Shown: positions 1-64,000 of the stretch, one piece after another
How the letters are laid out: the number at the start of each line of letters is the position of its first letter
Numbering within the stretch: the first letter of the stretch is position 1
NCBI GenBank assembly: GCA_015486075.1
Contig: WFSG01000033.1
Location: forward strand, 61,023 to 125,022
DNA length: 64,000 nt
From: Deltaproteobacteria bacterium
GTDB taxonomy: Bacteria > Desulfobacterota > Desulfomonilia > UBA1062
Direction of reading: 5' to 3'
The notes under the pieces: model-generated
What the model saw: the letters and a program-made list of their open reading frames with translations, nothing else
Told to the model about the DNA's origin: nothing
The model's database searches: none
Program-made: the position numbers and the translations under genes

Positions 1-1
1 G

Positions 2-682
2 AGGAGCGATATAACTAGGTGGTTCAACTACCCTGAGTCCAGAGTTCACCTAGTGCCCAATGGCATAGACGAGAAAAAGTTTTCACCTGTTAACGCCAAA
101 TACAGAGATGAGGTAAGGATAAGGTATTCTCTTAAGAATGATGACTTTATATTTCTCTTTGTTGCCAACAATCCTTTCTTAAAGGGTTTTGGTTCTCTAG
201 TGAATGCCTGCAGGGATCTTGAAGACATGCGCTACAGGGTACTCGTCCTAGGTAGTAGCACTAATATTGCAAGGATGAAGGCCAAGCTGAAAGGGCTTTC
301 CAGGAGATTTATTTTCGGTGGGAAGGTTGAAGACATGGAACGTGTATACCCTGCATGCGACTGCCTAGTTCACCCCACGTATTACGATGCATGTTCCCTA
401 ACAGTCCTAGAGGCCTTGGCATCTGGTATACCTGTTATAACGACTGATTCGAACGGAGCAGCCATGTATATCAGAGAGGACAATGGTTTTGTGATACCTT
501 CGGCAGACCCCCTTGCATTGGCCTCGGCCATGAGAAGGGTATACGAATCCACTCCTAGGCCTGCTGAAGGTAGCACTCCGGTTTTCAGATCACAAGAGGA
601 TGTGTTCGCAGACGTAGACAGGATTATTAAAAATTGTTACAGGAAACTATGTATTATGCATGGAGAAGGGGATGATGTATAA
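2..682 (+). CDS. Glycosyltransferase family 4 (WaaG/RfaG-like), 5'-truncated by window edge
   Basis: Frame is open from position 2 (RSDITRWFNYPESRVHLVPNG...). Contains the GT4 C-terminal motifs HPTYYDACSLTVLEALASGIPVITT. Confidence 0.9.
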   Translation, partial: RSDITRWFNYPESRVHLVPNGIDEKKFSPVNAKYRDEVRIRYSLKNDDFIFLFVANNPFLKGFGSLVNACRDLEDMRYRVLVLGSSTNIARMKAKLKGLSRRFIFGGKVEDMERVYPACDCLVHPTYYDACSLTVLEALASGIPVITTDSNGAAMYIREDNGFVIPSADPLALASAMRRVYESTPRPAEGSTPVFRSQEDVFADVDRIIKNCYRKLCIMHGEGDDV

Positions 683-1328
683 GATACTTATCCAGGACCT
701 GTACTACGACATGATAAGAAGAAAGGTGAATTCTTCATACAGGGCCTTTCTGAGGCTGTTCATAAATGCAAGAAATAAGCTTGTATTCAGGCAATACGGT
801 AACCATGTGCATTGGGATCCAGGCGTTATCTTTGAATCACCTTACAATATATCAATAGGGGACAGGTGCAGGATAAAAAAAGGTGTAGAGATGTATGCCA
901 AGCCATGGGGAGATGACAGGGGAAAGATAACCCTCCGCATAGGTAACCGTGTGTCTATAAACTCGGGTACGTTTATAAATGCCCATAATTACATTGAGAT
1001 AGGTGATGGCACATTGATAGGGAAAAATGTAATTTTATCTGATACAAAGCATAACTTCGAGGATCCCGATAAGTCAATTAAAGATAATCCCGTAAGCCTT
1101 GAAGCGCCTATTATTATTGGTAAGGGTTGTGGTATCGGTTTTAATGCCTTCATCTTTCCTGGATTAACGATAGGGAATCATGCATTCGTAGGTGCTAATT
1201 CTGTGGTAACAAGGGATTTGCCTGCGTATAGTGTGGCTGGAGGGAATCCTGCAAAGATATTGAGGATATATGACTTTGATAGAAAGATATGGATAAGATA
1301 CGGTTCAAAGAATGAAGGCGAAAGATAG
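672..1328 (+). CDS. Hexapeptide-repeat (LbH) acyltransferase, paralog 1
   Basis: IGDRCRI/IGNRVSI/IGDGTLI/IGKGCGI hexapeptide repeats and GANSVV...AGGNPAKI tail. Start moved to ATG 672 behind GGAG. Confidence 0.9.
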   Translation: MMYKILIQDLYYDMIRRKVNSSYRAFLRLFINARNKLVFRQYGNHVHWDPGVIFESPYNISIGDRCRIKKGVEMYAKPWGDDRGKITLRIGNRVSINSGTFINAHNYIEIGDGTLIGKNVILSDTKHNFEDPDKSIKDNPVSLEAPIIIGKGCGIGFNAFIFPGLTIGNHAFVGANSVVTRDLPAYSVAGGNPAKILRIYDFDRKIWIRYGSKNEGER

Positions 1329-1894
1329 TGATTTTATTTACCCCATTGATGAACGTATTTCTTAATATACGGTTGTGCGAGTACGGTAGGCATAATCTTG
1401 TGGATTTCGGTGTTAAAATAGTACATCCAGAGTATGTATCTATCGGGGATAACGTAGTGATTCACAAGGACACGCTCATACACGTGGCAGCGAAGGAGAA
1501 GGTCAAGGGCAAGCCTATTGTAAAGATTGGTAACAGGGTTCATCTAGGGTTCAGGTGTTGGATTGCTGCCAGGCTGGACATAACAATAGAAGATGACGTA
1601 GGCATTGCATCCAACGTCACCATACAAGATTATATACATTCCTATGAGGATATTACCAGACCAATAAAGGACCAGCCCCTTACTGGGGAGGCGCCCATAC
1701 GTATTGGAAAGGGGTCAGTGCTTGGTGCTAATGTTATGGTACTACCCGGTGTCACAATTGGGGAACACTGCATGGTAGGTGGAAATAGCGTGGTGACAAG
1801 GGACGTTCCACCTTATTCCGTTGTCGTTGGGAACCCAGCACGTGTTGTAAAGATGTACAACATGGAGTCTGGAAAGTGGGTAATGGTTGAATAA
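1328..1894 (+). CDS. Hexapeptide-repeat (LbH) acyltransferase, paralog 2
   Basis: Hexapeptide repeats, GGNSVVTRDVPPYSVVVGNPARVV. GTG start overlaps the upstream stop. Confidence 0.9.
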   Translation: MILFTPLMNVFLNIRLCEYGRHNLVDFGVKIVHPEYVSIGDNVVIHKDTLIHVAAKEKVKGKPIVKIGNRVHLGFRCWIAARLDITIEDDVGIASNVTIQDYIHSYEDITRPIKDQPLTGEAPIRIGKGSVLGANVMVLPGVTIGEHCMVGGNSVVTRDVPPYSVVVGNPARVVKMYNMESGKWVMVE

Positions 1895-2547
1895 TGTTTA
1901 AGACATGGCTACGGATAAGAAGACTATACTCGTGCGGAAGAAAGATTAATATAGCCTCTACAGCACAAATCAGGGGTGGAAAGTACGTGTCAGTAGGGAG
2001 CAGGGTCTCAATCGGCTCAGGGGTCAGGATCGTGGTGCCTTCTTCTGTGCGGATCAGAGAGAATAATATATCAAAAGAGATAATACGTATCGGTGATGAC
2101 GTGGACATAATGGACATGTGCGGGCTCTATATTGTAGCAGGGGCTAAAGGTAGCCATATAACTGATGGACCAATGATAGAGATCGGTGACAGGGTGAGCC
2201 TATTCCACTTTATCAGGATAACATGTGCAGCAAAGGTCAGCATAGGCAGTGAAACTGCTTTGGGTTCAAACTCCGTTATCATGGACCACAACCATGCATA
2301 TGAAGATATAGCAAGACCGATAAGAGACCAAGGAATCGACAAGATAGTACCAGTAAGCATAGGTAAGGGGTGCTGGGGCGGTGTAAATTGCGTCTATCTC
2401 AGCGGTACAAGAATAGGTGACGGTTGTGTGATAGGTGCAAATTCCATCGTGAGGGGAGAATTCCCATCACATTCACTGATAGCAGGCGCTCCAGCACGGG
2501 TGCTGAAAATCTATGATCCTGGTAAGGGTAAATGGGTAAAGGCATGA
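1894..2547 (+). CDS. Hexapeptide-repeat (LbH) acyltransferase, paralog 3
   Basis: Hexapeptide repeats, GANSIVRGEFPSHSLIAGAPARVL. TAATG coupling. Confidence 0.9.
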   Translation: MFKTWLRIRRLYSCGRKINIASTAQIRGGKYVSVGSRVSIGSGVRIVVPSSVRIRENNISKEIIRIGDDVDIMDMCGLYIVAGAKGSHITDGPMIEIGDRVSLFHFIRITCAAKVSIGSETALGSNSVIMDHNHAYEDIARPIRDQGIDKIVPVSIGKGCWGGVNCVYLSGTRIGDGCVIGANSIVRGEFPSHSLIAGAPARVLKIYDPGKGKWVKA

Positions 2548-3551
2548 GCCTAAGTATGCTTGCCCTGATACAGGGGTTTAATGTTGCAAGCAGCAGGTAC
2601 AGGATACTTGAGTACCTGACGTATCTGCGGGACCATGGTATTGATGCAGAAGTGAGACCTCTACCCTCGTCTGTATCTGAAAAGGTCCAGACTTACTCAA
2701 AGATAAAGGACTTTGACCTGGTTTTTTTGCATAGAAAAAGGTTTTCTTTACCTGAACACATGCTGGTAAGGAAGCTCGCAAGTAAAATCATCTATGACTT
2801 TGACGACGCCATAATGTACCATAACTCCACCTATTCATCACCATATTCAAGCACTCGCGCCAGGCGTTTTGTACGTACCATAAGGGATGCAGACCATGTG
2901 ATTGCAGGTAACACGTTTCTTAGGGATAAGTGCCTTCAACATGTGGACGAACACAAGGTTACTGTTATTCCAAGTTCTGTCGACCTGGCCCGTTACAGGC
3001 TAAAGGATTATTCTATTACAGATAGAAAGGTAACAATAGGCTGGATAGGGGATACTGGTAGCCTGCATTACGTGGAGAAGATGGTGCCTGTATTCGATGC
3101 TATTCATGAGAGGTATCCGTATACCGAGCTAAAAATTATATGCTCGCATTTCTTTGATTGCAGGAATATGCCCGTTGTAAAGGTACCCTGGTCATCCGAG
3201 ACAGAGGTGGATGAACTGAGGACCATGGACATAGGAATAATGCCTCTTATAGATGATCCGTGGTCATGGGGTAAATGCGGGCTCAAGATAATTCAGTACC
3301 AGGCAGTGGGCCTGCCTGTAGTCTGCATGCCTGTAGGAGTTAACAGGGACATAGTCTCAGATGGCATAAACGGACTGTGGGCAAAGGACAACAAGCAATG
3401 GCTGGAAACACTTTCCTTCCTTGTTGAGCGGCCAGACAAGAGAAAAGAGATGGGGCTTGAGGGGAGAAAGGTAATAGAGAGGGAATACTCTTTAGATGTC
3501 AATGCCAGACGCTTGTTATCTGTAATAGAAGCTGTGGTGCGGGCCAGCTAA
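2544..3551 (+). CDS. Glycosyltransferase family 4
   Basis: GT-B C-terminal motif GKCGLKIIQYQAVGLPVVCMPVGVN. ATGA overlap at 2544. Confidence 0.88.
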   Translation: MSLSMLALIQGFNVASSRYRILEYLTYLRDHGIDAEVRPLPSSVSEKVQTYSKIKDFDLVFLHRKRFSLPEHMLVRKLASKIIYDFDDAIMYHNSTYSSPYSSTRARRFVRTIRDADHVIAGNTFLRDKCLQHVDEHKVTVIPSSVDLARYRLKDYSITDRKVTIGWIGDTGSLHYVEKMVPVFDAIHERYPYTELKIICSHFFDCRNMPVVKVPWSSETEVDELRTMDIGIMPLIDDPWSWGKCGLKIIQYQAVGLPVVCMPVGVNRDIVSDGINGLWAKDNKQWLETLSFLVERPDKRKEMGLEGRKVIEREYSLDVNARRLLSVIEAVVRAS

Positions 3552-3552
3552 T

Positions 3553-4443
3553 ATGGACGCTAAACCAAGGGTTAGTGTAATCATACCTGTTTATAACGGG
3601 GAGGCCTTTGTAAAGGATGCTGTGGATTCGGTGCTTAACCAGACATACAGAGATTTTGAGCTGATAGTGGTGAACGATGGGTCAGTAGACAACACAGAAG
3701 AGGTATTGAGGCCATACACAGGGATTATCAGGTATATCAGGACAGAGAACAGAGGTGTATCTGCTGCGAGAAATACGGGTATAGAGTTATCAGATGGTGA
3801 CTACGTGGCCTTTCTTGACCAAGACGATATGTTTCATCCCAGGAAACTCGAGGTAACAGTGGATTACCTAGATGCACATCCAGGCATGGCAATGGTATAC
3901 ACGCCTATAGACAGGATGGACGCAGAAGGCACAATACTACCAATGAAGAAGCTGAAAGGCTATTCCGGGGATATATTCCCCAGATTGTTTCTTAAATCCT
4001 TTATTGCCCCATCCATGGCGGTATGCAGGAGGAAAATATTCAGCGAGATAGGGATGTTCTCCGAGGCACTTTCCTCTGAGGGCGAGGACTATGATCTTTT
4101 TTTAAGGATAGCATCAAGGTTTAATGTAGGCTATGTGAATGAGAGCCTGGTTACATACAGGCTCCACCCCGGTAACGTCTCAAAGAGCAAGGAGGAGATA
4201 GCACCTTTCAGGTACGAGCAGGTTCTGAACATTCATGCGCCTCACCTGCTCAGCTATTACAGGCTTGGATGGTGGGTATACAGGAAGAGGATGTCCAAGG
4301 TATTCAGGGAAAAGGCAAGGGTTTATCTGAAACAGGGTAGAGAGGAAGACGCCTTTTCTGCAATAAAGGCATCATTCGGTCTATATCCATTCAGGATGGA
4401 TGTTCTCCTGATGATGATTAGACTGGCTGCCCTAGGGAAATAG
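3553..4443 (+). CDS. Glycosyltransferase family 2
   Basis: VSVIIPVYN, VVNDGS, GVSAARN, FLDQDD, EDYDL motifs. Confidence 0.92.
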   Translation: MDAKPRVSVIIPVYNGEAFVKDAVDSVLNQTYRDFELIVVNDGSVDNTEEVLRPYTGIIRYIRTENRGVSAARNTGIELSDGDYVAFLDQDDMFHPRKLEVTVDYLDAHPGMAMVYTPIDRMDAEGTILPMKKLKGYSGDIFPRLFLKSFIAPSMAVCRRKIFSEIGMFSEALSSEGEDYDLFLRIASRFNVGYVNESLVTYRLHPGNVSKSKEEIAPFRYEQVLNIHAPHLLSYYRLGWWVYRKRMSKVFREKARVYLKQGREEDAFSAIKASFGLYPFRMDVLLMMIRLAALGK

Positions 4444-4448
4444 CTGTC

Positions 4449-5345
4449 ATGGATGTGAGTGTTATTATTCCCGTATACAATGGTGAGAACACAATAGGCA
4501 GGTGCCTTGACTCTGTTCTTTCCCAGACAGGATGCAGTTTTGAGGTTGTAATTGTTGATGATGGTTCCACGGATGGGACACTGGGTATACTTGATCAGTA
4601 TAAGAAAACCGTGGGAGAAGACACGCTTAAGGTGATCCATCAGGATAACAGTGGTGCTGCTGCTGCGAGAAATAGCGGTATATCCATTGCAAAAGGTAGA
4701 TATATAAGTTTTCTGGATGCGGATGACGAGTTTCTTCCCAATCGCCTATCTACATACGTTGACTATATGGAGAAGAGACCTTCAGTCGGTGTTGTATATT
4801 CTGAACCATTAGTGGTTACCGATAGTTTGACATTCCCCTTCTACAAAGGGAGACAGATGCCACAAGGTGACATATTTAGGGATCTTTGTATGCATCTATT
4901 CATTATGTTACCTACTGTCATGTGTCGTAAACAATTACTAAGTGAAATAGGTGGTTTTGATGACCAGTTTGTTATCCTCGAGGACTATGATCTTTGGGTA
5001 AGACTTGCTTTCATAACAGAATTTGGCTACATAGGTAAATATCTCACTAGGGTTAACGTAAGTAATATCAGCCTGTCCTTAGGTGGTCAGCATAAAGCCG
5101 GTCCATACTTTCGGAGGGTTCTGCTGAGGAAGAACAGACAGCTTCTTAAAGAAAGGTTTCTTTTACCTGGGCTGGTGTTCCAAAAACTCTATGCAGATAC
5201 ATACTATGACGAGGGGGTTAATGCATCCAAGGCAGGTGATAGAAAGAAAGAAAAACTCTCATACATCAGGTCATTTACGATGTATCCACTTGACCTAAAG
5301 CCTTTAAAAGCACTCCTATTTGCATTAATGGGAAAGCATCGTTGA
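4449..5345 (+). CDS. Glycosyltransferase family 2
   Basis: VSVIIPVYN, VDDGSTD, AAARN, FLDADD, EDYDLW motifs. Confidence 0.92.
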   Translation: MDVSVIIPVYNGENTIGRCLDSVLSQTGCSFEVVIVDDGSTDGTLGILDQYKKTVGEDTLKVIHQDNSGAAAARNSGISIAKGRYISFLDADDEFLPNRLSTYVDYMEKRPSVGVVYSEPLVVTDSLTFPFYKGRQMPQGDIFRDLCMHLFIMLPTVMCRKQLLSEIGGFDDQFVILEDYDLWVRLAFITEFGYIGKYLTRVNVSNISLSLGGQHKAGPYFRRVLLRKNRQLLKERFLLPGLVFQKLYADTYYDEGVNASKAGDRKKEKLSYIRSFTMYPLDLKPLKALLFALMGKHR

Positions 5346-5352
5346 TTATGTT

Positions 5353-6444
5353 TTACTTAAAGACCCTAGCAAAGAGAATTGTCTCGTTGATTTCAGGCGT
5401 GCAATGCCTCAAGTACAGGTTGTAATCTTTTTCTATATTCTTGATAAGGGTTGGTATCTTTGTAATATCGTCCTTCTTATGGTATATGGATATGGCAAGC
5501 CGTGGCCTGAACCTCTTTATGGTCTTGATAGAACCCTCCAGTGCCTCGGTCTCTGAGCCTTCGATATCCATCTTTATAAAGTCCACCTTGCCTAAATGTT
5601 CGCTTTCCACGAAATCATCCAGAGTTGTAAACTGGATATGCCCCTTTTCTATGTCTTGCTTTACAATCGTGGCAACAGCCCCTATCCCTGCCATGTTATA
5701 TTCTCTAGTCCTATTATAAAGTCCTTTTGTGACTATCTTAACATTGTCGGTACCTATATTATTAGAGATGTTATCCCTCAACAAGCTAATGTTCTTTGGA
5801 AATGGTTCGAATGCATATACCTTTCCAGTATCTCCAACTAGCTTGGAAAACCACAGTGATGTCTCACCACAGAATGCACCTGCATCGATCACGACATCCC
5901 CCTGGTTAGGTTCTATCAGGCCCTTTATCCTATACTGGTTGAAAACCCATGTATCAGCTATTGTAGGTATGTTATTAGTCTTTATGTAGAACCCTCCAAC
6001 GTGGAACACGCCTTTCTTCTTAATTGCCTTTTCCTTGAGCCCTTCAACTGCACCTTTATAGGCTCTTTCTGAGACCGGCGGTGGAAACAATTGTTTTGAT
6101 AGTGGACCAAGGATGCTGTAACTTGCCCTGTAGGACATGTACCAGTCAAATGTTCTCAGAGATTCCAAGTCATTAAGCCATGAATAGGTTCTGTCAAAAG
6201 CTTCGCTATGTTCTATAACCTCTCTTAGCGTGCCAACGGATAGCCATTTTGCAGAGGGTATATAGCGAATCCTCTCGAGCAATTCCTTTCTGTTACGCCT
6301 GCGCTTCCAGTGGCCCATTAGGCCAAAGCTTTTACGGACTTGGTTCCTTCCCTCAACAAAGTGCAAGTAACTTACATGCTCTTGATAGTAATATTTCTCT
6401 ATCTTTTCAAGGCTTTTAGCCAGGATCTCGCATGTATGTGACAT
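5353..6444 (-). CDS. FkbM-family methyltransferase with N-terminal extension
   Basis: VIDAGAFCGE, VYAFEP, VDFIKMDIEGSE...P.LAISIYH motifs. Confidence 0.9.
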   Translation of the reverse strand: MSHTCEILAKSLEKIEKYYYQEHVSYLHFVEGRNQVRKSFGLMGHWKRRRNRKELLERIRYIPSAKWLSVGTLREVIEHSEAFDRTYSWLNDLESLRTFDWYMSYRASYSILGPLSKQLFPPPVSERAYKGAVEGLKEKAIKKKGVFHVGGFYIKTNNIPTIADTWVFNQYRIKGLIEPNQGDVVIDAGAFCGETSLWFSKLVGDTGKVYAFEPFPKNISLLRDNISNNIGTDNVKIVTKGLYNRTREYNMAGIGAVATIVKQDIEKGHIQFTTLDDFVESEHLGKVDFIKMDIEGSETEALEGSIKTIKRFRPRLAISIYHKKDDITKIPTLIKNIEKDYNLYLRHCTPEINETILFARVFK

Positions 6445-6462
6445 TTCACAGACCCTTCTAAA

Positions 6463-7176
6463 TTATAGCTTCTGGCAGGCAATTATTAGGTTGTTACCAC
6501 CGTTTATTATAATATCCGAGTTTGCCTCGTCTATGAGATATTTAGCTCTCTCTTCGGCCCCCCAAAACAGTGTATATGCCTTTATTAGTAGTACAATAGG
6601 CATGAGGAATCTCTGGTTCTTCTTGAATTTTTCCCTGTCGACACTCAATATTCTGAGATTATTAGTCTCAAGGATAAACTTTAATATGGGGTATGTAAGC
6701 GGAGAGTTGTGCATGCCAGAAGTGTCCTTGCCGAAGAACTTTTCAAACCTTTCCATGGTAACCGGTTTTGTGAGGGAACCTGTTATGAGAAACCTGAGCC
6801 TGTGCTCAATGTTTAGATAGTTTGGTGTGGTCAGTACCAGCCTACCTCTCGGTTTTAATACGCGTGCGATTTCCCTTATGGCATTATATGGGTTTTCTGT
6901 GTGTTCTATTCCTTCCACGCACGCAACATAGTCGAATGATCCCGTCTCGTATGGCAGTTCCCTATTCATATCGCAGAATATAGCGTCTATATCGTCTATC
7001 AGCATGTGCTCAGGGTGTATGTCACATGCACTTACATCGAACCCCAGTTCTTTAAGTGATCTAGATAGAGCTCCTGGGCCGCAAGGTATGTCCAGCACTC
7101 TACCTGGCTTTAGCCCCTTGAAACAGGAGACCACCCTCTCATGGACCCCTTTATTTGCAAGTCTTATATCTTGCAT
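6463..7176 (-). CDS. Class I SAM-dependent methyltransferase
   Basis: VLDIPCGPG motif I, FDYVACVEGIEH, RVLKPRGRLVLTTPN. Confidence 0.88.
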   Translation of the reverse strand: MQDIRLANKGVHERVVSCFKGLKPGRVLDIPCGPGALSRSLKELGFDVSACDIHPEHMLIDDIDAIFCDMNRELPYETGSFDYVACVEGIEHTENPYNAIREIARVLKPRGRLVLTTPNYLNIEHRLRFLITGSLTKPVTMERFEKFFGKDTSGMHNSPLTYPILKFILETNNLRILSVDREKFKKNQRFLMPIVLLIKAYTLFWGAEERAKYLIDEANSDIIINGGNNLIIACQKL

Positions 7177-7239
7177 GGTAAATCCAATCTTTTCCCTTGA
7201 TATTAAATTAATACATTGGCTGTTGGCGTTAGGGATGTG

Positions 7240-8958
7240 TTATTTGCTAATCATCGCCTTTTCTATACCGAACTTGCCTTGTTCCCTTTGCATGCCTTGC
7301 CAGAGCTTAATCCCCATTTCCCTGTGCTCGGCAAGTATCTTTTTAAGCATGTGCTCCTCGGTGTTCGGATTTACTGTTATTGCTCTCAATACTACTACCT
7401 TACGGGGTGCGTACCTGGTTGACTCAAGTCTCGTCCTTGATACAAAGGACGTGTCCTTTTGCCTTATGCCCTTGTGGAGTTCTATGTTTAACTCGTTTAA
7501 AACAGAGTTTATTTGTGTTATCTCTTCCCTGTTGGCATGAGGTTTTTTCATCAGGAGATCTAGTCTTCTACCAAGTTCAATGGGTACGAACCTGTAATTC
7601 GTTATGAACAGTTCGGGCTGGTTAAGTAGTTCGAAATATGGATCTTTCAAGATCAAGGAACTCAGTCGTTTTTGTAACCTTGCAGCGTGTTCGAAGATCA
7701 GCTTGTATCCTGTCTTACCAATTATCTTAAGGGCTGCCCAGGGTTTGAGACAGGCAAAAGGCCTGGACCCCTCTATTGTAAAACGACCCTGGTCAACAGA
7801 TCCCTTCCTTATGATGTAGTTGGATGTATGATAAAGGTATCTTGAGTCCTCCGGGTTTTTGAACATGCACATGCCCATGGAATTAGGAGCGTACAGGAGT
7901 TTATGGGCATCCAGCGTTACTGTATCTGCCTTTTCTATGCCCTTTAGCATTTTCTTTACCCTGTCGGTTAGTAAGGCACCGCCGCCCCAGGCTGCATCCA
8001 CGTGATAGTGGGTGTCCAATTCTCTTGCTATCTCTGCAAGCCTGTCAAGCTCATCTATGTTACCTGTCTCAGTGGTTCCAGCTATACCTATCAGCGCTAT
8101 AACCTTAGAAGGCCTTCCCTTCTTCCTGTCTTCCACCTTTATCTTTTCAACCATGTCTAGAAGTTTGTTTATGTCAATCTTGTTTGTGTAAGCTTCAACC
8201 GGTACATAACGTACGCCCTTTTCACCTATACCAAGTATTGTTGCTGCCTTGCATACTGAGTAATGACCGCGCCGCGATACGAGAAAAATACCCTGCCTGT
8301 AACCGTAATAGTCAAGTGCCCTTGCGACACCCTCTTTCCTAACGCCTTTGAACTTGTTTCCATCAGACGGAAACGCCTTTGCCATGGCTAGGGTAAGAGC
8401 GGTGAGGTTTGCCAAGCTTCCGTCCGATGTGATGTTTCCCAGTGCAATACGGTGGTTCTGTATGTTTTTCCTGTAGAATGCGTCTGGCTTGTTGAATATG
8501 AGCTTATGTATCCAGCAAGTAAACTCCCTCTCCACGAAGGAAGAAGCCTTAGCGCTTTCTATCTTTACCTGGTTCTGGTTGAGGCTGACGGATATCATCT
8601 CAAGCAAGATCATGAAATAGGGGATCGCCGATGTCATATGGCCGATGTAGTATGGACTCGAGACCTTTACGGAATGTTTGATTATGTTGTTTTTTATCTC
8701 TTCCAGCACATCCTTTATAAGCTTGGGCTTGCGTGGTATCTCTATGTTGTTAAATATCCTGCCAAGTTCCTCGAGTGATATTGAAGAGTGTATTCCTCCT
8801 TTTTCCTTGAAGAAATCGTGTATCATATCAAGAAGGTGGATCCCAAACTCCACAAACTTGTCTGAAGAATCGGGCATAATAAAGAGCTTTTTCATGTATT
8901 CGGGGGTAGACTTTACTTCCAATGGTGTATAACCTGGATACAGCTTTAAAGAGTCCAT
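7240..8958 (-). CDS. panP: Group II PLP-dependent decarboxylase, probable PanP-type aspartate 1-decarboxylase
   Basis: YIGHMTSA, NQNQVKIES.KA, AGTTETGNID, HVDAAWGG, DAHK (PLP Lys), IEGSRP. Start moved to ATG 8958. Confidence 0.75.
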   Translation of the reverse strand: MDSLKLYPGYTPLEVKSTPEYMKKLFIMPDSSDKFVEFGIHLLDMIHDFFKEKGGIHSSISLEELGRIFNNIEIPRKPKLIKDVLEEIKNNIIKHSVKVSSPYYIGHMTSAIPYFMILLEMISVSLNQNQVKIESAKASSFVEREFTCWIHKLIFNKPDAFYRKNIQNHRIALGNITSDGSLANLTALTLAMAKAFPSDGNKFKGVRKEGVARALDYYGYRQGIFLVSRRGHYSVCKAATILGIGEKGVRYVPVEAYTNKIDINKLLDMVEKIKVEDRKKGRPSKVIALIGIAGTTETGNIDELDRLAEIARELDTHYHVDAAWGGGALLTDRVKKMLKGIEKADTVTLDAHKLLYAPNSMGMCMFKNPEDSRYLYHTSNYIIRKGSVDQGRFTIEGSRPFACLKPWAALKIIGKTGYKLIFEHAARLQKRLSSLILKDPYFELLNQPELFITNYRFVPIELGRRLDLLMKKPHANREEITQINSVLNELNIELHKGIRQKDTSFVSRTRLESTRYAPRKVVVLRAITVNPNTEEHMLKKILAEHREMGIKLWQGMQREQGKFGIEKAMISK

Positions 8959-9011
8959 ATACAAATCCCTTTCTTGCAATCTACCTAGGGTAGTATATAT
9001 ATCATAATGGA

Positions 9012-9887
9012 ATGTTTGGAATAAAGGATAAAAGAGGTAATGGTAAAGAGGGGAGGTTGTATATCGTCCCCACGCCTATAGGTAATTTTGGTGATATAAG
9101 CTTGAGGGCGCTCGAGGTTCTTAAGAAAGTGGACACCATAGCATGTGAAGACTCGAGAAGGACCAGAAAGCTACTCTCCCACTTCAATATTACCAAACCC
9201 CTGATAACATACGAGAAATTCTCGGAAGCCAGGAAGGCGGAACAGATAATAGAGGCCATTAAGACTGGTAGTAAGGTAGCCCTTGTGTGCGATGCCGGTA
9301 TGCCAGGTATAAGTGACCCAGGTTCTATACTGGTATCAAGGGCACGTTCGTATGGTATAAGGGTGGAGGCATTACCGGGTCCAAGCGCCCTTGTGACAGC
9401 CCTTGCAGGATGCGGCTATACTGGTCCCTTTAGGTTCCTTGAGTTTTTTCCTAGGAAAAGATCCTTTCGCATGAGGGAGATTGCAAGGATGGCAGTAAGC
9501 AGAGATCTGGTTGTATTCTACGAGTCCCCAAGAAGAGTTGTGAGTACATTAAAATCCATAAGGGATGTAATAGGTGATCGAGAGGTATGCGTGGCAAGGG
9601 AAGTCTCTAAGCTTTACGAGGAGTACATATCAGGTCCTCTATCCGATGTGATATCAAGGCTGGAGAGAGAACCAGTAAGGGGAGAGATCACGGTTATTGT
9701 GCGGGGAAGTGAACCCATTGATGAGGTAGATGAGTCATTCGTTGCGGAAAAGGCTAGGGAATTAATGGCAAAGGGTTATACAAGGAGGGATATAATAGAT
9801 ATATTAGCCGGCGAGATAGGATATACAAAGACTAAGGTATACGATCTCTTAATTAAAATGGCCGAGCAAGGAGAGAATCAAGGCTAA
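9012..9887 (+). CDS. rsmI: 16S rRNA (cytidine1402-2'-O)-methyltransferase
   Basis: LYIVPTPIGN, ACEDSR, DAGMPGISDPG, FYESPRR, AREVSKLYEE, RGEITV. Confidence 0.95.
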   Translation: MFGIKDKRGNGKEGRLYIVPTPIGNFGDISLRALEVLKKVDTIACEDSRRTRKLLSHFNITKPLITYEKFSEARKAEQIIEAIKTGSKVALVCDAGMPGISDPGSILVSRARSYGIRVEALPGPSALVTALAGCGYTGPFRFLEFFPRKRSFRMREIARMAVSRDLVVFYESPRRVVSTLKSIRDVIGDREVCVAREVSKLYEEYISGPLSDVISRLEREPVRGEITVIVRGSEPIDEVDESFVAEKARELMAKGYTRRDIIDILAGEIGYTKTKVYDLLIKMAEQGENQG

Positions 9888-9912
9888 AGTATATGGTGTA
9901 ACCTGACGATAA
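9885..9912 (+). promoter_or_regulatory. Sigma28 (FliA)-like promoter
   Basis: TAAAG-N15-GACGATAA, 32 nt upstream of ATG 9945. Confidence 0.6.
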
Positions 9913-9944
9913 GATGAATGTAATTCTAACCTGGAGGGAACGAG

Positions 9945-10217
9945 ATGAGGATAAACCCCGATATGTCAAGTAATATAATAGGAGTTACTAAAAAGGACAG
10001 TGAGAAGAAACCAGGAAAGCTCCACGGGTCGCCCGGGGAGAGACATGATAAGGTTTATGACAAGGTCAAGGTAGAAAATAAGTATGCAGCTAATGTCCAT
10101 GTTGACGGTGTTGACGAGGCAAAAGATATCCTTTCAAACATTGTTAATGAACTTCCATCGAGTAACAAAGATCTGCATAATCTCGACGTACACAGGCTTA
10201 TAGGTCTTTTTCAGTAG
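9945..10217 (+). CDS. 90-aa hypothetical protein resembling the flagellin C-terminal (D0) segment
   Basis: GGAGGG RBS. ENKYAANVHVDGVDEA and HNLDVHRLIGLF match the flagellin C-terminal pattern ENxxAAxxxIxDxDxA ... NxxxxxxLxLL. Confidence 0.6.
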   Translation: MRINPDMSSNIIGVTKKDSEKKPGKLHGSPGERHDKVYDKVKVENKYAANVHVDGVDEAKDILSNIVNELPSSNKDLHNLDVHRLIGLFQ

Positions 10218-10239
10218 AAATTATCGTTGTGCGTGAGAT

Positions 10240-11304
10240 TCATTGATTGTCCTCAATCGATCTCTGGGCATACATGTTTCTTATTCTGTCAAGCCTTCTC
10301 CTGAGCTCGGGTACCAATATCCTAGATGGATCAGGGGGTTTTCTGATAAACAGATAATAGTCCTCACCAATGTAAGGCCCTTCTATTGCCCCCGTGTAAT
10401 GACGTGCAGTTACATCTGATACGCTCAATATGGCCAGCTCCCTTGTTATATCAGGCACATCTTTTGCTGTATCCCTTAGTGGCCAGAACATGGGCCAGTG
10501 ATGTACCTCAATGCATTTGCATACGTTTTCAGGAATATTCCATTTCCTTGCCAACATGGCGCCTAGGCGGGCATGGTCAATTCCGAATAAATCGATCTCC
10601 TGCCTTATCCTGGCCCTTGGATCTTCTGGTATGTTTTCCTTTTCCTGCTGGGAGATATTCTTGTGTAAGGTGTTTCTCCCTATGTCGTGCATCATTGCCA
10701 TGGTAACAAGTGTGCCGGCATTCGATGCCATGCCTATTGAATTTGAGATATACGCTGCAATTATTGAAGTGATGTAGGCATGGAACCACTCGGAGCGTGA
10801 CGGTCTTATACCAGACTTGTTCATACTTTCCTCAATGACTATCCTTGATACCTCGGCTGAACCTAGGAGAACAACTGCGTTAAAGATGTTGTCGACCTTT
10901 TGTACCAAGCCGTAGAAAGGGGAATTTGCCCTCTGAAGTACGAAGGATGTAAGCCCTTGGTCAGACGCTATAAGCTGCCCTATGTCTTTTGCACTTACCT
11001 CAGGGGCATTGAGCTTGTATATGAGCTCCGTAACCAATGGTGATACCCCCTCGCTTACCCCTACAAGTTCAGGTACGGTGTCTGGAAGATAAGAATTTAC
11101 TTTTCTCTCAGGTCTCCAGTCTAGTTTGTAGGCGTCTTTTAATGAGGCGATCTCATCTTCTGTGGGTGTTTCTAGGAAACGTGCAGGTGCCTTGTTTAAC
11201 CTTGGCTTGTTTACTTTCTGTTTCCTAATTCTCCACAGGAGCAGGACCGTGAGCACGCATAGCAGTACGTACAGTAATATACCCGTGAGTTCGTACACTC
11301 CCAT
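10240..11304 (-). CDS. HDOD-domain protein with N-terminal transmembrane anchor
   Basis: DQGLTSFVLQRANSPFYG, AVVLLG, MMHDIG, IDHARLGAMLARKWNIP. Hydrophobic N-terminus. Confidence 0.88.
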   Translation of the reverse strand: MGVYELTGILLYVLLCVLTVLLLWRIRKQKVNKPRLNKAPARFLETPTEDEIASLKDAYKLDWRPERKVNSYLPDTVPELVGVSEGVSPLVTELIYKLNAPEVSAKDIGQLIASDQGLTSFVLQRANSPFYGLVQKVDNIFNAVVLLGSAEVSRIVIEESMNKSGIRPSRSEWFHAYITSIIAAYISNSIGMASNAGTLVTMAMMHDIGRNTLHKNISQQEKENIPEDPRARIRQEIDLFGIDHARLGAMLARKWNIPENVCKCIEVHHWPMFWPLRDTAKDVPDITRELAILSVSDVTARHYTGAIEGPYIGEDYYLFIRKPPDPSRILVPELRRRLDRIRNMYAQRSIEDNQ

Positions 11305-11311
11305 AAAGGGG

Positions 11312-11339
11312 ATATCGTTATTTCTAAAACTTATCTTGA
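11312..11339 (-). promoter_or_regulatory. Sigma28-like promoter (putative leaderless)
   Basis: Minus strand TCAAG-N15-AACGATAT, ending 7 nt before ATG 11304. No SD present. Confidence 0.45.
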
Positions 11340-11347
11340 GGCGGTTG

Positions 11348-13540
11348 CTAGATGTGGCTAGGCATTATAGGAATGCCCTCGAAAGGTTCCCTGAATATGA
11401 GTGGAAAAACATCCAAGACATTATTTGCGTATAGAATCTCAGCTGCAATAGACCTGTCTTTTAGCATGCGCTCCAGGTCAGGCCTGTTCTTGGCAGGGAG
11501 AATAATGCGTTTTAAATTGCTCCTTACACCAGCCAAAACCTTTTCCTTTATGCCACCAACAGGTAGTATCCTACCGCTCAGCGTTACTTCGCCTGTGATT
11601 GCTGTATCGTTCCTAATGGGTCTCCCTGTTAACAGGGAGACAAGTGCGCAAAGCATTGCAAGACCTGCAGATGGACCGTCTTTGGATATAGCACCCATGG
11701 GTACATGTATATTGATGTCAATCTTGGAGAAATCCGCTTCTATGCCCAGCATATTGGCATTGCTCTTGATGTAACCAAGGGCTATCCTTGCAGATTCCTG
11801 CATGATCGTACCCATGTTGCCGGTAAGTTCCAGTTTGCCGCTTCCAGAGCTATGCGATGATTCTATAATCAGTATTTCTCCTCCTGCCTGGGTCCATGCA
11901 AGACCTGTGGATATGCCCACCCTGTCATCTTCAAGCGCGTTCTGCCTGAAACGGGTTGCAGGTCCTAGGAACTCCTTTACAGTACTCCTGTCCACCTTTT
12001 TAGGAACGACCTCTCCCGAGGCCTTTTTCCTGGCAAGCTTGCGGTAGACTGACTCTATTTTCTTCTCAAGTCCCCTTACACCTGCTTCCATGGTGTAGTC
12101 ACCTATGATGGTCTTTATTGCATTATCAGTGAATACTGGATCATGCTTTTCAAACCCCACGGCCTTGGCCTTTTTCGGCACCAGGTGTAGCTTTGCTATC
12201 TGTAATTTCTCTTCTTCGGTATAGCCTGATATCTCTATGACCTCCATCCTGTCGAGAAGGGTGGGTAATATGGTTTCCGTTGTATTGGCCGTGGCTATGA
12301 ACATGACCTTAGACAGGTCAAACGGTATCTCTAAATAGTTATCCTTAAAAGAGAAGTTTTGCTCGGGGTCTAGGATCTCCAGGAGGGCTGATGCTGGATC
12401 ACCCCTGAAATCCTTGCCAACCTTGTCGATCTCGTCAAGTACGAACACAGGGTTGTTTGAACCGCATCTCTGTATCTCCTTTATGATCCTACCAGACATC
12501 GCACCTATGTATGTACGCCTGTGACCCCTTATTTCAGCTTCGTCTCGTATGCCTCCAAGGGATATGCGTACGTAGCGCCTGCCCATGGCTTCTGCAATGC
12601 TCTTACCAAGGGATGTCTTTCCTACACCGGGTGGTCCACTAAAACACAATATAGACCCCTTCGCCACTGGATTTAACTTTTTGACTGCCAGGAATTCTAG
12701 TATGCGTTCCTTTACATCATTTAGGTCAAAATGGTCGCGGTCAAGTATAGCCTTTGCCCGTGGTATGTCTATATCATCCTGCGTACTGTCCTCCCATGGC
12801 ATGTCGAGGACAAATTCTACGTAACCCCTGCACACTGAATATTCAGGAGATGAAGGATGAATGAACCTTAGCTTGCCCATCTCCTTTTCAATCACCATCC
12901 TTACATCTTCTGGCAAAGAGGTATGTTCTATTCTTTCCTCTAGGTCTTTTATGTCCTCAATGAAAGGATTGCCCGTTTTAAGGGACAAATTTCTGCCTGT
13001 TCTTGTACTTTGCTTGTTTATGAAGGAAAAGAGGAGCTTTAACCTAGCCATGCTATCGGGCGTGTTCAGCAACTTGGACTTTTCCACTAGGCCCAAATTC
13101 AGAGAGCTGGCCACCATGTCCGTGAACTGGCCCGGGTGTTTTATCTTGGATACGCTACTTCCCCCTGGCAGCAGCAACCTGACAAGTGCCTTTATACCCT
13201 GCATCAGTCCGTCGTTGATAAGGTTCTTTTCATACACGTCAGGCATGTCCACTAAATCAACGAATCCTTGTACAGCATCAAGGCTTTCCTTTGCCCTGAC
13301 GCGGCATATGCCTTCCAGGGATACAGATGTATCACTATACTCATTTACAACGCACCTGATACCTATATCATCTATTCTGACCGGTTGCCGGAAGAAGATG
13401 GCTATCTCGTAAACCCCAGAGATATCGGGTATAGCTATTCTTTTTCTGTCGATCGTGAAGATGTTTCCAGGTAAGTACACGTTATCTTCTATTACAAGTA
13501 CGTACATGGCTTTTATTGGCCTCTTGCCTATATTATACAT
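11348..13540 (-). CDS. lon: ATP-dependent Lon protease (paralog with divergent N-domain)
   Basis: GPPGVGKTS Walker A, LDEIDK, RRTYIGAM, KDGPSAG catalytic Ser, GGIKEK catalytic Lys. Start may be 13507. Confidence 0.95.
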   Translation of the reverse strand: MYNIGKRPIKAMYVLVIEDNVYLPGNIFTIDRKRIAIPDISGVYEIAIFFRQPVRIDDIGIRCVVNEYSDTSVSLEGICRVRAKESLDAVQGFVDLVDMPDVYEKNLINDGLMQGIKALVRLLLPGGSSVSKIKHPGQFTDMVASSLNLGLVEKSKLLNTPDSMARLKLLFSFINKQSTRTGRNLSLKTGNPFIEDIKDLEERIEHTSLPEDVRMVIEKEMGKLRFIHPSSPEYSVCRGYVEFVLDMPWEDSTQDDIDIPRAKAILDRDHFDLNDVKERILEFLAVKKLNPVAKGSILCFSGPPGVGKTSLGKSIAEAMGRRYVRISLGGIRDEAEIRGHRRTYIGAMSGRIIKEIQRCGSNNPVFVLDEIDKVGKDFRGDPASALLEILDPEQNFSFKDNYLEIPFDLSKVMFIATANTTETILPTLLDRMEVIEISGYTEEEKLQIAKLHLVPKKAKAVGFEKHDPVFTDNAIKTIIGDYTMEAGVRGLEKKIESVYRKLARKKASGEVVPKKVDRSTVKEFLGPATRFRQNALEDDRVGISTGLAWTQAGGEILIIESSHSSGSGKLELTGNMGTIMQESARIALGYIKSNANMLGIEADFSKIDINIHVPMGAISKDGPSAGLAMLCALVSLLTGRPIRNDTAITGEVTLSGRILPVGGIKEKVLAGVRSNLKRIILPAKNRPDLERMLKDRSIAAEILYANNVLDVFPLIFREPFEGIPIMPSHI

Positions 13541-13612
13541 ATTGGATGCCTGTTATCAAGGAGATCTGCTTAATCTTCCAATAAGGCCATATCGACAATA
13601 AAAGGTAACAAC

Positions 13613-13640
13613 TAAAGTAACCCCCGTGCATTACCGAGAA
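13613..13640 (+). promoter_or_regulatory. Sigma28-like promoter (putative leaderless)
   Basis: TAAAG-N15-ACCGAGAA, ending 8 nt before ATG 13649. Confidence 0.45.
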
Positions 13641-13648
13641 AGCTGACT

Positions 13649-14548
13649 ATGGATGGCGAAATAAATAGGCCCATGGAGGAGACAAGAAAACATATTCTTG
13701 ATACCCTGGACAAGGCGCAGGAGATCCTGACCCTACCGTCTGTCATACAAAAGGTTCTAGAGATAACAAGCAGTAGGAACAGTTCCGTATCAGAACTAAA
13801 GGATATTATAGAAAGTGATCCAGCGCTTACGACCAGAATACTATCCGTTGCAAACTCGGCGTACTATGGCTTTGTAAGGAAGGTGTCAACGGTAAGTCAT
13901 GCCGTTGTGGTGCTTGGCTTTGAAGAGATAAAAAACATTGTTCTTAGCATGAGTGTACTCAGGCTCTTTGACAGAAAGGGATCCGTCTTCGTGGAAAACC
14001 TGTGGAGGCATAGTTTGGCAGTAGCAGTTGCCACTAGGATGGTGGCCAGTCATCTTGGGCTTAAACTGGAAGGCAAATATTTTGTTGGGGGGCTTCTCCA
14101 CGATATAGGTAAGATATTTCTCTACCAGTACATGCCTGAGGTATACCGTGTGCTCTTGAAAGAGATGTTAAGCCAAGACAATAACTACACATACCACAGG
14201 TTGGAAGCCCTTATCTGTGGTATATCACACGAGGAGATAGGTGGTAGACTCCTCAATTCCTGGGGCTTTCCCATTGATATCACAGATGCAGTGAAGTACC
14301 ATCACAGGCCAGGGCTTGCCTTAAAAGACAAGGTCTTTACAGTATGCATACACATTGCGGACATCCTGTGCAGTATAAAGGGAATTACACCCCTAAAGGA
14401 TCATTTCTTTCTACCTGTGGATAGGGATATACTGGATGTCCTATACTCGTTGAAGGAAAACTTCGCTACGGACGACATGATCCATCTCCTTGAGAGACTT
14501 GATCTTGAAATAGAAAGACACAGCAGCTTTGTTACCATGTTCAGGTGA
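13649..14548 (+). CDS. HDOD-domain protein
   Basis: LTLPSV, SDPALTTRILSVANSAYYG, LWRHSLAVA, GLLHDIGK, SHEEIG..LLNSWGFP. Confidence 0.92.
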   Translation: MDGEINRPMEETRKHILDTLDKAQEILTLPSVIQKVLEITSSRNSSVSELKDIIESDPALTTRILSVANSAYYGFVRKVSTVSHAVVVLGFEEIKNIVLSMSVLRLFDRKGSVFVENLWRHSLAVAVATRMVASHLGLKLEGKYFVGGLLHDIGKIFLYQYMPEVYRVLLKEMLSQDNNYTYHRLEALICGISHEEIGGRLLNSWGFPIDITDAVKYHHRPGLALKDKVFTVCIHIADILCSIKGITPLKDHFFLPVDRDILDVLYSLKENFATDDMIHLLERLDLEIERHSSFVTMFR

Positions 14549-14648
14549 TACATGTATGCTTGAGTTTCCGTGCAGGATATGTGCATGGAGAAAGATTCTA
14601 AGACTACCATGTTTGAGTGGAATAAGTAATAAGGTATATAGGGAGGCT

Positions 14649-15275
14649 ATGATAAAAGCAAAGACCATACTTCTTGATGTAGACTACACCCTGTATCCTA
14701 GGGGTACAGGACCCTTTAGAGAGGTAAGCAGAAGGATCGAAAAATACGTGGTATCTACGCTCTCATTAGGCCTGAAGGAGGCAAGAGAACTCAGAATGTC
14801 CTACATATCTAGGTATGGATCGACCCTGGGTGGACTTATGCATGAGCACGGGGTAGATCCAGATGAATTTCTCAGGTATGTACATGATGTACCTGTAGAG
14901 GACCTGTTGTCTCCTGATGAAAAACTAAGGAACATACTTGAAAACTTACCTTATAACCTGGTGATTTTTTCAAACGCCTCGAGGGATTATGTTGAAAGGG
15001 TATTGAGGCATCTTGGTGTAGCAGATCTAATGGGTGTTATGTTTACAATAGAATCAATGGATTTTATTCCCAAGCCAAGGAAGTATCCATACCACAAGGT
15101 AATGGATATCCTTGATGCAAGACCTGAAGATTTAATAATAGTTGATGACATGGTAGCAAATGTCTCAACTGCACTGAAGATGGGTATGGCAGGTATTCTA
15201 GTAGGGGCATCGGCTATGCCTAGTGGAGCGTTCTCCATACACGATATCTACGATATTGTCAGTGTGATTCCCTAG
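14649..15275 (+). CDS. HAD-superfamily pyrimidine 5'-nucleotidase-like hydrolase
   Basis: LLDVDYTLY, RYGSTLGGL, IFSNA, PKP, IVDD. Start at ATG 14649 behind GGGAGG. Confidence 0.88.
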   Translation: MIKAKTILLDVDYTLYPRGTGPFREVSRRIEKYVVSTLSLGLKEARELRMSYISRYGSTLGGLMHEHGVDPDEFLRYVHDVPVEDLLSPDEKLRNILENLPYNLVIFSNASRDYVERVLRHLGVADLMGVMFTIESMDFIPKPRKYPYHKVMDILDARPEDLIIVDDMVANVSTALKMGMAGILVGASAMPSGAFSIHDIYDIVSVIP

Positions 15276-15351
15276 GGTATCACATGATAGCGGCCTGAAG
15301 ATCCAAAGTCTTTACATGCTTTCTCTGTTTACATACCCTCGATAGAATATC

Positions 15352-16557
15352 CTAGGGCCAAGTCGTGATAAGCCTCTTTAGTAATGTATATCCTTCTTTT
15401 ATGAATATCCCTGTATCTTGTGCCTGTCTTTCTGAGAATTCTCGTGCGCTATCCTTAACATCCGTGCTGTCGTAAATCACGAACGGTACAGGATCCGCGG
15501 TATGTGTTCTCAGTACGAGTGGCGTTGGATGGTCAGGTAACAGCAGGCATCTGAAGTCTGTATCCATGGCCTCCATGCCCTTGAGAATATTACCCACGAT
15601 GAGTCGATCAAAATTCTCTATCGCTAGTATCTTTTCCTTGAGAAGCCCTGCATGACCTGCCTCGTCAGGTGCTTCAACGTGCACATAAACCATGTCCAGT
15701 CTTTTGAGCGCATCTAAGGCTGCCTCTGCTTTGCCTTGGTAGTTTGTGTCTATCCAACCAGTTGCACCTGGTACATTAATTACCTCCATTCCTCTTAGTA
15801 TACCAAGCCCTTTCATGAGATCCACAGCTGATATCATTGCACCGGTAATATTGTATTCCTGTTCGATGGTTGGTACCTTCATGGATCTTCCCTGTCCCCA
15901 GGGCCATATGGCAGTGGCTTCTCTCTTCCCCTGTCTTCTTCTTTTCAGGTTTATGGGATGGTCTTTCAAAACACCCATGGATTCGTGAATGAGTCCCTTG
16001 ATGAAATCGTCGTCAGGGAGATAACCCTCTACAAAGTCTCCTATTATGTCATGAGGCGGGGTAGTTTTAAGGTTGTCTTTTTCATAATCTTTTACCAGCA
16101 TTAGGTGACGATAGTCAATTCCCGGAAAGAGCTGTATGTTCCTGTACCTGGGTTCCATATTTTTCTTAAGGCTTGCTATCAGGATTGAGGCCTCTTCGGT
16201 AGATATATGGCCTGCACTGTAATCCTCCATTATAAGACCTTCGTCCCTTGGGCTCAGTGTGACCAGGTTTGTACGAAAGGCCATATCGTTGTCTCCTAGC
16301 TTTACTCCCATGCTGACTGCTTCTATTGGAGCACGCCCCGTGTAATACAGACCAGGATCCAGACCCATTACTGCCATGTTGGCAACATCACTGCCTGGCG
16401 GGAACCCTGGCTTGACTGTTCTAACCATACCGAGTTCTCCCCTTGATGCAAGGTAATCCATGTACGGGGTATTTGCGGCTTCAAGGGGTGTTTGGCCACC
16501 CAGTTCATCCACTGGTCTATCGGCCATGCCGTCACCGAGCAGTATGATTATCTTCAA
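15352..16557 (-). CDS. apgM: Cofactor-independent phosphoglycerate mutase family (ApgM; 'proposed homoserine kinase' subfamily)
   Basis: LGDGMADRP, PGSDVAN, YTGRAPIEA, HVEAPDEAGH, LPDHPTP...HT.DPVPF. Lies downstream of hom. Confidence 0.9.
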   Translation of the reverse strand: MKIIILLGDGMADRPVDELGGQTPLEAANTPYMDYLASRGELGMVRTVKPGFPPGSDVANMAVMGLDPGLYYTGRAPIEAVSMGVKLGDNDMAFRTNLVTLSPRDEGLIMEDYSAGHISTEEASILIASLKKNMEPRYRNIQLFPGIDYRHLMLVKDYEKDNLKTTPPHDIIGDFVEGYLPDDDFIKGLIHESMGVLKDHPINLKRRRQGKREATAIWPWGQGRSMKVPTIEQEYNITGAMISAVDLMKGLGILRGMEVINVPGATGWIDTNYQGKAEAALDALKRLDMVYVHVEAPDEAGHAGLLKEKILAIENFDRLIVGNILKGMEAMDTDFRCLLLPDHPTPLVLRTHTADPVPFVIYDSTDVKDSAREFSERQAQDTGIFIKEGYTLLKRLITTWP

Positions 16558-17284
16558 TGTAGTCCCTCCCTTTCTCGAACTTGTTGTACGGGTAGATCTT
16601 GTCTATTGGCGTATCCCTGTGATTCGAGATCACGATGTCACCTATGAGGTAATTGGGCCTTCTGGCCTTTTTTATCCTATCCCTCTCCTCCATGAGCCAT
16701 GCAATCCCTGCAAGGTCTCCAGCTATTTCTTCCTTTACCATGCTTTTGCAATACTCCACCTCTTCTGCAGTTACAAATTCTATTATACCACCGGCAATAT
16801 TCATTACCTGTTGAGCATCCTCGTGAATGGTCTTTATTCTATCCTTGATGTAAACGCCGACTATTATGGGCATCCCTTCTATGGTTCCCTCGCTTACAAG
16901 GTCTGCATAACCCATTGAGAGTCCTGTGAAGACCGTCTGGGAGACGAGTGTTATGATGTGGATGCTAGGCTGATGCCCCAGCTCTTTTACAACCTCTGCA
17001 GCAATACCTGCATAGGACTCAACCATGTAAGGCCTGGGCTCGTTTACAAAACCCGTGTTGTCATCCAGTACCAGTCTCCTAGCATGCCTTATATCAATAG
17101 GGCCTTCTTCTATTTTTTCGTCCTTTATGACAAAGATACTATTATCCTTTTCCAATACAAACTTTCTAAACCCTTCCCTTTTTAACCTTTCCATGGCAAA
17201 CTCTGTTCCCCTGAGCCAGAGGTCCTCTGTGTGTAAATATACCGTGGAGTTGTGGTGACTTATATTATCAAGTCTGGTTAACAT
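16532..17284 (-). CDS. Degenerate threonine synthase (ThrC)-like protein lacking the PLP-binding lysine
   Basis: Colinear similarity to the short ThrC (LTRLDNI..VYLHTE; RGTEFAMERLKREG; FVNEPRPYMVES..IAAEVVKELG; MPIIVGV; AGGIIEFVTAEEV). Sits between hom and apgM and overlaps both. Confidence 0.7.
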   Translation of the reverse strand: MLTRLDNISHHNSTVYLHTEDLWLRGTEFAMERLKREGFRKFVLEKDNSIFVIKDEKIEEGPIDIRHARRLVLDDNTGFVNEPRPYMVESYAGIAAEVVKELGHQPSIHIITLVSQTVFTGLSMGYADLVSEGTIEGMPIIVGVYIKDRIKTIHEDAQQVMNIAGGIIEFVTAEEVEYCKSMVKEEIAGDLAGIAWLMEERDRIKKARRPNYLIGDIVISNHRDTPIDKIYPYNKFEKGRDYIEDNHTAR

Positions 17285-18608
17285 CTGGGCGCCTATTCTT
17301 TAATCTCTTGTCCTCTACCCTTAAAACGACGGGTTTATCATGAACTTCTTTCAGTGATTCGATCTCCATGCTTGCCATTCTTATGTTGGACTCCTTTGCC
17401 TCGCTGGTCAACATGACAACAGGTACATAGCCAGAGATCACCTCGCTCTTTTGTATGACTGATACAATACTTATGTCGAGCTTGCCCAGTACACCGGCTA
17501 TCTTTGCAAGTACACCGGGCCTATCCACTGCATTTATCCTGAGATAGTAGTTAGAGATGATATCTCCAATGGACATGTATGCTTTCTGGTTGGATATATC
17601 CTTCATGTAACCCAAGTGAGGAATGCGGCCCGCAATGCCAGCCTTTATATTCCTGGCTATGTCAGCTATGTCACTTACCACGGCGGAGGCTGTAGGCATC
17701 ATACCTGCTCCTCTCCCGTAGTACAGGGTGGAGTCCACCACGTCACCTCTAACGTAGAATGCGTTAAAGACACCGTCTACCTTTGCAAGGAGATAATTGA
17801 AGGGTATCAGTGTGGGATGCACCCGTGCCTCAATAGTATCCCCCCTATCAATGGTTAGAGCAAGGAGTTTTATCTTGTAGCCGAGTTCTTTTGCGTAGGA
17901 TATATCCAATGCGTCAATACCAGATATGCCTTCCACGTATATCTTGTCCAGATCAGGCGGTACGCCGTAGGCAATACTTGTGACTAATGCAAGTTTGTGT
18001 GCAGCATCCATCCCGTTTATGTCAAGGGTTGGGTCTGCCTCTGCATATCCAAGGCTCTTTGCCTTTTCAAGGGCCTCTGAAAAACTCAATCCACTATCGG
18101 TCATCTCTGTTAGTATGTAATTGCAGGTGCCGTTTAAGATCCCATATATAAAGGCGTAGTTATTTGCTATGAGCGCTTCCCTTAATGTCTTTATTATGGG
18201 TATACCTCCACCAACAGCGGCCTCGAAGTAGAGGTCCCTTTTCTTTGCAAGAGCCATCTCAAAGAGCTCTCTTCCGTGCGTGGCTAGAAGGGCCTTGTTT
18301 GCCGTAACCACGTGTTTACCCCTTTCCAGTGCTTCTAGAATGAATGCCTTTGCAGGCTCAATACCACCAATGAGTTCGACTATTATATCCACCTCAGGGT
18401 CTCTTATAACCGATGCAGCATCTCTCGTGAGCATCGTGGATGGCACGTCTATGCCACGGAAGGTCTCAATATCTAGGTCAGCAATCTTAGTTAGCGTAAG
18501 GGCAAACCCTAACCTCTGTTCCAGGACTCGTTTGTTTTCTAAAAGCGTTTTAACAACACCTGTACCAATGGTACCAAAACCAAGCAGGCCTATCTTTATA
18601 TCCTTCAT
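17268..18608 (-). CDS. hom: Homoserine dehydrogenase with ACT domain
   Basis: IGLLGFGTIG, VVTANKA, FEAAVGGGIP, GILNGTCNYIL, GYAEADPT.D, GRGAG, DRPGVLA. Confidence 0.96.
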   Translation of the reverse strand: MKDIKIGLLGFGTIGTGVVKTLLENKRVLEQRLGFALTLTKIADLDIETFRGIDVPSTMLTRDAASVIRDPEVDIIVELIGGIEPAKAFILEALERGKHVVTANKALLATHGRELFEMALAKKRDLYFEAAVGGGIPIIKTLREALIANNYAFIYGILNGTCNYILTEMTDSGLSFSEALEKAKSLGYAEADPTLDINGMDAAHKLALVTSIAYGVPPDLDKIYVEGISGIDALDISYAKELGYKIKLLALTIDRGDTIEARVHPTLIPFNYLLAKVDGVFNAFYVRGDVVDSTLYYGRGAGMMPTASAVVSDIADIARNIKAGIAGRIPHLGYMKDISNQKAYMSIGDIISNYYLRINAVDRPGVLAKIAGVLGKLDISIVSVIQKSEVISGYVPVVMLTSEAKESNIRMASMEIESLKEVHDKPVVLRVEDKRLKNRRPDVNQT

Positions 18609-18617
18609 AGCAGTACC

Positions 18618-19784
18618 TCAACCCAGTATTTTTCTTATTCCTCTTATAGCCTGTCTTATTCGGTGTTCGTTCTCGACAAGTGCAAACCTGACAAACCCTT
18701 CACCGTAGCGCCCAAAGCCAATACCGGGCGACACTGCAACCTCTGCCTTCTCGAGCATGAACTTGGAGAATTCTAGGGAGCCCATTTCCTTGAATTTGTC
18801 CGGTATCGGGGCCCATACGAACATGGTTGCCCGTGGTTTCTCAACAGACCAGCCGATCCTGTTCAGGCCATCGCATAGGGTATCCCTCCTGTTCTTGTAC
18901 GTCTCTACGATCTCTCTCACGCAGCTCTGGTCCTCGTTAAGGGCTATTATCGACGCTATCTGTATTGGCTGAAATACGCCATAATCCAGATAACTCTTTA
19001 TCCTAGACAATGCAAAGATGGCCTCCTTGTTGCCAGCGGCATATCCAACTCTCCATCCAGCCATGCTATAGCTCTTGGACATGGATGTGAATTCAACTGC
19101 TATGTCCTTTGCCCCGGGTATCTGAAGAATACTTGGTGCTCTGTAAGTGCCAAAGCATAGGTCGGCATATGCAAAGTCATGTATGATGAAGATATCATGC
19201 TCTTTTGCAAAGGATACAAGCTTTTCGAAGAAATCCCTGTCAACCACCATTGTAGTGGGGTTGTGGGGGAAGGAGAGTATCATGAGCTTGGGCCTTGGCC
19301 AGGTAAGCCTTGTTGCTGTAAGCAGATCCTCGAAAAAGTCCCTTTCTTTTGACAAAGGAATGCCACGCACATTACCCCCGGCGAGAACGGTTGCATAGGT
19401 ATGTATAGGGTAAGTTGGATTGGGCACGAAAACCACGTCACCCGAGGTTATCATGGAGAGTATCATATGGGCAAAGCCCTCTTTTGTACCTATGCTAACG
19501 ATTGCCTCTGTGTCTGGATCAATGTCCACGTCGTAGCGCCTCTTGTACCAGTCGGCGACAGCAAGTCTGAGCTTATATATACCGCGGGACATGGAGTACC
19601 TGTGATTCCTGGGATTCTTAATCGCTTCTGATGCCTTGTCAACGATGTGGGCAGGCGTAGGTATATCAGGGTTACCCATGCCAAGGTCTATTATATCCCT
19701 GCCTTTTCTTCTCTCCTGTATCTTTAGGGCATCCACCTCGGCAAACACGTATGGCGGTAGCCTGTCTATTCTAGTGAACTGCAT
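18618..19784 (-). CDS. alaC: Class I/II PLP aminotransferase, AlaC/LL-DAP-like
   Basis: [42 protein letters not shown]. Confidence 0.8.
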
Positions 19785-20619
19785 CTTTTGCTTTCATCTC
19801 CTTAAGTATTTCTTTTGCATGGTATGAACTCCTAACAAGTGGGCCTGATATCACGTGCTTTATCCCCATTGACCTGCCGATGGCTGCCCATGTATCGAAA
19901 TACCGTGGTTCCCAGTACTTTTCCACTGGTATCTGGTTAAGCGTGGGCCTCATATACTGTCCAATGGTTACCACGTCAACCCCTGCATCTCTCAATGACC
20001 TGAGTAAGGTCATTATCTCTTCTTGTCTCTCTCCGAGACCTACCATGAACCCGGATTTAACCAGTGTCCCCGGTGAGCAATTCTTTGCCCAGGTGAGCAC
20101 ATTGAGACTTCTATCTATGTCTGCCCCTGGTCTTATATTACGGTGTAACCTTTTAACCGTCTCCACGTTGTGGTTGAAGACGTCAGGGCCTGCGTCCAAG
20201 ACAGCCTCTACTAGATCTTGCCTTCCTCCGAAGTCAGGAGTGAGCACCTCGATCGTTGTGCCAGGGTTCAGCTCTCTGACTTCTCGTATGGTTTCTATGA
20301 ACTTAAAAGCGCCTTTATCTGCTAGGTCATCCCTTGTAACGGACGTTATCACAACATGCTTTAGCCCTAGATCATGCGCTGCTTTAGCAACATTAAATGG
20401 TTCGTCCTCGGATGGAAGTTTTGGCTTCCCTTTCTTTATTGAACAGAACCTGCATGCCCGTGTACACGTATCCCCCAGGATCAGGAAGGTTGCAGTAGGC
20501 ACGCTGAAGCATTCTGAAATGTTCGGACACCTTGCTTCTTCACATACCGTGGAGAGAGACGCAGCGCGCAACATCACCTTTAATTCCCTGAGGTCTGAAA
20601 GTCTCTTATTCTTTCTCAA
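19771..20619 (-). CDS. lipA: Lipoyl synthase (true start possibly upstream of 20619)
   Basis: [22 protein letters not shown] radical SAM motif, [26 protein letters not shown]. Confidence 0.95.
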
Positions 20620-20947
20620 CCAGTGAGGAAGCCTGCTGTTCTCCCGTGTTTTCCTGCTTTCTGACGATTGATTGCCTTTGTTTATTGTGAAGTGCCTCCC
20701 TTTTCTCGACTTCCTTCAAGCGTTCACTTACCAGGCGTTCCTTTTGTTTCATTTCCTTTCGTACTAGTAGATTGTAAATGAATGCAATTATAGATCCTGT
20801 TACAAATGAGATAAAGAGAATAAGGTAGAGTGGATATTCAGCTGTGGCATGTCCAAGAAACTTGAGACTCACAGGTTGTTGGTTGGATACACCAAAGAGA
20901 ATCCCGATGGTAATTATTATTATCAGCAAGAAGGCCTTTATGTACAT
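20606..20947 (-). CDS. LapA-family small membrane protein
   Basis: Two TM helices with the F..SNQQPV.LKFL...EYPLYLILFISF..G pattern. TGATG coupling at 20947. Confidence 0.75.
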   Translation of the reverse strand: MYIKAFLLIIIITIGILFGVSNQQPVSLKFLGHATAEYPLYLILFISFVTGSIIAFIYNLLVRKEMKQKERLVSERLKEVEKREALHNKQRQSIVRKQENTGEQQASSLVEKE

Positions 20948-21414
20948 CAAGATAATGATCCCTTTATCTTTTCCTTTGTTTTCTCTATATGCTCGGATAT
21001 CATGTGCACATCTGCAAGTACAGGCATAAAATTGGTATCCCCTGTCCACCTCGGTACTATATGTACATGAAGGTGATCAGCAAAGCCAGCTCCAGCTACT
21101 TTGCCAAGGTTGCAACCTATGTTGAAACCTTGTGGTTTTAGGCATTCCTTTATTGCTGAGACAAGTTCCTTTACCATGGTAAATATTTCGTGCATCTCCT
21201 GTTCATCCAGGTCATCGAGGTTACCAACATGCCTGTACGGTGCCACCATGCAGTGTCCTGTTGTATAAGGATACCGATTCATTATTGAGAAGCAAGTCTT
21301 ACCCCTTTTGAGTATAAGGCTATCATTGTCCTTTGGCGCGTTGCAGAATATGCAGGCTAACTCCTTTGATTTTGATATGTATTCGGCTCTCCATGGTGCC
21401 CATAGGTTTCTCAT
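20947..21414 (-). CDS. HIT-family hydrolase (Ap4A hydrolase-like)
   Basis: LWAPWR, CIFC, NRYPY..GH, GAG..DHLHVHIVPRW.GD.NF. Confidence 0.93.
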   Translation of the reverse strand: MRNLWAPWRAEYISKSKELACIFCNAPKDNDSLILKRGKTCFSIMNRYPYTTGHCMVAPYRHVGNLDDLDEQEMHEIFTMVKELVSAIKECLKPQGFNIGCNLGKVAGAGFADHLHVHIVPRWTGDTNFMPVLADVHMISEHIEKTKEKIKGSLS

Positions 21415-21899
21415 AATACAATTAACTCTCCACGTACTTTCTTATTGTTTACATATATTATACCTATTGAATTTTCTTTTGTAAATCTTGTATCTGTTGG
21501 GGAGCCGGGGTTGAAGAAGAGTATACCGTCCTCAACCTGGTTGAAGGCTTGGTGCGTATGTCCATAGACTATTACATCTACATCCTTAAATTCACGTTTT
21601 ATCCTGTCTCTTATACCAACCGGAGATCCCCAGCCGTGTATAATGCCTATTGAGATATCACCTATCTTGAGTACCTGTTTAGGTGGGAAAGAGGCTGTGA
21701 TATCAACATGGTCCATGTTACCAGAGACAACAACCATGTCCTTGCCCAGTTTGTAGAACACGTCCAAAACACTTAGGCTAACCACGTCTCCTGCATGGAT
21801 TATGAGGTCTGCATCTGAGAAATAATCCCTTGATATTTCTCTTAAAAAGTCGTTAGCCTGCATAAGGTGAGTATCGGAAACCACCCCTATTTTCTTCAT
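21411..21899 (-). CDS. YfcE/MJ0936-family metallophosphoesterase
   Basis: VVSDTH, IHAGD, VSGNMD, IHG, YGHTH, NPGS. Start moved to ATG 21899. Confidence 0.92.
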   Translation of the reverse strand: MKKIGVVSDTHLMQANDFLREISRDYFSDADLIIHAGDVVSLSVLDVFYKLGKDMVVVSGNMDHVDITASFPPKQVLKIGDISIGIIHGWGSPVGIRDRIKREFKDVDVIVYGHTHQAFNQVEDGILFFNPGSPTDTRFTKENSIGIIYVNNKKVRGELIVL

Positions 21900-22129
21900 A
21901 CAGGATAAAGACCATATGAGGAGTAGATTTTCAACAGGGAATAAGGCCAGAATGATTTTTAGACCCTGCAGGCCATCTGAAAGCATATACTCAGTGTGCA
22001 ATTGGCCTATTGATGTCTTTTTCGTGGTTCTCTTGACATCTCAAGTATGTCTGTGAGATGGAAGACATGAAAATATTTTAAGGTAAAAACAAAAAATCCC
22101 GGACTCTGGGAAATAGCTTGGGGTGTTGA

Positions 22130-22897
22130 ATGCTTTATCCACATATAAATCCAGTGCTTGTACATTTAGGGCCTTTTCAGATACGTTGGTATGGTCTCAT
22201 GTATGTGGTGGGTTTTGTGCTTGCCTACATGATAATGGTCAGAACGGCAAGACGCAAGAGATACAACCTCACCAGGGAGGATATAGAAGACCTTCTTACC
22301 TATTGTATTATAGGGTTGATACTTGGAGCAAGACTTGGTTATTGCCTTGTATATAATACCCTTTACTACTGGCATAATCCCCTTGAGATCGTGGCTGTGT
22401 GGGAAGGGGGCATGTCTTTTCACGGTGGTCTTGTAGGCGTACTTGTCTCTGGCTGGATCTACTCTGTAAAGCGGAATAAGTCATTCTGGATGCTGGCCGA
22501 CCTTGGTGCAATTGCAGCTCCCCTTGGGCTTTTTTTTGGCAGGATAGGGAACTTTATCAACGGTGAGCTCTATGGCAGGGTGACCCACATGCCATGGGGC
22601 ATGGTCTTCCCTGGGGCTGGTCCCTATCCACGTCATCCCTCACAGCTTTACGAAGCCTTCTTTGAAGGCGTTGTCCTGTTTCTCATTATTTACCGGATAA
22701 GCAAGCGCAGGCTACCACATGGTGTTATCTTCTGCTGTTTTCTCGTGGCCTATGGGACAATAAGGTTTTTTTTAGAATTTTTCAGGGAACCAGACCCTCA
22801 GTTAGGTTTTATACTGGGTCCGTTTACCATGGGTCAACTCCTATGTTCTATAATGATAATATTCGGTATGTTACTTTTACAAAGCAGGTTAAAGTAG
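22130..22897 (+). CDS. lgt: Prolipoprotein diacylglyceryl transferase
   Basis: IRWYG, GARLGY, GGMSFHGG, GRIGNFINGELYGR, RHPSQLYE, RF..EFFREPD. Confidence 0.97.
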   Translation: MLYPHINPVLVHLGPFQIRWYGLMYVVGFVLAYMIMVRTARRKRYNLTREDIEDLLTYCIIGLILGARLGYCLVYNTLYYWHNPLEIVAVWEGGMSFHGGLVGVLVSGWIYSVKRNKSFWMLADLGAIAAPLGLFFGRIGNFINGELYGRVTHMPWGMVFPGAGPYPRHPSQLYEAFFEGVVLFLIIYRISKRRLPHGVIFCCFLVAYGTIRFFLEFFREPDPQLGFILGPFTMGQLLCSIMIIFGMLLLQSRLK

Positions 22898-22927
22898 TAT
22901 CACCCATGGAGCGATAGGTTATATTAC

Positions 22928-24841
22928 ATGAGAGATCTTAAAGAAGAGCTCATGAGAGGGCTCCGTTCATTCAGGCAGTTTAACCGTTACAAGCAGGCGA
23001 TGATGTTAAATAATGATCCTGTGGGTGGCAGGGTTGTGCTTAAGATCATGCCGTTATTACTGCACATTAATCATCCCGAGTTTCCAGGTTATATAGACAA
23101 CGCAGGGTGTCCCGGCGGAATAAAGCTCATGGAATGGCCCGCCGATGCCCTTGGAATAGTCGAGCCAGTTCTGGCAAGAAGGATACAGGAGAGAAACCTC
23201 AAGGATTACATCCCAAAGCATAGAGAGATAGAGGGCGTCTTTACAATAGGAAGCGTTGGTAGCATAGGGCAGACAGGAGATTCTGATTACGACATATGGA
23301 TTATAGTAAACGAGAGCCTAATTGGTAGGACCAGGCTAAGGCTCCTTGAATCAAAGCTGAATCTTTTAAGACGCTGGATTGTCAATCGTTTTTTAATAGA
23401 TATACATTTCTTCTTAATGGATGCGGAACATGTTAGAAAGAATGCATTTGGAAAGGTATCTCAGGAAGGTTCCGGCTCTGCACTGAAGACCCTGCTCAAA
23501 GAGGAGTTCTACCGTACAATGACCCTGGTTGAGGGCAGGATACCTCTGTGGTGGATAGTGCCTCCATTCACGGATGATCTTACCTATCAGGCATGCCTAG
23601 ACCTTGTAAGGACTATACCAGGTATTACTGCCGATGACTTCATGGACCTTGGTAACATTACAAGTGTTCCTGAGAGAGAACTCTTGGGTGCAGCCCTTTG
23701 GCAGATGCACAAGGCATTGGATGACCCCTTTAAATCTGTCTTAAAGATGGCGCTGGTATCTACTTACATGGATTATACTTTCATGGTTAAGCTCCTGTGT
23801 GATGTGCTCAAGGAGAAGATATTCAATGCCGGTCCAGAGGATATAGTCGATCCATATGCAGTAGCATTCAAGCGTATAGAAGAGTTCTATGGACGTAGTA
23901 CCGAAAAAGGTGTCGTTGACCTTTTGAGACGTTGCTTCTACCTAAAGGTCAGTCCGGGCATAAAGGACATGGACCTAATAAGACTAGAAGGCAGTGACAA
24001 GTCTCTTATCATGGTTCAAATACTAAGGGAATGGGGATGGAGCCTTAATACGGTGAAGGACCTTAATGGCTTTAACAACTGGGATGTCAGTAGATATCGC
24101 ATGTTTGGAGACGAGATACACGAGTATCTAAAAGCTACAGCTGCACAACTTATACGAAGGGCAAGAAGGAATTTGCTCAGTACCAGCATTGATGAAGACG
24201 TGGAGATGGAAGTTCTGAGAAGACGGGTAGAAGCATTCTATGTGGCAAAGGACAACAAGATACTACCGGAGAAAAGGGTGAAAAAGAATGAGCCGGCATA
24301 TAGGGAGCTCTTCTTCATGTATGACATGGGCAAGTGGAAACTCTTTTCGTCTTCGCCATCGGAGAGAACCGAGGAACAGCAGGGGCCCATACTGCAGGCG
24401 GAGAGGATTGTTACAATTGCCGCCTGGCTGGTTTACAACAGGAGGTTCGACCCATCCACTGCCTTTCACATGGTACCCAATACAACCCACGTGGTTCTAT
24501 CGGATATACAGTCGCTTCTCATAGAACTCCGTGTAGGCATACCGGATGTATACAGAATCGGTCTTAACAGAGATGCTTTGATGGTCCCAAGTTCCATTGA
24601 GCGCATATGGATAGTACCAAACATGGAAGCAAGCAAGGAAAAACACGCTGTTGATGAGATAGATATTATATATTCAAACACCTGGAACGAGCTATTCTCC
24701 CTTTATGTTTTACCCAGGGATCTAAAGACATGGCTGGCAAAGGTAAAAGCTGGTAACAAGGCGGTAGACATAAAAATATGGCTCCCCCAGGCCGAGGATT
24801 CCAAACAGCTTGCAAGATCTCTGATCTCTCTGATAGTATAG
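22928..24841 (+). CDS. cyaA: Class I adenylate cyclase
   Basis: GSVGSIGQTGDSDYDIW, HFFLMD, GSA...LLKEEFYRT, GR.PLWW, D.G, WQ..KA..DPFKSVLK. Confidence 0.85.
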   Translation: MRDLKEELMRGLRSFRQFNRYKQAMMLNNDPVGGRVVLKIMPLLLHINHPEFPGYIDNAGCPGGIKLMEWPADALGIVEPVLARRIQERNLKDYIPKHREIEGVFTIGSVGSIGQTGDSDYDIWIIVNESLIGRTRLRLLESKLNLLRRWIVNRFLIDIHFFLMDAEHVRKNAFGKVSQEGSGSALKTLLKEEFYRTMTLVEGRIPLWWIVPPFTDDLTYQACLDLVRTIPGITADDFMDLGNITSVPERELLGAALWQMHKALDDPFKSVLKMALVSTYMDYTFMVKLLCDVLKEKIFNAGPEDIVDPYAVAFKRIEEFYGRSTEKGVVDLLRRCFYLKVSPGIKDMDLIRLEGSDKSLIMVQILREWGWSLNTVKDLNGFNNWDVSRYRMFGDEIHEYLKATAAQLIRRARRNLLSTSIDEDVEMEVLRRRVEAFYVAKDNKILPEKRVKKNEPAYRELFFMYDMGKWKLFSSSPSERTEEQQGPILQAERIVTIAAWLVYNRRFDPSTAFHMVPNTTHVVLSDIQSLLIELRVGIPDVYRIGLNRDALMVPSSIERIWIVPNMEASKEKHAVDEIDIIYSNTWNELFSLYVLPRDLKTWLAKVKAGNKAVDIKIWLPQAEDSKQLARSLISLIV

Positions 24842-24884
24842 TGTCGGCTAGTGGACCTTGATCAGATGTCTCCAGGGGGCTTAA

Positions 24885-25721
24885 ATGCATGGAAGTATCC
24901 TGAAAGTAGGAATATGCCAGTTAAGGACAACCTATGACATAGAGAAAAACATGTCTAGGGCTATTGAGATGACAAGTGATGCCGCGCGCCTAGGCGCAGA
25001 CATAGTTGCGCTACCAGAGATGTTTCTATGTCCTTACGAGCCGGATCACATAAAGAAGTCAATGGCCTTTGCCAGCAGAGCCCTTGAGGGGCTTAGAAAA
25101 TCTGCCCTGGAGCACGGCATATACATTGTAGCAGGAAGCCTTCCTTACACCCGGCATGGTGGTAAACCCTTTAATAGGTCCTTCGTATTTGATACAGGGG
25201 GTAGGGTTGTATGTTTTCATGACAAGCTTCACCTGTTCGACTGTGAGCCGCCAGGAGGACCAGTTGTAAGGGAGTCTGATATAATCAAGGAGGGGCATCA
25301 CCTGGATACTTTCATGACCCCGTGGGGTATGGCTGCTGTCATTGTTTGCTATGATATCAGGTTCACGCCCCTTTTACAGCTGCTAGCAGACCGTGGAGTT
25401 GTCCTGTTGTTTGTTCCTGCGGCGTTTTCTATCACCACTGGGAGGGCACATTGGGAGATGCTTGTTAGGCTGAGGGCAGTAGAAATCCAGGGGTTTGTCG
25501 TTGGTATACAGCCTGCCTATGACCCTGGGCTGAAGTATGTACCCTGGGGACATTCAATAGTGGCAAATCCATGGGGAGACGTGCTTATGGATGCTGGTAA
25601 GGAAGAGGTGGTAGAGGTCGTGGACATAGACATGGAAGATGCTGGAAGGATAAGAGGATCTTTCCCATTACTTGATCATCGTAGGTTGGATCTGTACTCC
25701 ACGGAGTGGCGGGACAACTGA
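24885..25721 (+). CDS. Carbon-nitrogen hydrolase (nitrilase/omega-amidase family)
   Basis: ALPEMF, HDKLHLFD, VCYDIRF catalytic triad, PAAF...TG..HW, GHS...PWG. Confidence 0.92.
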   Translation: MHGSILKVGICQLRTTYDIEKNMSRAIEMTSDAARLGADIVALPEMFLCPYEPDHIKKSMAFASRALEGLRKSALEHGIYIVAGSLPYTRHGGKPFNRSFVFDTGGRVVCFHDKLHLFDCEPPGGPVVRESDIIKEGHHLDTFMTPWGMAAVIVCYDIRFTPLLQLLADRGVVLLFVPAAFSITTGRAHWEMLVRLRAVEIQGFVVGIQPAYDPGLKYVPWGHSIVANPWGDVLMDAGKEEVVEVVDIDMEDAGRIRGSFPLLDHRRLDLYSTEWRDN

Positions 25722-26470
25722 TGATAAGGATAGATAAATTAAGCAAGTCTTTCAGGGACATGAGGGTACTTGACAGGATATCATTGGATATACCGGATGG
25801 GGAGATAACCGTTATAATAGGCCCTAGCGGTACAGGAAAGAGCGTACTTCTAAAACATATCCTTGGACTTATGAGACCGGATTCAGGTAGCGTGTTCATA
25901 GATGACAGGGATATATCAGCTATGAAGGAGAAAGACCTGAACGAGATCAGGAAGCATCTTGGAGTATGCTTCCAGGACGCCGCATTATTTGACTCCATGA
26001 CAGTGGGAGAAAACATAGCCTTTCCTTTCCGTGTACACACGAGGCTTTCGGAGGAGGAAATCATGTCGAGGGTCTCGGAACTCCTGAAAGAGGTGGGGCT
26101 GTCCGGCATTGAAGACAAGATGCCCTCGGAGATATCCGGTGGCATGAGAAAAAGGGTTGGGCTTGCCAGGGCACTTGCATTGAATCCGAGGATACTGTTG
26201 TTCGACGAGCCCACCACTGGCCTTGATCCTGTTATGAGCACGGCCATAAATTTGCTTATACGGCAGGTTCAAAAAAAGTCCGGTGCCACCTGTCTGGTGA
26301 TAAGCCATGACATAAAGGGTGCATTTGAGATAGCAGATTACATGGCCATGCTTTACAAGGGAAAGATTGTGTTCTCCGGCAGGCCAGTCGACTTTAACAA
26401 TGCTCAGGAACCACTGGTAAGGCAGTTTATAGATGGAAGGACAGATGGTCCTATCAACCCTAATGAATAA
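25721..26470 (+). CDS. ABC transporter ATP-binding protein, MlaF/Mkl-like
   Basis: GPSGTGKS, FQDAALFDSMTV.ENIAF, ISGGMRKRVGLARA, FDEPTTGLDP, SHD. Confidence 0.9.
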   Translation: MIRIDKLSKSFRDMRVLDRISLDIPDGEITVIIGPSGTGKSVLLKHILGLMRPDSGSVFIDDRDISAMKEKDLNEIRKHLGVCFQDAALFDSMTVGENIAFPFRVHTRLSEEEIMSRVSELLKEVGLSGIEDKMPSEISGGMRKRVGLARALALNPRILLFDEPTTGLDPVMSTAINLLIRQVQKKSGATCLVISHDIKGAFEIADYMAMLYKGKIVFSGRPVDFNNAQEPLVRQFIDGRTDGPINPNE

Positions 26471-26575
26471 TATAATAGAAAGGTCTCGGGGTAAGATAAT
26501 TTACCTTGTATTTGTTGACACTTGCCGATAAGGTTTACAGGATTTTTAGATAACTGTACGCTAGGAGATGTAAAT

Positions 26576-26980
26576 ATGGGAAAAAGAGGTTTTACCTTGG
26601 TAGAGCTGATGATTGTTGTGGCCATAATAGGTATACTGGCCTCGATTGCCATACCGCTTTACACAGGTCATGTTAAGAAGGCAAGGAGGGCAGGCGCAAT
26701 ATCGTCCCTGCAGACAGTGGCCCTCTACGAGGAGAAGTGTATGGCAGAGAAGGGAACCTACACCTCTGTTGCTGCACTGGAGAATAGCTTTGGCATGACT
26801 AACCCTGATACTGAGTATTATACGATAAGTCTCTTTTATCTCTCCAACACGTCTTTTATTGCCCAGGCTACGCCCAAGGGTAGTCAGGCTGGAGACGCCA
26901 CGCTAGCCATTGATTCCCAGGGTCGGCTGGGAAAGATAACTTCAGGTAGCTTTGTCGAGGACAAGAGCCTGTGGAGATAG
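26576..26980 (+). CDS. Type IV pilin-like protein (PilE-type)
   Basis: Class III signal KRG|FTLVELMIVVAIIGILASIAIP.Y. GGAG RBS before ATG 26576. Confidence 0.9.
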   Translation: MGKRGFTLVELMIVVAIIGILASIAIPLYTGHVKKARRAGAISSLQTVALYEEKCMAEKGTYTSVAALENSFGMTNPDTEYYTISLFYLSNTSFIAQATPKGSQAGDATLAIDSQGRLGKITSGSFVEDKSLWR

Positions 26981-26984
26981 ATTC

Positions 26985-27962
26985 ATGAATGTCCTTGTAA
27001 CAGGTGGAGCAGGGTACATAGGTTCTCACGCGGTGAAGATGCTTTGCGATAAGGGTTACGGCGTTGTTTGTCTTGATAACCTTGTAAAAGGACACAGGGA
27101 AAACGTAATTGGTGGAATCTTTTACGAGGGAGGGGTGGAAGACAAGGACCTTGTGAGGGATATATGCACCAGGCATGAAATCAAGGCTGCCATGCATTTT
27201 GCAGCGTATTCCCTTGTTGGCGAATCAGTGGAGATACCCATTCTCTATTATGAAAACAACGTGTGTAACACCCTGAACCTGATAGATGCACTGATGGATA
27301 TGGGTGTAAAGAATTTCATATATTCCTCTTCCGCGGGTGTGTACGGTGAACCCATGAAAGTACCCATAACAGAGGATGCCCAGTGTGTGCCAACTAATCC
27401 CTATGGGAGGACCAAGTTTTACGTGGAGGGTATACTTAGAGATCTGGATAAAGCGCGTGGTCTGAACTACGTGTCTTTAAGGTATTTTAACGCGGCAGGG
27501 GCATATCCTGATGGTACCATAGGTGAAGACCATGATCCCGAGACACACCTCATTCCCATAGTTCTGGATGTTGCCCTTGGAAGGAGGGGGTCTGTAACCA
27601 TATTCGGAAACGACTGGCCCACGAGGGATGGTACATGCATAAGGGATTACGTTCATGTCTGTGACCTTATAGATGCCCATATCCTTGCCCTTGAATACCT
27701 CCTGGCTGGTGGAAAGAGCAAGGTCTTTAATCTTGGTAATTCAAAGGGCTACACCGTGAGAGAGGTTATAGAAACGGTTTCAGACGTAACCGGCAAGGAC
27801 ATCTGTGTAGAGGTGGGACCAAGGCGTTTAGGCGATCCGGCAATACTAGTTGCAAGTTCTGAGAAGATAAAGAAAGAACTGGGATGGATGCCTAAGTGGA
27901 CATCTTTAAAAGATATTGTAGAGACGGCATGGAAATGGCACAGGATAAGATTTGAACGCTAG
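26985..27962 (+). CDS. galE: UDP-glucose 4-epimerase
   Basis: VLVTGGAGYIGSH, HFAA...VGESV, YGRTK, LRYFNAAGA, RDYVHV.DL, FNLG...G. Confidence 0.95.
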   Translation: MNVLVTGGAGYIGSHAVKMLCDKGYGVVCLDNLVKGHRENVIGGIFYEGGVEDKDLVRDICTRHEIKAAMHFAAYSLVGESVEIPILYYENNVCNTLNLIDALMDMGVKNFIYSSSAGVYGEPMKVPITEDAQCVPTNPYGRTKFYVEGILRDLDKARGLNYVSLRYFNAAGAYPDGTIGEDHDPETHLIPIVLDVALGRRGSVTIFGNDWPTRDGTCIRDYVHVCDLIDAHILALEYLLAGGKSKVFNLGNSKGYTVREVIETVSDVTGKDICVEVGPRRLGDPAILVASSEKIKKELGWMPKWTSLKDIVETAWKWHRIRFER

Positions 27963-27972
27963 TTAAATCCTT

Positions 27973-28000
27973 TAAAGGTAAGGGGCTAATAAGGCGATAA
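27973..28000 (+). promoter_or_regulatory. Sigma28-like promoter (putative leaderless)
   Basis: TAAAG-N15-GGCGATAA, ending 7 nt before ATG 28008. No SD present. Confidence 0.55.
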
Positions 28001-28007
28001 ATGAATT

Positions 28008-28568
28008 ATGAATGCTAGATCCTCTACGTTCATGGTGATTGTTTTTACTGCTGTCGTAGCAACGGCATGTGTGCATGTGGATGGTGATATCAGCCTTACA
28101 ATGGAAGGTTGTTCAGACAGGATCGCGAGAGATATTGCTAGGCACGCGATAAAAGAAGATAGACAAATGGGCAGGGCGCTAGTAGCAAGCCCGGTGGATG
28201 CCGTAAGCCTGAGTGCGGGAAAGCTAGGCATCTCTATGCAGGAATTGCTTACAGATGCAATGGTGGCTACCGGGATACACGTCGTTGACGTGGAATTAAG
28301 GGATAGGCCCATTATAAAGAAAGGATCGGGGATTATTTGCCTATCGAGGAACAAGAATAGGCTAAAAAAAGAACTTGCCAAGGCCGACTTTGTTTTAGTG
28401 ACCACGTATATAGTTGGCACTAGAAAGGTTGTATTCACATCAAGACTTGTGGACTTAAAAACAGGCAGCATAATTGCCTCGAGTACTAGGAGTGTTTATA
28501 GATCGTCATCTGTGGATGCCTTGATAGATGACAGCCAAGGTGTTGAAAAGAAGCTCTATGAAAACTAG
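28008..28568 (+). CDS. FlgO-like outer-membrane lipoprotein
   Basis: Lipobox-like VATAC. Pattern 'LVASPVD...LG...QELL...G..VV..EL...G...LSR....L...AD.VLV.TY.......SRLVDL.TG.I.AS' is typical of the FlgO domain. Confidence 0.65.
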   Translation: MNARSSTFMVIVFTAVVATACVHVDGDISLTMEGCSDRIARDIARHAIKEDRQMGRALVASPVDAVSLSAGKLGISMQELLTDAMVATGIHVVDVELRDRPIIKKGSGIICLSRNKNRLKKELAKADFVLVTTYIVGTRKVVFTSRLVDLKTGSIIASSTRSVYRSSSVDALIDDSQGVEKKLYEN

Positions 28569-28590
28569 CTGGTGATTGGTTGGAGCACAT

Positions 28591-29136
28591 GTGAAAAAGA
28601 AGATTATATATACCATTGGTACTGTGTTGCTACTCCTTGGCGGTTGTGCCATCGAAAGACCCTTTTCCAAGCTTGATGATGAGACCCTCATAAACTGGGG
28701 GATCAAGGGGTCATTTGAAAAGGGTGTGGTAGTTTTACCCTTTGACGTGGGCAGATATAACAAGAGATGGAGCACATATTCTGCAAAGAGAATGAAGGAA
28801 TACCTCTTGGAATACGATGCATTCAAGAGGGTGGTCTTCAGGGATAAGCCCGTTTCATCAATCCCATTCGTACTAAAGGGAAACATAGATTACATGTGGT
28901 ATGGTGGGTCATATACACCCTCCATGGTGAGTATCACTATAAGGATTATAAGTGTGCAAGACGGAAGGACAAGATACCTGAAGAGGATGTCCATGTCTTA
29001 CGAGAGAAGGGGGTTCAAGATATCCGGACCAAGCAAGCTCTATCTGTCTTCACCTATTCCAGAGCAATTGCTAGATGGACTACTCATGCACGTGGCAAAG
29101 GACATTGCGAAAGAAACCAACTTACCAGTTAAATAA
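28591..29136 (+). CDS. Hypothetical lipoprotein
   Basis: GTG start behind GGAG. MKKK-hydrophobic-LGGC lipobox. C-terminal 'SITIRIISVQDG' strand pattern resembles CsgG/TolB-N-like folds. Confidence 0.7.
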   Translation: MKKKIIYTIGTVLLLLGGCAIERPFSKLDDETLINWGIKGSFEKGVVVLPFDVGRYNKRWSTYSAKRMKEYLLEYDAFKRVVFRDKPVSSIPFVLKGNIDYMWYGGSYTPSMVSITIRIISVQDGRTRYLKRMSMSYERRGFKISGPSKLYLSSPIPEQLLDGLLMHVAKDIAKETNLPVK

Positions 29137-30288
29137 CTCTCCTGACGTTGTAATTAGGTATGCAAGTCCTTCAGGGCTTATCATGCTCTGCTTTATTGAC
29201 TCTTGTATACCAGTCAGGTCATGCCAGGAGCTTCCATCCCAGTAGTACTTGCCGCACCATACGCGATCAAACAAGTCCTGGTCCAGGGAATCAATTACCT
29301 CTGGTGGTTGCTTGTCAAGCTCGGTACTATTAACTGCAATCACCTTGTCACCATTACTGTTTTCTATCACGCTCCATATGTTTCCATCCGCGTCCTGTAG
29401 GACTGCGTACGTTGGCGTATTTGTTACCTGCTCTTGAGGACTGATCCAAGTGCTTGTGTCATCGTTCATCCTGTATAAGCCGCTATCCGTTGCCACCATA
29501 ATACCTGTATCATATTTCTTTATATCATATACGTGTGAAGTAACAGATGTAGCATTCAGTACATTCGATGTAGGATCATACACAAAGAGACCGTTATCAG
29601 CACCTATTAGTAACACGTCCCCATCTATGCTTAGCCTTGTTATTCCTTTGCATTCGTCAAATGTAGTGGATGCAGATGTGCCGTTACTGTAGTATGTAAG
29701 GCTGTTTTCTCCTGTCTTCGCAGCCCATATCAGCGTTGTAGACTTGTAGCTAGTCTGATCGTACCTATTTTGTATTGCGATGATATCATACCCACCACCC
29801 CAGTTAAGACTGGTATTGCCGCTGTAAGAATAGTATAAGGTGTTGTCCTCGGTGGAAACCCAGACACCGCCTATCTTTACGCCATCCTGTTTTGTCATGC
29901 CAATGGCGCCCTGGGATAGTAAAAGTTTTGTTTCTCTGTCAGAGACGTCCACACTAAAGGGTACTGTCTTTACGTTGCCTGAGTCATCCCTTATGGTGCA
30001 CGTTACCGTGTAAGTCCCTGGTTGTTCCGGGCTTACCCAGAATACCCAGTACTTGCTGGTGGTACTATCCTCTATTGTTCCACCTGATGCTGTCCATGTG
30101 TATTCTACGGGCGGGTTATCTGCAAGTGTATTTACCTGGAAGAGTAACCTCTGGCCAGTGACAGCCGAGTGAGAAGATGTGTTTGCCCTTGTTATCTCTA
30201 TGGATGACGACGACGAACCTGAACACGCGCCTAGGAATAATAATAAGATCGCTAACAGTACATGGTAAGAATGATATGGCCATTTCAT
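29122..30288 (-). CDS. Lipoprotein with Ig/PKD-like domain and probable beta-propeller
   Basis: Lipobox FLGAC + Ser-rich linker, YTWTASGG...PGTYTVTCT, repeated W/IGAD.GL, VAT.SGL propeller-like motifs. Confidence 0.7.
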   Translation of the reverse strand: MKWPYHSYHVLLAILLLFLGACSGSSSSSIEITRANTSSHSAVTGQRLLFQVNTLADNPPVEYTWTASGGTIEDSTTSKYWVFWVSPEQPGTYTVTCTIRDDSGNVKTVPFSVDVSDRETKLLLSQGAIGMTKQDGVKIGGVWVSTEDNTLYYSYSGNTSLNWGGGYDIIAIQNRYDQTSYKSTTLIWAAKTGENSLTYYSNGTSASTTFDECKGITRLSIDGDVLLIGADNGLFVYDPTSNVLNATSVTSHVYDIKKYDTGIMVATDSGLYRMNDDTSTWISPQEQVTNTPTYAVLQDADGNIWSVIENSNGDKVIAVNSTELDKQPPEVIDSLDQDLFDRVWCGKYYWDGSSWHDLTGIQESIKQSMISPEGLAYLITTSGELFNW

Positions 30289-30345
30289 AGGTGCAGACTC
30301 CTACCAGATATACATTGCAAGTTCAAGGTCATAAGAAAGGTAGTC

Positions 30346-31134
30346 TTACTTACCCTGGAACCTTGGGGGTCTTTTCTCGATGAAGGCCTTTGCACCTTCC
30401 TTGAAATCTTCCGATGCCCATGCAATGATCTGGCACATGGATTCGAGCTGTGCCTGGGTCTCCAGGTCGTTTGCCGGGCCTTGCCTTAACAGAAATTTTA
30501 CCATTTCAATCGTTTTAGACGGTCCCCTCGCGAGTGTCTCTGCTATGCCAAATGTCTCCTTCTCAAGGTTGTCTCCGGGTACTACCTTGTTATAGAGGCC
30601 AAGCTCAAAGGCCTCTTTGGCCGAGAGGATTTTACCAAGGTATAGTATCTCGGCTGCCTTCTGATGCCCGAGCTTTCTTGTGAGGAAATAGGAAACTCCG
30701 CTGTCTGGGCAGAATGCAATGTTGATGAAGTTCATGGCGAACCTGGCACTTTCTGAAGCTACTATTATGTCGCCGGAAAGTACAGCAGCACCTGCAGCCC
30801 CTGCAACAGGACCGTTCAGCATCATAATGACTGGCTTCTTTATGTCGTAGATGCTCTTAACAACGCGTGCGGCCAGATCGAATGTCTCCTTTGCCTTTGC
30901 CACGGAATCTATGGAGGCAAGCTCACCGATATCCCCTCCTGCTGAAAAGCCCTTTCCCTTGCCAGTACACACTAGGACTTTTGCCAAGGGATCATTGTTG
31001 AATCGGTCACAGGCATCAATGGTTTCCCTTATAAGCACGGAGTTGAACGCATTCATAGCCTTTTCACGGTTAAGTGTTAGAACAACTATTCCATTATCTC
31101 TTTTCTCGTACAGGATAGAGGTGTATCCTTCCAT
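30346..31134 (-). CDS. Enoyl-CoA hydratase/isomerase family protein
   Basis: LTLNR...NA, FSAGGDI, KPVI..LNG..AGA, PDSGVSYFL, SEDFKEG..AF.EKR.P.F.G. Confidence 0.93.
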   Translation of the reverse strand: MEGYTSILYEKRDNGIVVLTLNREKAMNAFNSVLIRETIDACDRFNNDPLAKVLVCTGKGKGFSAGGDIGELASIDSVAKAKETFDLAARVVKSIYDIKKPVIMMLNGPVAGAAGAAVLSGDIIVASESARFAMNFINIAFCPDSGVSYFLTRKLGHQKAAEILYLGKILSAKEAFELGLYNKVVPGDNLEKETFGIAETLARGPSKTIEMVKFLLRQGPANDLETQAQLESMCQIIAWASEDFKEGAKAFIEKRPPRFQGK

Positions 31135-31326
31135 AGGATTCTCCTAACTTAACATGATTTCTTATAAGTATAAAACACAAAGGTCCAACCTGTAAAGGTA
31201 TTATGGTTTTCCCGTGGCCTGGATTTCCAAAGGGATCCTGCGCTACGCATACATATTATTGCCATAATGTAGGTAACCTGATAAAATCGAGGATAACGAT
31301 TGTTTAAACCCTGGGGTGAAAAAGAC

Positions 31327-32979
31327 ATGATGCTTGGAATCGACGTGGGGGGCACTCACACAGACGCTGTATGCATTGACAACGGCTCTATCATATCAAC
31401 TGTAAAGAGGCTTACACATACACAGGACCTGGTGAGCTCAATAGTGGATGCTGTAGAGGGCCTTGATGTGGATGTGGAGAGAGTGGAAAGGGTGGTTTTG
31501 TCCACCACACTCGCTACCAACAGTATAGTCGAAGATAGGCTGGGACCCACAGGCATGATAGTGTCTGGAGGCCCGGGCATTGATCCAAGGGAGTACTTTC
31601 TGGATGAAAACTTTTACCTTGTTAAGGGCGCCATTGATCATAGGGGTAGACAATACCAAGAATTGGCTGAAAAAGATGTGATTGATGTGGGCAGACGGTT
31701 GAAGGCCCGTTCCATTGAGGGTATAGGAATAGTATCCAAGTTTTCTGTCAGGAATCCCTTGCATGAAAACAGGATTCACTCCATTTTGACCGAAGATTTC
31801 AGGTATACTTCTATGGGACACCAGATGAGTGGAAGTCTTAATTTCCCAAGAAGGATATTTACCACGTACTTCAACACGGCCGTGATGCCAGTGCAACACA
31901 GGTTTTTGGAATCCGTAGGCATGGCATTGAGAGATATGGGAATATATACAGACATGCTTATTTTAAAGGCAGATGGGGGTACAATAACATATAATAGTGC
32001 CTTCAACCTACCTGTCGAGACGATACTCTCAGGACCTGCTGCGAGTATCATGGGTGCGGTTGCACTTACAGGCGAGAGAGGTACCGCACTTGTTCTGGAC
32101 ATAGGCGGTACCACCACTGACATGGGTGTGCTTGCCGGTGGTGTACCATTGATGCAACCTAGGGGGGTGGACATAGGTGGCAAAAAGACACTTGTAAGGG
32201 GGTTGGAGTTGTTATCCCTTGGTGTTGCCGGCGATTCGAGAGTGATACTAGAGGATGGAAATGTCCGTATAGGGCCTACTAGGGTAGGGCCACCTGCATG
32301 TCTTGGCGGTGAATTACCCACGCCCACGGATGCCCTTTCAGTAGTAGGTCTATTTGATGAAGGGGAGAAAGAAAGGGCAAGGAAGGCCCTTTCTGACATG
32401 TCTCGTGAGATGAATAAGAGCGTTGAGGATGTAGCCAGATTAGTAATAAAGACATTCTGCCATGAACTTAAGGATGCTGCCATCAGGTTTATCAACGAGC
32501 TCAATTCAAGGCCTGTTTACACCATACATGACATGATATACCCTGAAGTCATAAGGCCCGAAGGCATAATAGTGGTAGGAGGTCCGGCAGGGAGCCTTTG
32601 TTCTTTGCTGGAGGACACGTTTGGTATTCCCTGCAAGGTACCCAGATATTACGAGGTGGCAAATGCCGTGGGTGCTTGCTTGGCACGCACTACAGTCAGG
32701 ATAACACTCCTGGCAGATACCTACTTAGGCAAATTGCTTTGTCCAGAGATGGACATTGAGGAAGATATACCAGGAAATTACAGCCCGGATGACGTCAAGG
32801 CCTTTGGCATGGAAAGGCTTGATGAACTTTACGAGTACCTGGGTATGAAGGACAGACCAGAGACAGATGTCGTGGAAGAGCAGAGCTTTAACATGGTAAG
32901 GGGTTTCAGGACCGTCGGGAAGAACATTCGGATGAGACTTCAGACCAGGCCAGGTGTTCTACCCTTGTCGGAGATGTGA
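31327..32979 (+). CDS. Hydantoinase/oxoprolinase family protein (HyuA-like, ASKHA ATPase)
   Basis: GIDVGGTHTD, STTLATN, SGPAAS, DIGGTTTD, PTPTDAL, ANAVGA. Confidence 0.9.
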   Translation: MMLGIDVGGTHTDAVCIDNGSIISTVKRLTHTQDLVSSIVDAVEGLDVDVERVERVVLSTTLATNSIVEDRLGPTGMIVSGGPGIDPREYFLDENFYLVKGAIDHRGRQYQELAEKDVIDVGRRLKARSIEGIGIVSKFSVRNPLHENRIHSILTEDFRYTSMGHQMSGSLNFPRRIFTTYFNTAVMPVQHRFLESVGMALRDMGIYTDMLILKADGGTITYNSAFNLPVETILSGPAASIMGAVALTGERGTALVLDIGGTTTDMGVLAGGVPLMQPRGVDIGGKKTLVRGLELLSLGVAGDSRVILEDGNVRIGPTRVGPPACLGGELPTPTDALSVVGLFDEGEKERARKALSDMSREMNKSVEDVARLVIKTFCHELKDAAIRFINELNSRPVYTIHDMIYPEVIRPEGIIVVGGPAGSLCSLLEDTFGIPCKVPRYYEVANAVGACLARTTVRITLLADTYLGKLLCPEMDIEEDIPGNYSPDDVKAFGMERLDELYEYLGMKDRPETDVVEEQSFNMVRGFRTVGKNIRMRLQTRPGVLPLSEM

Positions 32980-34292
32980 TGAAGGCGACTAATAGTACGG
33001 GTCTTATCTTTTTCCCTGCCTATGACTGGGAGATCTCCCCCACTCACCCCGAGAGGCAAGAGAGGTTGCTATATACTCAGGACCAGATTATGGAGGAGGG
33101 CCTGCTGGACATAGAAGGCATTCATGAGTTCAAGGCTGGTTTTGCAACAGAACACGACATCCAGAGGGTACATTTCTGCATCCCGGACGTGGCATCCAGG
33201 ATTACCCCCTCTCATAACATCTCAGCAGGAGGATGCATAGAGGCGGCAAGGCATGTCCTTGATGGTGACGTTGATAAGGCATTTGCCCTTGTTAGGCCGC
33301 CCGGTCATCACTCCATGCGCGTGGTCCACGGGGCAAGGGGGTTCTGCAACATCAACATAGAAGCCATAATGGTGGAATGGATAAGGTTCAACTATCCTCA
33401 CGTAAAGAAAATAGCCATCGTGGATACAGACTGCCACCACGGTGATGGCTCCCAGGATATATACTGGCATGACCCTAATGTACTTTACATATCCCTTCAC
33501 CAGGACGGCAGGACCCTGTACCCGGGTAGTGGTTTTCCAGACGAGTTTGGAGGACCAAATGCACTTGGTATGACGGTGAACGTGCCTTTACCCCCGAGAA
33601 CAAGCGATAAAGGCTATCTTTCCGTTATCGAAAACCTGGTGTTGCCTATCTTGGACGAATTTAAACCTGACCTTGTAATAAACTCCGCTGGTCAAGACAA
33701 CCACTACTCTGATCCCATAACCGACATGGCATTCACCGCAGGTGGCTATGCAAGGCTTAACGAAATGCTATCGCCAGACATATGCGTGCTCGAAGGAGGG
33801 TACTCAATAGAGGCAGCACTCCCCTATGTTAATACCGGTATCATATTGGCACTTGCAGGCCTTGATTATTCTTACGTGCAAGAGCCTGACTTGGATATTA
33901 AGAGCATAAGGGAGGAGCAGAGGATACTGGATTACATATACCGTCTAACAGACGGTATATTCGAGAACTGGCACAAGAGGAACGAGTTAAGGTCTGAATA
34001 CTATGCGAAAAAGGAGTATTTTCAGAGAAACAAGTCCATATATTACGACACAGACGGGATATCAGAATCCCAGGTCGAAGTGGTCAGGGTATGTGACAGA
34101 TGCCCTGGTGTCTTTAAAATAGATTCCCAGGCCTCAACAGGATACAGGATACTTGGCATACATATTCCGAGGGGTGCCTGCCAGGAGTGCAAACACAAGG
34201 GTCTTGAGTGGTTCAGCGAGGCATCTGGACCGTACTATGGTGTGTACCTGCAGGACATGGATGCCGATGAATACCAGGTGAGATTGTTGTGA
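32976..34292 (+). CDS. Histone deacetylase-family amidohydrolase with C-terminal Cys cluster
   Basis: HPE..ER, RPPGHH, GFC, DTDCHHGDG, SLHQ...YPG.G, AGQD, EGGY. Tail with CDRC/CQEC. Confidence 0.92.
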   Translation: MMKATNSTGLIFFPAYDWEISPTHPERQERLLYTQDQIMEEGLLDIEGIHEFKAGFATEHDIQRVHFCIPDVASRITPSHNISAGGCIEAARHVLDGDVDKAFALVRPPGHHSMRVVHGARGFCNINIEAIMVEWIRFNYPHVKKIAIVDTDCHHGDGSQDIYWHDPNVLYISLHQDGRTLYPGSGFPDEFGGPNALGMTVNVPLPPRTSDKGYLSVIENLVLPILDEFKPDLVINSAGQDNHYSDPITDMAFTAGGYARLNEMLSPDICVLEGGYSIEAALPYVNTGIILALAGLDYSYVQEPDLDIKSIREEQRILDYIYRLTDGIFENWHKRNELRSEYYAKKEYFQRNKSIYYDTDGISESQVEVVRVCDRCPGVFKIDSQASTGYRILGIHIPRGACQECKHKGLEWFSEASGPYYGVYLQDMDADEYQVRLL

Positions 34293-35185
34293 GGTGGAGA
34301 AAGAAAAAACGTGTTGCCCTTGCCCTGGGGGCCGGAGGCGCAAGAGGGATTGCCCACATAGGCGTATTAAGGGCTCTTGAAGAGGAGAGGATACCTATTG
34401 ATTGCATAGTGGGATCGTCCTTTGGCGCGATAGTTGGCGCCATTTACAGCATATCAATGGATTCCAGGAAGGTGGAAACTAGGATAAGGAACTATATACG
34501 TTCCCCTAGCTTCAAGGATACAATGGATGAGATAGAATCCATAGAAAACGAGACATCAAGAGGTTTCTTGGAGAGGATACATTCTAGTCTAAAACGCGGT
34601 TATTTCTACACCAGGGCATTGAGCAGAAAGTCTATCCTTACGCCCGAGACATTTGTGAAGAATATGAAGATACTCATTGGGGACGAGTCTTTCAAGGATA
34701 TGCATATTCCTTTCAAGTGCCTGAGCGTTGATCTTATAACAGGTAATCCCATTGGCCTAGACGAGGGCGACCTGAGTCTTGCACTCCAGGCAAGCTCTGC
34801 GACACCAGGTTTCTTTCCCCCGGTTAGGTTGAACAATATGTTGCTCGTGGATGGTGGTGTAGCAGAGATGGTGCCTTTATATCTCGCAAGGACATTTAAT
34901 CCCGACTATGTAGTTGGCGTGGACGTGACTAGGGATATCTTGCCGATACAGGACCCGGACGAGGAGATATCGCACAGTCTTGATATTGTATTTAGGTGTT
35001 ACGATATCTCAAGGGACTTCATGAATATATATGAATCAAGGGAAGTGGATTGCATAATAAGGCCAGACATAGGTTCATACAGCTGGACAGACTTCGAACT
35101 CTTCGACACCTTTGTAAGGGAAGGCTACTTAGCAGCTCGCAGGAAGATGAGGGTATTAAAGAAGGATATTTACTGGACTTGTTAA
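34289..35185 (+). CDS. Patatin-like phospholipase
   Basis: ALGAGGARG.AHIG, GSSFG nucleophile, DGG. Confidence 0.92.
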   Translation: MRWRKKKRVALALGAGGARGIAHIGVLRALEEERIPIDCIVGSSFGAIVGAIYSISMDSRKVETRIRNYIRSPSFKDTMDEIESIENETSRGFLERIHSSLKRGYFYTRALSRKSILTPETFVKNMKILIGDESFKDMHIPFKCLSVDLITGNPIGLDEGDLSLALQASSATPGFFPPVRLNNMLLVDGGVAEMVPLYLARTFNPDYVVGVDVTRDILPIQDPDEEISHSLDIVFRCYDISRDFMNIYESREVDCIIRPDIGSYSWTDFELFDTFVREGYLAARRKMRVLKKDIYWTC

Positions 35186-35210
35186 GTCTGTGGCATAACT
35201 AGGTCACCTA

Positions 35211-36167
35211 ATGGATGCAGGCATTGATACTGTGGCTTCTTTAGCAAAAAAACTGAAGGGCTGGGTCATCCTTTCCAGACCCCCATTTCATACAGTGGGC
35301 ATATTGCCCTTTGTCCTGGGCACGATCATTGCTTGGCGTTCAAACATGATGTTCAGGATGGACGTGTTTCTGGTTGGAGTGGTCGCGGTAGTCTTGATCA
35401 TGCTTTCTACGTACTATGCAGGTGAATACTATGACCTAAAGGGTGATATCCTCTCTGCAAAGATGGGAAGAAATATCTTCTCCGGCGGATCCCAGGCAAT
35501 AGTAGTGGGGATGATTAGACCTGAGCATGCAAGACAGGCAAGCTATGTTGCCCTTTTGCTTGCAGTTCTTCTTGGCCTGGTACTCCAGTTTTATTACAGT
35601 ACAGGACCATGGACCATACCACTTGGACTGCTTGGACTGGTTGGTGGTTTTTTTTATTCAACCGAGCCCATACGGTGGGTAAGAAGGGGGGTAGGGGAGG
35701 TCCTTATTGGCATATGTTATGGCTGGCTACCAGTTGCAGCAGGCTGCTATATCCAGGCTTCTTCCTTATCACCCCTTGTCCAGTGGGTATCCGTACCAAT
35801 TGCCTGTTCCATATTTAACGTTATCCTAATAAATGAATTTCCTGATTACCCGGCAGACCTTATCGAGGGAAAGGCAAACATTGTTGTGAGAACGGGTAAG
35901 AAAGTCTCATCTTTGCTATATGTCGTAGTGGTAGTACTAGAGCTTGTTACCTTTCCACTACCTATACTAAAAGGCTTGTCAATAAATTTGCTCTTTTTCT
36001 ACCCTGTTGTAATTGGTATAGCCTTACCGGCTGGCATAATGGCACTTAAAGGCATGTACGATGACGCGAAAAGCCTTGAGCTTATGTGTGCATTAACGCT
36101 ATGTACAAACCTAGTTATATCAGGTCTCTATACTATAGTGACCTGGGTATGGGGGATAATTACATGA
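35211..36167 (+). CDS. UbiA-superfamily prenyltransferase, MenA-like
   Basis: Multi-TM. RPPFHTV..LPF.LG, EYYD...D, GGS, FFYST.P, NEFPD..AD...GK.N.VVR.G. Confidence 0.82.
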   Translation: MDAGIDTVASLAKKLKGWVILSRPPFHTVGILPFVLGTIIAWRSNMMFRMDVFLVGVVAVVLIMLSTYYAGEYYDLKGDILSAKMGRNIFSGGSQAIVVGMIRPEHARQASYVALLLAVLLGLVLQFYYSTGPWTIPLGLLGLVGGFFYSTEPIRWVRRGVGEVLIGICYGWLPVAAGCYIQASSLSPLVQWVSVPIACSIFNVILINEFPDYPADLIEGKANIVVRTGKKVSSLLYVVVVVLELVTFPLPILKGLSINLLFFYPVVIGIALPAGIMALKGMYDDAKSLELMCALTLCTNLVISGLYTIVTWVWGIIT

Positions 36168-37384
36168 AGATGAAGGACATACTTTCTTGGCCTCTCAAGT
36201 CTATCTTCTGGCCTCCAGGGCTGGTAGCTAGGCAGCTGGGGAGCGTCATCTATTTCAGTTACCTCGTGGGTTGGAGAGGCTTTGGTCCCTGGCTTGTCAG
36301 GCACAGCATAGAGTCCCTTCCAATAGCGGCCGGTGCCATTGGCATGGGGTGCATTGGTTATCCTAATCACCCTGCCTGGGAGGTGACAAATGCATGCAAC
36401 CTGAACTGTATACATTGTCATGTAAGAGCAGACAAGCCCACTAGTGATGAACTCTCAACCTCCGAGGCAAAGAGACTTATCGACGAGTTTGCATCGGTTA
36501 ACGAATTCAGAATGCTTGTATACACGGGTGGTGAACCCCTGGTGCGTGGCGACATATTTGAGTTGTTGAATCATTCAAAGAAGGCTGGCCTAGCAAATGT
36601 GCTTGCTACCAATGGTACACTGATAAACGAGGACATGGCATTTAGGCTCAAGGATGCCGGGGTTGTAGCTGCAGCCGTCAGTCTCGATTCCCCTAAGAGG
36701 GATGTGCATAACTATATAAGGCAGAATAACAAGGCATATGACCTTGCCATGAGAGGAATAAGGGCATTAAGAAATGCTGGCATATCTTTACAGATAAACG
36801 TAACAGCAATGAAGTATAACCTTGATGATCTGGATGAACTTATTGATATTGCAGACGGGATGGGCTCATCCATCATGCTTATGTACCAGCTTGTACCAGT
36901 TGGAAGGGGAAATTCAATCGAGGATGCCAGCCTGAAAACAAGGGAAAACGAGAGCCTGCTGAGACTTCTAAAGGACAAACAAAGGTATATCTCCACCATA
37001 GTGGAACCTGTTGCAGGGCCGCAATACTGGCCTTATCTGATGGAAAGCAAAGGACTTACCAATGGGGCATGGCTAACGATGGCAGAGAAAGTTTTTCACG
37101 GCTGTGCAGCTGGAAGGGGCTTTGTCTATGTAAAGGCAAACGGTGATGTATGGCCATGTCCATTTGTAGAGGTTAATGCTGGTAATGTGCGTGAAGACTC
37201 TTTTGTTAACATATGGCGTGACAGCAAGGTATTCAGGGACTTGAGGAACAGGGAGCAAACATTGAAAGGCAAATGTGGCGAGTGCAAATACAGAACAATC
37301 TGTGGTGGGTGTAGGGGTCGTGCCATGGCATATACAGGGGATTATCTTGCAGAAGACCCGTCATGTTTTCTCTCAGGCAAATGA
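36164..37384 (+). CDS. Radical SAM/SPASM protein (AhbD/NirJ/PqqE-like)
   Basis: WEVTNACNLNCIHC, YTGGEPL, TNGTL, SLD, CAAG...NGDV.PCP, CGECKY..ICGGCRGRA...GD....DP.C. ATGA overlap with menA-like gene. Confidence 0.9.
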   Translation: MKMKDILSWPLKSIFWPPGLVARQLGSVIYFSYLVGWRGFGPWLVRHSIESLPIAAGAIGMGCIGYPNHPAWEVTNACNLNCIHCHVRADKPTSDELSTSEAKRLIDEFASVNEFRMLVYTGGEPLVRGDIFELLNHSKKAGLANVLATNGTLINEDMAFRLKDAGVVAAAVSLDSPKRDVHNYIRQNNKAYDLAMRGIRALRNAGISLQINVTAMKYNLDDLDELIDIADGMGSSIMLMYQLVPVGRGNSIEDASLKTRENESLLRLLKDKQRYISTIVEPVAGPQYWPYLMESKGLTNGAWLTMAEKVFHGCAAGRGFVYVKANGDVWPCPFVEVNAGNVREDSFVNIWRDSKVFRDLRNREQTLKGKCGECKYRTICGGCRGRAMAYTGDYLAEDPSCFLSGK

Positions 37385-37432
37385 TGTCAAGAATGACTTC
37401 TCTTTGAAATGTTTAATAAAGCGCTTTTGTTC

Positions 37433-38122
37433 TCAAGGAACAAACCGGTATCCCTTTCCACGTATGCTTACTATATGTTTCGGATCCGTGGGATCTTCCT
37501 CGATGTATCTCCTTATTCGGGATATAAACGTGTCCACTGTTCTAGTCTCCACGTCAGGATCAATTCCCCACACGTGTCTCAGTAATTCCCTACGGGATAC
37601 TATCCTCTCCTTATGCGCTACAAGATACTGAATCAATGCGGCTTCGTGTGGTGTAATCCTTGCCACGGGCCTTTTTTCTCTGTTTAGTTCCAGGGTGTTG
37701 AAGTCTATCTCGGTTTTACCCACGCGTATGCGGGACTCTCCCCTGTACCACTCGTACCTGTCAAGCATCCTCTTTACCCTGATCAGGAACTCGTCCAGGT
37801 GAAATGGCTTGGTCATGTAGTCATCTGCTCCTGACCTGAATCCGTTTAACTTATCCTCAATCCCATCCTTGGCACTGAGTATCAGTACAGGTATCTTTAT
37901 ATCCTTATTCCTTATTACCTTGAGTGCCTCTATGCCGTCCATTCCAGGTAGCATTAGGTCGAGTACGATGAGATCAATCTCCGATGTATCAAGTAGATCA
38001 ATCCCTTGCTCTGCAGACCTGGCATGTAAGACCCTGTAGCCCTCGGCCTCCAGGTTTATTAGTAGGCCCAGTGCCATGGCCGGGTCGTCTTCTATTACCA
38101 GTACCGTGCTACTTATGTCCAT
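37433..38122 (-). CDS. OmpR/PhoB-family response regulator
   Basis: VLVIEDD, LDLMLPGMDG, GADDYMTKPF, winged helix RTVDTFISRIR..IRGKGY. Confidence 0.94.
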   Translation of the reverse strand: MDISSTVLVIEDDPAMALGLLINLEAEGYRVLHARSAEQGIDLLDTSEIDLIVLDLMLPGMDGIEALKVIRNKDIKIPVLILSAKDGIEDKLNGFRSGADDYMTKPFHLDEFLIRVKRMLDRYEWYRGESRIRVGKTEIDFNTLELNREKRPVARITPHEAALIQYLVAHKERIVSRRELLRHVWGIDPDVETRTVDTFISRIRRYIEEDPTDPKHIVSIRGKGYRFVP

Positions 38123-39068
38123 TTTCTCTTCCCAGTGGAAGGCATAGCAAAAATGTGGATCCTTTGCCAGCCTTTGCTTTTTCCAGCTTTATGCTTCCAC
38201 CATGTGCCTTCATGGTCTGCTTTACGATGTATAGGCCCATACCTGTCCCCCTACTCCATAAAGAGATGCCCTCTGGAAGCCTCGTGAATAGCTTGAATAC
38301 ATCCTTGGCCTTGTTTTTAGGGATACCTATTCCAAAGTCCTTGAACTCAATGCACACGCGTGATCTATTCTTATAGGCTCTTATCTCAACCCTGGGGCTA
38401 TTGTCCGAATAATGTATGGCATTCTCCGTAAGGTTGCTAAGTACTATGTCAAAGGCCTGTACATCCACGTTCACCTCGATATCCTTGTCTATGTCCACTA
38501 GTTTAATGTCCACGTTTTCGAATAGCACTGGATGCCTCTTTATAAAGTCTTCGAGTACTGCCTTCAAAGGCATGTTTCTGAATATATATGGGGTGCGCCC
38601 ATGGTAGAGACAAGAACCCTCAAGGAACTTGTCCACTAATTCCTTGAGTCTCTGATTTTCGTGAATCATTCCACCTATAAGCCTTTCTGTTGTCTCCTCT
38701 GGGAGGTTCCTTGACTTCATAGTTTCCAGGTATAGCTGGGTTGTTGCGAGTGGAGTCTTGAATTCATGAGTTATTGAGGACATTATATTGGTCTGGGTCT
38801 TTGCAAGTGTGACCTGCTTTTGGTAAAGCACAAACAGTATCCATATGCCGGCCAGTATTAATAGTAATAGTACTGCTCCTTCAACCAGGATCAGTATATC
38901 CCATGGTCCCAACTTGTGTATCAGTGCATAGTGGCTGTTTACGAACCATGCTATCCACAATACTACTATTGCAACCCATGCCAGCTGGGTTACGATAATT
39001 ATGAGTATGGAAGGCCATCTTTTAATGCTTTTCATAGTGTAGAAGTCCTTGAAATTAACAGTCTTCAT
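38109..39068 (-). CDS. Sensor histidine kinase (two TM, short loop)
   Basis: SITHEFKTPL H-box, NLTENA, DFGIGI, FTR, GTGMGL. Confidence 0.93.
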   Translation of the reverse strand: MKTVNFKDFYTMKSIKRWPSILIIIVTQLAWVAIVVLWIAWFVNSHYALIHKLGPWDILILVEGAVLLLLILAGIWILFVLYQKQVTLAKTQTNIMSSITHEFKTPLATTQLYLETMKSRNLPEETTERLIGGMIHENQRLKELVDKFLEGSCLYHGRTPYIFRNMPLKAVLEDFIKRHPVLFENVDIKLVDIDKDIEVNVDVQAFDIVLSNLTENAIHYSDNSPRVEIRAYKNRSRVCIEFKDFGIGIPKNKAKDVFKLFTRLPEGISLWSRGTGMGLYIVKQTMKAHGGSIKLEKAKAGKGSTFLLCLPLGRENGHK

Positions 39069-39083
39069 GTTTATAAAGGCATA

Positions 39084-40175
39084 CTAGAATATAAATCTTC
39101 TCCAGGATATGCTCAATATAATACCTATGCACATCATGTTTACCAGTAGCGAGGAGCCACCGTAGCTTATAAAAGGTAAAGGTACACCCACGACGGGCAT
39201 TATCCCCAAGGCCATGGATATGTTGATAAATACGTGAAGTATAAAATATATGGCAATACCGAAACATACAAGTGCACCAAACCTGTCCTTTGCCTTTATT
39301 CCTATGTATATAATCTTTGTGATCAGTAACAAGTATAGCAATACGAGTATGCTTGCACCAATAAATCCCCATTCCTCTGCCACGACCGAGAATATAAAGT
39401 CCGTATGGTGCTCGGGCAGGAAACGTAACTGGGTCTGTGTTCCGTGTAGGAATCCTTTGCCCAGTAGGCGACCAGATCCGATTGCAATCTTTGATTGTAT
39501 TGTGCAGTAACTACTGCCCAGAGGGTCTTGACTAGGGTCAAGAAAGGCCAATATTCTTTTTCTTTGGTAGTCTTTGAGAAATAGCCATCCAGCTGGCAGT
39601 GATACGCTCACCATGGATAGTATTGCGATAAGTGAAGACCTCTGTATGCCAATTACTAGGAAAATACCTGTTGCAATGAGCGTTATTATACCAGCTGTAC
39701 CAAGGTCAGGTTCCAAGAGTATCAATATAACCGGTACTGATATTATCAGGAAAGGAAAGGCCAGATCCCTAATGTTGTAACCCTGTATACCTTTTTTTAT
39801 GGATCCATACGATGCTATCCAAATTATCAGGGTTATCTTTGCAAGTTCAGAAGGCTGAAAGCTTACTTGACCGAAGGTGAACCATCTCCTTGCGCCAGCT
39901 ATATCCCTGCCGAATACCAGTACGCATACAAGTAGTATCAAGGTAATGAGATATAGGGGCCAGTATATGTTTTTTAGTATCCTGTAATCCATTGCAAAAA
40001 ATATGATCATGCATATAGAACCCAGTAGAATCCAGAGGATCTGTTTTGTGAATATGCCAGGATTTACTGTGCGTGTTGCGCTGTACAGGCATAAGAGGCC
40101 TACTAGTATTATTAAGAGTACGGTAACAATAAGTCCCCTATCTATGTTATTTATTACCTTTTGATATCTTTTCAT
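39084..40175 (-). CDS. rodA: Rod shape-determining protein RodA
   Basis: GARRW, QPSELAK, EPDLGT, QSKIAIGSG, LPEHHTDFIF, G.PLPFISYGGSS. Confidence 0.95.
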   Translation of the reverse strand: MKRYQKVINNIDRGLIVTVLLIILVGLLCLYSATRTVNPGIFTKQILWILLGSICMIIFFAMDYRILKNIYWPLYLITLILLVCVLVFGRDIAGARRWFTFGQVSFQPSELAKITLIIWIASYGSIKKGIQGYNIRDLAFPFLIISVPVILILLEPDLGTAGIITLIATGIFLVIGIQRSSLIAILSMVSVSLPAGWLFLKDYQRKRILAFLDPSQDPLGSSYCTIQSKIAIGSGRLLGKGFLHGTQTQLRFLPEHHTDFIFSVVAEEWGFIGASILVLLYLLLITKIIYIGIKAKDRFGALVCFGIAIYFILHVFINISMALGIMPVVGVPLPFISYGGSSLLVNMMCIGIILSISWRRFIF

Positions 40176-41973
40176 TATCTAATTCCTTTATGAAATAATA
40201 TCCCTTTATAACGTCTTTTACGACAGGTCCGGCAATACTTCCACCATGCCCTCCGTGTTCTACTACTGCAACCACGAGTATTTCAGGGTTTTCAACCGGT
40301 GAGAATCCCACGAACCATGCATGGTCTCTGTACCTGTAGGGGATATCTTTCTCGTCACTTCGTTTTGAGACTATTTTTCGTACAACCTGGGCAGTACCAG
40401 TCTTGCCTCCGATAGAGAACATAGGGTCCCTGACTATCCTGCCTGTACCATGTGGATCCTCAACTACTCCTCTCATTGCGCCCTTGATGATATCGAGATA
40501 TGACCTGGGAACCGGGAGTTGTTTCTCAAGTCTAGGACTATCTGATGCAAGAATTCTCGGGGTGTACAGGAAGCCGCCATTTACCACGGCACTCATGGCC
40601 TTTGCTATCTGGAGGGGCGTAACCAACACGTATCCCTGGCCGATCGCTGTTATGAGTGTCTCACCTTTTTGCCATGGCCTGTGGAATCTTCTTAGTTTCC
40701 ATCCTTGGCTTGGGATAAGACCTGATACCTCGTTTGGTAGCTCTATGCCTGTAGGCCTACCAAGGCCTAGGATATTTGCAAAGGCCTTAATCCTGTCTAT
40801 GCCTAAGTCTTTGCCCAGGTGGTAGAAATATACGTCGCAGGATTCAATGATTGCCCTTTTTAGGTTAACATCACCATGTCCTTGCCTTTTCCAGCACAGG
40901 AAGCGTTTTGAGCCCAGGTCAAAATACCCAGGGCAGAAAATCTCCTTGCTTGGGTCTATAACGTTATCAGTGAGACCAGCCAGAGCTACAAAAATTTTGA
41001 AGATGGAACCTGGTGGGTACTGTCCTCTCAACGCCCTGTTCTCAAGTGGGTGCATTGGATCATTTACTACCTTTTGCCATACCTCAGGGGCTATTGGTCC
41101 TAGAAACATGTTTGTGTCAAAGCCAGGTTTGCTTACCATCGCGAGGACCTCGCCAGTACTGGGGACAATCGCAACCACGGCTCCTGTCCTGTCTCTTAAA
41201 GCATCACTTGCTATTACCTGGAGACGTTTATCTATTGTAAGCATGACATCCTTTCCTGGCGTGGGGATACTTTCTTCTAGTACCTTCTGCCTGCGTCCAA
41301 TAGCGTCTACCTCAAATATCTTTTTGCCTTTCTTGCCCCGGAGTTCATCTTCGCACTCGAGTTCGATTCCGCTTTTACCAATCAAATCCCCTATAGCATA
41401 CTTTTTCTCACCTCTATGAGCATCCAGTTCTTTCTTGGATATCTCTCCCACGAAACCTAGTACATGGCATGCCAGATCCTTGTACACGTAATCCCTTTCA
41501 GTAGAGGGATCAATTGAAATCCCTGGTAGCTCATAGGTCTCTGACTCCACACGTGCCATGTTCTCAAACGTGATATCCCTGGCTAGGTATACGGGGGTAT
41601 AGGGCCTCCTCTTACCCTTCCTTATCTTCTTTGCTGCCTCTTTAGGGTCCAGACCGATAAGTCTGGATAGTTTGGATGTTACATAGTGAATGTTTGGGAT
41701 GTCATTTGGTATTGCTATAAGATCGTAGGATGGTCTGTTATCTGCCAGCACTATTCCGTTCCTATCCAGGATCCTACCTCTTGGTGCGCGTATTCCCATT
41801 ATGCGTATCCTGTTGTTTCTTGAAAGCCCTGCATAGTATTCTCCCTTGATTACCTGCATGTACATGAGTCTCCCCAGTATTATAGAAAACAGTACCCCTA
41901 CGAGCGCCAGGAGCAGGATTCCCTTTTTCCTGAACTCCATCTCTATAGGTATGGATTCTACCCTAGGCTTCAT
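40147..41973 (-). CDS. mrdA: Penicillin-binding protein 2
   Basis: APRG.I.DRNG, PGSIFK (SxxK), SCD, KTGTAQ, HAWF. Confidence 0.95.
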   Translation of the reverse strand: MKPRVESIPIEMEFRKKGILLLALVGVLFSIILGRLMYMQVIKGEYYAGLSRNNRIRIMGIRAPRGRILDRNGIVLADNRPSYDLIAIPNDIPNIHYVTSKLSRLIGLDPKEAAKKIRKGKRRPYTPVYLARDITFENMARVESETYELPGISIDPSTERDYVYKDLACHVLGFVGEISKKELDAHRGEKKYAIGDLIGKSGIELECEDELRGKKGKKIFEVDAIGRRQKVLEESIPTPGKDVMLTIDKRLQVIASDALRDRTGAVVAIVPSTGEVLAMVSKPGFDTNMFLGPIAPEVWQKVVNDPMHPLENRALRGQYPPGSIFKIFVALAGLTDNVIDPSKEIFCPGYFDLGSKRFLCWKRQGHGDVNLKRAIIESCDVYFYHLGKDLGIDRIKAFANILGLGRPTGIELPNEVSGLIPSQGWKLRRFHRPWQKGETLITAIGQGYVLVTPLQIAKAMSAVVNGGFLYTPRILASDSPRLEKQLPVPRSYLDIIKGAMRGVVEDPHGTGRIVRDPMFSIGGKTGTAQVVRKIVSKRSDEKDIPYRYRDHAWFVGFSPVENPEILVVAVVEHGGHGGSIAGPVVKDVIKGYYFIKELDNEKISKGNK

Positions 41974-42457
41974 CTTGTCTCCATAGTATTCTTACCATAT
42001 ACACAACAAGGGGTGTTGCTATTCCAGTTAGTAGCGAACTGGCCAGCACGGATGCAATAAATGGCGGGGATACGTAGATAGGTGTAAACAGTCTTGCTAG
42101 GACTATTCCAAGGATGTAAGAAAGTCCACCTAGGAATATCTGGCTAACGATATTCTCAAGGTAAACTACATTCTTCGCAGCCGTTAGTCCCAGGAAGGTG
42201 ATGAGGTATATGAATGGCAGAGATCCCATGCTGGCCCCAGAAAATGCCTGTAACAGGAATGAGAGCACTATGACCAGTATACTTGCAGTGCCAAATGGGA
42301 TTGTTATTACCATGCCCAGTATAAGACCTAGAAAGAGATCAATCCTAACAAGGTTTGCGATGTCAGGAAAGACACTTGTCTCTATTATTACTACGCTCAC
42401 GAAGAGACAGCCTATCTTAATTATTCTTATTGTCAGCCTTTCCGATTCCGAAGACAT
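41963..42457 (-). CDS. mreD: Rod shape-determining protein MreD
   Basis: Multi-TM protein located between mreC and mrdA. Confidence 0.75.
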   Translation of the reverse strand: MSSESERLTIRIIKIGCLFVSVVIIETSVFPDIANLVRIDLFLGLILGMVITIPFGTASILVIVLSFLLQAFSGASMGSLPFIYLITFLGLTAAKNVVYLENIVSQIFLGGLSYILGIVLARLFTPIYVSPPFIASVLASSLLTGIATPLVVYMVRILWRQDEA

Positions 42458-43237
42458 CCTCTATCCTTTGCATGCTGACTGCTGGCTTCAGTATAATCTT
42501 GGCAAACATCTCCCTTCTATCTTTTTTAACAGTCAAGACATAACCAAGCCTCAGTCCTCTGGGGAATATGTCTAGTAAACCAGAGGTAACTACCTCGTCG
42601 CCAGCGTTTACCTTTTCTGAACTCCTTATGTATTCCAAGTTCAACAAGCCATCGCCTCTGCCCCTTACAATACCCTTGGTTTTTATGGTCTTTATAAGTG
42701 CGGGTATTGCGCTGTTTGGATCAGTGATGAGAAGGACCTCGGATGTGTGTGGTGAAACAGATATTACCCTCCCTACCACACCGTTCATGTTCACAATGGG
42801 CATATCCTTAAAAAAACCGTCAGAAGTACCCCTGTTTAGGACTAGGGTTTTGAATATCATGCTTATGTCTTGGCCAAGTACGCTAGCAGGGTACAATTTA
42901 AATGTATAACTGGCTTTCTTGAACTCAAGCATTGACCTGAGCCTCTTGTTCTCTTCCTCTATTTCTTTTACGTGCCTGCACTGTATCCTGAGTTCTGCCA
43001 ATTCCTGCTTAAGATTCTCGTTTTCCTGTCTCGTATCTACTAGGTAAATATAGTTATTCCATATTTTGCGTGTGAGGTTTAAAGGTGAGCTCGCTACCCT
43101 CTCCATCCAGTAATAAACCTCGCGGGTGGTAGATAACGTGCCATTGAATACCCTGTTAGGGCCGATAGATATCAGGAAGATGACAACAAGTACGGAGATG
43201 ATTATAAAGAAAATTTTGTCACTTCTATTGCTACCCA

Positions 43238-43238
<1 letters not shown>
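42417..43238 (-). CDS. mreC: Rod shape-determining protein MreC
   Basis: TM + coiled coil (ENENLK..ENKRLR), LVLNRG, GVVGRV, V.LITD, GDEVVTSG..FP.G. Confidence 0.93.
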
Positions 43239-44338
<1,100 letters not shown>

Positions 44339-44462
44339 TTACAAGTCAAATGAATCATGTGTTCCTAGCCTCTTGTGGTGGATTGACAAGGCTCACAAGG
44401 TGGTTAGACGAATCCTCCTGCATCCTTGCAGACCATGTGCTGTGTATGCTAGACCTTAAGCC

Positions 44463-45482
44463 ATGAAAAGACTTTGTACTTTAATCCTGGCTGCTGGCAA
44501 GGGTGTTAGAATGAAGTCGGCAAGGCCAAAGGTTATGCACGAGATACTAGGCCTACCCATGGTGTACTATCCCGTTAGTATCTCAAGAGACATAGGTGGT
44601 GATGTAATTGCAGTGGTTGGGCACGGCAAGGAATATACTATGCCCTACTTGGAGGGACTTGGCGCAAGATGCGTTGTCCAGGATCCACCCATGGGTACAG
44701 GTGATGCAGTGCGAGTAGCAAGAGACATGCTTGTCGAAATGAAAGCCGATGACGTACTCATAATACCTGGCGACATGCCCCTGATACAAAAAGAGTCCAT
44801 AGATGGCCTGATTTCTGCTTACAGGAAAACCAATGCGGATATGGCTGTGCTTACCTCTGTTATGGACAATCCTACCGGTTACGGTAGGGTTATAAGGGAT
44901 AGCAATGGCTATGTCTTTGAGATTGTCGAGGAAAGCGATGCTAGTCCGCAGCAGAGACAAGTAAAAGAAATAAATACAGGCGTTTACATCGCTAGTAAGG
45001 ACTTCATGCTTGATTCTGTGTTTAAGTTACAGGCAGGGAACGCAAAGGGGGAATTTTACCTTACTGACATAGTAAAGATGGCGAGCAACGTGGCTTCCTC
45101 TAGGGTGGTTGACTGTGAGGAGGCAAATGGTGTAAATTCCAGACTGCAGCTTGCCCATGCAAGCGAGGTACTAAGGTCAAGGATTAACAGGTCCCTCATG
45201 GAGAGAGGAGTTACCATGTACGGGCCCGAGGTGACTTGGGTGGGTCCCCTTGTCAGCATATCCAGCGATACAGAAATATGGCCAGGTACGCATATCCTAG
45301 GGCACTCCGTTATAGGCAGAAACGTGAAGATAATGCCGAATGCCTGGATAAAAGATTCCACAATAGGCGATGGTAGTGTGATTGGCAACAATAGCATTAT
45401 AGAAAGTGCATCTATCAAGCAAGGTAGCTCTATTGCGCCTAGCTCTCACGTAGTGGGCCTGGAAGGTGCTTTGGACAGGTGA
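44463..45482 (+). CDS. glmU: GlmU-like N-acetylglucosamine-1-phosphate uridyltransferase, C-terminally short (339 aa)
   Basis: LAAGKG.RMKS..PK, GTGDA, GD.PL, GYGR, EINTG.Y, EFYLTD, GVNSR, then only a few LbH turns. Confidence 0.85.
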   Translation: MKRLCTLILAAGKGVRMKSARPKVMHEILGLPMVYYPVSISRDIGGDVIAVVGHGKEYTMPYLEGLGARCVVQDPPMGTGDAVRVARDMLVEMKADDVLIIPGDMPLIQKESIDGLISAYRKTNADMAVLTSVMDNPTGYGRVIRDSNGYVFEIVEESDASPQQRQVKEINTGVYIASKDFMLDSVFKLQAGNAKGEFYLTDIVKMASNVASSRVVDCEEANGVNSRLQLAHASEVLRSRINRSLMERGVTMYGPEVTWVGPLVSISSDTEIWPGTHILGHSVIGRNVKIMPNAWIKDSTIGDGSVIGNNSIIESASIKQGSSIAPSSHVVGLEGALDR

Positions 45483-45650
45483 AAATAAATCATATAAAAA
45501 TTGTTTAAAGAAAGCAGATGCAGGTTTTTTGTATATATAATGGTGTAATGCCTTTGCAAGATTCCAACAAGGGCCAAGTTATCACTGATTTTATTTCCCC
45601 TCTACTATATAGAGATTGACTTTATGTATTGTTAAACCTACAAGATATTT

Positions 45651-48095
45651 ATGAGTTGGGTAGGGAAGCTCTTCAAGAAGGACGAGGCAGGGGTTAGGGA
45701 TATTTCACGTGAAGACAACCTGCCGTTTACTGTTCCTGTGTTGCCTTTAAAAGATGCCGTACTAATGGAGGATGCCATATTACCCCTTGTTGTATCTAGT
45801 TCTTTCTCGAATACCGAGCTGGTAAAGAGGTTACATGAAAGGAATGATTACCTTGTAGCCGTTGGTCTGACAAGACCGAATGACGTGCGTTTGGAGACAT
45901 GGGAACAGATATACAGGGTGGGTTGCCTGGCGAAGATTACAAAGATAAGTGATCTTGATAACGGCGAGACATCCATAATGATAAAGGGTCTTAAGAAGGT
46001 AAGGATAGAAGAAAAGGTATCTGATAGACCTTACCTTGTTGTACGTATTTCATACATGAAAGACGACTTGGAGGTGGACAAGGACGTGAGTGCAATGGCC
46101 CACTCCACCAGGCAGGTCCTGAATCAGCTTGCTAGGTTATCTTACCACAACATGGAGTCTGTGCTTGTATCCCTGTGCAAGCTCAGGGATCCTATCCTTT
46201 TACTTAATACATGCACAACTACGCTTCCAATACCCGTAGAAAAGAAGCAATCCATACTTGAAGAGAGCCAGCTCATCTCAAAATACAAAATGCTTTACAG
46301 GGCACTTGTTGATGAGCTCGATATACTCGAGCTTTCCAGTAGAATAACAGAGAAAGCAAAGGATGAGATAAACAGCGCACAAAGGGAATACTACCTCAGG
46401 CATCAGCTCAAGGCGATAAAAAAGGAGCTAGGTGAGACAAACGATATTGAAAGCGAGGTAGAAGAACTAAGGAAGGAGATAGAGACAAAGGCACTACCCA
46501 GGGATGTAAAGAAGGATATTGATAAGGACCTCAAGAGACTCAGCAGGATGCAACCGGGGTCGGCAGAGTACATAACCATACGGACGTATATGGACTGGAT
46601 ACTGGACCTGCCATGGCAGGAGGAGACCGAAGACAACCTGGATATCAACGAGGTCGAACGCATATTGAATGAAGATCACTTTGACCTGAAGACGCCAAAA
46701 AAGAGGATACTTGAATTTCTTGCAGTAAAAAGTCTCAAGGGTGATCTCAAGGGCCCCATACTTTGCTTTGTCGGCCCACCAGGCGTTGGAAAGACATCCC
46801 TAGGTAGGTCCATTGCGCGTGCCATGGGAAGAAAGTTCGTAAGGATTTCACTTGGAGGTGTAAGGGATGAGGCCGAGATAAGGGGGCATAGGAGAACATA
46901 CATAGGCGCTATGCCTGGAAGGATAATAAACGGTATAAAGCAAGCAGGGAGCACAAACCCGGTATTTATGCTTGACGAGATAGACAAGCTAGCTCACGAT
47001 ATACATGGTGACCCATCCTCTGCGCTCCTGGAAGCACTTGATCCGGAGCAGAACAACCATTTCGTAGATCATTACCTGAACGTACCCTATGATCTTTCAA
47101 AGACATTCTTTATTGCCACTGCAAACATGGTGGACACTATTCCTCCTGCACTCAAGGACCGAATGGAGATTGTGGATATAGAGGGATACACCCAGGAAGA
47201 CAAGCTGGAGATAGCAAGAGATCACCTTATACCAAAGGAGATAGAAGCCAATGGACTTGAAGGCAGGGATATAGAATTCAACGATGATGCTATACTGCAC
47301 ATAATAAGGTCATACACGAGAGAATCAGGGGTAAGAAACCTGCAGAGGGAGATCGCTGCCGTGTTAAGGGCAATTGCTTCTGAGATAGCTCGCAGGCAGG
47401 GAGACAAGTTCCTCGTGGACCGGGATTTCGTGGAAAAAGTGCTGGGCCCGGTGCGGTATATACCTGAGGTGAGGGAAAGGGCTAGCATGCCGGGTGTGGC
47501 AACAGGCCTGGCCTGGACACCTTTTGGTGGGGAGATACTGTTTGTTGAGGCGGCCCTGGTTGAAGGCAAGGAAGAGATGATACTCACAGGCCAGATGGGA
47601 GAAGTGATGAAGGAGTCTGCACGTATCGCGCTCAGTCTGGTAAAGAGCATGGGACACAACCTTCCCCCTTCTACTGGCATACATATACATGTTCCTGCCG
47701 GTGCCATACCAAAGGACGGGCCATCTGCGGGAATTACCATTGTAACATCCATAGTGTCTCTATTGACCAGGGAGAAGGTGAGTGACAACCTTGCAATGAC
47801 AGGCGAGATTACCTTGAGGGGTGCAGTGCTACCCGTTGGAGGGATAAAGGAGAAAATCCTTGCTGCAAAGCGTAATGCAATTACCAGGGTTATATTGCCT
47901 AAGATGAACGAGAAAGACCTCAGGGAGATGGACGAAGATGCCATAAGAGACATAGACCTATTTTTCGTCAGTACTATAGAAGAGGTGCTGGATCTGGCAT
48001 TTGCCCAAAGCAAGGCCAGTAAGGTCAAGGTAAGCCGTCTAGCTATGGAAGAAGACAAGAAATCCAGATCCCCGGACGTCAGACCCGGGTCATGA
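45651..48095 (+). CDS. lon: ATP-dependent Lon protease
   Basis: LON N-domain (VLPLKD, RVGCLAKI), QREYYLR.QLKAI, GPPGVGKTS, KDGPSAG, GGIKEK. Confidence 0.96.
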   Translation: MSWVGKLFKKDEAGVRDISREDNLPFTVPVLPLKDAVLMEDAILPLVVSSSFSNTELVKRLHERNDYLVAVGLTRPNDVRLETWEQIYRVGCLAKITKISDLDNGETSIMIKGLKKVRIEEKVSDRPYLVVRISYMKDDLEVDKDVSAMAHSTRQVLNQLARLSYHNMESVLVSLCKLRDPILLLNTCTTTLPIPVEKKQSILEESQLISKYKMLYRALVDELDILELSSRITEKAKDEINSAQREYYLRHQLKAIKKELGETNDIESEVEELRKEIETKALPRDVKKDIDKDLKRLSRMQPGSAEYITIRTYMDWILDLPWQEETEDNLDINEVERILNEDHFDLKTPKKRILEFLAVKSLKGDLKGPILCFVGPPGVGKTSLGRSIARAMGRKFVRISLGGVRDEAEIRGHRRTYIGAMPGRIINGIKQAGSTNPVFMLDEIDKLAHDIHGDPSSALLEALDPEQNNHFVDHYLNVPYDLSKTFFIATANMVDTIPPALKDRMEIVDIEGYTQEDKLEIARDHLIPKEIEANGLEGRDIEFNDDAILHIIRSYTRESGVRNLQREIAAVLRAIASEIARRQGDKFLVDRDFVEKVLGPVRYIPEVRERASMPGVATGLAWTPFGGEILFVEAALVEGKEEMILTGQMGEVMKESARIALSLVKSMGHNLPPSTGIHIHVPAGAIPKDGPSAGITIVTSIVSLLTREKVSDNLAMTGEITLRGAVLPVGGIKEKILAAKRNAITRVILPKMNEKDLREMDEDAIRDIDLFFVSTIEEVLDLAFAQSKASKVKVSRLAMEEDKKSRSPDVRPGS

Positions 48096-49359
48096 TATAT
48101 TCCTTCATGCCATCTATGGTCTTTCCCATGGCATCTTGGGTATGAGCATTGCTTATAAAGAAGGCCTCAAATGGTGATGGCGCAATATAGACACCCCGTT
48201 CTAGCATATGATGAAAGAGGCTTGAGTAAGTCTTAGTATCAGATTCTATTACTACGTCGAAACTGTTAACTGGGCCTTCGTTGAAGAACAACCCTGCCAT
48301 TGAGCCCTTGTGGTTAACACTTAAGGCAATGCCTGCTTTATTTGCTGCACCAGTGATTTCATCTACAAATTCATCCATGGTCTTCTCTAGTATGGGGTAC
48401 GGGTTTTCCCTTTTTAGGACCTTTAATGTTGCAAGTCCCGCCGCCATTGCAACAGGATTACCAGATAGTGTACCAGCCTGGTAAACAGGTCCATCAGGGG
48501 CAAGCATGGACATAATATCACTCCTTCCTCCGAATGCACCTACAGGCATGCCGCCACCTATAATCTTTCCAAGGCACGTGATATCTGGGTTTATACCCAC
48601 AATATTTTGAAAGCCACCGAAGCAGAGCCTGAAACCCGTTATTACTTCGTCTAATATCAACAAGGCCTTGTGTTCCAGTGTGGATTGCCTTAGTGTCTCT
48701 AGGAATCCCTCCTCTGGTAAAACAACACCCATGTTACCTGCAACAGGTTCTACAATAACAGCGGCTACCTTATCACCGTTTTCATCCATGAATAAATTAA
48801 ATCCCCTGATATCATTGTATTTAAGTACAGCCGTGGTAGACGTGATTTCTCGCGGCACACCCGAAGAATCAGGCAGGGAAAACGTCATTGCACCTGATCC
48901 TGCTTTTGCCAGGAGGCTGTCTACGTGTCCGTGGTAACATCCCTCAAATTTTACGATTAGGCTCCTTTTCGTATATGCCCTTGCCAGCCTTATTGCGCTC
49001 ATGGTGGCCTCTGTCCCGGAATTAACGAACCTGACCTTTTCAATGGAAGGTATGGCATTGCAGATTTCCTCTGCCATGAGTACCTCTAGCTCTGTTGGAG
49101 CACCGAAACTCGTGCCTGCATCAACCTGTGCCTTTACTGCAGAGACAACCTCTGGGTGACAGTGTCCAAGTATGAGCGGACCCCAGGAAAGCACGTGGTC
49201 CACGTATACATTACCCTCGACATCGAACATGTAAGGACCATTTCCCTTGGCTATAAACCTGGGTGTGCCACCTACTTTCTTGAATGCCCTTACTGGTGAA
49301 TTAACACCACCTGGAATGGTGTTCCGTGCCCTTGTAAAGAGATCTTCGTTTCTTTTCAA
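48079..49359 (-). CDS. hemL: Glutamate-1-semialdehyde 2,1-aminomutase
   Basis: PGGVNSPVRAF, SWGP, FGAPT, VNSGTEA, F.GCYHGH.D, DEVITGFR, GKIIGGG.P, QAGTLSGNP. TTG start at 49359. Confidence 0.96.
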   Translation of the reverse strand: MKRNEDLFTRARNTIPGGVNSPVRAFKKVGGTPRFIAKGNGPYMFDVEGNVYVDHVLSWGPLILGHCHPEVVSAVKAQVDAGTSFGAPTELEVLMAEEICNAIPSIEKVRFVNSGTEATMSAIRLARAYTKRSLIVKFEGCYHGHVDSLLAKAGSGAMTFSLPDSSGVPREITSTTAVLKYNDIRGFNLFMDENGDKVAAVIVEPVAGNMGVVLPEEGFLETLRQSTLEHKALLILDEVITGFRLCFGGFQNIVGINPDITCLGKIIGGGMPVGAFGGRSDIMSMLAPDGPVYQAGTLSGNPVAMAAGLATLKVLKRENPYPILEKTMDEFVDEITGAANKAGIALSVNHKGSMAGLFFNEGPVNSFDVVIESDTKTYSSLFHHMLERGVYIAPSPFEAFFISNAHTQDAMGKTIDGMKEYIMTRV

Positions 49360-49360
49360 C

Positions 49361-49834
49361 CTAATCTTCCTCCTTGATGTACTGCATGGACGTCTTCTTG
49401 AGCTCTCTTTTGGTCCAATATACCCTGTATTTTTTAAACCCAAGCAAGGAGATGGCCTTTTCTATTGTTTTCTCAACATCCTTTTTGTTCCTTCCATGTA
49501 TCATTGTGAACAGGTTGTAGTCATCAAGACCATGCCTTTCGTAACAATGTGATATATTATCCATGGATGAAAGGGCCTTTGCAGTATCAGACAGCCGGTT
49601 ATCTGGTACTGACCAAACAACCATGGCGTTGGCGCCCATGTTTATCCTGTAGTGCCTGACAACAGCCTTGAATCCCCTAATGATGCCCTTATCTTTCAGT
49701 TCCAGTATCTTTTCAATTAAAGTGTCTGCATCAAGGCCTGTCTCACTTGCCAGTTCGTCAAAGGGCATCTCTTCCATGGGCAAGTCTCCCTGTACGAGTT
49801 TTAGTATAAGCTGGTCTGTTTTATCCAGTTTCAT
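49361..49834 (-). CDS. ahbB: Siroheme decarboxylase subunit (AhbB/NirH-type, Lrp/AsnC fold)
   Basis: QGDLP....PF..LA, NAMVVW, SHCYER, YNLFTMIHG. Adjacent to hemL. Confidence 0.8.
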   Translation of the reverse strand: MKLDKTDQLILKLVQGDLPMEEMPFDELASETGLDADTLIEKILELKDKGIIRGFKAVVRHYRINMGANAMVVWSVPDNRLSDTAKALSSMDNISHCYERHGLDDYNLFTMIHGRNKKDVEKTIEKAISLLGFKKYRVYWTKRELKKTSMQYIKEED

Positions 49835-50967
49835 GGCCTATTCTTGGCCTCCTGTCCCTGAACTTGGATCAGGCGTGGTTTTCCGGCTTTTCCTTTTCTG
49901 TTTAGGACCTTTCCTTGTTTTAACACTATCATGTAAGAGTGCATGGCATATTTATTGTCTCTTTTTCTTCTAGCAGTAACGATAATCCTGTTCACCTTTC
50001 TGTGAAGTATTATCGGTCCCTTGCACATAAGTAAGCCGGTTTTAGGATTGAAAAGGGTATTTAGCCTGCCTTTTTCTGAGAGAAACATCTGGACCTGGCC
50101 AGGGAAAAAGAGTCTAGGCTTGTCAAGCACTATCCTTATGCTATCTATGCTGTTGCCGTTGATCCTTCCAGGTCCGGGTGAACAGGCATTTATATGCAGC
50201 GGGGGTCTTTCAAGTTTTTCCTCGAACATGATCATGTCCACGTTGCTACCAACTATGGCCTGCCTGGGAAGTGCGTCTGGGGGGCTTGACCTGTCAATAC
50301 TACCTGGGTCGGAGGTAAACATTAGCTCGTAGCCTGCACGAAGGCCCACCTTTCTTATGTAGTTGTCGTATTCCCCGAATGGATAGGCGAACCACCTTAC
50401 GCTTGAGCCTAGTTTCTTTTCCATCACCATCTTGGAATGAACCAGCTCTTTGACTACTTCCTCGCGGGATACATCCACCATGTGGGGGTGAGTGAAGCTA
50501 TGGCAACCTACGTCTCCTCCGTGTGCCCGGATATACCTGAGCTGATCCCATGACATACATTTTCTTGATCCAACAGCACATGTTGATATAAAAATAGTAT
50601 AGGGAAAACCATACTCGTTGAGGATGGGTATAGCCTTTGTATAGGCAGACTTGTAGCCATCATCAATGGTTATCACCACTGCCTTTTCCGGGAATGTTTT
50701 TTTGCCTTTAATGCACATTGCCAATTCTGATGTAGATATAACCTTGTAATCGTTAGCCTTCAGATAGGCCATCTGTTTGGCAAACAGGCTGGAGGGTATA
50801 GATGTTGAAGGAGAGTCCTTCTCGTCGAACTTGTGATAGAGAAGCACTACCACATAAGGCTCTGCATTTAGTTCCTGGGCGGGAAGAAGACAGGGGAGTA
50901 AGGCAATTATAATGGCATACAGGAGTACAGTGCTCCTGGTCTTTGGCAATACTATGATCCTTTCCAA
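49831..50967 (-). CDS. Secreted polysaccharide deacetylase (CE4/NodB)
   Basis: Signal-like N-terminus, LLYH, ITIDDG, HSFTHP, FAYPFG. Confidence 0.9.
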   Translation of the reverse strand: MERIIVLPKTRSTVLLYAIIIALLPCLLPAQELNAEPYVVVLLYHKFDEKDSPSTSIPSSLFAKQMAYLKANDYKVISTSELAMCIKGKKTFPEKAVVITIDDGYKSAYTKAIPILNEYGFPYTIFISTCAVGSRKCMSWDQLRYIRAHGGDVGCHSFTHPHMVDVSREEVVKELVHSKMVMEKKLGSSVRWFAYPFGEYDNYIRKVGLRAGYELMFTSDPGSIDRSSPPDALPRQAIVGSNVDMIMFEEKLERPPLHINACSPGPGRINGNSIDSIRIVLDKPRLFFPGQVQMFLSEKGRLNTLFNPKTGLLMCKGPIILHRKVNRIIVTARRKRDNKYAMHSYMIVLKQGKVLNRKGKAGKPRLIQVQGQEAKNRP

Positions 50968-51767
50968 TAGTTTAGTGTGAACCAGTTTCCCCTAGGATCG
51001 TATTTATAGTACATCCCAGTTACAAGCCTGTCATATTTCCTGAGATTATTAACCCTTATTATCCTTACGATCTTATGCACATAAGTATTACCCTGTTCTG
51101 AGTAATTTTTCAATCCCCTTGCTAGAATTAAAGGATCAAATGGAGGATCCATCTCTTGCCTAATTTTTCTGAGCTCCACATACATGGGGTGCGAGTTTAT
51201 GTTGAGGATATGGTAGTCTATGCACGATTGAAGATCCTTGAACACGGAAATCCTTACACCATCCATTCTCTCGGAAGGCACTATACCCCTGTTAGACAAT
51301 GTTCTTATGCCAAAGATGTTGTTGGCCTCCAGGGAAAATCTGGACCTTCCCCACCCGGACTCCAGTGCTGCCTGTGCAATAACAAGAGACGGTGGGAGAA
51401 TATCGACCCTTGATAGAAGTTTTTGTATCCTTTTATCGTAGTCTATGGTATCCACCCTGTACTTCCTTGATAGTCTGAGTATGAATCTCTTGTCTTGTCC
51501 ACTAGCCTTTGCTTTTTTTCTTGCTATCTCTATAATCCTTGATCTCTCCCATGCCACCTTTTCGTTGGACTTTATAACAAGTGGTAGGATTTTATTTACG
51601 AACTTAAACTTATGAGAGCTTGAATTAAGCGGCAAGGGATAACTAGCTAAGTGGAATCTGGGGTTTATTTGTCTTTTATCATGCTTAAGCTGTACCTCTA
51701 AAGCAGCAGATATCACAGTACACACTATAACAATGACAGCGATTGCATAAATAGATGTCTTTTTCAC
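50952..51767 (-). CDS. Glucosaminidase-domain (Bax-like) protein
   Basis: LLSRVD..PPSLVIAQAALESGWG.SRF..EANN.FG, Y...N.N.H..Y..LR, GL.NYSE.G..Y. Confidence 0.88.
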   Translation of the reverse strand: MKKTSIYAIAVIVIVCTVISAALEVQLKHDKRQINPRFHLASYPLPLNSSSHKFKFVNKILPLVIKSNEKVAWERSRIIEIARKKAKASGQDKRFILRLSRKYRVDTIDYDKRIQKLLSRVDILPPSLVIAQAALESGWGRSRFSLEANNIFGIRTLSNRGIVPSERMDGVRISVFKDLQSCIDYHILNINSHPMYVELRKIRQEMDPPFDPLILARGLKNYSEQGNTYVHKIVRIIRVNNLRKYDRLVTGMYYKYDPRGNWFTLNYWKGS

Positions 51768-51838
51768 GAGAGACCCTTAGTTATTTTCCTTCTTAAACTG
51801 CTTTTCGTAAACTCTCATTATATCTTTAATAATTACAC

Positions 51839-51866
51839 TTGACAAGCACCAATAGCGTTATATTTT
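51839..51866 (+). promoter_or_regulatory. Putative sigma70 promoter of pfk
   Basis: TTGACA-N16-TATTTT in the divergent intergenic gap, followed by GGAGG RBS. Confidence 0.4.
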
Positions 51867-51895
51867 GATTGTAAAAGTAATGCATGGAGGTAGTG

Positions 51896-53062
51896 ATGAG
51901 GCTAGCTATACTCACTGGAGGAGGTGATGTCCCGGGATTAAATCCTTGTATCAAGTCCTTTGTTAACAGGGCGGTGGATGATGGACACGAGATCATTGGG
52001 TTCAAGCGGGGCTGGGCCGGGCTTGTTAATTATAACCCCGAGCTATCCCTAGACGATAATTTTGAGCATGCTATCAGGTTAAATAAGGCAGTGGTACGCA
52101 CTGTTGACAGAACAGGCGGAACATTTTTGCATACGTCCAGAACCAATCCTGGAAGGCTGAAAGCCAAAGATATCCCCAGCGCATTGAAAGGGATGGTAGA
52201 GGTGGATGAGAACGATGACAACAGATCCTATGACCTTACCATGCATGTGTTAAGGGTTATAGAAAGCCTCAAGATAGATGTGCTCGTACCCATAGGGGGA
52301 GATGATACCCTGAGCTATGCAGATAGGCTCCACAGGGAAGGTGTACACGTAAACGCAATTCCAAAGACAATGGATAATGACGTGTATGGCACTGATTACT
52401 GTATAGGGTTCTCAACGGCCGTATCCAGGAGTGAGCAATTTATACAAACACTGAGGACAACTGCAGGTTCCCATGAACGTATAGCAATAATAGAACTCTT
52501 TGGACGCAATTCAGGCGAGACGTCCCTAATGACCGCTTACCTTGCGGATGTAGACAGGGCGATCATCTCGGAGGTACCCTTTGATCCGGAGAAACTTGCG
52601 GAGTTTCTTTTGAAGGACAAGCTTTCAAACCCCAGTAATTACGCCATGATGACCATATCCGAAGGTGCATCCATACTTGGCGGCAGGCCTGTTGAATTTG
52701 GTGAAGAGGATTCTTATGGCCACAAGAAACTGGGAGGTATTGGTTTTATAACGTCAAGGATACTTAAGAGACTCACGAACCAAGATGTATTCTACCAGCA
52801 GCTTGCCTATCTGATGAGAAGCGGTGCACCAGATTCGGTTGACTTAATGGTTGGTTTTAACTTTGCGCAGCTTGCAATGGACCTCATAAATAGGGGTAGT
52901 TTCGGGCGCATGGTCGCTATTCAGAACGGTATATACACGCATATACCACTGAGCACTCTAACAAGCGGGGTAAAGAGGGTAAACGTGGATGACCTCTACG
53001 ATGTGGACGAATACAGACCCAAGATACGTTCCATCGAGGGTAAACCCTTATTTCTTTATTGA
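51896..53062 (+). CDS. pfkA: 6-phosphofructokinase family, probably PPi-dependent
   Basis: [38 protein letters not shown]. Confidence 0.9.
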
Positions 53063-53096
53063 GTGCAAGTCCCAATGGGAAAGGTGTAGGGTAGAT

Positions 53097-53187
53097 ACAG
53101 GTTCCAGGTGTCGGGTGTCGGGTTCCAGGTATCGGGTCTCGGGTAAATAACCCTGAGAACTGATCGCTGAAGGCTGAGGGCTAAAGC
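53097..53187. repeat. Two abutting 7-bp-period tandem arrays
   Basis: ACAGGTT CCAGGTG TCGGGTG TCGGGTT CCAGGTA TCGGGTC TCGGGTA (53097-53145), then CTGAGAA CTGATCG CTGAAGG CTGAGGG CTAAAGC (53153-53187). Confidence 0.85.
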
Positions 53188-53260
53188 TTGGTTTGGGAGA
53201 ACTAGAACCTAGCAAAGCCATTGAAATATTGTAATTAGATTATATCTAGGGAGGTCAATA

Positions 53261-54619
53261 ATGACTGAAAGAATAAGTGCTTTTCACGCGGAGAGATGTG
53301 ACATTTGCGGGGAGTGCCTGCACAGGTGCCCGGTACTAGAGCTGCCTCTTGCAGAGGCAAAGGAGGAATTCAGGAATTTAGTCGAAGGAAGGAAATCAAG
53401 CTACGTTCTGGACAAGTGTACCACGTGCTTTTCCTGCAACCTTTACTGCCCTCAGAATGCGAACCCATACCAGCTTATCCTGGAGAGGTGGAATGATAGG
53501 TATAAACAGAGGGGAGCACCACCTCTTTACAAGTTTGTCTGTCCAACCGAGGAACCCAATATATGGCAACTTATGAACATATTCTTTTCGGATAGAGAAA
53601 AGCAGTGGGTCTCCGAATGGATGAACTATATCCCTGGTCCTGAAGACGTAGTGCTTCTGGTGGGTAACTATACGCACCTCTTTCCATTTATACTGGGTGG
53701 GAGCAGGCTTCTCGACTATTTCAAGCCCATAGACAGGATAGATCAGTGGGAAGGTGGGGCATATTTGTACCAGGCAGGCTACCTGGACCTGGTCAAAGAG
53801 GTAGCCGAGAGGACGAAAAAGGATTTCGATACTTGGGGTGTCAAGACTGTTGTCCCCTTGCTTGATGCTGTCTACAGGATATTTACGGAAGTTCATCCCA
53901 GGGAAATGGGAGTGGAACATTCCCAGTCCTTTATAAACTTTCACGATTGGCTCCTTGAAAACATAGATTCAGGGGAGATAAGACTGGAGAACAAGCTTAA
54001 CCTGATGGTTACTGTTCATGATAATTGCTACTCGAAGTCAGCAGATAAACCATACTGGGACGCACCGAGGGAAATACTTAGGAGGTGTGGTTGCAAGATA
54101 CTGGAGATGGAACATAATAGAAAGGATTCACTTTGTTGCGGATTTGGTGCAGGTGCATCCTGGGTCAGGAACATCTCCATACCGTTCGACATAATACACG
54201 AGGGGACAAAGAAGTTTAGGGAGGCAGAGGCAACAGGTGCTGATGCACTTGTGTCTTACTGTGGGGGCTGCATATACCTTCTCTGGGCAGCAAGAGAACT
54301 CCTTGGTTCTAAGATAGGGGTTTATCACATGGTGGAGATAGTAAGAATGGCCATGGGGGAGACTATAAACTATCCTAGTGACCACGTGGAAAGGGCGTGG
54401 GATATAATATCAATCATAACGTACCAGCTTATTGTGTCCTTGTTTCAGAAGAATTTTTATATAGAGAGGCTTACCTTTGATGAAGGTATGAGTACATTCA
54501 AACCAAGGGGAAGATACTTACTTCTCAGGATGATAAGGAAGGTACTTAGCTTCAGCCTAACAAGGAAGGCCTATGCTGCTATGTTCAGGATGATCATGCC
54601 TTTAATAAGCACGCGTTAA
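53261..54619 (+). CDS. 4Fe-4S dicluster + CCG-domain protein (HdrD/GlpC-like Fe-S oxidoreductase)
   Basis: CDICGECLHRCP, CTTCFSCNLYCP, HDNCY, SLCCGFG, YCGGC. Confidence 0.88.
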   Translation: MTERISAFHAERCDICGECLHRCPVLELPLAEAKEEFRNLVEGRKSSYVLDKCTTCFSCNLYCPQNANPYQLILERWNDRYKQRGAPPLYKFVCPTEEPNIWQLMNIFFSDREKQWVSEWMNYIPGPEDVVLLVGNYTHLFPFILGGSRLLDYFKPIDRIDQWEGGAYLYQAGYLDLVKEVAERTKKDFDTWGVKTVVPLLDAVYRIFTEVHPREMGVEHSQSFINFHDWLLENIDSGEIRLENKLNLMVTVHDNCYSKSADKPYWDAPREILRRCGCKILEMEHNRKDSLCCGFGAGASWVRNISIPFDIIHEGTKKFREAEATGADALVSYCGGCIYLLWAARELLGSKIGVYHMVEIVRMAMGETINYPSDHVERAWDIISIITYQLIVSLFQKNFYIERLTFDEGMSTFKPRGRYLLLRMIRKVLSFSLTRKAYAAMFRMIMPLISTR

Positions 54620-54727
54620 CAAGGTTCATCATAATGCTAGAATTGTGCATGCATGTTGGCTTAAGTCTCAGGGCTTGCCCCCCAAACCCTCCTTGATATT
54701 TTTCATGTATTGGCATACCTTATTCCC

Positions 54728-55672
54728 ATGGCTAGATACGATCTTGCGCTTGCTCTAGGTGGAGGTGGTGTAAGATGCATGATGCACGTGGGCATACTAG
54801 ATGTACTTTCTAGAGAGGGTATTGTACCTGATCTCGTCGTTGGATCTAGCATAGGATCTGTAATAGGTGGTGTCTATGCTTATAGGCCCGATACAGGGTT
54901 TCTTAAAAATTTTGCAATAAGATTCTCCAATGGTATTGTAGCAAGAAAGATAGAGAGTTTTCTATCTACCAATCCTAGAAGTTTCGGCTCAAAACTTAGA
55001 TCTTTCGTGTCGTTTTCTATCGCATTCGTTCATTCATACTGGGATCAAGGCATGATATCACCGGATATGGTAAAGAGAGCATACAGGAATGTGGCAGGCA
55101 GGGGGATCTTGGAGAGCAGAAAATTTCTCGTGGAGGATGCAGAGATCAGTCTGGGTATACTTACAACTGATGTGATATCAGGTGACGCAGTTATAATCAC
55201 AACAGGAGACATGCCAGATGCAATGTATGCATCAAGTGCAATGCCCGGGGTATGCAAGCCCTTGAAATCGAAAGGTATGCTCTTAATGGATGGTGGTATA
55301 ATAAGTCTTCTACCTGTAATGGCAGCACATATACTTGGTGCTAGGAGGATAATAGCTCTTGATAGCGAAGCTCGTATGAGGGGTCCTGTATACAATAATT
55401 CTATAGAGATGTTGGACAAGGCCTCGGAGATCAGGGGATATAGGTGGAACCTGGTGGAGAGATCTCTGGCCGATCTGGTGATATCGGCCAAGCAGGTGAA
55501 GGACTTTGAATGGTTCCAGTTCAGCAAGGCTGCAACGTGTATTGTTGCTGGATCTAAGGAGGCTGAAGCTATGCTAGACAAAATAATGGATCTCCTGGAT
55601 AGGCCGCCTGATTCTGAGTTGATGGAGAGGAGAGCCGCACTAGAAAGATTTTATCCTCATAGGATAATTTGA
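54728..55672 (+). CDS. Patatin-like phospholipase
   Basis: ALGGGGVR...HVG, GSSIG, ASSAMPG, DGG. Confidence 0.9.
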   Translation: MARYDLALALGGGGVRCMMHVGILDVLSREGIVPDLVVGSSIGSVIGGVYAYRPDTGFLKNFAIRFSNGIVARKIESFLSTNPRSFGSKLRSFVSFSIAFVHSYWDQGMISPDMVKRAYRNVAGRGILESRKFLVEDAEISLGILTTDVISGDAVIITTGDMPDAMYASSAMPGVCKPLKSKGMLLMDGGIISLLPVMAAHILGARRIIALDSEARMRGPVYNNSIEMLDKASEIRGYRWNLVERSLADLVISAKQVKDFEWFQFSKAATCIVAGSKEAEAMLDKIMDLLDRPPDSELMERRAALERFYPHRII

Positions 55673-55687
55673 GACAAGGGAGTTCAT

Positions 55688-57052
55688 ATGGGCGATACAC
55701 TCAAAACCATACCAAAGGTGGACGCAGTGCTTAAGGAAATTGCGTTGGAAGGGCAGCCTTATTCCCAGGATGCAATAAAGCTGGTGGTGAAAGAGGTGCT
55801 ATCTGAGATAAGGTCCGGTATCCTTTCCGGCAAGTTGAAGGAAAGCCCAGATGCAGCAGGTGTGGCAAGCCTTGCATCCAGAAGACTATCTGGTGTAGTA
55901 AACCGTGGATTGCAAAGGGTAATAAACGCTTCCGGTGTTATTGTGCATACCAACCTTGGCAGGGCACCACTTGCCGAAGAGGCCATGGATGAAATAATCG
56001 AAGTTACCAAGGGATACAGCAACCTTGAATTCGATCTTGATAAGGGTTCAAGGGGATCAAGGCAGGATCACATCAATAGTATTACAAGGTACTGTTTCGG
56101 GTCAGATGCTGCCCTTGTTGTAAACAATAATGCAGCGGCCGTGCTGCTCACACTTTCTAGCCTTGCCAGGGGCAAGGAGGTGATCGTCTCAAGAGGAGAA
56201 CTCATCGAAATAGGTGGTTCGTTTAGGATGCCCGATGTGATGGCCCTGAGCTCAGCAGTACTCAAGGAGGTGGGGACAACTAACAAGACCAGGCTTGCGG
56301 ACTATGATGCAGCGATAACAGGAGATACAGCAATAATTATGAAGGTACATAGGAGTAATTTCACCATAGAAGGATTTACCGAGGATGTTGATTTAAAGTC
56401 CCTTGCCAATCTTGCTCATAACAAGGGACTTTTGTTCTACGTAGACATGGGTTCGGGTGTTTTCTTGCCCCTTGAAGACGTTGGTATAACCGGAGAGTGG
56501 ACAATAAGAGAATGTCTTGACAGGGGTGCGGATATAATAACCTTCAGCGGTGACAAGATCCTAGGCGGACCCCAGGCAGGTATTATATTAGGCAGGGAGG
56601 ATCTTGTAGACAAGATAGCAAGAAATCCCTTGCACAGGGCCGTACGCGTGGGCAAGCTTACTATAGCTGCGTTGAGCGCTACGTTGATGCTGTATCTGGT
56701 AGGTCAGTATGACAGGGTACCTGTGCTGAGGATGATATACGAGGATCCATCTGATGTGAGAAGGCGTGCTGTGTCACTTAAAAGGCGTTTGAAACTAGCA
56801 GGGTCAAGGGTGTCCCGTACATCAGCTGCCATAGGTGGTGGATCTGCTCCCACCAAGACGCTACCGTCTTACGGCCTTGTGATGGTCTCTCCTCTGTCAA
56901 ACAAGCTGCATGAAAGGCTCAGGAGGCTGAATCCACCTGTGCTATCAAGGATAGACGGTGATATGCTGATATTCGACATGAAGGCGGTGAGTGACTCAGA
57001 GATAGAAGTGCTTGCCGGCAAGATAAGGGAGGCCCTTGGGAATGTCGTTTAG
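55688..57052 (+). CDS. selA: L-seryl-tRNA(Sec) selenium transferase
   Basis: VINASGVIVHTNLGRA, YSNLEFDL..G.RG.R, VVNNNAAA, RGELIEIGGSFR.P, EVGTTNKT, DMGSG, FSGDKILGGPQAG. Confidence 0.96.
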   Translation: MGDTLKTIPKVDAVLKEIALEGQPYSQDAIKLVVKEVLSEIRSGILSGKLKESPDAAGVASLASRRLSGVVNRGLQRVINASGVIVHTNLGRAPLAEEAMDEIIEVTKGYSNLEFDLDKGSRGSRQDHINSITRYCFGSDAALVVNNNAAAVLLTLSSLARGKEVIVSRGELIEIGGSFRMPDVMALSSAVLKEVGTTNKTRLADYDAAITGDTAIIMKVHRSNFTIEGFTEDVDLKSLANLAHNKGLLFYVDMGSGVFLPLEDVGITGEWTIRECLDRGADIITFSGDKILGGPQAGIILGREDLVDKIARNPLHRAVRVGKLTIAALSATLMLYLVGQYDRVPVLRMIYEDPSDVRRRAVSLKRRLKLAGSRVSRTSAAIGGGSAPTKTLPSYGLVMVSPLSNKLHERLRRLNPPVLSRIDGDMLIFDMKAVSDSEIEVLAGKIREALGNVV

Positions 57053-57947
57053 GTGGGCCATTGCCCTGGGCGGTGGGGGTGTCAGGGGCCTTGCAAGCAT
57101 AGGTGTACTCATGGCCCTGGAAGAAGAAGGCCTAATGCCGGATATTGTTACCGGAACGAGCATGGGGGCGATTGTGGGATCAGTCTATGCCAGCAGTATG
57201 AATGCCCTTGAGACAAGGGACATTATAACAGGTTACCTTTCATCTGATGACTTTCTAAAAAAGGCACAAAGGCTCAACCTGTCTTCGGATATGGACAAGG
57301 GTTTTCTTGACGGGATATACGAGAAAGCACGGAAGGGTTACTTTTACTACAGGACACTTTTCAGGAAATCTGTTGTATCACCCGAGGCCTTCTTTTCTGG
57401 GCTTGATGCAATCATTCCTGATAAATCGTTCTCAGAACTCAGGCTTCCTTTTGCATGTGTTGCACTTGATCTCATATCAGGGTACACGTGGATACATCAT
57501 TCGGGCTCAGTAAGGCCAGCGGTGAAGTCATCGAGTGCAGTACCAGGTATACTACCCCCTGTGGAGATAGAGGGAAAAAGGTTTGTGGACGGTGGCTGGG
57601 TAGAGTCTGTACCCATTTCAGCTGCACGCTTCCTAAAGGCAGACTTTGTAGTGGGCGTTGACGTATCAAGGGATATAACACCCATAGACTATGATAAAGA
57701 GATAAAAAACAGCCTGGACATCATATTCAGAGCAGACGATATAGCACGGTCCATAATGAATACGTACAGGGTCAGGGAGGCTGATTTTGTTATACATCCA
57801 GAGGTTGGCTCTGCAAGCTGGTCTGATTTTGAAAATCTTGAGGACTATGTAATGAGAGGATATCGTTCAGCAAAGGACAGGGCCACGTCTCTGAGAAAGG
57901 CCATGCGTTCGAGAAGGATAAGGTCAGCGTTGTGGAGGAGCAAGTAA
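57042..57947 (+). CDS. Patatin-like phospholipase
   Basis: ALGGGGVRG, GTSMG, SSAVPG, DGG. Overlaps the selA stop. Confidence 0.92.
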   Translation: MSFRWAIALGGGGVRGLASIGVLMALEEEGLMPDIVTGTSMGAIVGSVYASSMNALETRDIITGYLSSDDFLKKAQRLNLSSDMDKGFLDGIYEKARKGYFYYRTLFRKSVVSPEAFFSGLDAIIPDKSFSELRLPFACVALDLISGYTWIHHSGSVRPAVKSSSAVPGILPPVEIEGKRFVDGGWVESVPISAARFLKADFVVGVDVSRDITPIDYDKEIKNSLDIIFRADDIARSIMNTYRVREADFVIHPEVGSASWSDFENLEDYVMRGYRSAKDRATSLRKAMRSRRIRSALWRSK

Positions 57948-58894
57948 ATCTCAGGGTAGGTCAAAAAGACTCTGGTATCAGGCTGGATGTGTTTCTGTCT
58001 GAGAAGCTTGGGATGACAAGGTCATCTGTAAAAAGGCTCATAGCCGAGGAACGCGTGAGAATAGGTGGTTCAGATCCAAGGCCGGCACTCAGGGTAAAGC
58101 CGGGGATGGAGGTGCAGGTCTTTAAACCGGGACCTGCGCACCTGGAAGAAAGGCTTGTAGCCCAGGATATTCCCATTTCCGTAATCTTTGAGGATGAATA
58201 TATCCTTGTAGTGGATAAGCCTGCTGGCATAGTGGTTCACCCGGGTGCAGGAAACCATGCGAATACGCTTGTGAATGCAATACTCTTCCATGTTCCTGGC
58301 GTGGCTGGAGTAGGGAGTCCGAGAAGGCCAGGCGTGGTACACCGCCTTGACAAGCTAACCTCGGGTGTAATGGTATTTGCAAAGAGACAGGATGCCTACT
58401 ACACCCTGGCAGATGCATTCAAGAGGCATGAGCATGCAAGGAAATATTATGCCTTGTGTTATGGGGAAATGCCTGAGAGAGATGGCACCATCAGAACACT
58501 CATAGGTAGGCACCCTGCTGACAGAAAGAGAATGACGTCAATGGTAACCAGGGGTAGGGAAGCAATCACACATTGGCATGTACACAGGCAATGGAAAGGG
58601 TTTTCTCTGGTGGACCTGAGCCTTGAGACAGGAAGGACTCACCAGATAAGGGTTCATCTTGCGGACATGGGTAGGCCCATAGTGGGGGATCCTATTTATG
58701 GCGGGAAAAGAAGGACTAACAGTATCCTAGATCCCTCTATAAGGACGTACGCAAGGTCCTTGGGACGTCAGATGCTACATGCATACCTGCTCGGCATGCG
58801 TCATCCAGGTACAGGAAGATGGATGGAGTTTAAATCAGACATGCCTCAAGACATGCTATATTTTATAGAACTGTTGGATAAGGCGTTATTATAA
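57932..58894 (+). CDS. rluD: RluA-family 23S rRNA pseudouridine synthase (RluD-like) with S4 domain
   Basis: RLD.FL, VDKPAG.VVHP, VHRLDK.TSG, LETGRTHQIRVH, GD..YG, Q.LHA. Confidence 0.92.
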   Translation: MEEQVNLRVGQKDSGIRLDVFLSEKLGMTRSSVKRLIAEERVRIGGSDPRPALRVKPGMEVQVFKPGPAHLEERLVAQDIPISVIFEDEYILVVDKPAGIVVHPGAGNHANTLVNAILFHVPGVAGVGSPRRPGVVHRLDKLTSGVMVFAKRQDAYYTLADAFKRHEHARKYYALCYGEMPERDGTIRTLIGRHPADRKRMTSMVTRGREAITHWHVHRQWKGFSLVDLSLETGRTHQIRVHLADMGRPIVGDPIYGGKRRTNSILDPSIRTYARSLGRQMLHAYLLGMRHPGTGRWMEFKSDMPQDMLYFIELLDKALL

Positions 58895-58909
58895 TTTGTT
58901 TGACATGTA

Positions 58910-58918
58910 TGCTATAAT
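58910..58918 (+). promoter_or_regulatory. Extended -10 promoter element upstream of dciA-like gene
   Basis: Perfect TG-C-TATAAT 20 nt upstream of ATG 58939. Confidence 0.4.
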
Positions 58919-58938
58919 AAAATAAGGGTTATGGTCTT

Positions 58939-59355
58939 ATGATCAAGGTGGGGTCCATATTAGGCGAGGTAAACCCGCGTCTGACAGTGCTATTGAAGCT
59001 TAGGTCAAGGTGGTCCGAAATCACAGGTGATCTACTGGCATCGCATACTACACCAGTAAGCATAAGCAGAAATAATCTGCTCGTACAGTGTGATTCCCCC
59101 GCCTGGATACAGCAGGTGGGGCTACTTGAATCAGAGCTCAAGGACAGGATAGAAGAAATTGCCGATATTAAGGTAGAGGGGATAAAGGCAAAGTTGAAGG
59201 TACATTCCAAGAGAGATGCCGAGACATATCAATGGCACAGGATAGAGATACCGGAGGTATCAATGGACGAGTCTTTGATAAAAGACATAAAAGACCCCGA
59301 GCTCAAGCATGCTGTTCTGGAGTTCATGGAGACTAGCAGGAGAAGGAATGCCTAA
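58939..59355 (+). CDS. DUF721/DciA-family protein
   Basis: W.EI.G..LA.HT.P.......L.V...SPAW.Q....L...L...I pattern. Confidence 0.78.
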   Translation: MIKVGSILGEVNPRLTVLLKLRSRWSEITGDLLASHTTPVSISRNNLLVQCDSPAWIQQVGLLESELKDRIEEIADIKVEGIKAKLKVHSKRDAETYQWHRIEIPEVSMDESLIKDIKDPELKHAVLEFMETSRRRNA

Positions 59356-60025
59356 GGGTTTAAAGATAACACTTTGGGTATTATTTGCAATCTTCGGTAC
59401 TGTAATGGTGCTATGGGTTGCTTCCATACTGGGCTATCTCCCGCTTACCTTTACTGATGCACGTTCAGCAAAAGAGTTTATAGAGTTCTTGGATTCTCCC
59501 AGGGATGACATGCGTGGGATAAAGATAAATGGACACCTACTAGATATTGGGAAAAGACCGTCCCTCCAGATACTCAAACCTTACAACAGGCCCTTTTACA
59601 TGGTAAGACCGTACAGAAAGGTGCGGCTCATACCTTTAAACATGACTAAAACAGAGGTCATTGACTTCTGCCTGGGTATAGACGGCAAGGAATTTGAGAA
59701 GCTAAGGTCCAGGCCAACATACCCTGATGCAAGCCATGTGTGGGAAGCCTCGATCAACAAAAGAAAGGTGAAGATATTAAGGTTAACCCACTTTACGTAT
59801 CTAGTATATGGACTGAGACATAAGCCGGTTTTCATTGGACAGGTAGAACTTGCCAAGAAACTCGGTATACCAGATAAAGAGATAATGAGCTACATTGTAC
59901 CGGTGCAAGATGCCTGGTACGTTAATTTCATGACCATCCTTAACAAGGCTTCTGGCAAGGCCTTCCCTAGGCCACCTGATGCAGAGGACGTTCTGGAACA
60001 CAGATATGCCGGGCATATACACTAA
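59348..60025 (+). CDS. Hypothetical membrane-anchored protein
   Basis: N-terminal TM helix after ATG 59348 (overlaps upstream stop). No family recognised. Confidence 0.7.
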   Translation: MPKGLKITLWVLFAIFGTVMVLWVASILGYLPLTFTDARSAKEFIEFLDSPRDDMRGIKINGHLLDIGKRPSLQILKPYNRPFYMVRPYRKVRLIPLNMTKTEVIDFCLGIDGKEFEKLRSRPTYPDASHVWEASINKRKVKILRLTHFTYLVYGLRHKPVFIGQVELAKKLGIPDKEIMSYIVPVQDAWYVNFMTILNKASGKAFPRPPDAEDVLEHRYAGHIH

Positions 60026-60114
60026 AAGACTGTAACGACCTAATTTTTCGATATGCATTATCACGCTTGTGGCAGTACCATTAAAGATTAGTTGCTACAT
60101 GGACAAAAGTAACT

Positions 60115-60201
60115 TGGTGCCGGGAGAGGGACTCGAACCCTCACAGGCCTACGCCCACTAGACCCTGAACCTAGCGCGTCTACCAGTTCCGCCACCCCGG
60201 C
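60115..60201 (-). tRNA. tRNA-Leu (anticodon CAG)
   Basis: Minus strand GCCGGGGTGGCGGAACTGGTAGACGCGCTAGGTTCAGGGTCTAG...GGTTCGAGTCCCTCTCCCGGCACCA. Long variable arm, encoded CCA. Confidence 0.97.
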
Positions 60202-60232
60202 CTTGTTTGTCTTGAAAACTCAAGACCTTTCC

Positions 60233-60261
60233 CATATACTTATGCACTCAAGAAAAGTCAA
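60233..60261 (-). promoter_or_regulatory. Putative sigma70 promoter of tRNA-Leu
   Basis: TTGACT-N17-TATATG about 30 nt upstream of the tRNA. Confidence 0.4.
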
Positions 60262-60280
60262 GGACGGATAAGCAGGGCAT

Positions 60281-61225
60281 ATGGAGATAGTATCAGGTGT
60301 TAGTAACCTCGACAAAGTTAAATTTACGTGTTCGGTTGTAACTATTGGCAATTTCGACGGCTGTCACCTAGCCCACCAGGAGATATTCAGGAGGCTTAAG
60401 TTACACTCGTCAAGATCTGGCTGCATATCGTGCGTTATTACCTTTGATCCCCACCCGGACACAGTTGTGTTCAAGGATCATCACGTGGACCTGATATTTA
60501 GCATAGATGAGAGAATAAAGGCGGTAGAGTCTATGGGTATCGATGTCCTGGTAATAGAGAGGTTTACCAGGGAGTTCGCAGATATGCTACCCGGCGATTT
60601 TGTCAAGGACATATTGGTAAAGAGATTAAGGACAAAGGGACTGGTTGTTGGCCATGATTTCTCCTTCGGGAGGAAGGGCACAGGGGACATAGAATTTCTG
60701 AAGTCCATGTCACGCAGCCTTGGTTTCTTTGTTGACGTAGTAGATGCAATAAAGACAAGGGATATACTCGTATCAAGCTCTAACATAAGGGATATCATCA
60801 GGAGAGGAGATGTCAAACTTGCATCAGAGCTAATGCTTTATCCGTACAGGATACCAGGCAAGGTCATACACGGCAGGTCAAGGGGCCTTGACATGGGATT
60901 TCCAACGGCAAATATTAATCCTTCAAAGACACTCATCCCAGCAGATGGTGTGTACGCAGCGTTCACCTACGTTGATGGAGACAGGATGCAGAGCGTAGTT
61001 AATGTTGGCACAAATCCCACCTTTGGGGATGTGGATCTGTCCGTGGAGGCATTTATATTTGGGATGCATAGGGATATCTATGGTAAGTATATAATAGTAG
61101 AGTTTGTGGAGAGGCTAAGACAGGAAATCAAGTTTAAAAACAGGCTAGAGCTCAAGCAGCAGATAGAAAAGGATTGCAAGAGGGCAAAGTATATCCTGGA
61201 CAGGGTGGTAAGAACATTAACATGA
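60281..61225 (+). CDS. ribF: Bifunctional riboflavin kinase/FAD synthetase
   Basis: TIGNFDG.HLAHQ, TFDPHP, VGHDF.FG, SSS.IR, G.V.HG..RG..MGFPTAN, N.G.NPTF, E. Confidence 0.96.
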   Translation: MEIVSGVSNLDKVKFTCSVVTIGNFDGCHLAHQEIFRRLKLHSSRSGCISCVITFDPHPDTVVFKDHHVDLIFSIDERIKAVESMGIDVLVIERFTREFADMLPGDFVKDILVKRLRTKGLVVGHDFSFGRKGTGDIEFLKSMSRSLGFFVDVVDAIKTRDILVSSSNIRDIIRRGDVKLASELMLYPYRIPGKVIHGRSRGLDMGFPTANINPSKTLIPADGVYAAFTYVDGDRMQSVVNVGTNPTFGDVDLSVEAFIFGMHRDIYGKYIIVEFVERLRQEIKFKNRLELKQQIEKDCKRAKYILDRVVRTLT

Positions 61226-61935
61226 ATGTATTTGCCATTGCCGACCTCCACCTTGGACTAGGTATTGACAAGAAAATGGATATATTTGGTCCTGCGTGGC
61301 TGGATCATCCCTCCAAGATAAAGAATTCATGGGTATCTCTTGTTGGCAGGGAAGACCTGGTGCTAATACCGGGCGACATATCCTGGGCAATTAGCCTTGA
61401 CCAGGCTAGGGCTGATATTGATTTTATATCCATGCTACCTGGGAAGAAAGTTATTATACGAGGTAATCACGACTACTGGTGGAGTACGCTTACAAAGCTC
61501 AATAGGTTTTTACCAGAAGACATTGTACCAATCCACAATACGTCTTTTGTATATAGGGGTGTAGGCGTTGCAGGTACAAGACTCTGGATTGAGCCAGAGC
61601 TTAGGCTTGAGGCTTCTTCTGATAGTGACGAAAAAATATATAAAAGGGAATTGGAAAGGCTGAGAATGTCCATATCCAGTTTACCAGGTGGGCTTGAGAA
61701 GATCGTTGTCATGACACATTTCCCGCCAATATCCATACAGGGAGAGCCTGGTAGGGCCGTGCGCGTGGTTGAGGAATATTACACTCCTGACGTGTGGGTC
61801 TTTGGTCATATGCATCTGGATGGCTCAGGTTCTAAGGATTATCATGGTTTTAACAGGGTCATCGGTAAGACACGGTATGAATTTGTATCCGCGGACTTTC
61901 TGGGGTTTAAGCCAAGACTAATACTTGATCTGTAG
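61222..61935 (+). CDS. Metallophosphoesterase
   Basis: IADLHL, PGDISWA, RGNHDYWW, THFPP, FGH.H. ATGA overlap with ribF. Confidence 0.9.
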   Translation: MNVFAIADLHLGLGIDKKMDIFGPAWLDHPSKIKNSWVSLVGREDLVLIPGDISWAISLDQARADIDFISMLPGKKVIIRGNHDYWWSTLTKLNRFLPEDIVPIHNTSFVYRGVGVAGTRLWIEPELRLEASSDSDEKIYKRELERLRMSISSLPGGLEKIVVMTHFPPISIQGEPGRAVRVVEEYYTPDVWVFGHMHLDGSGSKDYHGFNRVIGKTRYEFVSADFLGFKPRLILDL

Positions 61936-62082
61936 ACACGATAACATCAAGAGATTTAGCCCTAAACACGTTCTTGAAGGCAAGTTTTCAAATTTGTAAC
62001 CATAGCATGACCTTGTATATTTTATAATAACTGCTTTTTTTTGTTTATAAAATACAACTCATTTTTATTATATGTACATATT

Positions 62083-62177
62083 TGTAATTAGGGTTACATT
62101 TTTTACTCTTCTTGGCAGGTAGAGACATTTGCAAACCTTGGTATATAGTCATATCTCTGATATGGCACGACTATTGT
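62083..62177 (+). promoter_or_regulatory. Putative sigma54 promoter with upstream palindromic activator site
   Basis: TGGCACGACTATTGT at 62163-62177 (-24/-12, with GT instead of GC). TGTAA-N6-TTACA palindrome at 62083-62098 in an AT-rich spacer. Confidence 0.4.
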
Positions 62178-62193
62178 TAGTAAAAAGCTGGAT

Positions 62194-63384
62194 ATGAGGA
62201 TAGCTAGGGCCGTTGTTTTTTTATTTGTTATTATAGTGCTTTTTCCCTTGGCGCTAAGGGCCGCTGAAATCAGGGTTAGCTGGATTGCTGACACTGATGC
62301 TGACCTTGCAGGTTATAAGGTGTATTACGGTACAAGTAGCGGTTCTTATGATAATATCCTTGATGTAGGTCCTTCAACGAGTGTTGAAATAGGGGGACTT
62401 TCACAGGGAGAAACCTATTATTTTGTAGTGACTGCCTATGATACCTCAGGTAACGAAAGTGCTTTCTCTGAAGAGAAGAGCATATGCATCCCAGATGGTT
62501 CCAGCCCGGTTACTGACAAGGATAACGACGGCATCCCTGATTTCATTGAGAACTCATGGGGACTTGATGCCAGTAATCCCGATGATTCCATGATGGATCC
62601 CGATGGGGACGGGGTGGTTAATCTCGTTGAGTACATGTCCGGGACTAATCCCCTTGATCCTAGTGACAGGCCCGATAAGGATGAAATACTGAAGGATCTT
62701 ATAGGTGAGGTAGAAGAGCCAATCAGCCTATCATCAGTTGATCAGGATGGCTCTCATGTCTTTCAGCCTCTGAGTCCAGAGGCACCCATGCCGGAAAATA
62801 ACATAGTATACTTGGATTCACCAAGTATATACCTGTACAACGTACTAGACCAGGATAACAACCTCCTGTACAGGCTCAGGGTATCTACTGCAACCGAGGT
62901 GTTTAATAGGGCTACCTATACACCTGGGGCGGATCTGGCCCTTGAGAGTAATACAAGTGGTATAAGCGTGCAGTTACCTGCAGATGCACTTCCAAGGTCT
63001 GTTCCCATTGGTATAGGCCATTCTGATATGGTACAGGCCGAGGATAAGGGTGCATATAATAGTGATTGCATGGAGTTCGATATACTGCCCTTAGGCCTTA
63101 GTCTGGCTAGGCCTGCAGTTATTACAGTGAGTAACAGAGGTGGCTTAAAATCACCTGGAGTACAGAAATGGGATGACCAGTCCCAATCCTGGGAAAGCCT
63201 GGATAGCACAGATGCAGGTGATAATACTATCAAGTTCGAGACAAAGGATTTCGGGCACTTTAGGTTGATATCAGAAAGCTCCGGAACAGATGGGCCCAAC
63301 CCTTCGAATGCCATTGGTGTTAAGGGTATAAGTGCTGGTGGTGGCGGTGGAGGAGGTTGCTTTATCTCCACAGCAGGCATTTAA
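62194..63384 (+). CDS. Secreted fibronectin type III protein with Ca-binding DxDxDG repeats, ZU5-like domain and Gly-rich CFI C-terminal motif
   Basis: Signal peptide. VSW....D.DLAGYKVYYG...G.Y....YYFVVTAYD.SGNES FN3. DKDNDGIPD/DPDGDGV.NL.EY..GTNP. Ends GGGGGGGCFISTAGI. Confidence 0.85.
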   Translation: MRIARAVVFLFVIIVLFPLALRAAEIRVSWIADTDADLAGYKVYYGTSSGSYDNILDVGPSTSVEIGGLSQGETYYFVVTAYDTSGNESAFSEEKSICIPDGSSPVTDKDNDGIPDFIENSWGLDASNPDDSMMDPDGDGVVNLVEYMSGTNPLDPSDRPDKDEILKDLIGEVEEPISLSSVDQDGSHVFQPLSPEAPMPENNIVYLDSPSIYLYNVLDQDNNLLYRLRVSTATEVFNRATYTPGADLALESNTSGISVQLPADALPRSVPIGIGHSDMVQAEDKGAYNSDCMEFDILPLGLSLARPAVITVSNRGGLKSPGVQKWDDQSQSWESLDSTDAGDNTIKFETKDFGHFRLISESSGTDGPNPSNAIGVKGISAGGGGGGGCFISTAGI

Positions 63385-63538
63385 GTAAGATCGTTTCTAT
63401 ACCTCACCTAGACTTGCCTTGCATCTTGCTTATTTTTGTTTGTACTTGAGGAATGTCCATTCCAGAGAAAGAGCATTACCCTGTTTATCTTTGTGGGTAG
63501 CTGTGGTATCTAGTATACTGGAATACAGGAGGCCTCTC

Positions 63539-63958
63539 ATGCCCAAGGTAAAAGAGATCATGCAGACACCTGTTGAGACTATCCTCAGTGATGAACCTAT
63601 AATAAACGCTATAAAGATTATGAAAGAAAAAGGGTTCAGGAGATTGCCAGTACTTGACAGGGATAATAATTTGGTGGGTATTGTAACAGATAGGGACCTG
63701 AGGCTGGCCACAAATTCACCGGTTGTATTTCACGAGATCTCCTATGATGAGTACTTGTTAAACGAGGTAAAGGTAGGATCATGCATGTCAACCAAACCCA
63801 TAACAATTACGCCTGAAGCCGATATCATTGATGCAGCTCGTATTATGGAGAACATGAAGATAGGAGGTATACCTGTAGTAGATAACACTGGACGCATAGT
63901 TGGCATTATCACTGTTTCAGACCTTATAGGTTACCTGGTATCCATTCTGGAACAATAA
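63539..63958 (+). CDS. CBS-domain protein (AcuB-like)
   Basis: Two CBS repeats (RRLPV...LVGIVTDRDL; GGIPVV...IVGIIT.SDL). GGAGG RBS. Confidence 0.92.
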   Translation: MPKVKEIMQTPVETILSDEPIINAIKIMKEKGFRRLPVLDRDNNLVGIVTDRDLRLATNSPVVFHEISYDEYLLNEVKVGSCMSTKPITITPEADIIDAARIMENMKIGGIPVVDNTGRIVGIITVSDLIGYLVSILEQ

Positions 63959-64000
63959 TCTGGTATTACTAGTCTGGCAATACAACATGCCCTGGTAATG

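Follow-up and report, generated by a model that had tools for sequence, protein, structure and literature searches.

To our knowledge, the classical FliA promoters of Escherichia coli and Salmonella give rise to transcripts with leaders that contain a Shine-Dalgarno sequence (SD). The comprehensive study of FliA in E. coli never mentions leaderless transcripts or untranslated regions (PMC4183435). Within the wider sigma-28 family, a documented precedent is whiH of Streptomyces coelicolor, entered in Table 1 of PMC3160421 as a sigma-WhiG-dependent leaderless gene whose -10 element, GCCGACAA, lies 7 nt before a GTG and whose mapped transcription start site (TSS), credited there to Ryding 1998, falls on the start codon. 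In Bdellovibrio bacteriovorus HD100, FliA-type promoters of the attack phase (TTAAG-N16-CCGATA) control many non-flagellar genes (Karunker et al. 2013, PMC3627812). By our own tabulation of Table S2 of that paper, +1 lies 7 nt past the octamer in 64, and 6–7 nt past it in 78, of the 83 promoters for which an octamer position was found. A 5'UTR of 0, with the TSS at the annotated start, is listed for 21 of the 86 promoters tabulated; the word "leaderless" is absent from the paper. In Campylobacter jejuni, a CGATwt motif lies 6–8 nt before the TSS, and leaderless mRNAs are poorly conserved between species (PMC3847290). All leaderless mRNAs of C. jejuni come from sigma-70 promoters (PMC3847290). 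A preliminary description of the locus studied here remarked that leaderless translation is mostly described for promoters of that kind; in view of whiH and the 21 Bdellovibrio cases, its combination with a sigma-28 promoter has precedents.

Here we analyzed a 64,000-nt stretch of DNA (the window) from a Deltaproteobacteria bacterium. The host is an uncultured bacterium of the sulfate-reducer type. We consider it very probable that the sigma-28-like motifs in the window are genuine FliA promoters of a dispersed regulon, one class of which is near-leaderless; +1 positions, start-codon use and sigma-28 dependence are all deduced from sequence.

Results

The preliminary description had reported four sigma-28-like promoters with an identical N15 spacer, and all four motifs were read exactly at the coordinates it gave: site 1 (9885–9912, + strand; TAAAG-N15-GACGATAA), site 2 (11339–11312, - strand; TCAAG-N15-AACGATAT), site 3 (13613–13640, + strand; TAAAG-N15-ACCGAGAA, with a CCGAG variant of the -10) and site 4 (27973–28000, + strand; TAAAG-N15-GGCGATAA). 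As also described, the octamer ends 7, 8 and 7 nt before the ATG at sites 2, 3 and 4 (ATG at 11304, 13649 and 28008), and no SD was found in the intervening 7–8-nt sequences (CCCCTTT, AGCTGACT and ATGAATT, respectively). A fifth promoter of this type, absent from the preliminary description, occupies 22890–22917 on the + strand (TAAAG-N15-AGCGATAG) and ends 10 nt before the ATG at 22928. The pattern TMAAG-N17-CGAKA matched five times in the window, the fifth match spanning 22890–22916, against 0.37 matches expected by chance, and none of 100 shuffles reached five. The off-consensus variants, TCAAG as the -35 of site 2 and CCGAG in the -10 of site 3, are each conserved among orthologues.

At site 1, 32 nt containing the SD GGAGGG separate the octamer from the ATG at 9945, and the -35 shares bases with the stop codon of a methylase gene lying upstream. 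The downstream 90-aa ORF (9945–10217, + strand) is a conserved neighbour of the TM-HDOD gene described below. Orthologues occur in 10 family genomes; nine were recognisable on re-analysis, and all nine carry T[ACT]AAG-N14/15-GNCGATAN 31–35 nt before the start, together with an SD. This arrangement marks site 1 as a leadered promoter of the sigma-28 type, conserved among the orthologues. The ORF had been labelled mini-flagellin-like, a label that no Pfam or NCBIfam match supports; the HDOD/HD assignment of two other genes and the FlgO assignment of a third stand on Pfam matches.

The genes behind sites 2–4, all predicted to be leaderless, and the adenylate cyclase gene behind the fifth promoter have ATG as start codon. 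Site 2 precedes TM-HDOD, a membrane-anchored HDOD/HD protein of 354 aa (10240–11304, - strand; Pfam HDOD, 6.5e-35). In all 17 orthologues, T[AC]AAG-N15-NCCGATAN lies 7–9 nt before the ATG (CCGATTA in one), and a hydrophobic N-terminal helix follows directly after this ATG. Since the gap CCCCTTT is all pyrimidine, the A of the ATG at 11304 is the first purine available for initiation. Site 3 precedes HDOD-299, a soluble HDOD/HD protein of 299 aa (13649–14548, + strand; Pfam HDOD, 7.6e-59), and the motif lies 7–8 nt before the start codon in 13 of 13 orthologues, 11 of which begin with GTG. Site 4 precedes a FlgO-like lipoprotein of 186 aa (28008–28568, + strand; Pfam FlgO, 4.4e-19). The same promoter geometry, with a gap of 7–8 nt, is found in 7 of 13 family orthologues of flgO, the other six being operonic behind an SD; one orthologue starts with GTG. 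A second small lipoprotein gene with an LLGGC lipobox (28576–29136, + strand), which has no Pfam or NCBIfam match, begins 8 nt past the flgO stop and is probably co-transcribed with it. The fifth promoter precedes a class-I adenylate cyclase of 637 aa (22928–24841, + strand; Pfam Adenyl_cycl_N, 7.7e-47, from residue 14, and Adenylate_cycl, 4.2e-48), the mRNA of which is predicted to be near-leaderless, with a leader of 2–3 nt. An orthologue in another genus shows TAAAG-N15-TGCGATAA-N8-ATG.

The promoters could be real and translation could nevertheless begin at a downstream in-frame codon, which would leave short SD-less leaders of about 24 nt at sites 3 and 4. In-frame ATGs do occur at 13673 and 28032; the former, 24 nt downstream of the 13649 start, is present in both genomes of the genus, and the first eight codons of HDOD-299 are poorly conserved between these two genomes. 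However, the N-termini of the HDOD-299 orthologues start 9–10 residues ahead of a conserved TR..IL motif with no downstream start, and 11 of the 13 have a GTG 7–8 nt past the octamer and no reachable alternative; on this geometry, the start of HDOD-299 is placed at 13649, not 13673. Initiation at 28032 would strip the FlgO signal peptide of its charged n-region; since MNAR is required as that n-region and the orthologues keep the same n-region/h-region/Cys layout, the FlgO start is placed at 28008. A later start in the response regulator of the same promoter class would delete strand beta-1, and in FapA and the adenylate cyclase the Pfam domains begin 7–14 residues past the proposed starts. 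The downstream ATGs, moreover, have no preceding SD. Orthologue geometry, the boundaries of the N-terminal domains and the needs of the signal peptide thus speak against the starts at 13673 and 28032, which the preliminary description had named as grounds for refuting its reading, and we regard downstream initiation as improbable.

The start-abutting geometry is conserved across the family at 35–65% protein identity, and the layout is kept in 14 genera. Four gene families supplied 57 orthologous promoters, with a gap of 7 nt in 12, 8 nt in 35 and 9 nt in 10; the response regulator orthologues share the geometry in 20 of 20 cases. All 57 have the promoter-proximal start codon in the reading frame of the conserved protein; N-terminal length is conserved, and the gap sequence is variable and contains no usable SD. 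These observations bear on a second alternative, in which the start codons are used mainly on transcripts from further upstream, produced by read-through or by another promoter, and the 3' end of the -10 plus the next bases (GATAAGGA, GATAAGAG) serves as a weak SD; the spacing would then be fixed because such an SD would sit at the ideal distance of 7–9 nt. The FlgL sequence GCCGATAAGGAAATATATATG contains TAAGGA 7 nt before the ATG, CCCGATAAGA occurs in many TM-HDOD orthologues, and the TM-HDOD gene lies only 43 nt downstream of lon, all of which would suit this explanation. It is nevertheless quite improbable: the window sites AACGATATCCCCTTT, GGCGATAAATGAATT and ACCGAGAAAGCTGACT have no SD-like match at a usable distance, and the same holds for the response regulator, all 20 promoters of which read T[TA]CGATAN followed by 8 variable nt; an SD role leaves the conserved -35 TAAAG at exactly N15 unexplained; and no co-oriented flagellar gene lies upstream of FlgL.

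A strict form of the pattern occurred in 52 family genomes 189 times at gap 7–8 against 37 times at gap 12–13, about one third of the 189 being either the box of an ftsB-like/pilM-like operon or a coding look-alike inside a PmbA/TldD-like gene. In that operon the sigma-28 box is conserved and is followed by an ATG at gap 7 that is not the protein start, the leader being about 60 nt; geometry alone can therefore mislead. An ATG 7–8 nt past the octamer might accordingly be no more than the preferred initiation context of sigma-28 polymerase, its coincidence with an ORF start being incidental, and the operon, which keeps TATG at gap 7 across genera with the conserved ORF some 60 nt further on, is what this explanation would predict. 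It is very improbable for the genes discussed here, as none of the 13 other leadered sigma-28-type promoters of the genome has an ATG at gap 6–10, and at the 57 orthologous promoters the codon, in frame every time, is often GTG.

At the genome level, the fliA gene for which the preliminary description had asked is present: a single FliA/WhiG gene (G000:C5:243817-244494) scored 279 bits against TIGR02479 (cut-off 189.6 bits) and 254 bits against NF005413 (cut-off 201 bits). The motif also stands far above background and is specific to one spacer, with 20 intergenic matches of T[AC]AAG-Nx-NNCGA[TG]A genome-wide at N15 and 0–4 at each other spacer from 9 to 22. It is found ahead of flagellin, the flgM operon, FlgL and FapA as well; at flagellin and the flgM operon it has an N14 spacer and long leaders, and FapA starts with GTG. 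Counting only an ATG that opens an ORF of at least 80 aa, we found an in-frame ATG 7–10 nt past the octamer at 8 of 28 intergenic N15 sites after curation, compared with 3 of 111 wrong-spacer controls (p=1e-4); the raw count was 9 of 28 against 3 of 111 (p=2e-5). The distance-to-ATG histogram, a further check proposed earlier, is bimodal, and its 7–10 nt peak is missing from the wrong-spacer controls. It is hardly credible that the motifs arose by chance or serve some sigma factor other than FliA: CCGAG at site 3 and TCAAG at site 2 are indeed off consensus, but enrichment is confined to one spacer, the window holds five matches against 0.37 expected, each variant recurs at the same gene throughout the family, and only one FliA-family sigma gene exceeds the cut-off.

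Genome-wide, TANNNT shows no peak 5–9 nt ahead of gene starts, and GGAG/GAGG precedes 38% of genes; the organism is therefore SD-using, and sigma-70 leaderless genes are rare in it.

Discussion

Motif statistics, the presence of fliA and the conserved geometry support the dispersed sigma-28 regulon put forward in the preliminary description, with accessory genes that would be leaderless or nearly so; all the checks proposed there that were carried out here agree with it. We propose that the regulon comprises two classes. Promoters of the first would have ordinary leaders of 20–135 nt with a strong SD, and would serve flagellin, the flgM operon, pilus genes and the 90-aa ORF. In the second, about 30% (roughly a third) of the sigma-28 promoters, the -10 octamer ends 7–10 nt ahead of the start codon. 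Its putative members are TM-HDOD, HDOD-299, flgO and, with a 2–3 nt leader, the adenylate cyclase in the window, and FlgL, FapA, two more HDOD proteins, the response regulator, a PAS histidine kinase and an HD-GYP-type protein elsewhere.

Because these promoters end so close to the start codon, their mRNAs most likely have no ribosome-binding leader. As sigma-28 polymerase initiates about 7–8 nt past the octamer, transcripts would start at the AUG or GUG or 1–3 nt before it and, being SD-less, would be translated by the leaderless route. The spacing supports a leader of 0–3 nt, one of 1–3 nt being as possible as none; many transcripts may carry 1–2 nt, since the modal gap among orthologues is 8 nt and the modal distance from octamer to +1 in Bdellovibrio is 7 nt. 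An SD-less start codon is likely to be poorly used in read-through transcripts, such as those running from lon into TM-HDOD, and the regulators of this class would then be made only from sigma-28-initiated mRNAs, probably at a low level.

A stronger version is doubtful: leaderless initiation would form a dedicated sigma-28 tier, SD-less AUG and GUG codons would be silent in read-through mRNAs, so that the signalling genes (HDOD, HD-GYP, adenylate cyclase, two-component) could be translated only from sigma-28 transcripts, and 5'-terminal GUG would be routine in a Gram-negative-type bacterium. Leaderless mRNAs require a 5'-terminal AUG in E. coli and function poorly there with GUG, which actinobacteria tolerate. 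If this stronger version were true, a single sigma factor would strictly dictate protein output, possibly together with a ribosome state favouring leaderless mRNAs, and such a tier might exist in several other lineages with the same geometry.

Confirmation of the two-class regulon would show that an alternative sigma factor can employ leaderless mRNAs throughout its regulon, as a conserved design, in an otherwise SD-using bacterium; such mRNAs would then be more than a habit of actinobacteria or a sporadic feature of sigma-70 promoters. For at least four genes of the window it would settle the start codon, which a gene finder favouring SD-preceded starts would tend to place too far downstream, and it would define, for an uncultured sediment lineage, a sigma-28 regulon in which HDOD, c-di-GMP and cAMP signalling proteins predominate. 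Promoter and start codon together span less than 50 bp and would offer a simple test system for leaderless AUG and GUG beyond model organisms.

Compared with known systems, the promoters share boxes and spacing, a cognate FliA and late targets (flagellin, flgM, flgL) with the class 3 promoters of E. coli and Salmonella (TAAAGTTT-N11-GCCGATAA), but here about one third lie directly against the start codon, and HDOD, HD-GYP, adenylate-cyclase and two-component genes are abundant in the regulon. The sigma-70 leaderless genes of C. jejuni and Helicobacter pylori (TANNNT-N5-9-ATG) likewise place the -10 directly before an SD-less ATG, and their orthologues alternate between promoter-adjacent and operonic, SD-preceded arrangements, as those of flgO do here (PMC3847290); in contrast to C. 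jejuni, the promoter here is of the sigma-28 type and the layout is conserved across 14 genera. Bdellovibrio has a similar leaderless share (24%, against about 30% here), although it belongs to a different phylum, its gene content runs to adhesins and proteases, and its TSSs are experimental where ours are inferred. The geometry of whiH is identical, GTG use included, yet whiH is only one gene, and its phylum commonly has leaderless mRNAs, whereas 8–12 genes conserved across a family are concerned here, in a lineage of Gram-negative type that uses SDs and shows no sign of leaderless genes under sigma-70. Given the whiH precedent, the kind of promoter is already known, and what is new is the scale of the regulon.

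Sigma-28-Type Promoters in the Window

Direct reading of the sequence bore out all four sigma-28-like motifs of the preliminary description, both in position and in sequence: TAAAG-N15-GACGATAA at 9885-9912 (+; site 1), TCAAG-N15-AACGATAT at 11339-11312 (-; site 2), TAAAG-N15-ACCGAGAA at 13613-13640 (+; site 3) and TAAAG-N15-GGCGATAA at 27973-28000 (+; site 4). We identified a fifth promoter of this type, absent from the original list, TAAAG-N15-AGCGATAG at 22890-22917 (+). The degenerate pattern proposed in that description thus has five copies in the window against 0.37 expected, a number reached in 0/100 shuffles.

The genes downstream of the motifs include two HDOD/HD proteins flanking a Lon-like protease, here called TM-HDOD (10240-11304, -) and HDOD-299 (13649-14548, +), and a Pfam FlgO lipoprotein (28008-28568, +). 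The gaps described between the end of the 8-nt -10 box (octamer) and the ATG at sites 2, 3 and 4 were confirmed as 7, 8 and 7 nt (ATG at 11304, 13649 and 28008), and no Shine-Dalgarno (SD) sequence precedes these ATGs, the gap bases CCCCTTT, AGCTGACT and ATGAATT leaving no place for one. At sites 2 and 4, the polymerase start zone offers no purine before the A of the ATG itself. Site 1 lies 32 nt upstream of the ATG at 9945, with GGAGGG in between. The fifth promoter stands ahead of a class-I adenylate cyclase of the CyaA type (22928-24841, +), whose ATG follows the octamer by 10 nt; cAMP synthesis would thereby join the sigma-28 programme.

Several neighbouring features were also recorded. 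The 90-aa ORF behind site 1 (9945-10217, +), which had no family match in Pfam and NCBIfam profile searches, is the convergent neighbour of the TM-HDOD gene and is conserved in at least nine genomes. The Lon-like protease has a short N-terminus (11348-13540, -) and lies between the two putatively sigma-28-driven HDOD genes; this HDOD-lon-HDOD arrangement recurs in genome G008, and genome G018 has no lon at this place, its two HDOD genes being direct divergent neighbours. A second small lipoprotein gene (28576-29136, +; VKKKIIYTIGTVLLLLGGC...) begins 8 nt past flgO; its product, which had no match in Pfam or NCBIfam, may be a FlgP-like partner of FlgO.

Genome-Wide Identity of the Motif

The window corresponds to C33:61023-125022 of a genome that comprises 2.30 Mb in 49 contigs, with a completeness score of 100%. 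Among named relatives, a Guaymas Basin MAG, 'Deltaproteobacteria bacterium B14_G9', is the closest. The proposed regulon presupposed a FliA sigma factor and a motif frequency above background, and the genome has both. A single FliA/WhiG-family sigma gene is present on contig C5 (243817-244494), scoring 279 bits against a cut-off of 189.6. A scan of intergenic DNA for T[AC]AAG-Nx-NNCGA[TG]A with spacers of 9-22 returned 20 matches at N15 and 0-4 at each other spacer; the TAAAG/CGATA form gave 12 intergenic matches at N15 versus 0-3 elsewhere. The intergenic classification is approximate because the home-made gene caller is crude (1912 genes, longest-ORF starts), and it misses promoters that overlap the end of an upstream ORF, the one at the adenylate cyclase gene among them.

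The same boxes precede FlgL, FapA, pilus ATPases and a pilin, and, with spacer N14, flagellin (C35:36157-36131, -) and the flgM operon (C5:236753-236779, +). Together with the spacer-specific enrichment, these placements show the motif to be genuine and its behaviour to be that of a FliA promoter. N15 is found at every promoter-adjacent site, and the flagellin leader is about 134 nt long. Sigma-28-type promoters with ordinary leaders also stand before a type IV pilin-like gene and two PilB/GspE-type ATPases (C16:19975-22759 and C18:22094-20345), which suggests joint regulation of pili and flagella in this bacterium.

Distance from the Octamer to the Start Codon

The distance-to-ATG comparison suggested in the preliminary description gave a positive result: counting an ATG only if its ORF is 80 aa or longer, 9/28 intergenic N15 sites have one at gaps of 7, 7, 7, 7, 8, 8, 8, 10 and 10 nt, compared with 3/111 wrong-spacer controls (Fisher p=2e-5). 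The remaining N15 sites with a start within 60 nt are 18-47 nt distant, mostly at least 23 nt, with a strong SD where read. Curation reduced the count to 8/28 (p=1e-4 versus the same controls), comprising TM-HDOD, HDOD-299 and FlgO in the window and, elsewhere, an HDOD-HisKA protein, FlgL, a 109-aa protein, a PAS histidine kinase and a 203-aa response regulator. A relaxed scan added FapA (GTG, gap 7), a fourth HDOD protein (gap 7), the adenylate cyclase (gap 10) and an HD-GYP/PAS protein (gap 10). Four different HDOD proteins of this one genome (C1:2504-702, -; C22:54808, -; and the two in the window) thus have a sigma-28 box at gap 7-8, so HDOD proteins look like a core rather than an accessory part of the putative regulon.

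The site removed by curation, C32:90035, belongs to the most widespread match in the family, TAAAG-N15-NCCGATAN-N7-ATG (C32:90070-90033 and orthologues L103, L105 and L106). Downstream of its box come about 60 nt of low conservation and then two genes, a conserved ftsB/divIC-like one and a pilM-like one (region 90070-89650, -). The proximal ATG, with which the transcript would begin, opens an ORF that is out of frame, not conserved and 45-123 aa long. We therefore dropped it as a leaderless gene and treated it as a leadered ftsB-like/pilM-like operon, whose 5' region had no match in Rfam. The conserved TATG at gap 7 could mark a leaderless uORF that overlaps the true start, or be no more than a conserved +1 context. 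This out-of-frame case demonstrates that geometry alone is insufficient, and that frame and N-terminal conservation are needed. A second misleading match, a perfect TAAAG-N15-ACCGATAT-N7-ATG outside the window (C33:136730-136767, +), lies inside a PmbA/TldD-like ORF (...KITDIMGMHTADPITGEF...); it was rejected as a promoter, since its conservation in many genera is that of coding sequence alone, and is a trap for pattern-based regulon counts.

No peak of the sigma-70 -10 element (TANNNT) was detected 5-9 nt upstream of gene starts in the genome, and 38% of genes carry GGAG/GAGG. These two results indicate that the organism is an ordinary SD user and that its leaderless geometry belongs specifically to sigma-28 promoters.

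Conservation across the Family

Upstream regions were read in orthologues from family-level relatives (35-65% protein identity, 14 genera). For TM-HDOD, 17/17 orthologues have T[AC]AAG-N15-NCCGATAN (CCGATTA in one) 7-9 nt before an ATG that is immediately followed by the transmembrane helix. The response regulator has TAAAG/TCAAG-N15-T[TA]CGATAN in 20/20 orthologues, at a gap of 8 nt in 17 and 7 nt in 3, its ATG lying 5-6 residues ahead of strand beta-1. HDOD-299 retains a -10 box of the CCGAG rather than CCGAT type in 13/13 orthologues (L070-L082; gap 7-8 nt). Its start codon is GTG in 11/13, with ATG only in the genus of the window, implying leaderless GUG initiation in a Gram-negative-type lineage. 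An adenylate cyclase orthologue from another genus has TAAAG-N15-TGCGATAA-N8-ATG.

FlgO has the promoter 7-8 nt before ATG/GTG in 7/13 orthologues and lies behind an upstream gene with GGAG(G) in the other 6/13, a pattern expected if promoter-adjacent and operonic-SD layouts are functional alternatives. At site 1, a promoter 31-35 nt upstream and an SD are kept in 9/9 orthologues. Across 57/57 promoter-adjacent cases, boxes and distance are constant and spacer and gap sequences variable, the gap being 7 nt in 12, 8 nt in 35 and 9 nt in 10.

A strict-pattern census of 52 family genomes gave 189 matches at gap 7-8 versus 37 at gap 12-13, the raw 189 overstating the case by taking in the PmbA/TldD-like coding matches and the leadered ftsB-like/pilM-like operon; reversed-pattern controls gave 6-7 matches each. 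In a phylum sample of 151 genomes the figures were 68 and 41, or 61 versus 41 (p=0.06) once the family was removed, and a phylum-wide phenomenon is not claimed. The architecture is pronounced in the family and not demonstrably phylum-wide.

Predicted Transcription Starts and Interpretation

C. jejuni has its sigma-28 motif CGATwt 6-8 nt ahead of the TSS (PMC3847290). For calibration we also used Table S2 of Karunker et al. 2013, which gives TSS, gene start and promoter sequence for B. bacteriovorus HD100 (PMC3627812). Among its 86 'FliA yes' promoters, which we tabulated, 83 had an octamer that could be placed; the distance from there to +1 is 7 nt for 64 promoters, 6 nt for 14 and 8 nt for 3. 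The TSS falls exactly at the annotated start in 21/86, and 6 more have leaders of 2-4 nt. With this spacing, the predicted start is exactly at the A of AUG for sites 2 and 4 (gap 7) and at the AUG or 1 nt before for site 3 (gap 8), and predicted leaders are 2-3 nt for the adenylate cyclase and FlgL (gap 10).

On the best reading, which we consider probable, the sigma-28 regulon divides into two classes, one leadered and one leaderless or nearly so. This view has the support of statistics, comparative genomics and external calibration, the start sites being predicted ones rather than mapped 5' ends. The leadered class would consist of abundant structural proteins, and the other mostly of signalling proteins, plus FlgO, FlgL and FapA. 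We infer that ribosomes would translate an SD-less start codon well only at the very 5' end of the mRNA. The amount of protein would in that case depend on transcripts initiated by sigma-28 and be shielded from read-through, such as that from the lon gene, whose end is 43 nt upstream of the TM-HDOD ATG.

Translation from downstream in-frame starts, at 13673 or 28032 as the preliminary description had allowed, is unlikely: both were rejected on orthologue evidence, and since most HDOD-299 orthologues offer no downstream start, 13649 is favoured over 13673. Upstream transcripts on which the end of the -10 box serves as SD seem quite improbable as a general account, being credible only for FlgL-like sequences such as FlgL's GATAAGGA. 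It is very doubtful that ATG is a preferred initiation context of the sigma-28 polymerase; the 13 other, leadered sigma-28 promoters of the genome lack an ATG at gaps of 6-10 nt, and the idea of a promoter-intrinsic feature was rejected on that ground. Chance matches or a different sigma factor are scarcely credible beside the spacer-specific enrichment.

Comparison with Known Systems

Both the sigma-28 consensus and leaderless mRNAs are textbook knowledge. For a sigma-28-type promoter combined with a leaderless mRNA, we found one documented case in the literature, S. coelicolor whiH. As recounted in PMC3160421, citing Ryding 1998, its sigma-WhiG -10 box GCCGACAA is followed by 7 nt and GTG, and the TSS falls on the start codon. 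The leaderless mRNAs of C. jejuni are all sigma-70-driven (PMC3847290), and a comprehensive study of FliA in E. coli is silent on leaderless transcripts and on UTRs (PMC4183435). The published Bdellovibrio data hold 21 more such promoters, unremarked in Karunker et al. 2013, where the word 'leaderless' is absent (PMC3627812). The promoters described here represent a regulon-scale, family-conserved instance of this known but barely described combination.

Follow-up and report, generated by a model that had tools for sequence, protein, structure and literature searches.

A candidate FliW-binding protein encoded by a small, putatively late flagellar gene in one family of uncultured bacteria

The window analysed here is a 64,000-nucleotide stretch of a Deltaproteobacteria bacterium assembly (GCA_015486075.1, contig WFSG01000033.1, positions 61,023–125,022). 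A small gene within it encodes a 90-aa protein (MRINPDMSSNIIGVTKKDSEKKPGKLHGSPGERHDKVYDKVKVENKYAANVHVDGVDEAKDILSNIVNELPSSNKDLHNLDVHRLIGLFQ), very probably a member of the late flagellar regulon that takes part in assembling the flagellum or in controlling its assembly. The central segment of the protein aligns in a single register with the C-terminal end of the flagellin D1-C helix and with helix alpha-1 plus the C-terminal extension of CsrA. From its sequence we tentatively read the protein, with somewhat less than even confidence, as a disordered late-flagellar FliW binder that would act as a third competitor in the flagellin–FliW–CsrA switch. FliW–CsrA is the ancestral and most widespread bacterial coupling of flagellin translation to flagellar assembly, and the flagellin–FliW–CsrA partner switch has so far been described as a three-protein circuit. 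The literature searched on FliW partners names only flagellin and CsrA as ligands and describes no protein of this kind. Judged by its motif, the small protein may be a further ligand or decoy in FliW partner-switch logic, FlgM-like in spirit, and every database copy of it is unnamed.

The small gene, its promoter and its distribution

A translated search of 60 related genomes recovered intact orthologues of 86–90 aa (30–42% identity) in 27 of 37 genomes of the same family and in 0 of 24 genomes of the sister family. Synteny is kept among the orthologous loci, in the order PLP decarboxylase, rsmI, small ORF, HDOD gene and lon (Table 1), and substitutions between congeneric orthologues are 2–4-fold more frequent at third codon positions. 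A profile search of 5.8 billion proteins returned 115 clusters, all of about 87 aa. Given these orthologues, the synteny, the clusters and the third-position excess, the ORF is a genuine gene, and it is under purifying selection.

The database sequences in the 115 clusters are called 'hypothetical protein' or bear mutually inconsistent automatic names. Where a record names the organism, it is a MAG with the label Deltaproteobacteria, Desulfomonilia or Syntrophaceae; 'Phox-21' and UBA1062 are among them. The small protein was found only in one family of uncultured bacteria, which are relatives of sulfate reducers and of these two. A single-sequence search of the 5.8 billion proteins returned the 90-aa protein itself only, and an exhaustive phmmer search of 1.84 billion representatives yielded 12 small orthologues. 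Three giant repeat proteins also matched by phmmer were set aside as chance repeats (KTEVENAYQPHLHLG). Pfam and NCBIfam scans of the 90-aa protein gave no family match, and Pfam likewise gave none for the 23 orthologues that make up our first alignment (A1); a second alignment (A2) holds 60 sequences.

The strong ribosome-binding site read in the initial annotation stands, and G-rich Shine–Dalgarno sequences precede all orthologues. The 5' UTR is short, about 25–30 nt, and a scan for sigma-70 promoters and terminators returned nothing meaningful. Within the 5' UTR (9913–9944), a block, TGTAGAnCTCTnnAAAGGGGA, is kept across several genera (loci L010, L014, L017–L022, L024 and L026–L030) and could serve in translational control, for example as a CsrA site. 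Inspection of this short 5' UTR by eye for CsrA sites found only the GGA inside the Shine–Dalgarno sequence evident, which is uninformative.

Table 1. Positions in the window of the features discussed, with strand and supporting evidence.
Feature	Position	Strand	Evidence
rsmI, upstream neighbour of the small ORF	9012-9887	+	ORF list
Sigma-28 (FliA)-type promoter: TAAAG (9885-9889), 15-nt spacer, GACGATAA (9905-9912)	9885-9912	+	Sequence and conservation
Shine–Dalgarno sequence GGAGGG, 6 nt 5' of the ATG	9933-9938	+	Sequence read
Coding sequence of the 90-aa protein, stop codon included	9945-10217	+	ORF list, orthologues, codon-position excess
Conserved N-terminus MRINPDMSSNIIGV, family consensus MKINPExxNVINxVKK	9945-9986	+	Alignments A1 and A2
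Variable linker, Lys/Glu/Gln-rich, predicted disordered	9987-10052	+	Poorly conserved columns in A1 and A2; pLDDT below 50
Putative FliW-binding helix, residues 29-65, core V41-x-x-E44-N45-x-x-A48 ... A59	10029-10139	+	hhalign, BLASTP, invariance
C-terminal helices, residues 60-83, resembling the FlgL N-terminal D0 helix	10122-10193	+	hhalign P 0.0016
Membrane-anchored HDOD/HD protein, convergent neighbour	10240-11304	-	Pfam HDOD 6.5e-35
Sigma-28-type motif of the HDOD gene, TCAAG-N15-AACGATAT	11312-11339	-	T[CA]AAGA-N14-CCGATA in 6/6 orthologous loci
lon, adjoining the HDOD gene on the minus strand, HDOD gene after lon	11348-13540	-	ORF list

The sigma-28-type promoter, first noticed as TAAAG with a 15-nt spacer, proved to be conserved far beyond chance. 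About 19 of 23 orthologous loci have the motif TAAAG(T)-N13-15-(G/A)(C/A)CGATA some 60 nt 5' of the start codon, and three of the remaining four deviate in the -35 box only (TCAAG). Spacers are unrelated between genera and the motif is nonetheless kept. The same motif stands 5' of the flagellin genes (at about -160) and the flgL genes (at about -37) of these genomes. A strict version of the pattern occurred at 25 sites in the genome that carries the window, compared with 8.2 in shuffled sequence; sites precede flagellin, flgL, fliS and the small ORF, and another lies 239 nt before flgM. A TAAA-N15-GCCGATAA-type promoter is thereby common to the small gene, flagellin and other late genes. At the level of sequence, conservation across genera and the sharing of the motif by flagellin, flgL and fliS indicate that it is the FliA promoter of this lineage and that the small gene very probably belongs to the late flagellar regulon.

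Phylogenetic co-occurrence with flagellar genes had been named in the initial annotation as a check, and the distribution agrees with it. The small gene is present only in flagellated genomes, in 27 of the 32 that have flagellin/FlgL, FliW and CsrA and in none of the 29 that lack them (24 of the sister family, four of genus g9, and genome G004), a pattern based on few independent losses. The organism's own FliW is encoded at C32:42829–43263 on the minus strand. Of the five flagellated genomes without the small gene, two have a contig that breaks off inside rsmI and two are assemblies without rsmI. The fifth (G003, 78% complete) has lon directly adjoining rsmI, and the small gene is truly absent at the locus. 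The HDOD gene is gone together with the small ORF in G003, in G004 and in genus g9; in G004 and the non-flagellated g9 genomes both genes are missing beside rsmI.

Resemblance to the FliW-binding regions of flagellin and CsrA

FliW contacts have been mapped on both of its ligands. Binding to flagellin needs a conserved Asn (N237 in T. pallidum, N255 in B. subtilis, N287 in B. burgdorferi), and the N287A change in B. burgdorferi FlaB abolishes it (PMC12327847). FliW protects residues 240–260 of Hag, in helix D1-C, in HDX-MS (PMC6070490). In C. jejuni CsrA, saturating alanine scanning singled out V51 and N55 as the only residues on which FliW binding depends; FliW-type CsrAs all have N55, and in the G. 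thermodenitrificans structure the equivalent residues, I52 and N56, are part of the interface (PMC7829508). Geobacter sulfurreducens CsrA likewise requires N55 (PMC13407953).

The residues invariant among 60 sequences of the small protein are M1, D39, E44, N45, A48 and A59, and position 41 is V or I in both alignments; the core of the protein encoded in the window reads V41-K-V-E44-N45-K-Y-A48. The family thus combines a conserved Asn with an aliphatic residue at the fourth position before it, in a helix aligned to CsrA N55 and V51 and to flagellin N255. These positions coincide with the published FliW-contact residues, so that the most conserved residues of the small protein reproduce the signature of both known FliW ligands.

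Comparison of the 23 orthologues with the family's flagellins by hhalign aligned residues 41–65 with flagellin 311–335 (VTIENFQSSESVIRDVDMASEMVSF) over 25 columns (P 5.2e-4, score 28.8, probability of only 31%). In 150 column shuffles, a control that destroys helical periodicity and thus overstates significance, scores were 12.1 +/- 2.2 with a maximum of 19.7, none reaching 28.8, and the reversed alignment scored 11.0. When the same 23-orthologue profile was run against all PDB sequences, the best match was flagellin (E 0.036) at the same motif, aligning ivsvENrqAsksevenvdeAkell with NIAAENLQASESRIRDVDMAKEMV. The likeness first seen by eye between ENKYAANVHVDGVDEAKDI and the flagellin pattern ENxxAxxSxIxDxDxAxE is therefore upheld at profile level (hhalign P 5e-4). 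N45 aligns with N315 of the organism's own flagellin, which corresponds to N255 of B. subtilis Hag (the last 88 residues align ungapped to 6gow_D 217–304), and the small protein and the flagellin D1-C/D0-C junction, the FliW-binding region F2, are alike in VKVENKYAANVHVDGVDEAKDILSN and VTIENFQSSESVIRDVDMASEMVSF with the Asn in register.

The extent of the resemblance differs from what was initially supposed. The protein had been described as a mimic of the flagellin C-terminal D0 helix, and the matched motif runs from the C-terminal end of the D1-C helix into the start of D0, not D0 proper. Its end had been likened to the flagellin terminus ANQxPQxVLSLL; hhalign finds no match there, and a mimic of the D0-C terminus was rejected on that ground. 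Residues 60–83 match the N-terminal helix of FlgL instead, in an hhalign comparison of the C-terminal part of A1 (P 0.0016, 22 columns). The profile check against Flagellin_C (PF00700) came out negative, with no Pfam match at E up to 10 for any of the 23 members. The helices of Flagellin_N (PF00669) have no counterpart beyond a 4–9-residue (R/K)IN match at the extreme N-terminus, and BLASTP of the 90-aa protein against the organism's own flagellin returned nothing.

Like flagellin, the small protein has an M-R-I-N-like N-terminus, but it lacks N-D0/N-D1, most of D1-C and the D0-C terminus, and it cannot be a filament subunit. Campylobacter jejuni FlaC is a truncated flagellin-like protein of about 250 aa that is secreted through the flagellum. 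As a concept the two are alike, each a non-filament protein that retains flagellin terminal motifs; FlaC, however, has both complete terminal domains and the small protein one motif of roughly 25 residues.

The second resemblance is to CsrA. An hmmsearch with the family profile against 14,297 six-frame ORFs of the organism's own genome placed FlgL, CsrA, DnaB and flagellin at the top of the non-self matches, at E 0.4–1.7, which is not significant for any of them individually. Against 28 CsrA sequences of the family, hhalign aligned residues 29–63 of the small protein with CsrA 39–73 over 35 ungapped columns (P 8.9e-4, probability of only 23%), and 0 of 150 column shuffles reach this score, subject to the same overstatement. 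BLASTP against the organism's own CsrA gave 30% identity and 63% positives over 30 aa (E 8e-4), with HDKVYDKVKVENKYAANVHVDGVDEAKDIL and REEVYLRIQEENRRAAEVGKEDLSSANDLI as the aligned segments. This register places N45 on CsrA N55 and V41 on CsrA I51, the two positions at which substitutions abolish or weaken binding to FliW (PMC7829508). The CsrA and flagellin profiles compared with each other gave P 0.56, which is not significant, and their best local alignment nonetheless falls at the same motif. Both resemblances of the small protein are those of a helical motif of 25–35 residues.

Pfam CsrA (PF02599) matched none of the 23 members. The small protein shares with the C-terminal helix and extension of CsrA, the FliW-binding site, an ungapped stretch of 30–35 residues (HREEVYLRIQEENRRAAEVGKEDLSSANDLI and RHDKVYDKVKVENKYAANVHVDGVDEAKDIL). 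Unlike the CsrA proteins of B. subtilis, C. jejuni, G. thermodenitrificans (5DMB) and G. sulfurreducens, it has no beta-sheet RNA-binding core: the match covers only the last strand, helix and tail, and leaves out the five-stranded core with its RNA-binding residues such as R44. The termini of the small protein also differ from those of CsrA, and its gene lies apart from csrA behind a sigma-28 promoter of its own. We considered a whole-length but degenerate CsrA paralogue and rejected it, since the likeness sets in only at CsrA residue 39.

In the initial annotation the protein had been suggested to be a decoy or partner-switch regulator expressed late in flagellar assembly, with FliS as its partner. 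The late sigma-28 gene, the strict flagellar co-occurrence and the flagellin-like motif make such a regulator plausible, and it is the choice of partner that finds no support: the motif is common to CsrA's FliW-binding helix and centred on the Asn essential for FliW binding, which points to FliW rather than FliS. We regard it as distinctly unlikely that the protein is a FliS decoy or co-chaperone that imitates the flagellin C-terminus and modulates flagellin export or FlgM handling. Residues 53–63 or so (VDGVDEAKDIL) do line up with the beginning of the flagellin fragment in the FliS co-crystal (chain 1ory_B, which aligns with the organism's own flagellin 312–364), an overlap of only about 12 residues with the start of the FliS-bound segment. 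Like fliS, the small gene also belongs to the sigma-28 regulon, and FliS is reported to be bound by FlgM, which resembles the small protein in size and disorder. Most of the FliS interface, however, is formed by the D0-C helix and terminus of flagellin, and hhalign finds no similarity to either. Moreover, the invariant E44, N45 and A48 come before the FliS-bound segment and fall in the stretch protected by FliW (PMC6070490).

The resemblance to flagellin D1-C and the N-terminal helix of FlgL, taken with the flagellin-like N-terminus and late-class expression, could also describe an exported accessory or structural axial protein that acts at the hook–filament junction, as a cap or in filament-length control, with the likeness reflecting coiled-coil packing. 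We consider this improbable: at 90 aa and with predicted disorder the protein is too small for a D0/D1 four-helix subunit, and the equally good match to cytoplasmic CsrA would be left unexplained.

Some weight, though well short of that given to a FliW binder, goes to another late flagellar or motility function, for example as a partner of the co-inherited HDOD protein, in which case the motif likeness would be chance among Glu/Asn/Ala-rich helices. All of the similarity statistics are modest, and the small gene, which like the HDOD gene has a sigma-28 motif, is lost along with it. Against chance, two independent profile matches fall in the same register on experimentally defined FliW-contact residues, and the shuffled and reversed controls never reach the observed scores. 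FliW binding, for its part, leaves the invariant D39 and the conserved N- and C-termini unexplained.

Predicted disorder and a proposed partner switch

AlphaFold2 returned models of low confidence (mean pLDDT 55.7, pTM 0.25–0.26), with 23 or 60 sequences alike. Short helices were predicted at residues of about 34–48 (only 46–49 in the second model), 56–69 and 82–89, and residues 12–35 were modelled with very low confidence. FlgM and the flagellin termini are disordered alone and fold on a partner, and the low confidence of the models fits a protein that would behave in the same way.

The N-terminus begins like the organism's own FlgM (MKIND...) and flagellin (MGLRINTN...), and short hhalign matches were found to the N-termini of both. 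From the M-K/R-I-N start and the predicted disorder we infer that the conserved N-terminus may be a flagellar type III export signal. An N-terminal half resembling FlgM had been noted at the outset; the M-K/R-I-N start, the size and the disorder agree with this, but the hhalign comparison does not (P 0.024, reached by 8 of 150 shuffles), and the profile check against FlgM found no Pfam match at E up to 10 and an hhalign probability of 2%.

The similar size (87–90 compared with 106 aa), the M-K-I-N start, the predicted disorder and the sigma-28 promoter would also fit a further anti-sigma-28 factor of the FlgM type, strongly diverged and exported once the hook–basal body is complete. The chance of this being correct is nevertheless small. 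A canonical FlgM (PF04316, 54.8 bits) is already present in every flagellated genome of the family; the hhalign matches span only 5–14 columns; a genome-wide PF04316 search at E up to 10 misses the small ORF; and the sigma-binding C-terminal helices (G-x-Y-x-x-D...IA..LL) are absent. The FlgM hypothesis was rejected on the hhalign and shuffle results. The small protein and FlgM are alike in being small and disordered, with a sigma-28 promoter and an M-K-I-N start, and perhaps in being exported reporters of assembly state; the small protein differs in lacking significant profile similarity and sigma-28-binding helices, with canonical FlgM encoded elsewhere.

Returning to FliW as the partner, we hypothesize that the small protein, produced alongside flagellin, would bind FliW via its helix in competition with CsrA and flagellin and so shift the flagellin–FliW–CsrA partner switch. 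While cytoplasmic, it would occupy FliW, so that CsrA could repress flagellin translation. Export via the flagellar type III system, if it occurs, would remove the protein and free FliW to antagonise CsrA, and the cytoplasmic level of the protein would, as for FlgM and flagellin, signal the open or closed state of the export apparatus. The small protein would then be, if exported, a non-structural flagellin proxy in the partner switch.

In its fullest form this proposal makes the protein a fourth dedicated component of the partner switch, disordered, sigma-28-driven and probably exported, with a generic FliW-binding helix ([VI]-x-x-E-N-x-x-A), serving as a non-structural flagellin proxy or an anti-FliW that tunes CsrA activity to export status. 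We hold this extended version to be doubtful, and appreciably less likely than FliW binding as such. If true, it would bring to light a recognition motif common to CsrA and flagellin that accounts for the binding of both by FliW. A dedicated small protein with this helix would mean a further layer of regulation, in the form of an anti-FliW or a decoy that reports secretion, and would offer a minimal natural peptide with which to study FliW recognition of two unrelated partners. It would also put a name and a testable function on more than 100 'hypothetical' proteins of the lineage to which the phosphite-oxidising 'Phox-21' belongs. A short motif spotted by eye can be a real functional signature though no family profile detects it.

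Neighbouring genes and other sigma-28-type sites

In 6 of 6 orthologous loci, about 9 nt separate the end of the sigma-28-type motif of the convergent HDOD gene from the start codon, a distance that would imply a near-leaderless late flagellar mRNA. The HDOD/HD gene is accordingly listed here as a candidate member of the sigma-28 regulon.

Lon in the window is a 730-aa protease with a short N-terminal domain, and it is encoded between two HDOD proteins, the convergent neighbour of the small ORF on the minus strand and a second at 13649–14548 on the plus strand. Lon degrades flagellar regulators elsewhere, and for this reason the region at 11348–14548 may be a motility-linked signalling and proteolysis cluster.

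Four g9 genomes without flagellin, FliW and CsrA (G009, G017, G025 and G029) contain a 151–153-aa frame that matches PF04316 (FlgM) at 23–30 bits. The frame possibly encodes a repurposed anti-sigma-like protein.

At the flagellin genes themselves (contig C35:34902–36157 in the organism's own genome; L003 and L033–L053 for the orthologues), the sigma-28 motif lies about 115–175 nt 5' of the start codon, giving a long leader. Long flagellin leaders carry CsrA sites in other FliW-type systems. Strict sigma-28 motifs in the organism's own genome were also found before genes for type IV pilin-like, PilB/GspE-like ATPase and PilZ-like proteins (C16:19975, C18:22068 and C49:12643, respectively), which suggests that the FliA regulon of this organism extends beyond flagella.

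Follow-up and report, generated by a model that had tools for sequence, protein, structure and literature searches.

The window, which is the whole stretch of DNA analysed here (64,000 nucleotides), contains a minus-strand operon in which an intact gene, referred to here as X, lies between a homoserine dehydrogenase gene (hom) and a gene for an alternative homoserine kinase (homK). The features of the operon, in order of transcription, are:

17268..18608, minus strand: hom, encoding a 446-aa homoserine dehydrogenase with a C-terminal ACT domain (Pfam Homoserine_dh, NAD_binding_3 and ACT; NCBIfam NF004976, 532 bits)
16532..17284, minus strand: X, an intact 250-aa open reading frame with an ATG start, encoding a pseudoenzyme derived from threonine synthase (ThrC) and under purifying selection
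16564..16572, minus strand: AAGGGAGGG, the Shine-Dalgarno sequence of homK, read from the sequence 6 nt ahead of the homK TTG
15352..16557, minus strand: homK (thrB2), encoding a 401-aa phosphoglycerate-mutase-like alternative homoserine kinase with a TTG start (TIGR02535)

X overlaps both neighboring genes. Its first 17 nt coincide with the end of hom, and its last 26 nt cover the beginning of homK, including the TTG. These measurements bear out the original prediction of an intact 250-aa frame that overlaps hom and the 3' gene. The strong Shine-Dalgarno sequence of homK is embedded in the C-terminal tail of X, where conservation is poor and the structural model has low confidence. The 3' gene had been named apgM; however, its product scores 529.9 bits against the 'proposed homoserine kinase' model TIGR02535 (cut-off 446), and it is HomK/ThrB2 rather than the glycolytic ApgM. 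Since the third gene scores above this cut-off, the operon is hom-X-homK and not hom-X-apgM. No canonical thrB above cut-off is found in the window's genome. Doubts about the function of HomK (also ThrB2) were voiced earlier (PMC7311316), but recent work has borne out its role as an alternative homoserine kinase; its phosphate donor is probably other than ATP, and HomK alone weakly rescues E. coli thrB mutants (PMC13759103).

Directly upstream of hom and on the same strand (window 18618-20619, minus strand) are an Aminotran_1_2 aminotransferase gene and a lipoyl-synthase-like radical SAM gene. The ends of these genes overlap or abut, the same order is present in a related contig (L001), and the aminotransferase gene, the radical SAM gene and hom-X-homK may constitute one longer operon. 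A search with Rfam identifies no RNA elements in window 15000-21000. Three open reading frames of 67-152 aa on the plus strand (window 16460-17258), antisense to X, are frame shadows of X, and nothing points to their being real genes.

X is a genuine yet extremely degenerate homolog of ThrC. First, the three NCBIfam models matched by X are all threonine-synthase models, and all five X-family members tested match NF004996 'threonine synthase' (best E 1e-8). The scores of X are far below the family cut-offs, at 32.9 bits against NF004996 (cut-off 266) and 16.6 bits against Pfam PALP (PF00291, cut-off 35); no match to TIGR00260 is reported, and the Pfam and NCBIfam scan of X yields no match to families other than ThrC/PALP. 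Second, the top three matches in a phmmer search of PDB sequences with X are the ThrCs 1uim, 2zsj and 2d1f (Thermus, Aquifex and Mycobacterium), and a PDB profile search with the X family reaches 1uim at E 4.7e-6. Third, hhalign of the X family against the ThrCs that occupy the same operon slot in the sister family gives a probability of 95.6% (E 1.2e-8), with X residues 73-229 aligned to ThrC residues 146-323. Hhalign of the N-terminal 72 residues alone is not significant (P 0.048). Thus, the proposal that X aligns along the length of ThrC holds for residues 73-229 and lacks significance for the N-terminus, where the weak alignment falls in the register originally proposed (LRG in X corresponding to the DRG after K61).

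Structural modeling provides further evidence of this relationship. An AF2 model built from an alignment of X relatives and ThrCs, in which the ThrC rows guided the model, has a pLDDT of 77 and a pTM of 0.77; the single-sequence model is poor (pLDDT 42), and the tail at residues 231-250 is below a pLDDT of 50. Foldseek with the alignment-based model returns short ThrCs first (2zsj at E 5.5e-11, then 1uim, 6nmx and 2d1f), before TrpB and CysK/CysM, with a TM (query) of ~0.6 to ThrC. Both sequence and fold therefore identify X as a homolog of the fold-type II enzymes, and the profile and structure comparisons that had been suggested as checks of ThrC homology agree.

Similar to the short ThrCs (Thermus/Aquifex/Bacillus-type, TIGR00260), X has a homologous fold core and a collinear sequence. 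However, unlike the short ThrCs, X lacks the Schiff-base Lys, the STGNT loop, R160 and the GNAGN loop, and, fold and ancestry aside, X has none of the defining features of a threonine synthase. X is ~100 residues shorter than a short ThrC, and among the 192 columns that are invariant in ThrC, 70 are deleted in X, 104 are changed, and only 18 are kept, mostly Gly and Pro. ThrC residues K61, S84-T88 and G187-N191 are all absent. Two former active-site segments can be placed on the DNA:

17212..17248, minus strand: remnant of the ThrC 'KxEGLNPTxSFKDRG' segment, X residues 13-25, NSTVYLHTEDLWL(RG), placed by two alignments, with the Lys missing
16930..16950, minus strand: TLVSQTV, X residues 112-118, in place of the PLP-phosphate loop PVGNAGN, placed by phmmer, hhalign and the column table

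The N-P-T-x-S-F-K-D loop of the first segment is resolved differently by the two alignments, as MAFFT introduces a 6-residue gap over PTSSFK and the second alignment places an invariant Trp at K61. This residue, W23, is at or beside the old Lys position and is invariant across the X family. The loop had been described as cleanly deleted; the Lys is indeed gone in both alignments, but whether a gap or a Trp takes its place depends on the alignment used. Because the N-terminal hhalign is not significant, the clean deletion rests on the global alignments together with the lack of a conserved active-site Lys. The only invariant Lys in the X family, K206, is far from the old active site and aligns with a C-terminal helix Lys also found in ThrC. 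The predicted replacement of PVGNAGN by LVSQTV is seen in both the phmmer and the hhalign alignments; across the X family, G-N-A-G-N has become V/I-S/N-Q-T/A-V/I, with Q116 invariant.

Other losses extend throughout the protein. The S-T-G-N-T loop and its flanks (~24 aa) are deleted, and R160 is replaced by Met or Gln across the X family; from the Thermus ThrC structures, we take S-T-G-N-T to be the substrate loop and R160 to be the phosphate-binding Arg. In addition, X lacks two further segments of ThrC (16 aa and 22 aa) as well as its first 30 residues and its C-terminal tail, and the T-L-T-G-H-G strand end of ThrC has become S-N-H. X also contains a conserved insertion of its own, WLxxERxR, which is absent from ThrC. 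Because every PLP and substrate motif has been lost, X, as judged from its residues, cannot hold PLP in the fold-type II manner and is thereby excluded from catalysis of that type.

These comparisons bear on two explanations in which X retains or has acquired an activity. Nothing beyond the fold favors the idea that X remains an active threonine synthase by means of a different lysine, and this explanation is extremely improbable given that the sole invariant candidate, K206, corresponds to the C-terminal helix Lys, that X has neither the phosphate loop nor the substrate loop nor R160, and that the ThrC and PALP scores are so far under the family cut-offs. Alternatively, X could have acquired an activity that does not need PLP, or a site for a small molecule or a metal in a remodeled cleft, and would then be a sensor or an enzyme. 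Some encouragement for this explanation comes from the polar and aromatic residues that are invariant in X at former active-site positions (H18, D21, W23, R84, Y86, Y91, Q116, Y145, E169, N221 and H222). Nevertheless, it is unlikely, as X matches no other family and the glycine loop has been filled with bulky residues rather than remodeled into a known motif.

Comparisons of X copies within two genera, the window's genus (g1) and a second X-bearing genus (g7), provide evidence supporting selection on the protein. For the g1 pair, omega of X is 0.12 (95% CI 0.07-0.19) at a dS of 1.13, compared to 0.067 for hom and 0.062 for homK; for the g7 pair, omega of X is 0.32 (95% CI 0.19-0.52) at a dS of 0.26, compared to 0.13 for hom and 0.17 for homK. 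The constraint on X is thus relaxed, at an omega 2-3 times that of its neighbors, yet clearly real, and in g1 it is similar along the N-terminal remnant, the center and the C-terminal part. Between g1 and g7, X proteins share 42-45% amino acid identity and ~80 invariant positions despite saturated dS. The frame is intact in all ~8 copies, which contain no stops or frameshifts.

The massive loss of sequence and motifs, and the disappearance of the gene from most relatives, are what a slowly decaying thrC pseudogene awaiting deletion could look like. Such decay is very hard to reconcile with the intact frames of ~8 copies from two genera, which agree in length and in their deletions despite a dS of ~1.1 within a genus and saturation between genera, or with omega confidence intervals that exclude 1 in both pairs. 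The dN/dS check suggested with the original prediction therefore reveals constraint and no neutral divergence. These data support X as a selected pseudoenzyme and not a decaying pseudogene. The same view had been proposed from the sequence alone, and it is upheld by the lost motifs, the intact frames, the omega values below 1, an intact ThrC elsewhere in the genome, and a full thrC in the same slot of relatives.

The window's genome (2.3 Mb, 100% complete) contains nine PALP genes, two of which pass a thrC model:

contig C5:131209-132585 of the window's genome, G000 (L007:1336-2715), minus strand: a 459-aa ThrC with SFKD, PVGNAGN and an N-terminal Cys4 (CxxC...CxxC) Zn-ribbon (TIGR00260, 209 bits, cut-off 167)
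contig C12:7346-8515 of G000 (L003:1267-2517), plus strand: a second ThrC-like gene, 416 aa (NF006050, 325 bits, cut-off 303)

The C5 gene is the second, intact thrC for which a genome search had been suggested. ThrC of this type is present at 69-72% identity in all 24 other genomes of the window's family (f1), the genome of the same genus (G001) matching at 87% over the part recovered. It shares 37-41% identity with the slot ThrC of the sister family Desulfomonilaceae (f2), in which the 350-aa slot copy is the sole ThrC. The C5-type ThrC appears to have displaced the slot thrC. The C12 gene, found in few genomes of the family, is directly downstream of a Glu/Trp-dehydrogenase-like gene (L003:76-1251).

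The order of genes around homK differs among these lineages. The f2 genomes have hom-thrC-homK with a full thrC in the slot, g1 and g7 have hom-X-homK, and in all other f1 genera hom adjoins homK at a distance of 20-260 nt. X is not found anywhere in the genomes of these other f1 genera, and no substitute is visible. The 260-nt hom-homK gap in genus g4 (L023:2689-2948) contains a GC-rich palindromic repeat element (translating as ...VIARSENDEAI...), and no remnant of X is found in it. Searches of 5.8 billion proteins, 1.84 billion representatives, GTDB genomes and JGI metagenomes yield ~8 distinct X proteins of 246-260 aa, confined to g1 and g7, which are genera of uncultured hydrothermal-sediment Desulfomonilia. 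All copies that can be placed are in the same synteny. Exhaustive phmmer searching of the 1.84 billion representatives adds one true relative; two other matches, a 7147-aa protein and a Lys-rich repeat, are judged spurious.

Two lines of evidence trace X to the slot thrC. First, an X HMM scores slot ThrCs at 20-27 bits, the C12 ThrC at 15.8, the C5 ThrC at 10.4, and other PALP enzymes at ~0. Second, in the tree the X clade branches off at the slot-ThrC node on a very long stem (~3 changes per site), whereas long-branch attraction would be expected to have the opposite effect. Given that g1 and g7 share the same deletions, X has a single origin, close to the family's base. The HomK tree places g1, g7 and g4 basally and groups the 17 rows without X in a supported crown clade (95/88). 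X originated at or after the takeover by the second ThrC and was later deleted in the family crown. The suggested comparison of orthologs and synteny accordingly finds shared deletions and the same slot in g1 and g7 and a full thrC in the slot of f2, and X exhibits two features of a pseudoenzyme, descent from an active family with loss of catalytic residues and purifying selection.

X shares with the functional thrC of the Desulfomonilaceae both its operon slot and its translational coupling to homK. In f2, the thrC stop lies 17 nt inside homK. In g7, the X-homK junction is a 4-nt overlap in one genome and most likely alike in a second, and a third has a 17-nt gap. X could be kept mainly as operon architecture, with ribosomes reading through to homK and a protein that only folds harmlessly and has no function of its own. 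The stop-start overlaps on both sides, preserved from the f2 thrC-homK arrangement, the clean deletion of X in the crown clade, whose homK genes have intergenic leaders of their own, and the elevated omega of X relative to its neighbors are all consistent with this explanation. It is nonetheless improbable. The g1 omega of 0.12, the ~80 invariant residues and the X-specific insertion amount to more constraint than an open, harmless frame needs; homK comes with its own strong Shine-Dalgarno sequence; and one g7 genome keeps X despite the 17-nt gap.

The best overall explanation is that X is probably the remnant of the ancestral slot thrC, displaced, catalytically dead, and selected for a non-catalytic role. 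A second, distantly related ThrC (459 aa, with the Zn-ribbon) was present elsewhere in the genome at the base of the family. The slot copy lost ~100 residues and all PLP and substrate motifs, but retained the core of the fold and its operon position, with translation still coupled. X has since evolved under purifying selection in the two basal genera and was deleted in the family crown. It is presumably made as a protein with a non-catalytic role.

Among candidate mechanisms, a structural or activating partner of HomK is preferred, if tentatively, because the one property that X has kept from thrC is the slot gene's coupling to homK. The homK start is embedded in X as it is in the thrC of f2, and X could be the fossil of a ThrC-HomK association. 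A dependence of HomK on X could also be outgrown, in line with the clean loss of X in the crown clade. However, most of the family has lost X with no visible substitute, and HomK therefore does not generally depend on it; the strong Shine-Dalgarno sequence inside X belongs to homK itself. A more specific version, in which X is a required activator or scaffold of HomK and the fossil of a ThrC-HomK complex that channeled O-phosphohomoserine, is doubtful. If it were true, channeling between ThrC and HomK would explain the translational coupling of thrC and homK, and a ThrC-HomK complex might account for the weak rescue of E. coli thrB mutants by HomK (PMC13759103). Alternatively, X may be a partner of Hom or of the active ThrC; for the latter, a classic paralog heteromer is unlikely, as the C5 ThrC is only a distant relative of X (10 bits with the X HMM). 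Only two genera have X, and the rest of the family lost it unreplaced; both facts weaken the original proposal of a regulatory or scaffold subunit that would form a new control layer of threonine synthesis. The predicted role is therefore lineage-specific and dispensable rather than general. If the role does concern HomK, X bears on whether HomK works in a complex.

X resembles two known outcomes of enzyme evolution. The dead paralog of deoxyhypusine synthase in trypanosomatids is a catalytically dead paralog of the 'prozyme' type (PMC3663545). Similar to prozymes, X originates from a metabolic enzyme, has lost its catalytic residues and is retained by selection. Unlike prozymes, it results from displacement of a resident gene rather than from duplication within a lineage, and any partner of X is putative. 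X also resembles a relic of xenologous or non-orthologous displacement, in that every f1 genome has a second ThrC and the slot copy has either degenerated or disappeared. A displaced gene usually vanishes soon; X, by contrast, has been under selection since before the two genera diverged. In the accessible literature, searches for a pseudoenzyme derived from ThrC, or for a ThrC-like protein lacking the Lys, find nothing relevant. A single operon slot thus presents a natural series, from functional thrC through a selected dead relic to deletion, which shows a displaced biosynthetic enzyme being kept as a pseudoenzyme rather than lost at once, and X adds a ThrC-derived, PLP-less protein family.

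Database copies of X are all annotated as 'hypothetical protein' without a Pfam domain, and annotation pipelines and pathway-gap tools should not count X as thrC. One variant within the family is distinctive. The X ortholog of one g7 genome (L014:1297-2079, the same as L018:4973-5755; P0008) contains a 20-residue Cys-rich insertion, CPVCARLSCWDGDRQVYC, after residue 45, which is absent from all other X copies and may be a small zinc-binding knuckle.
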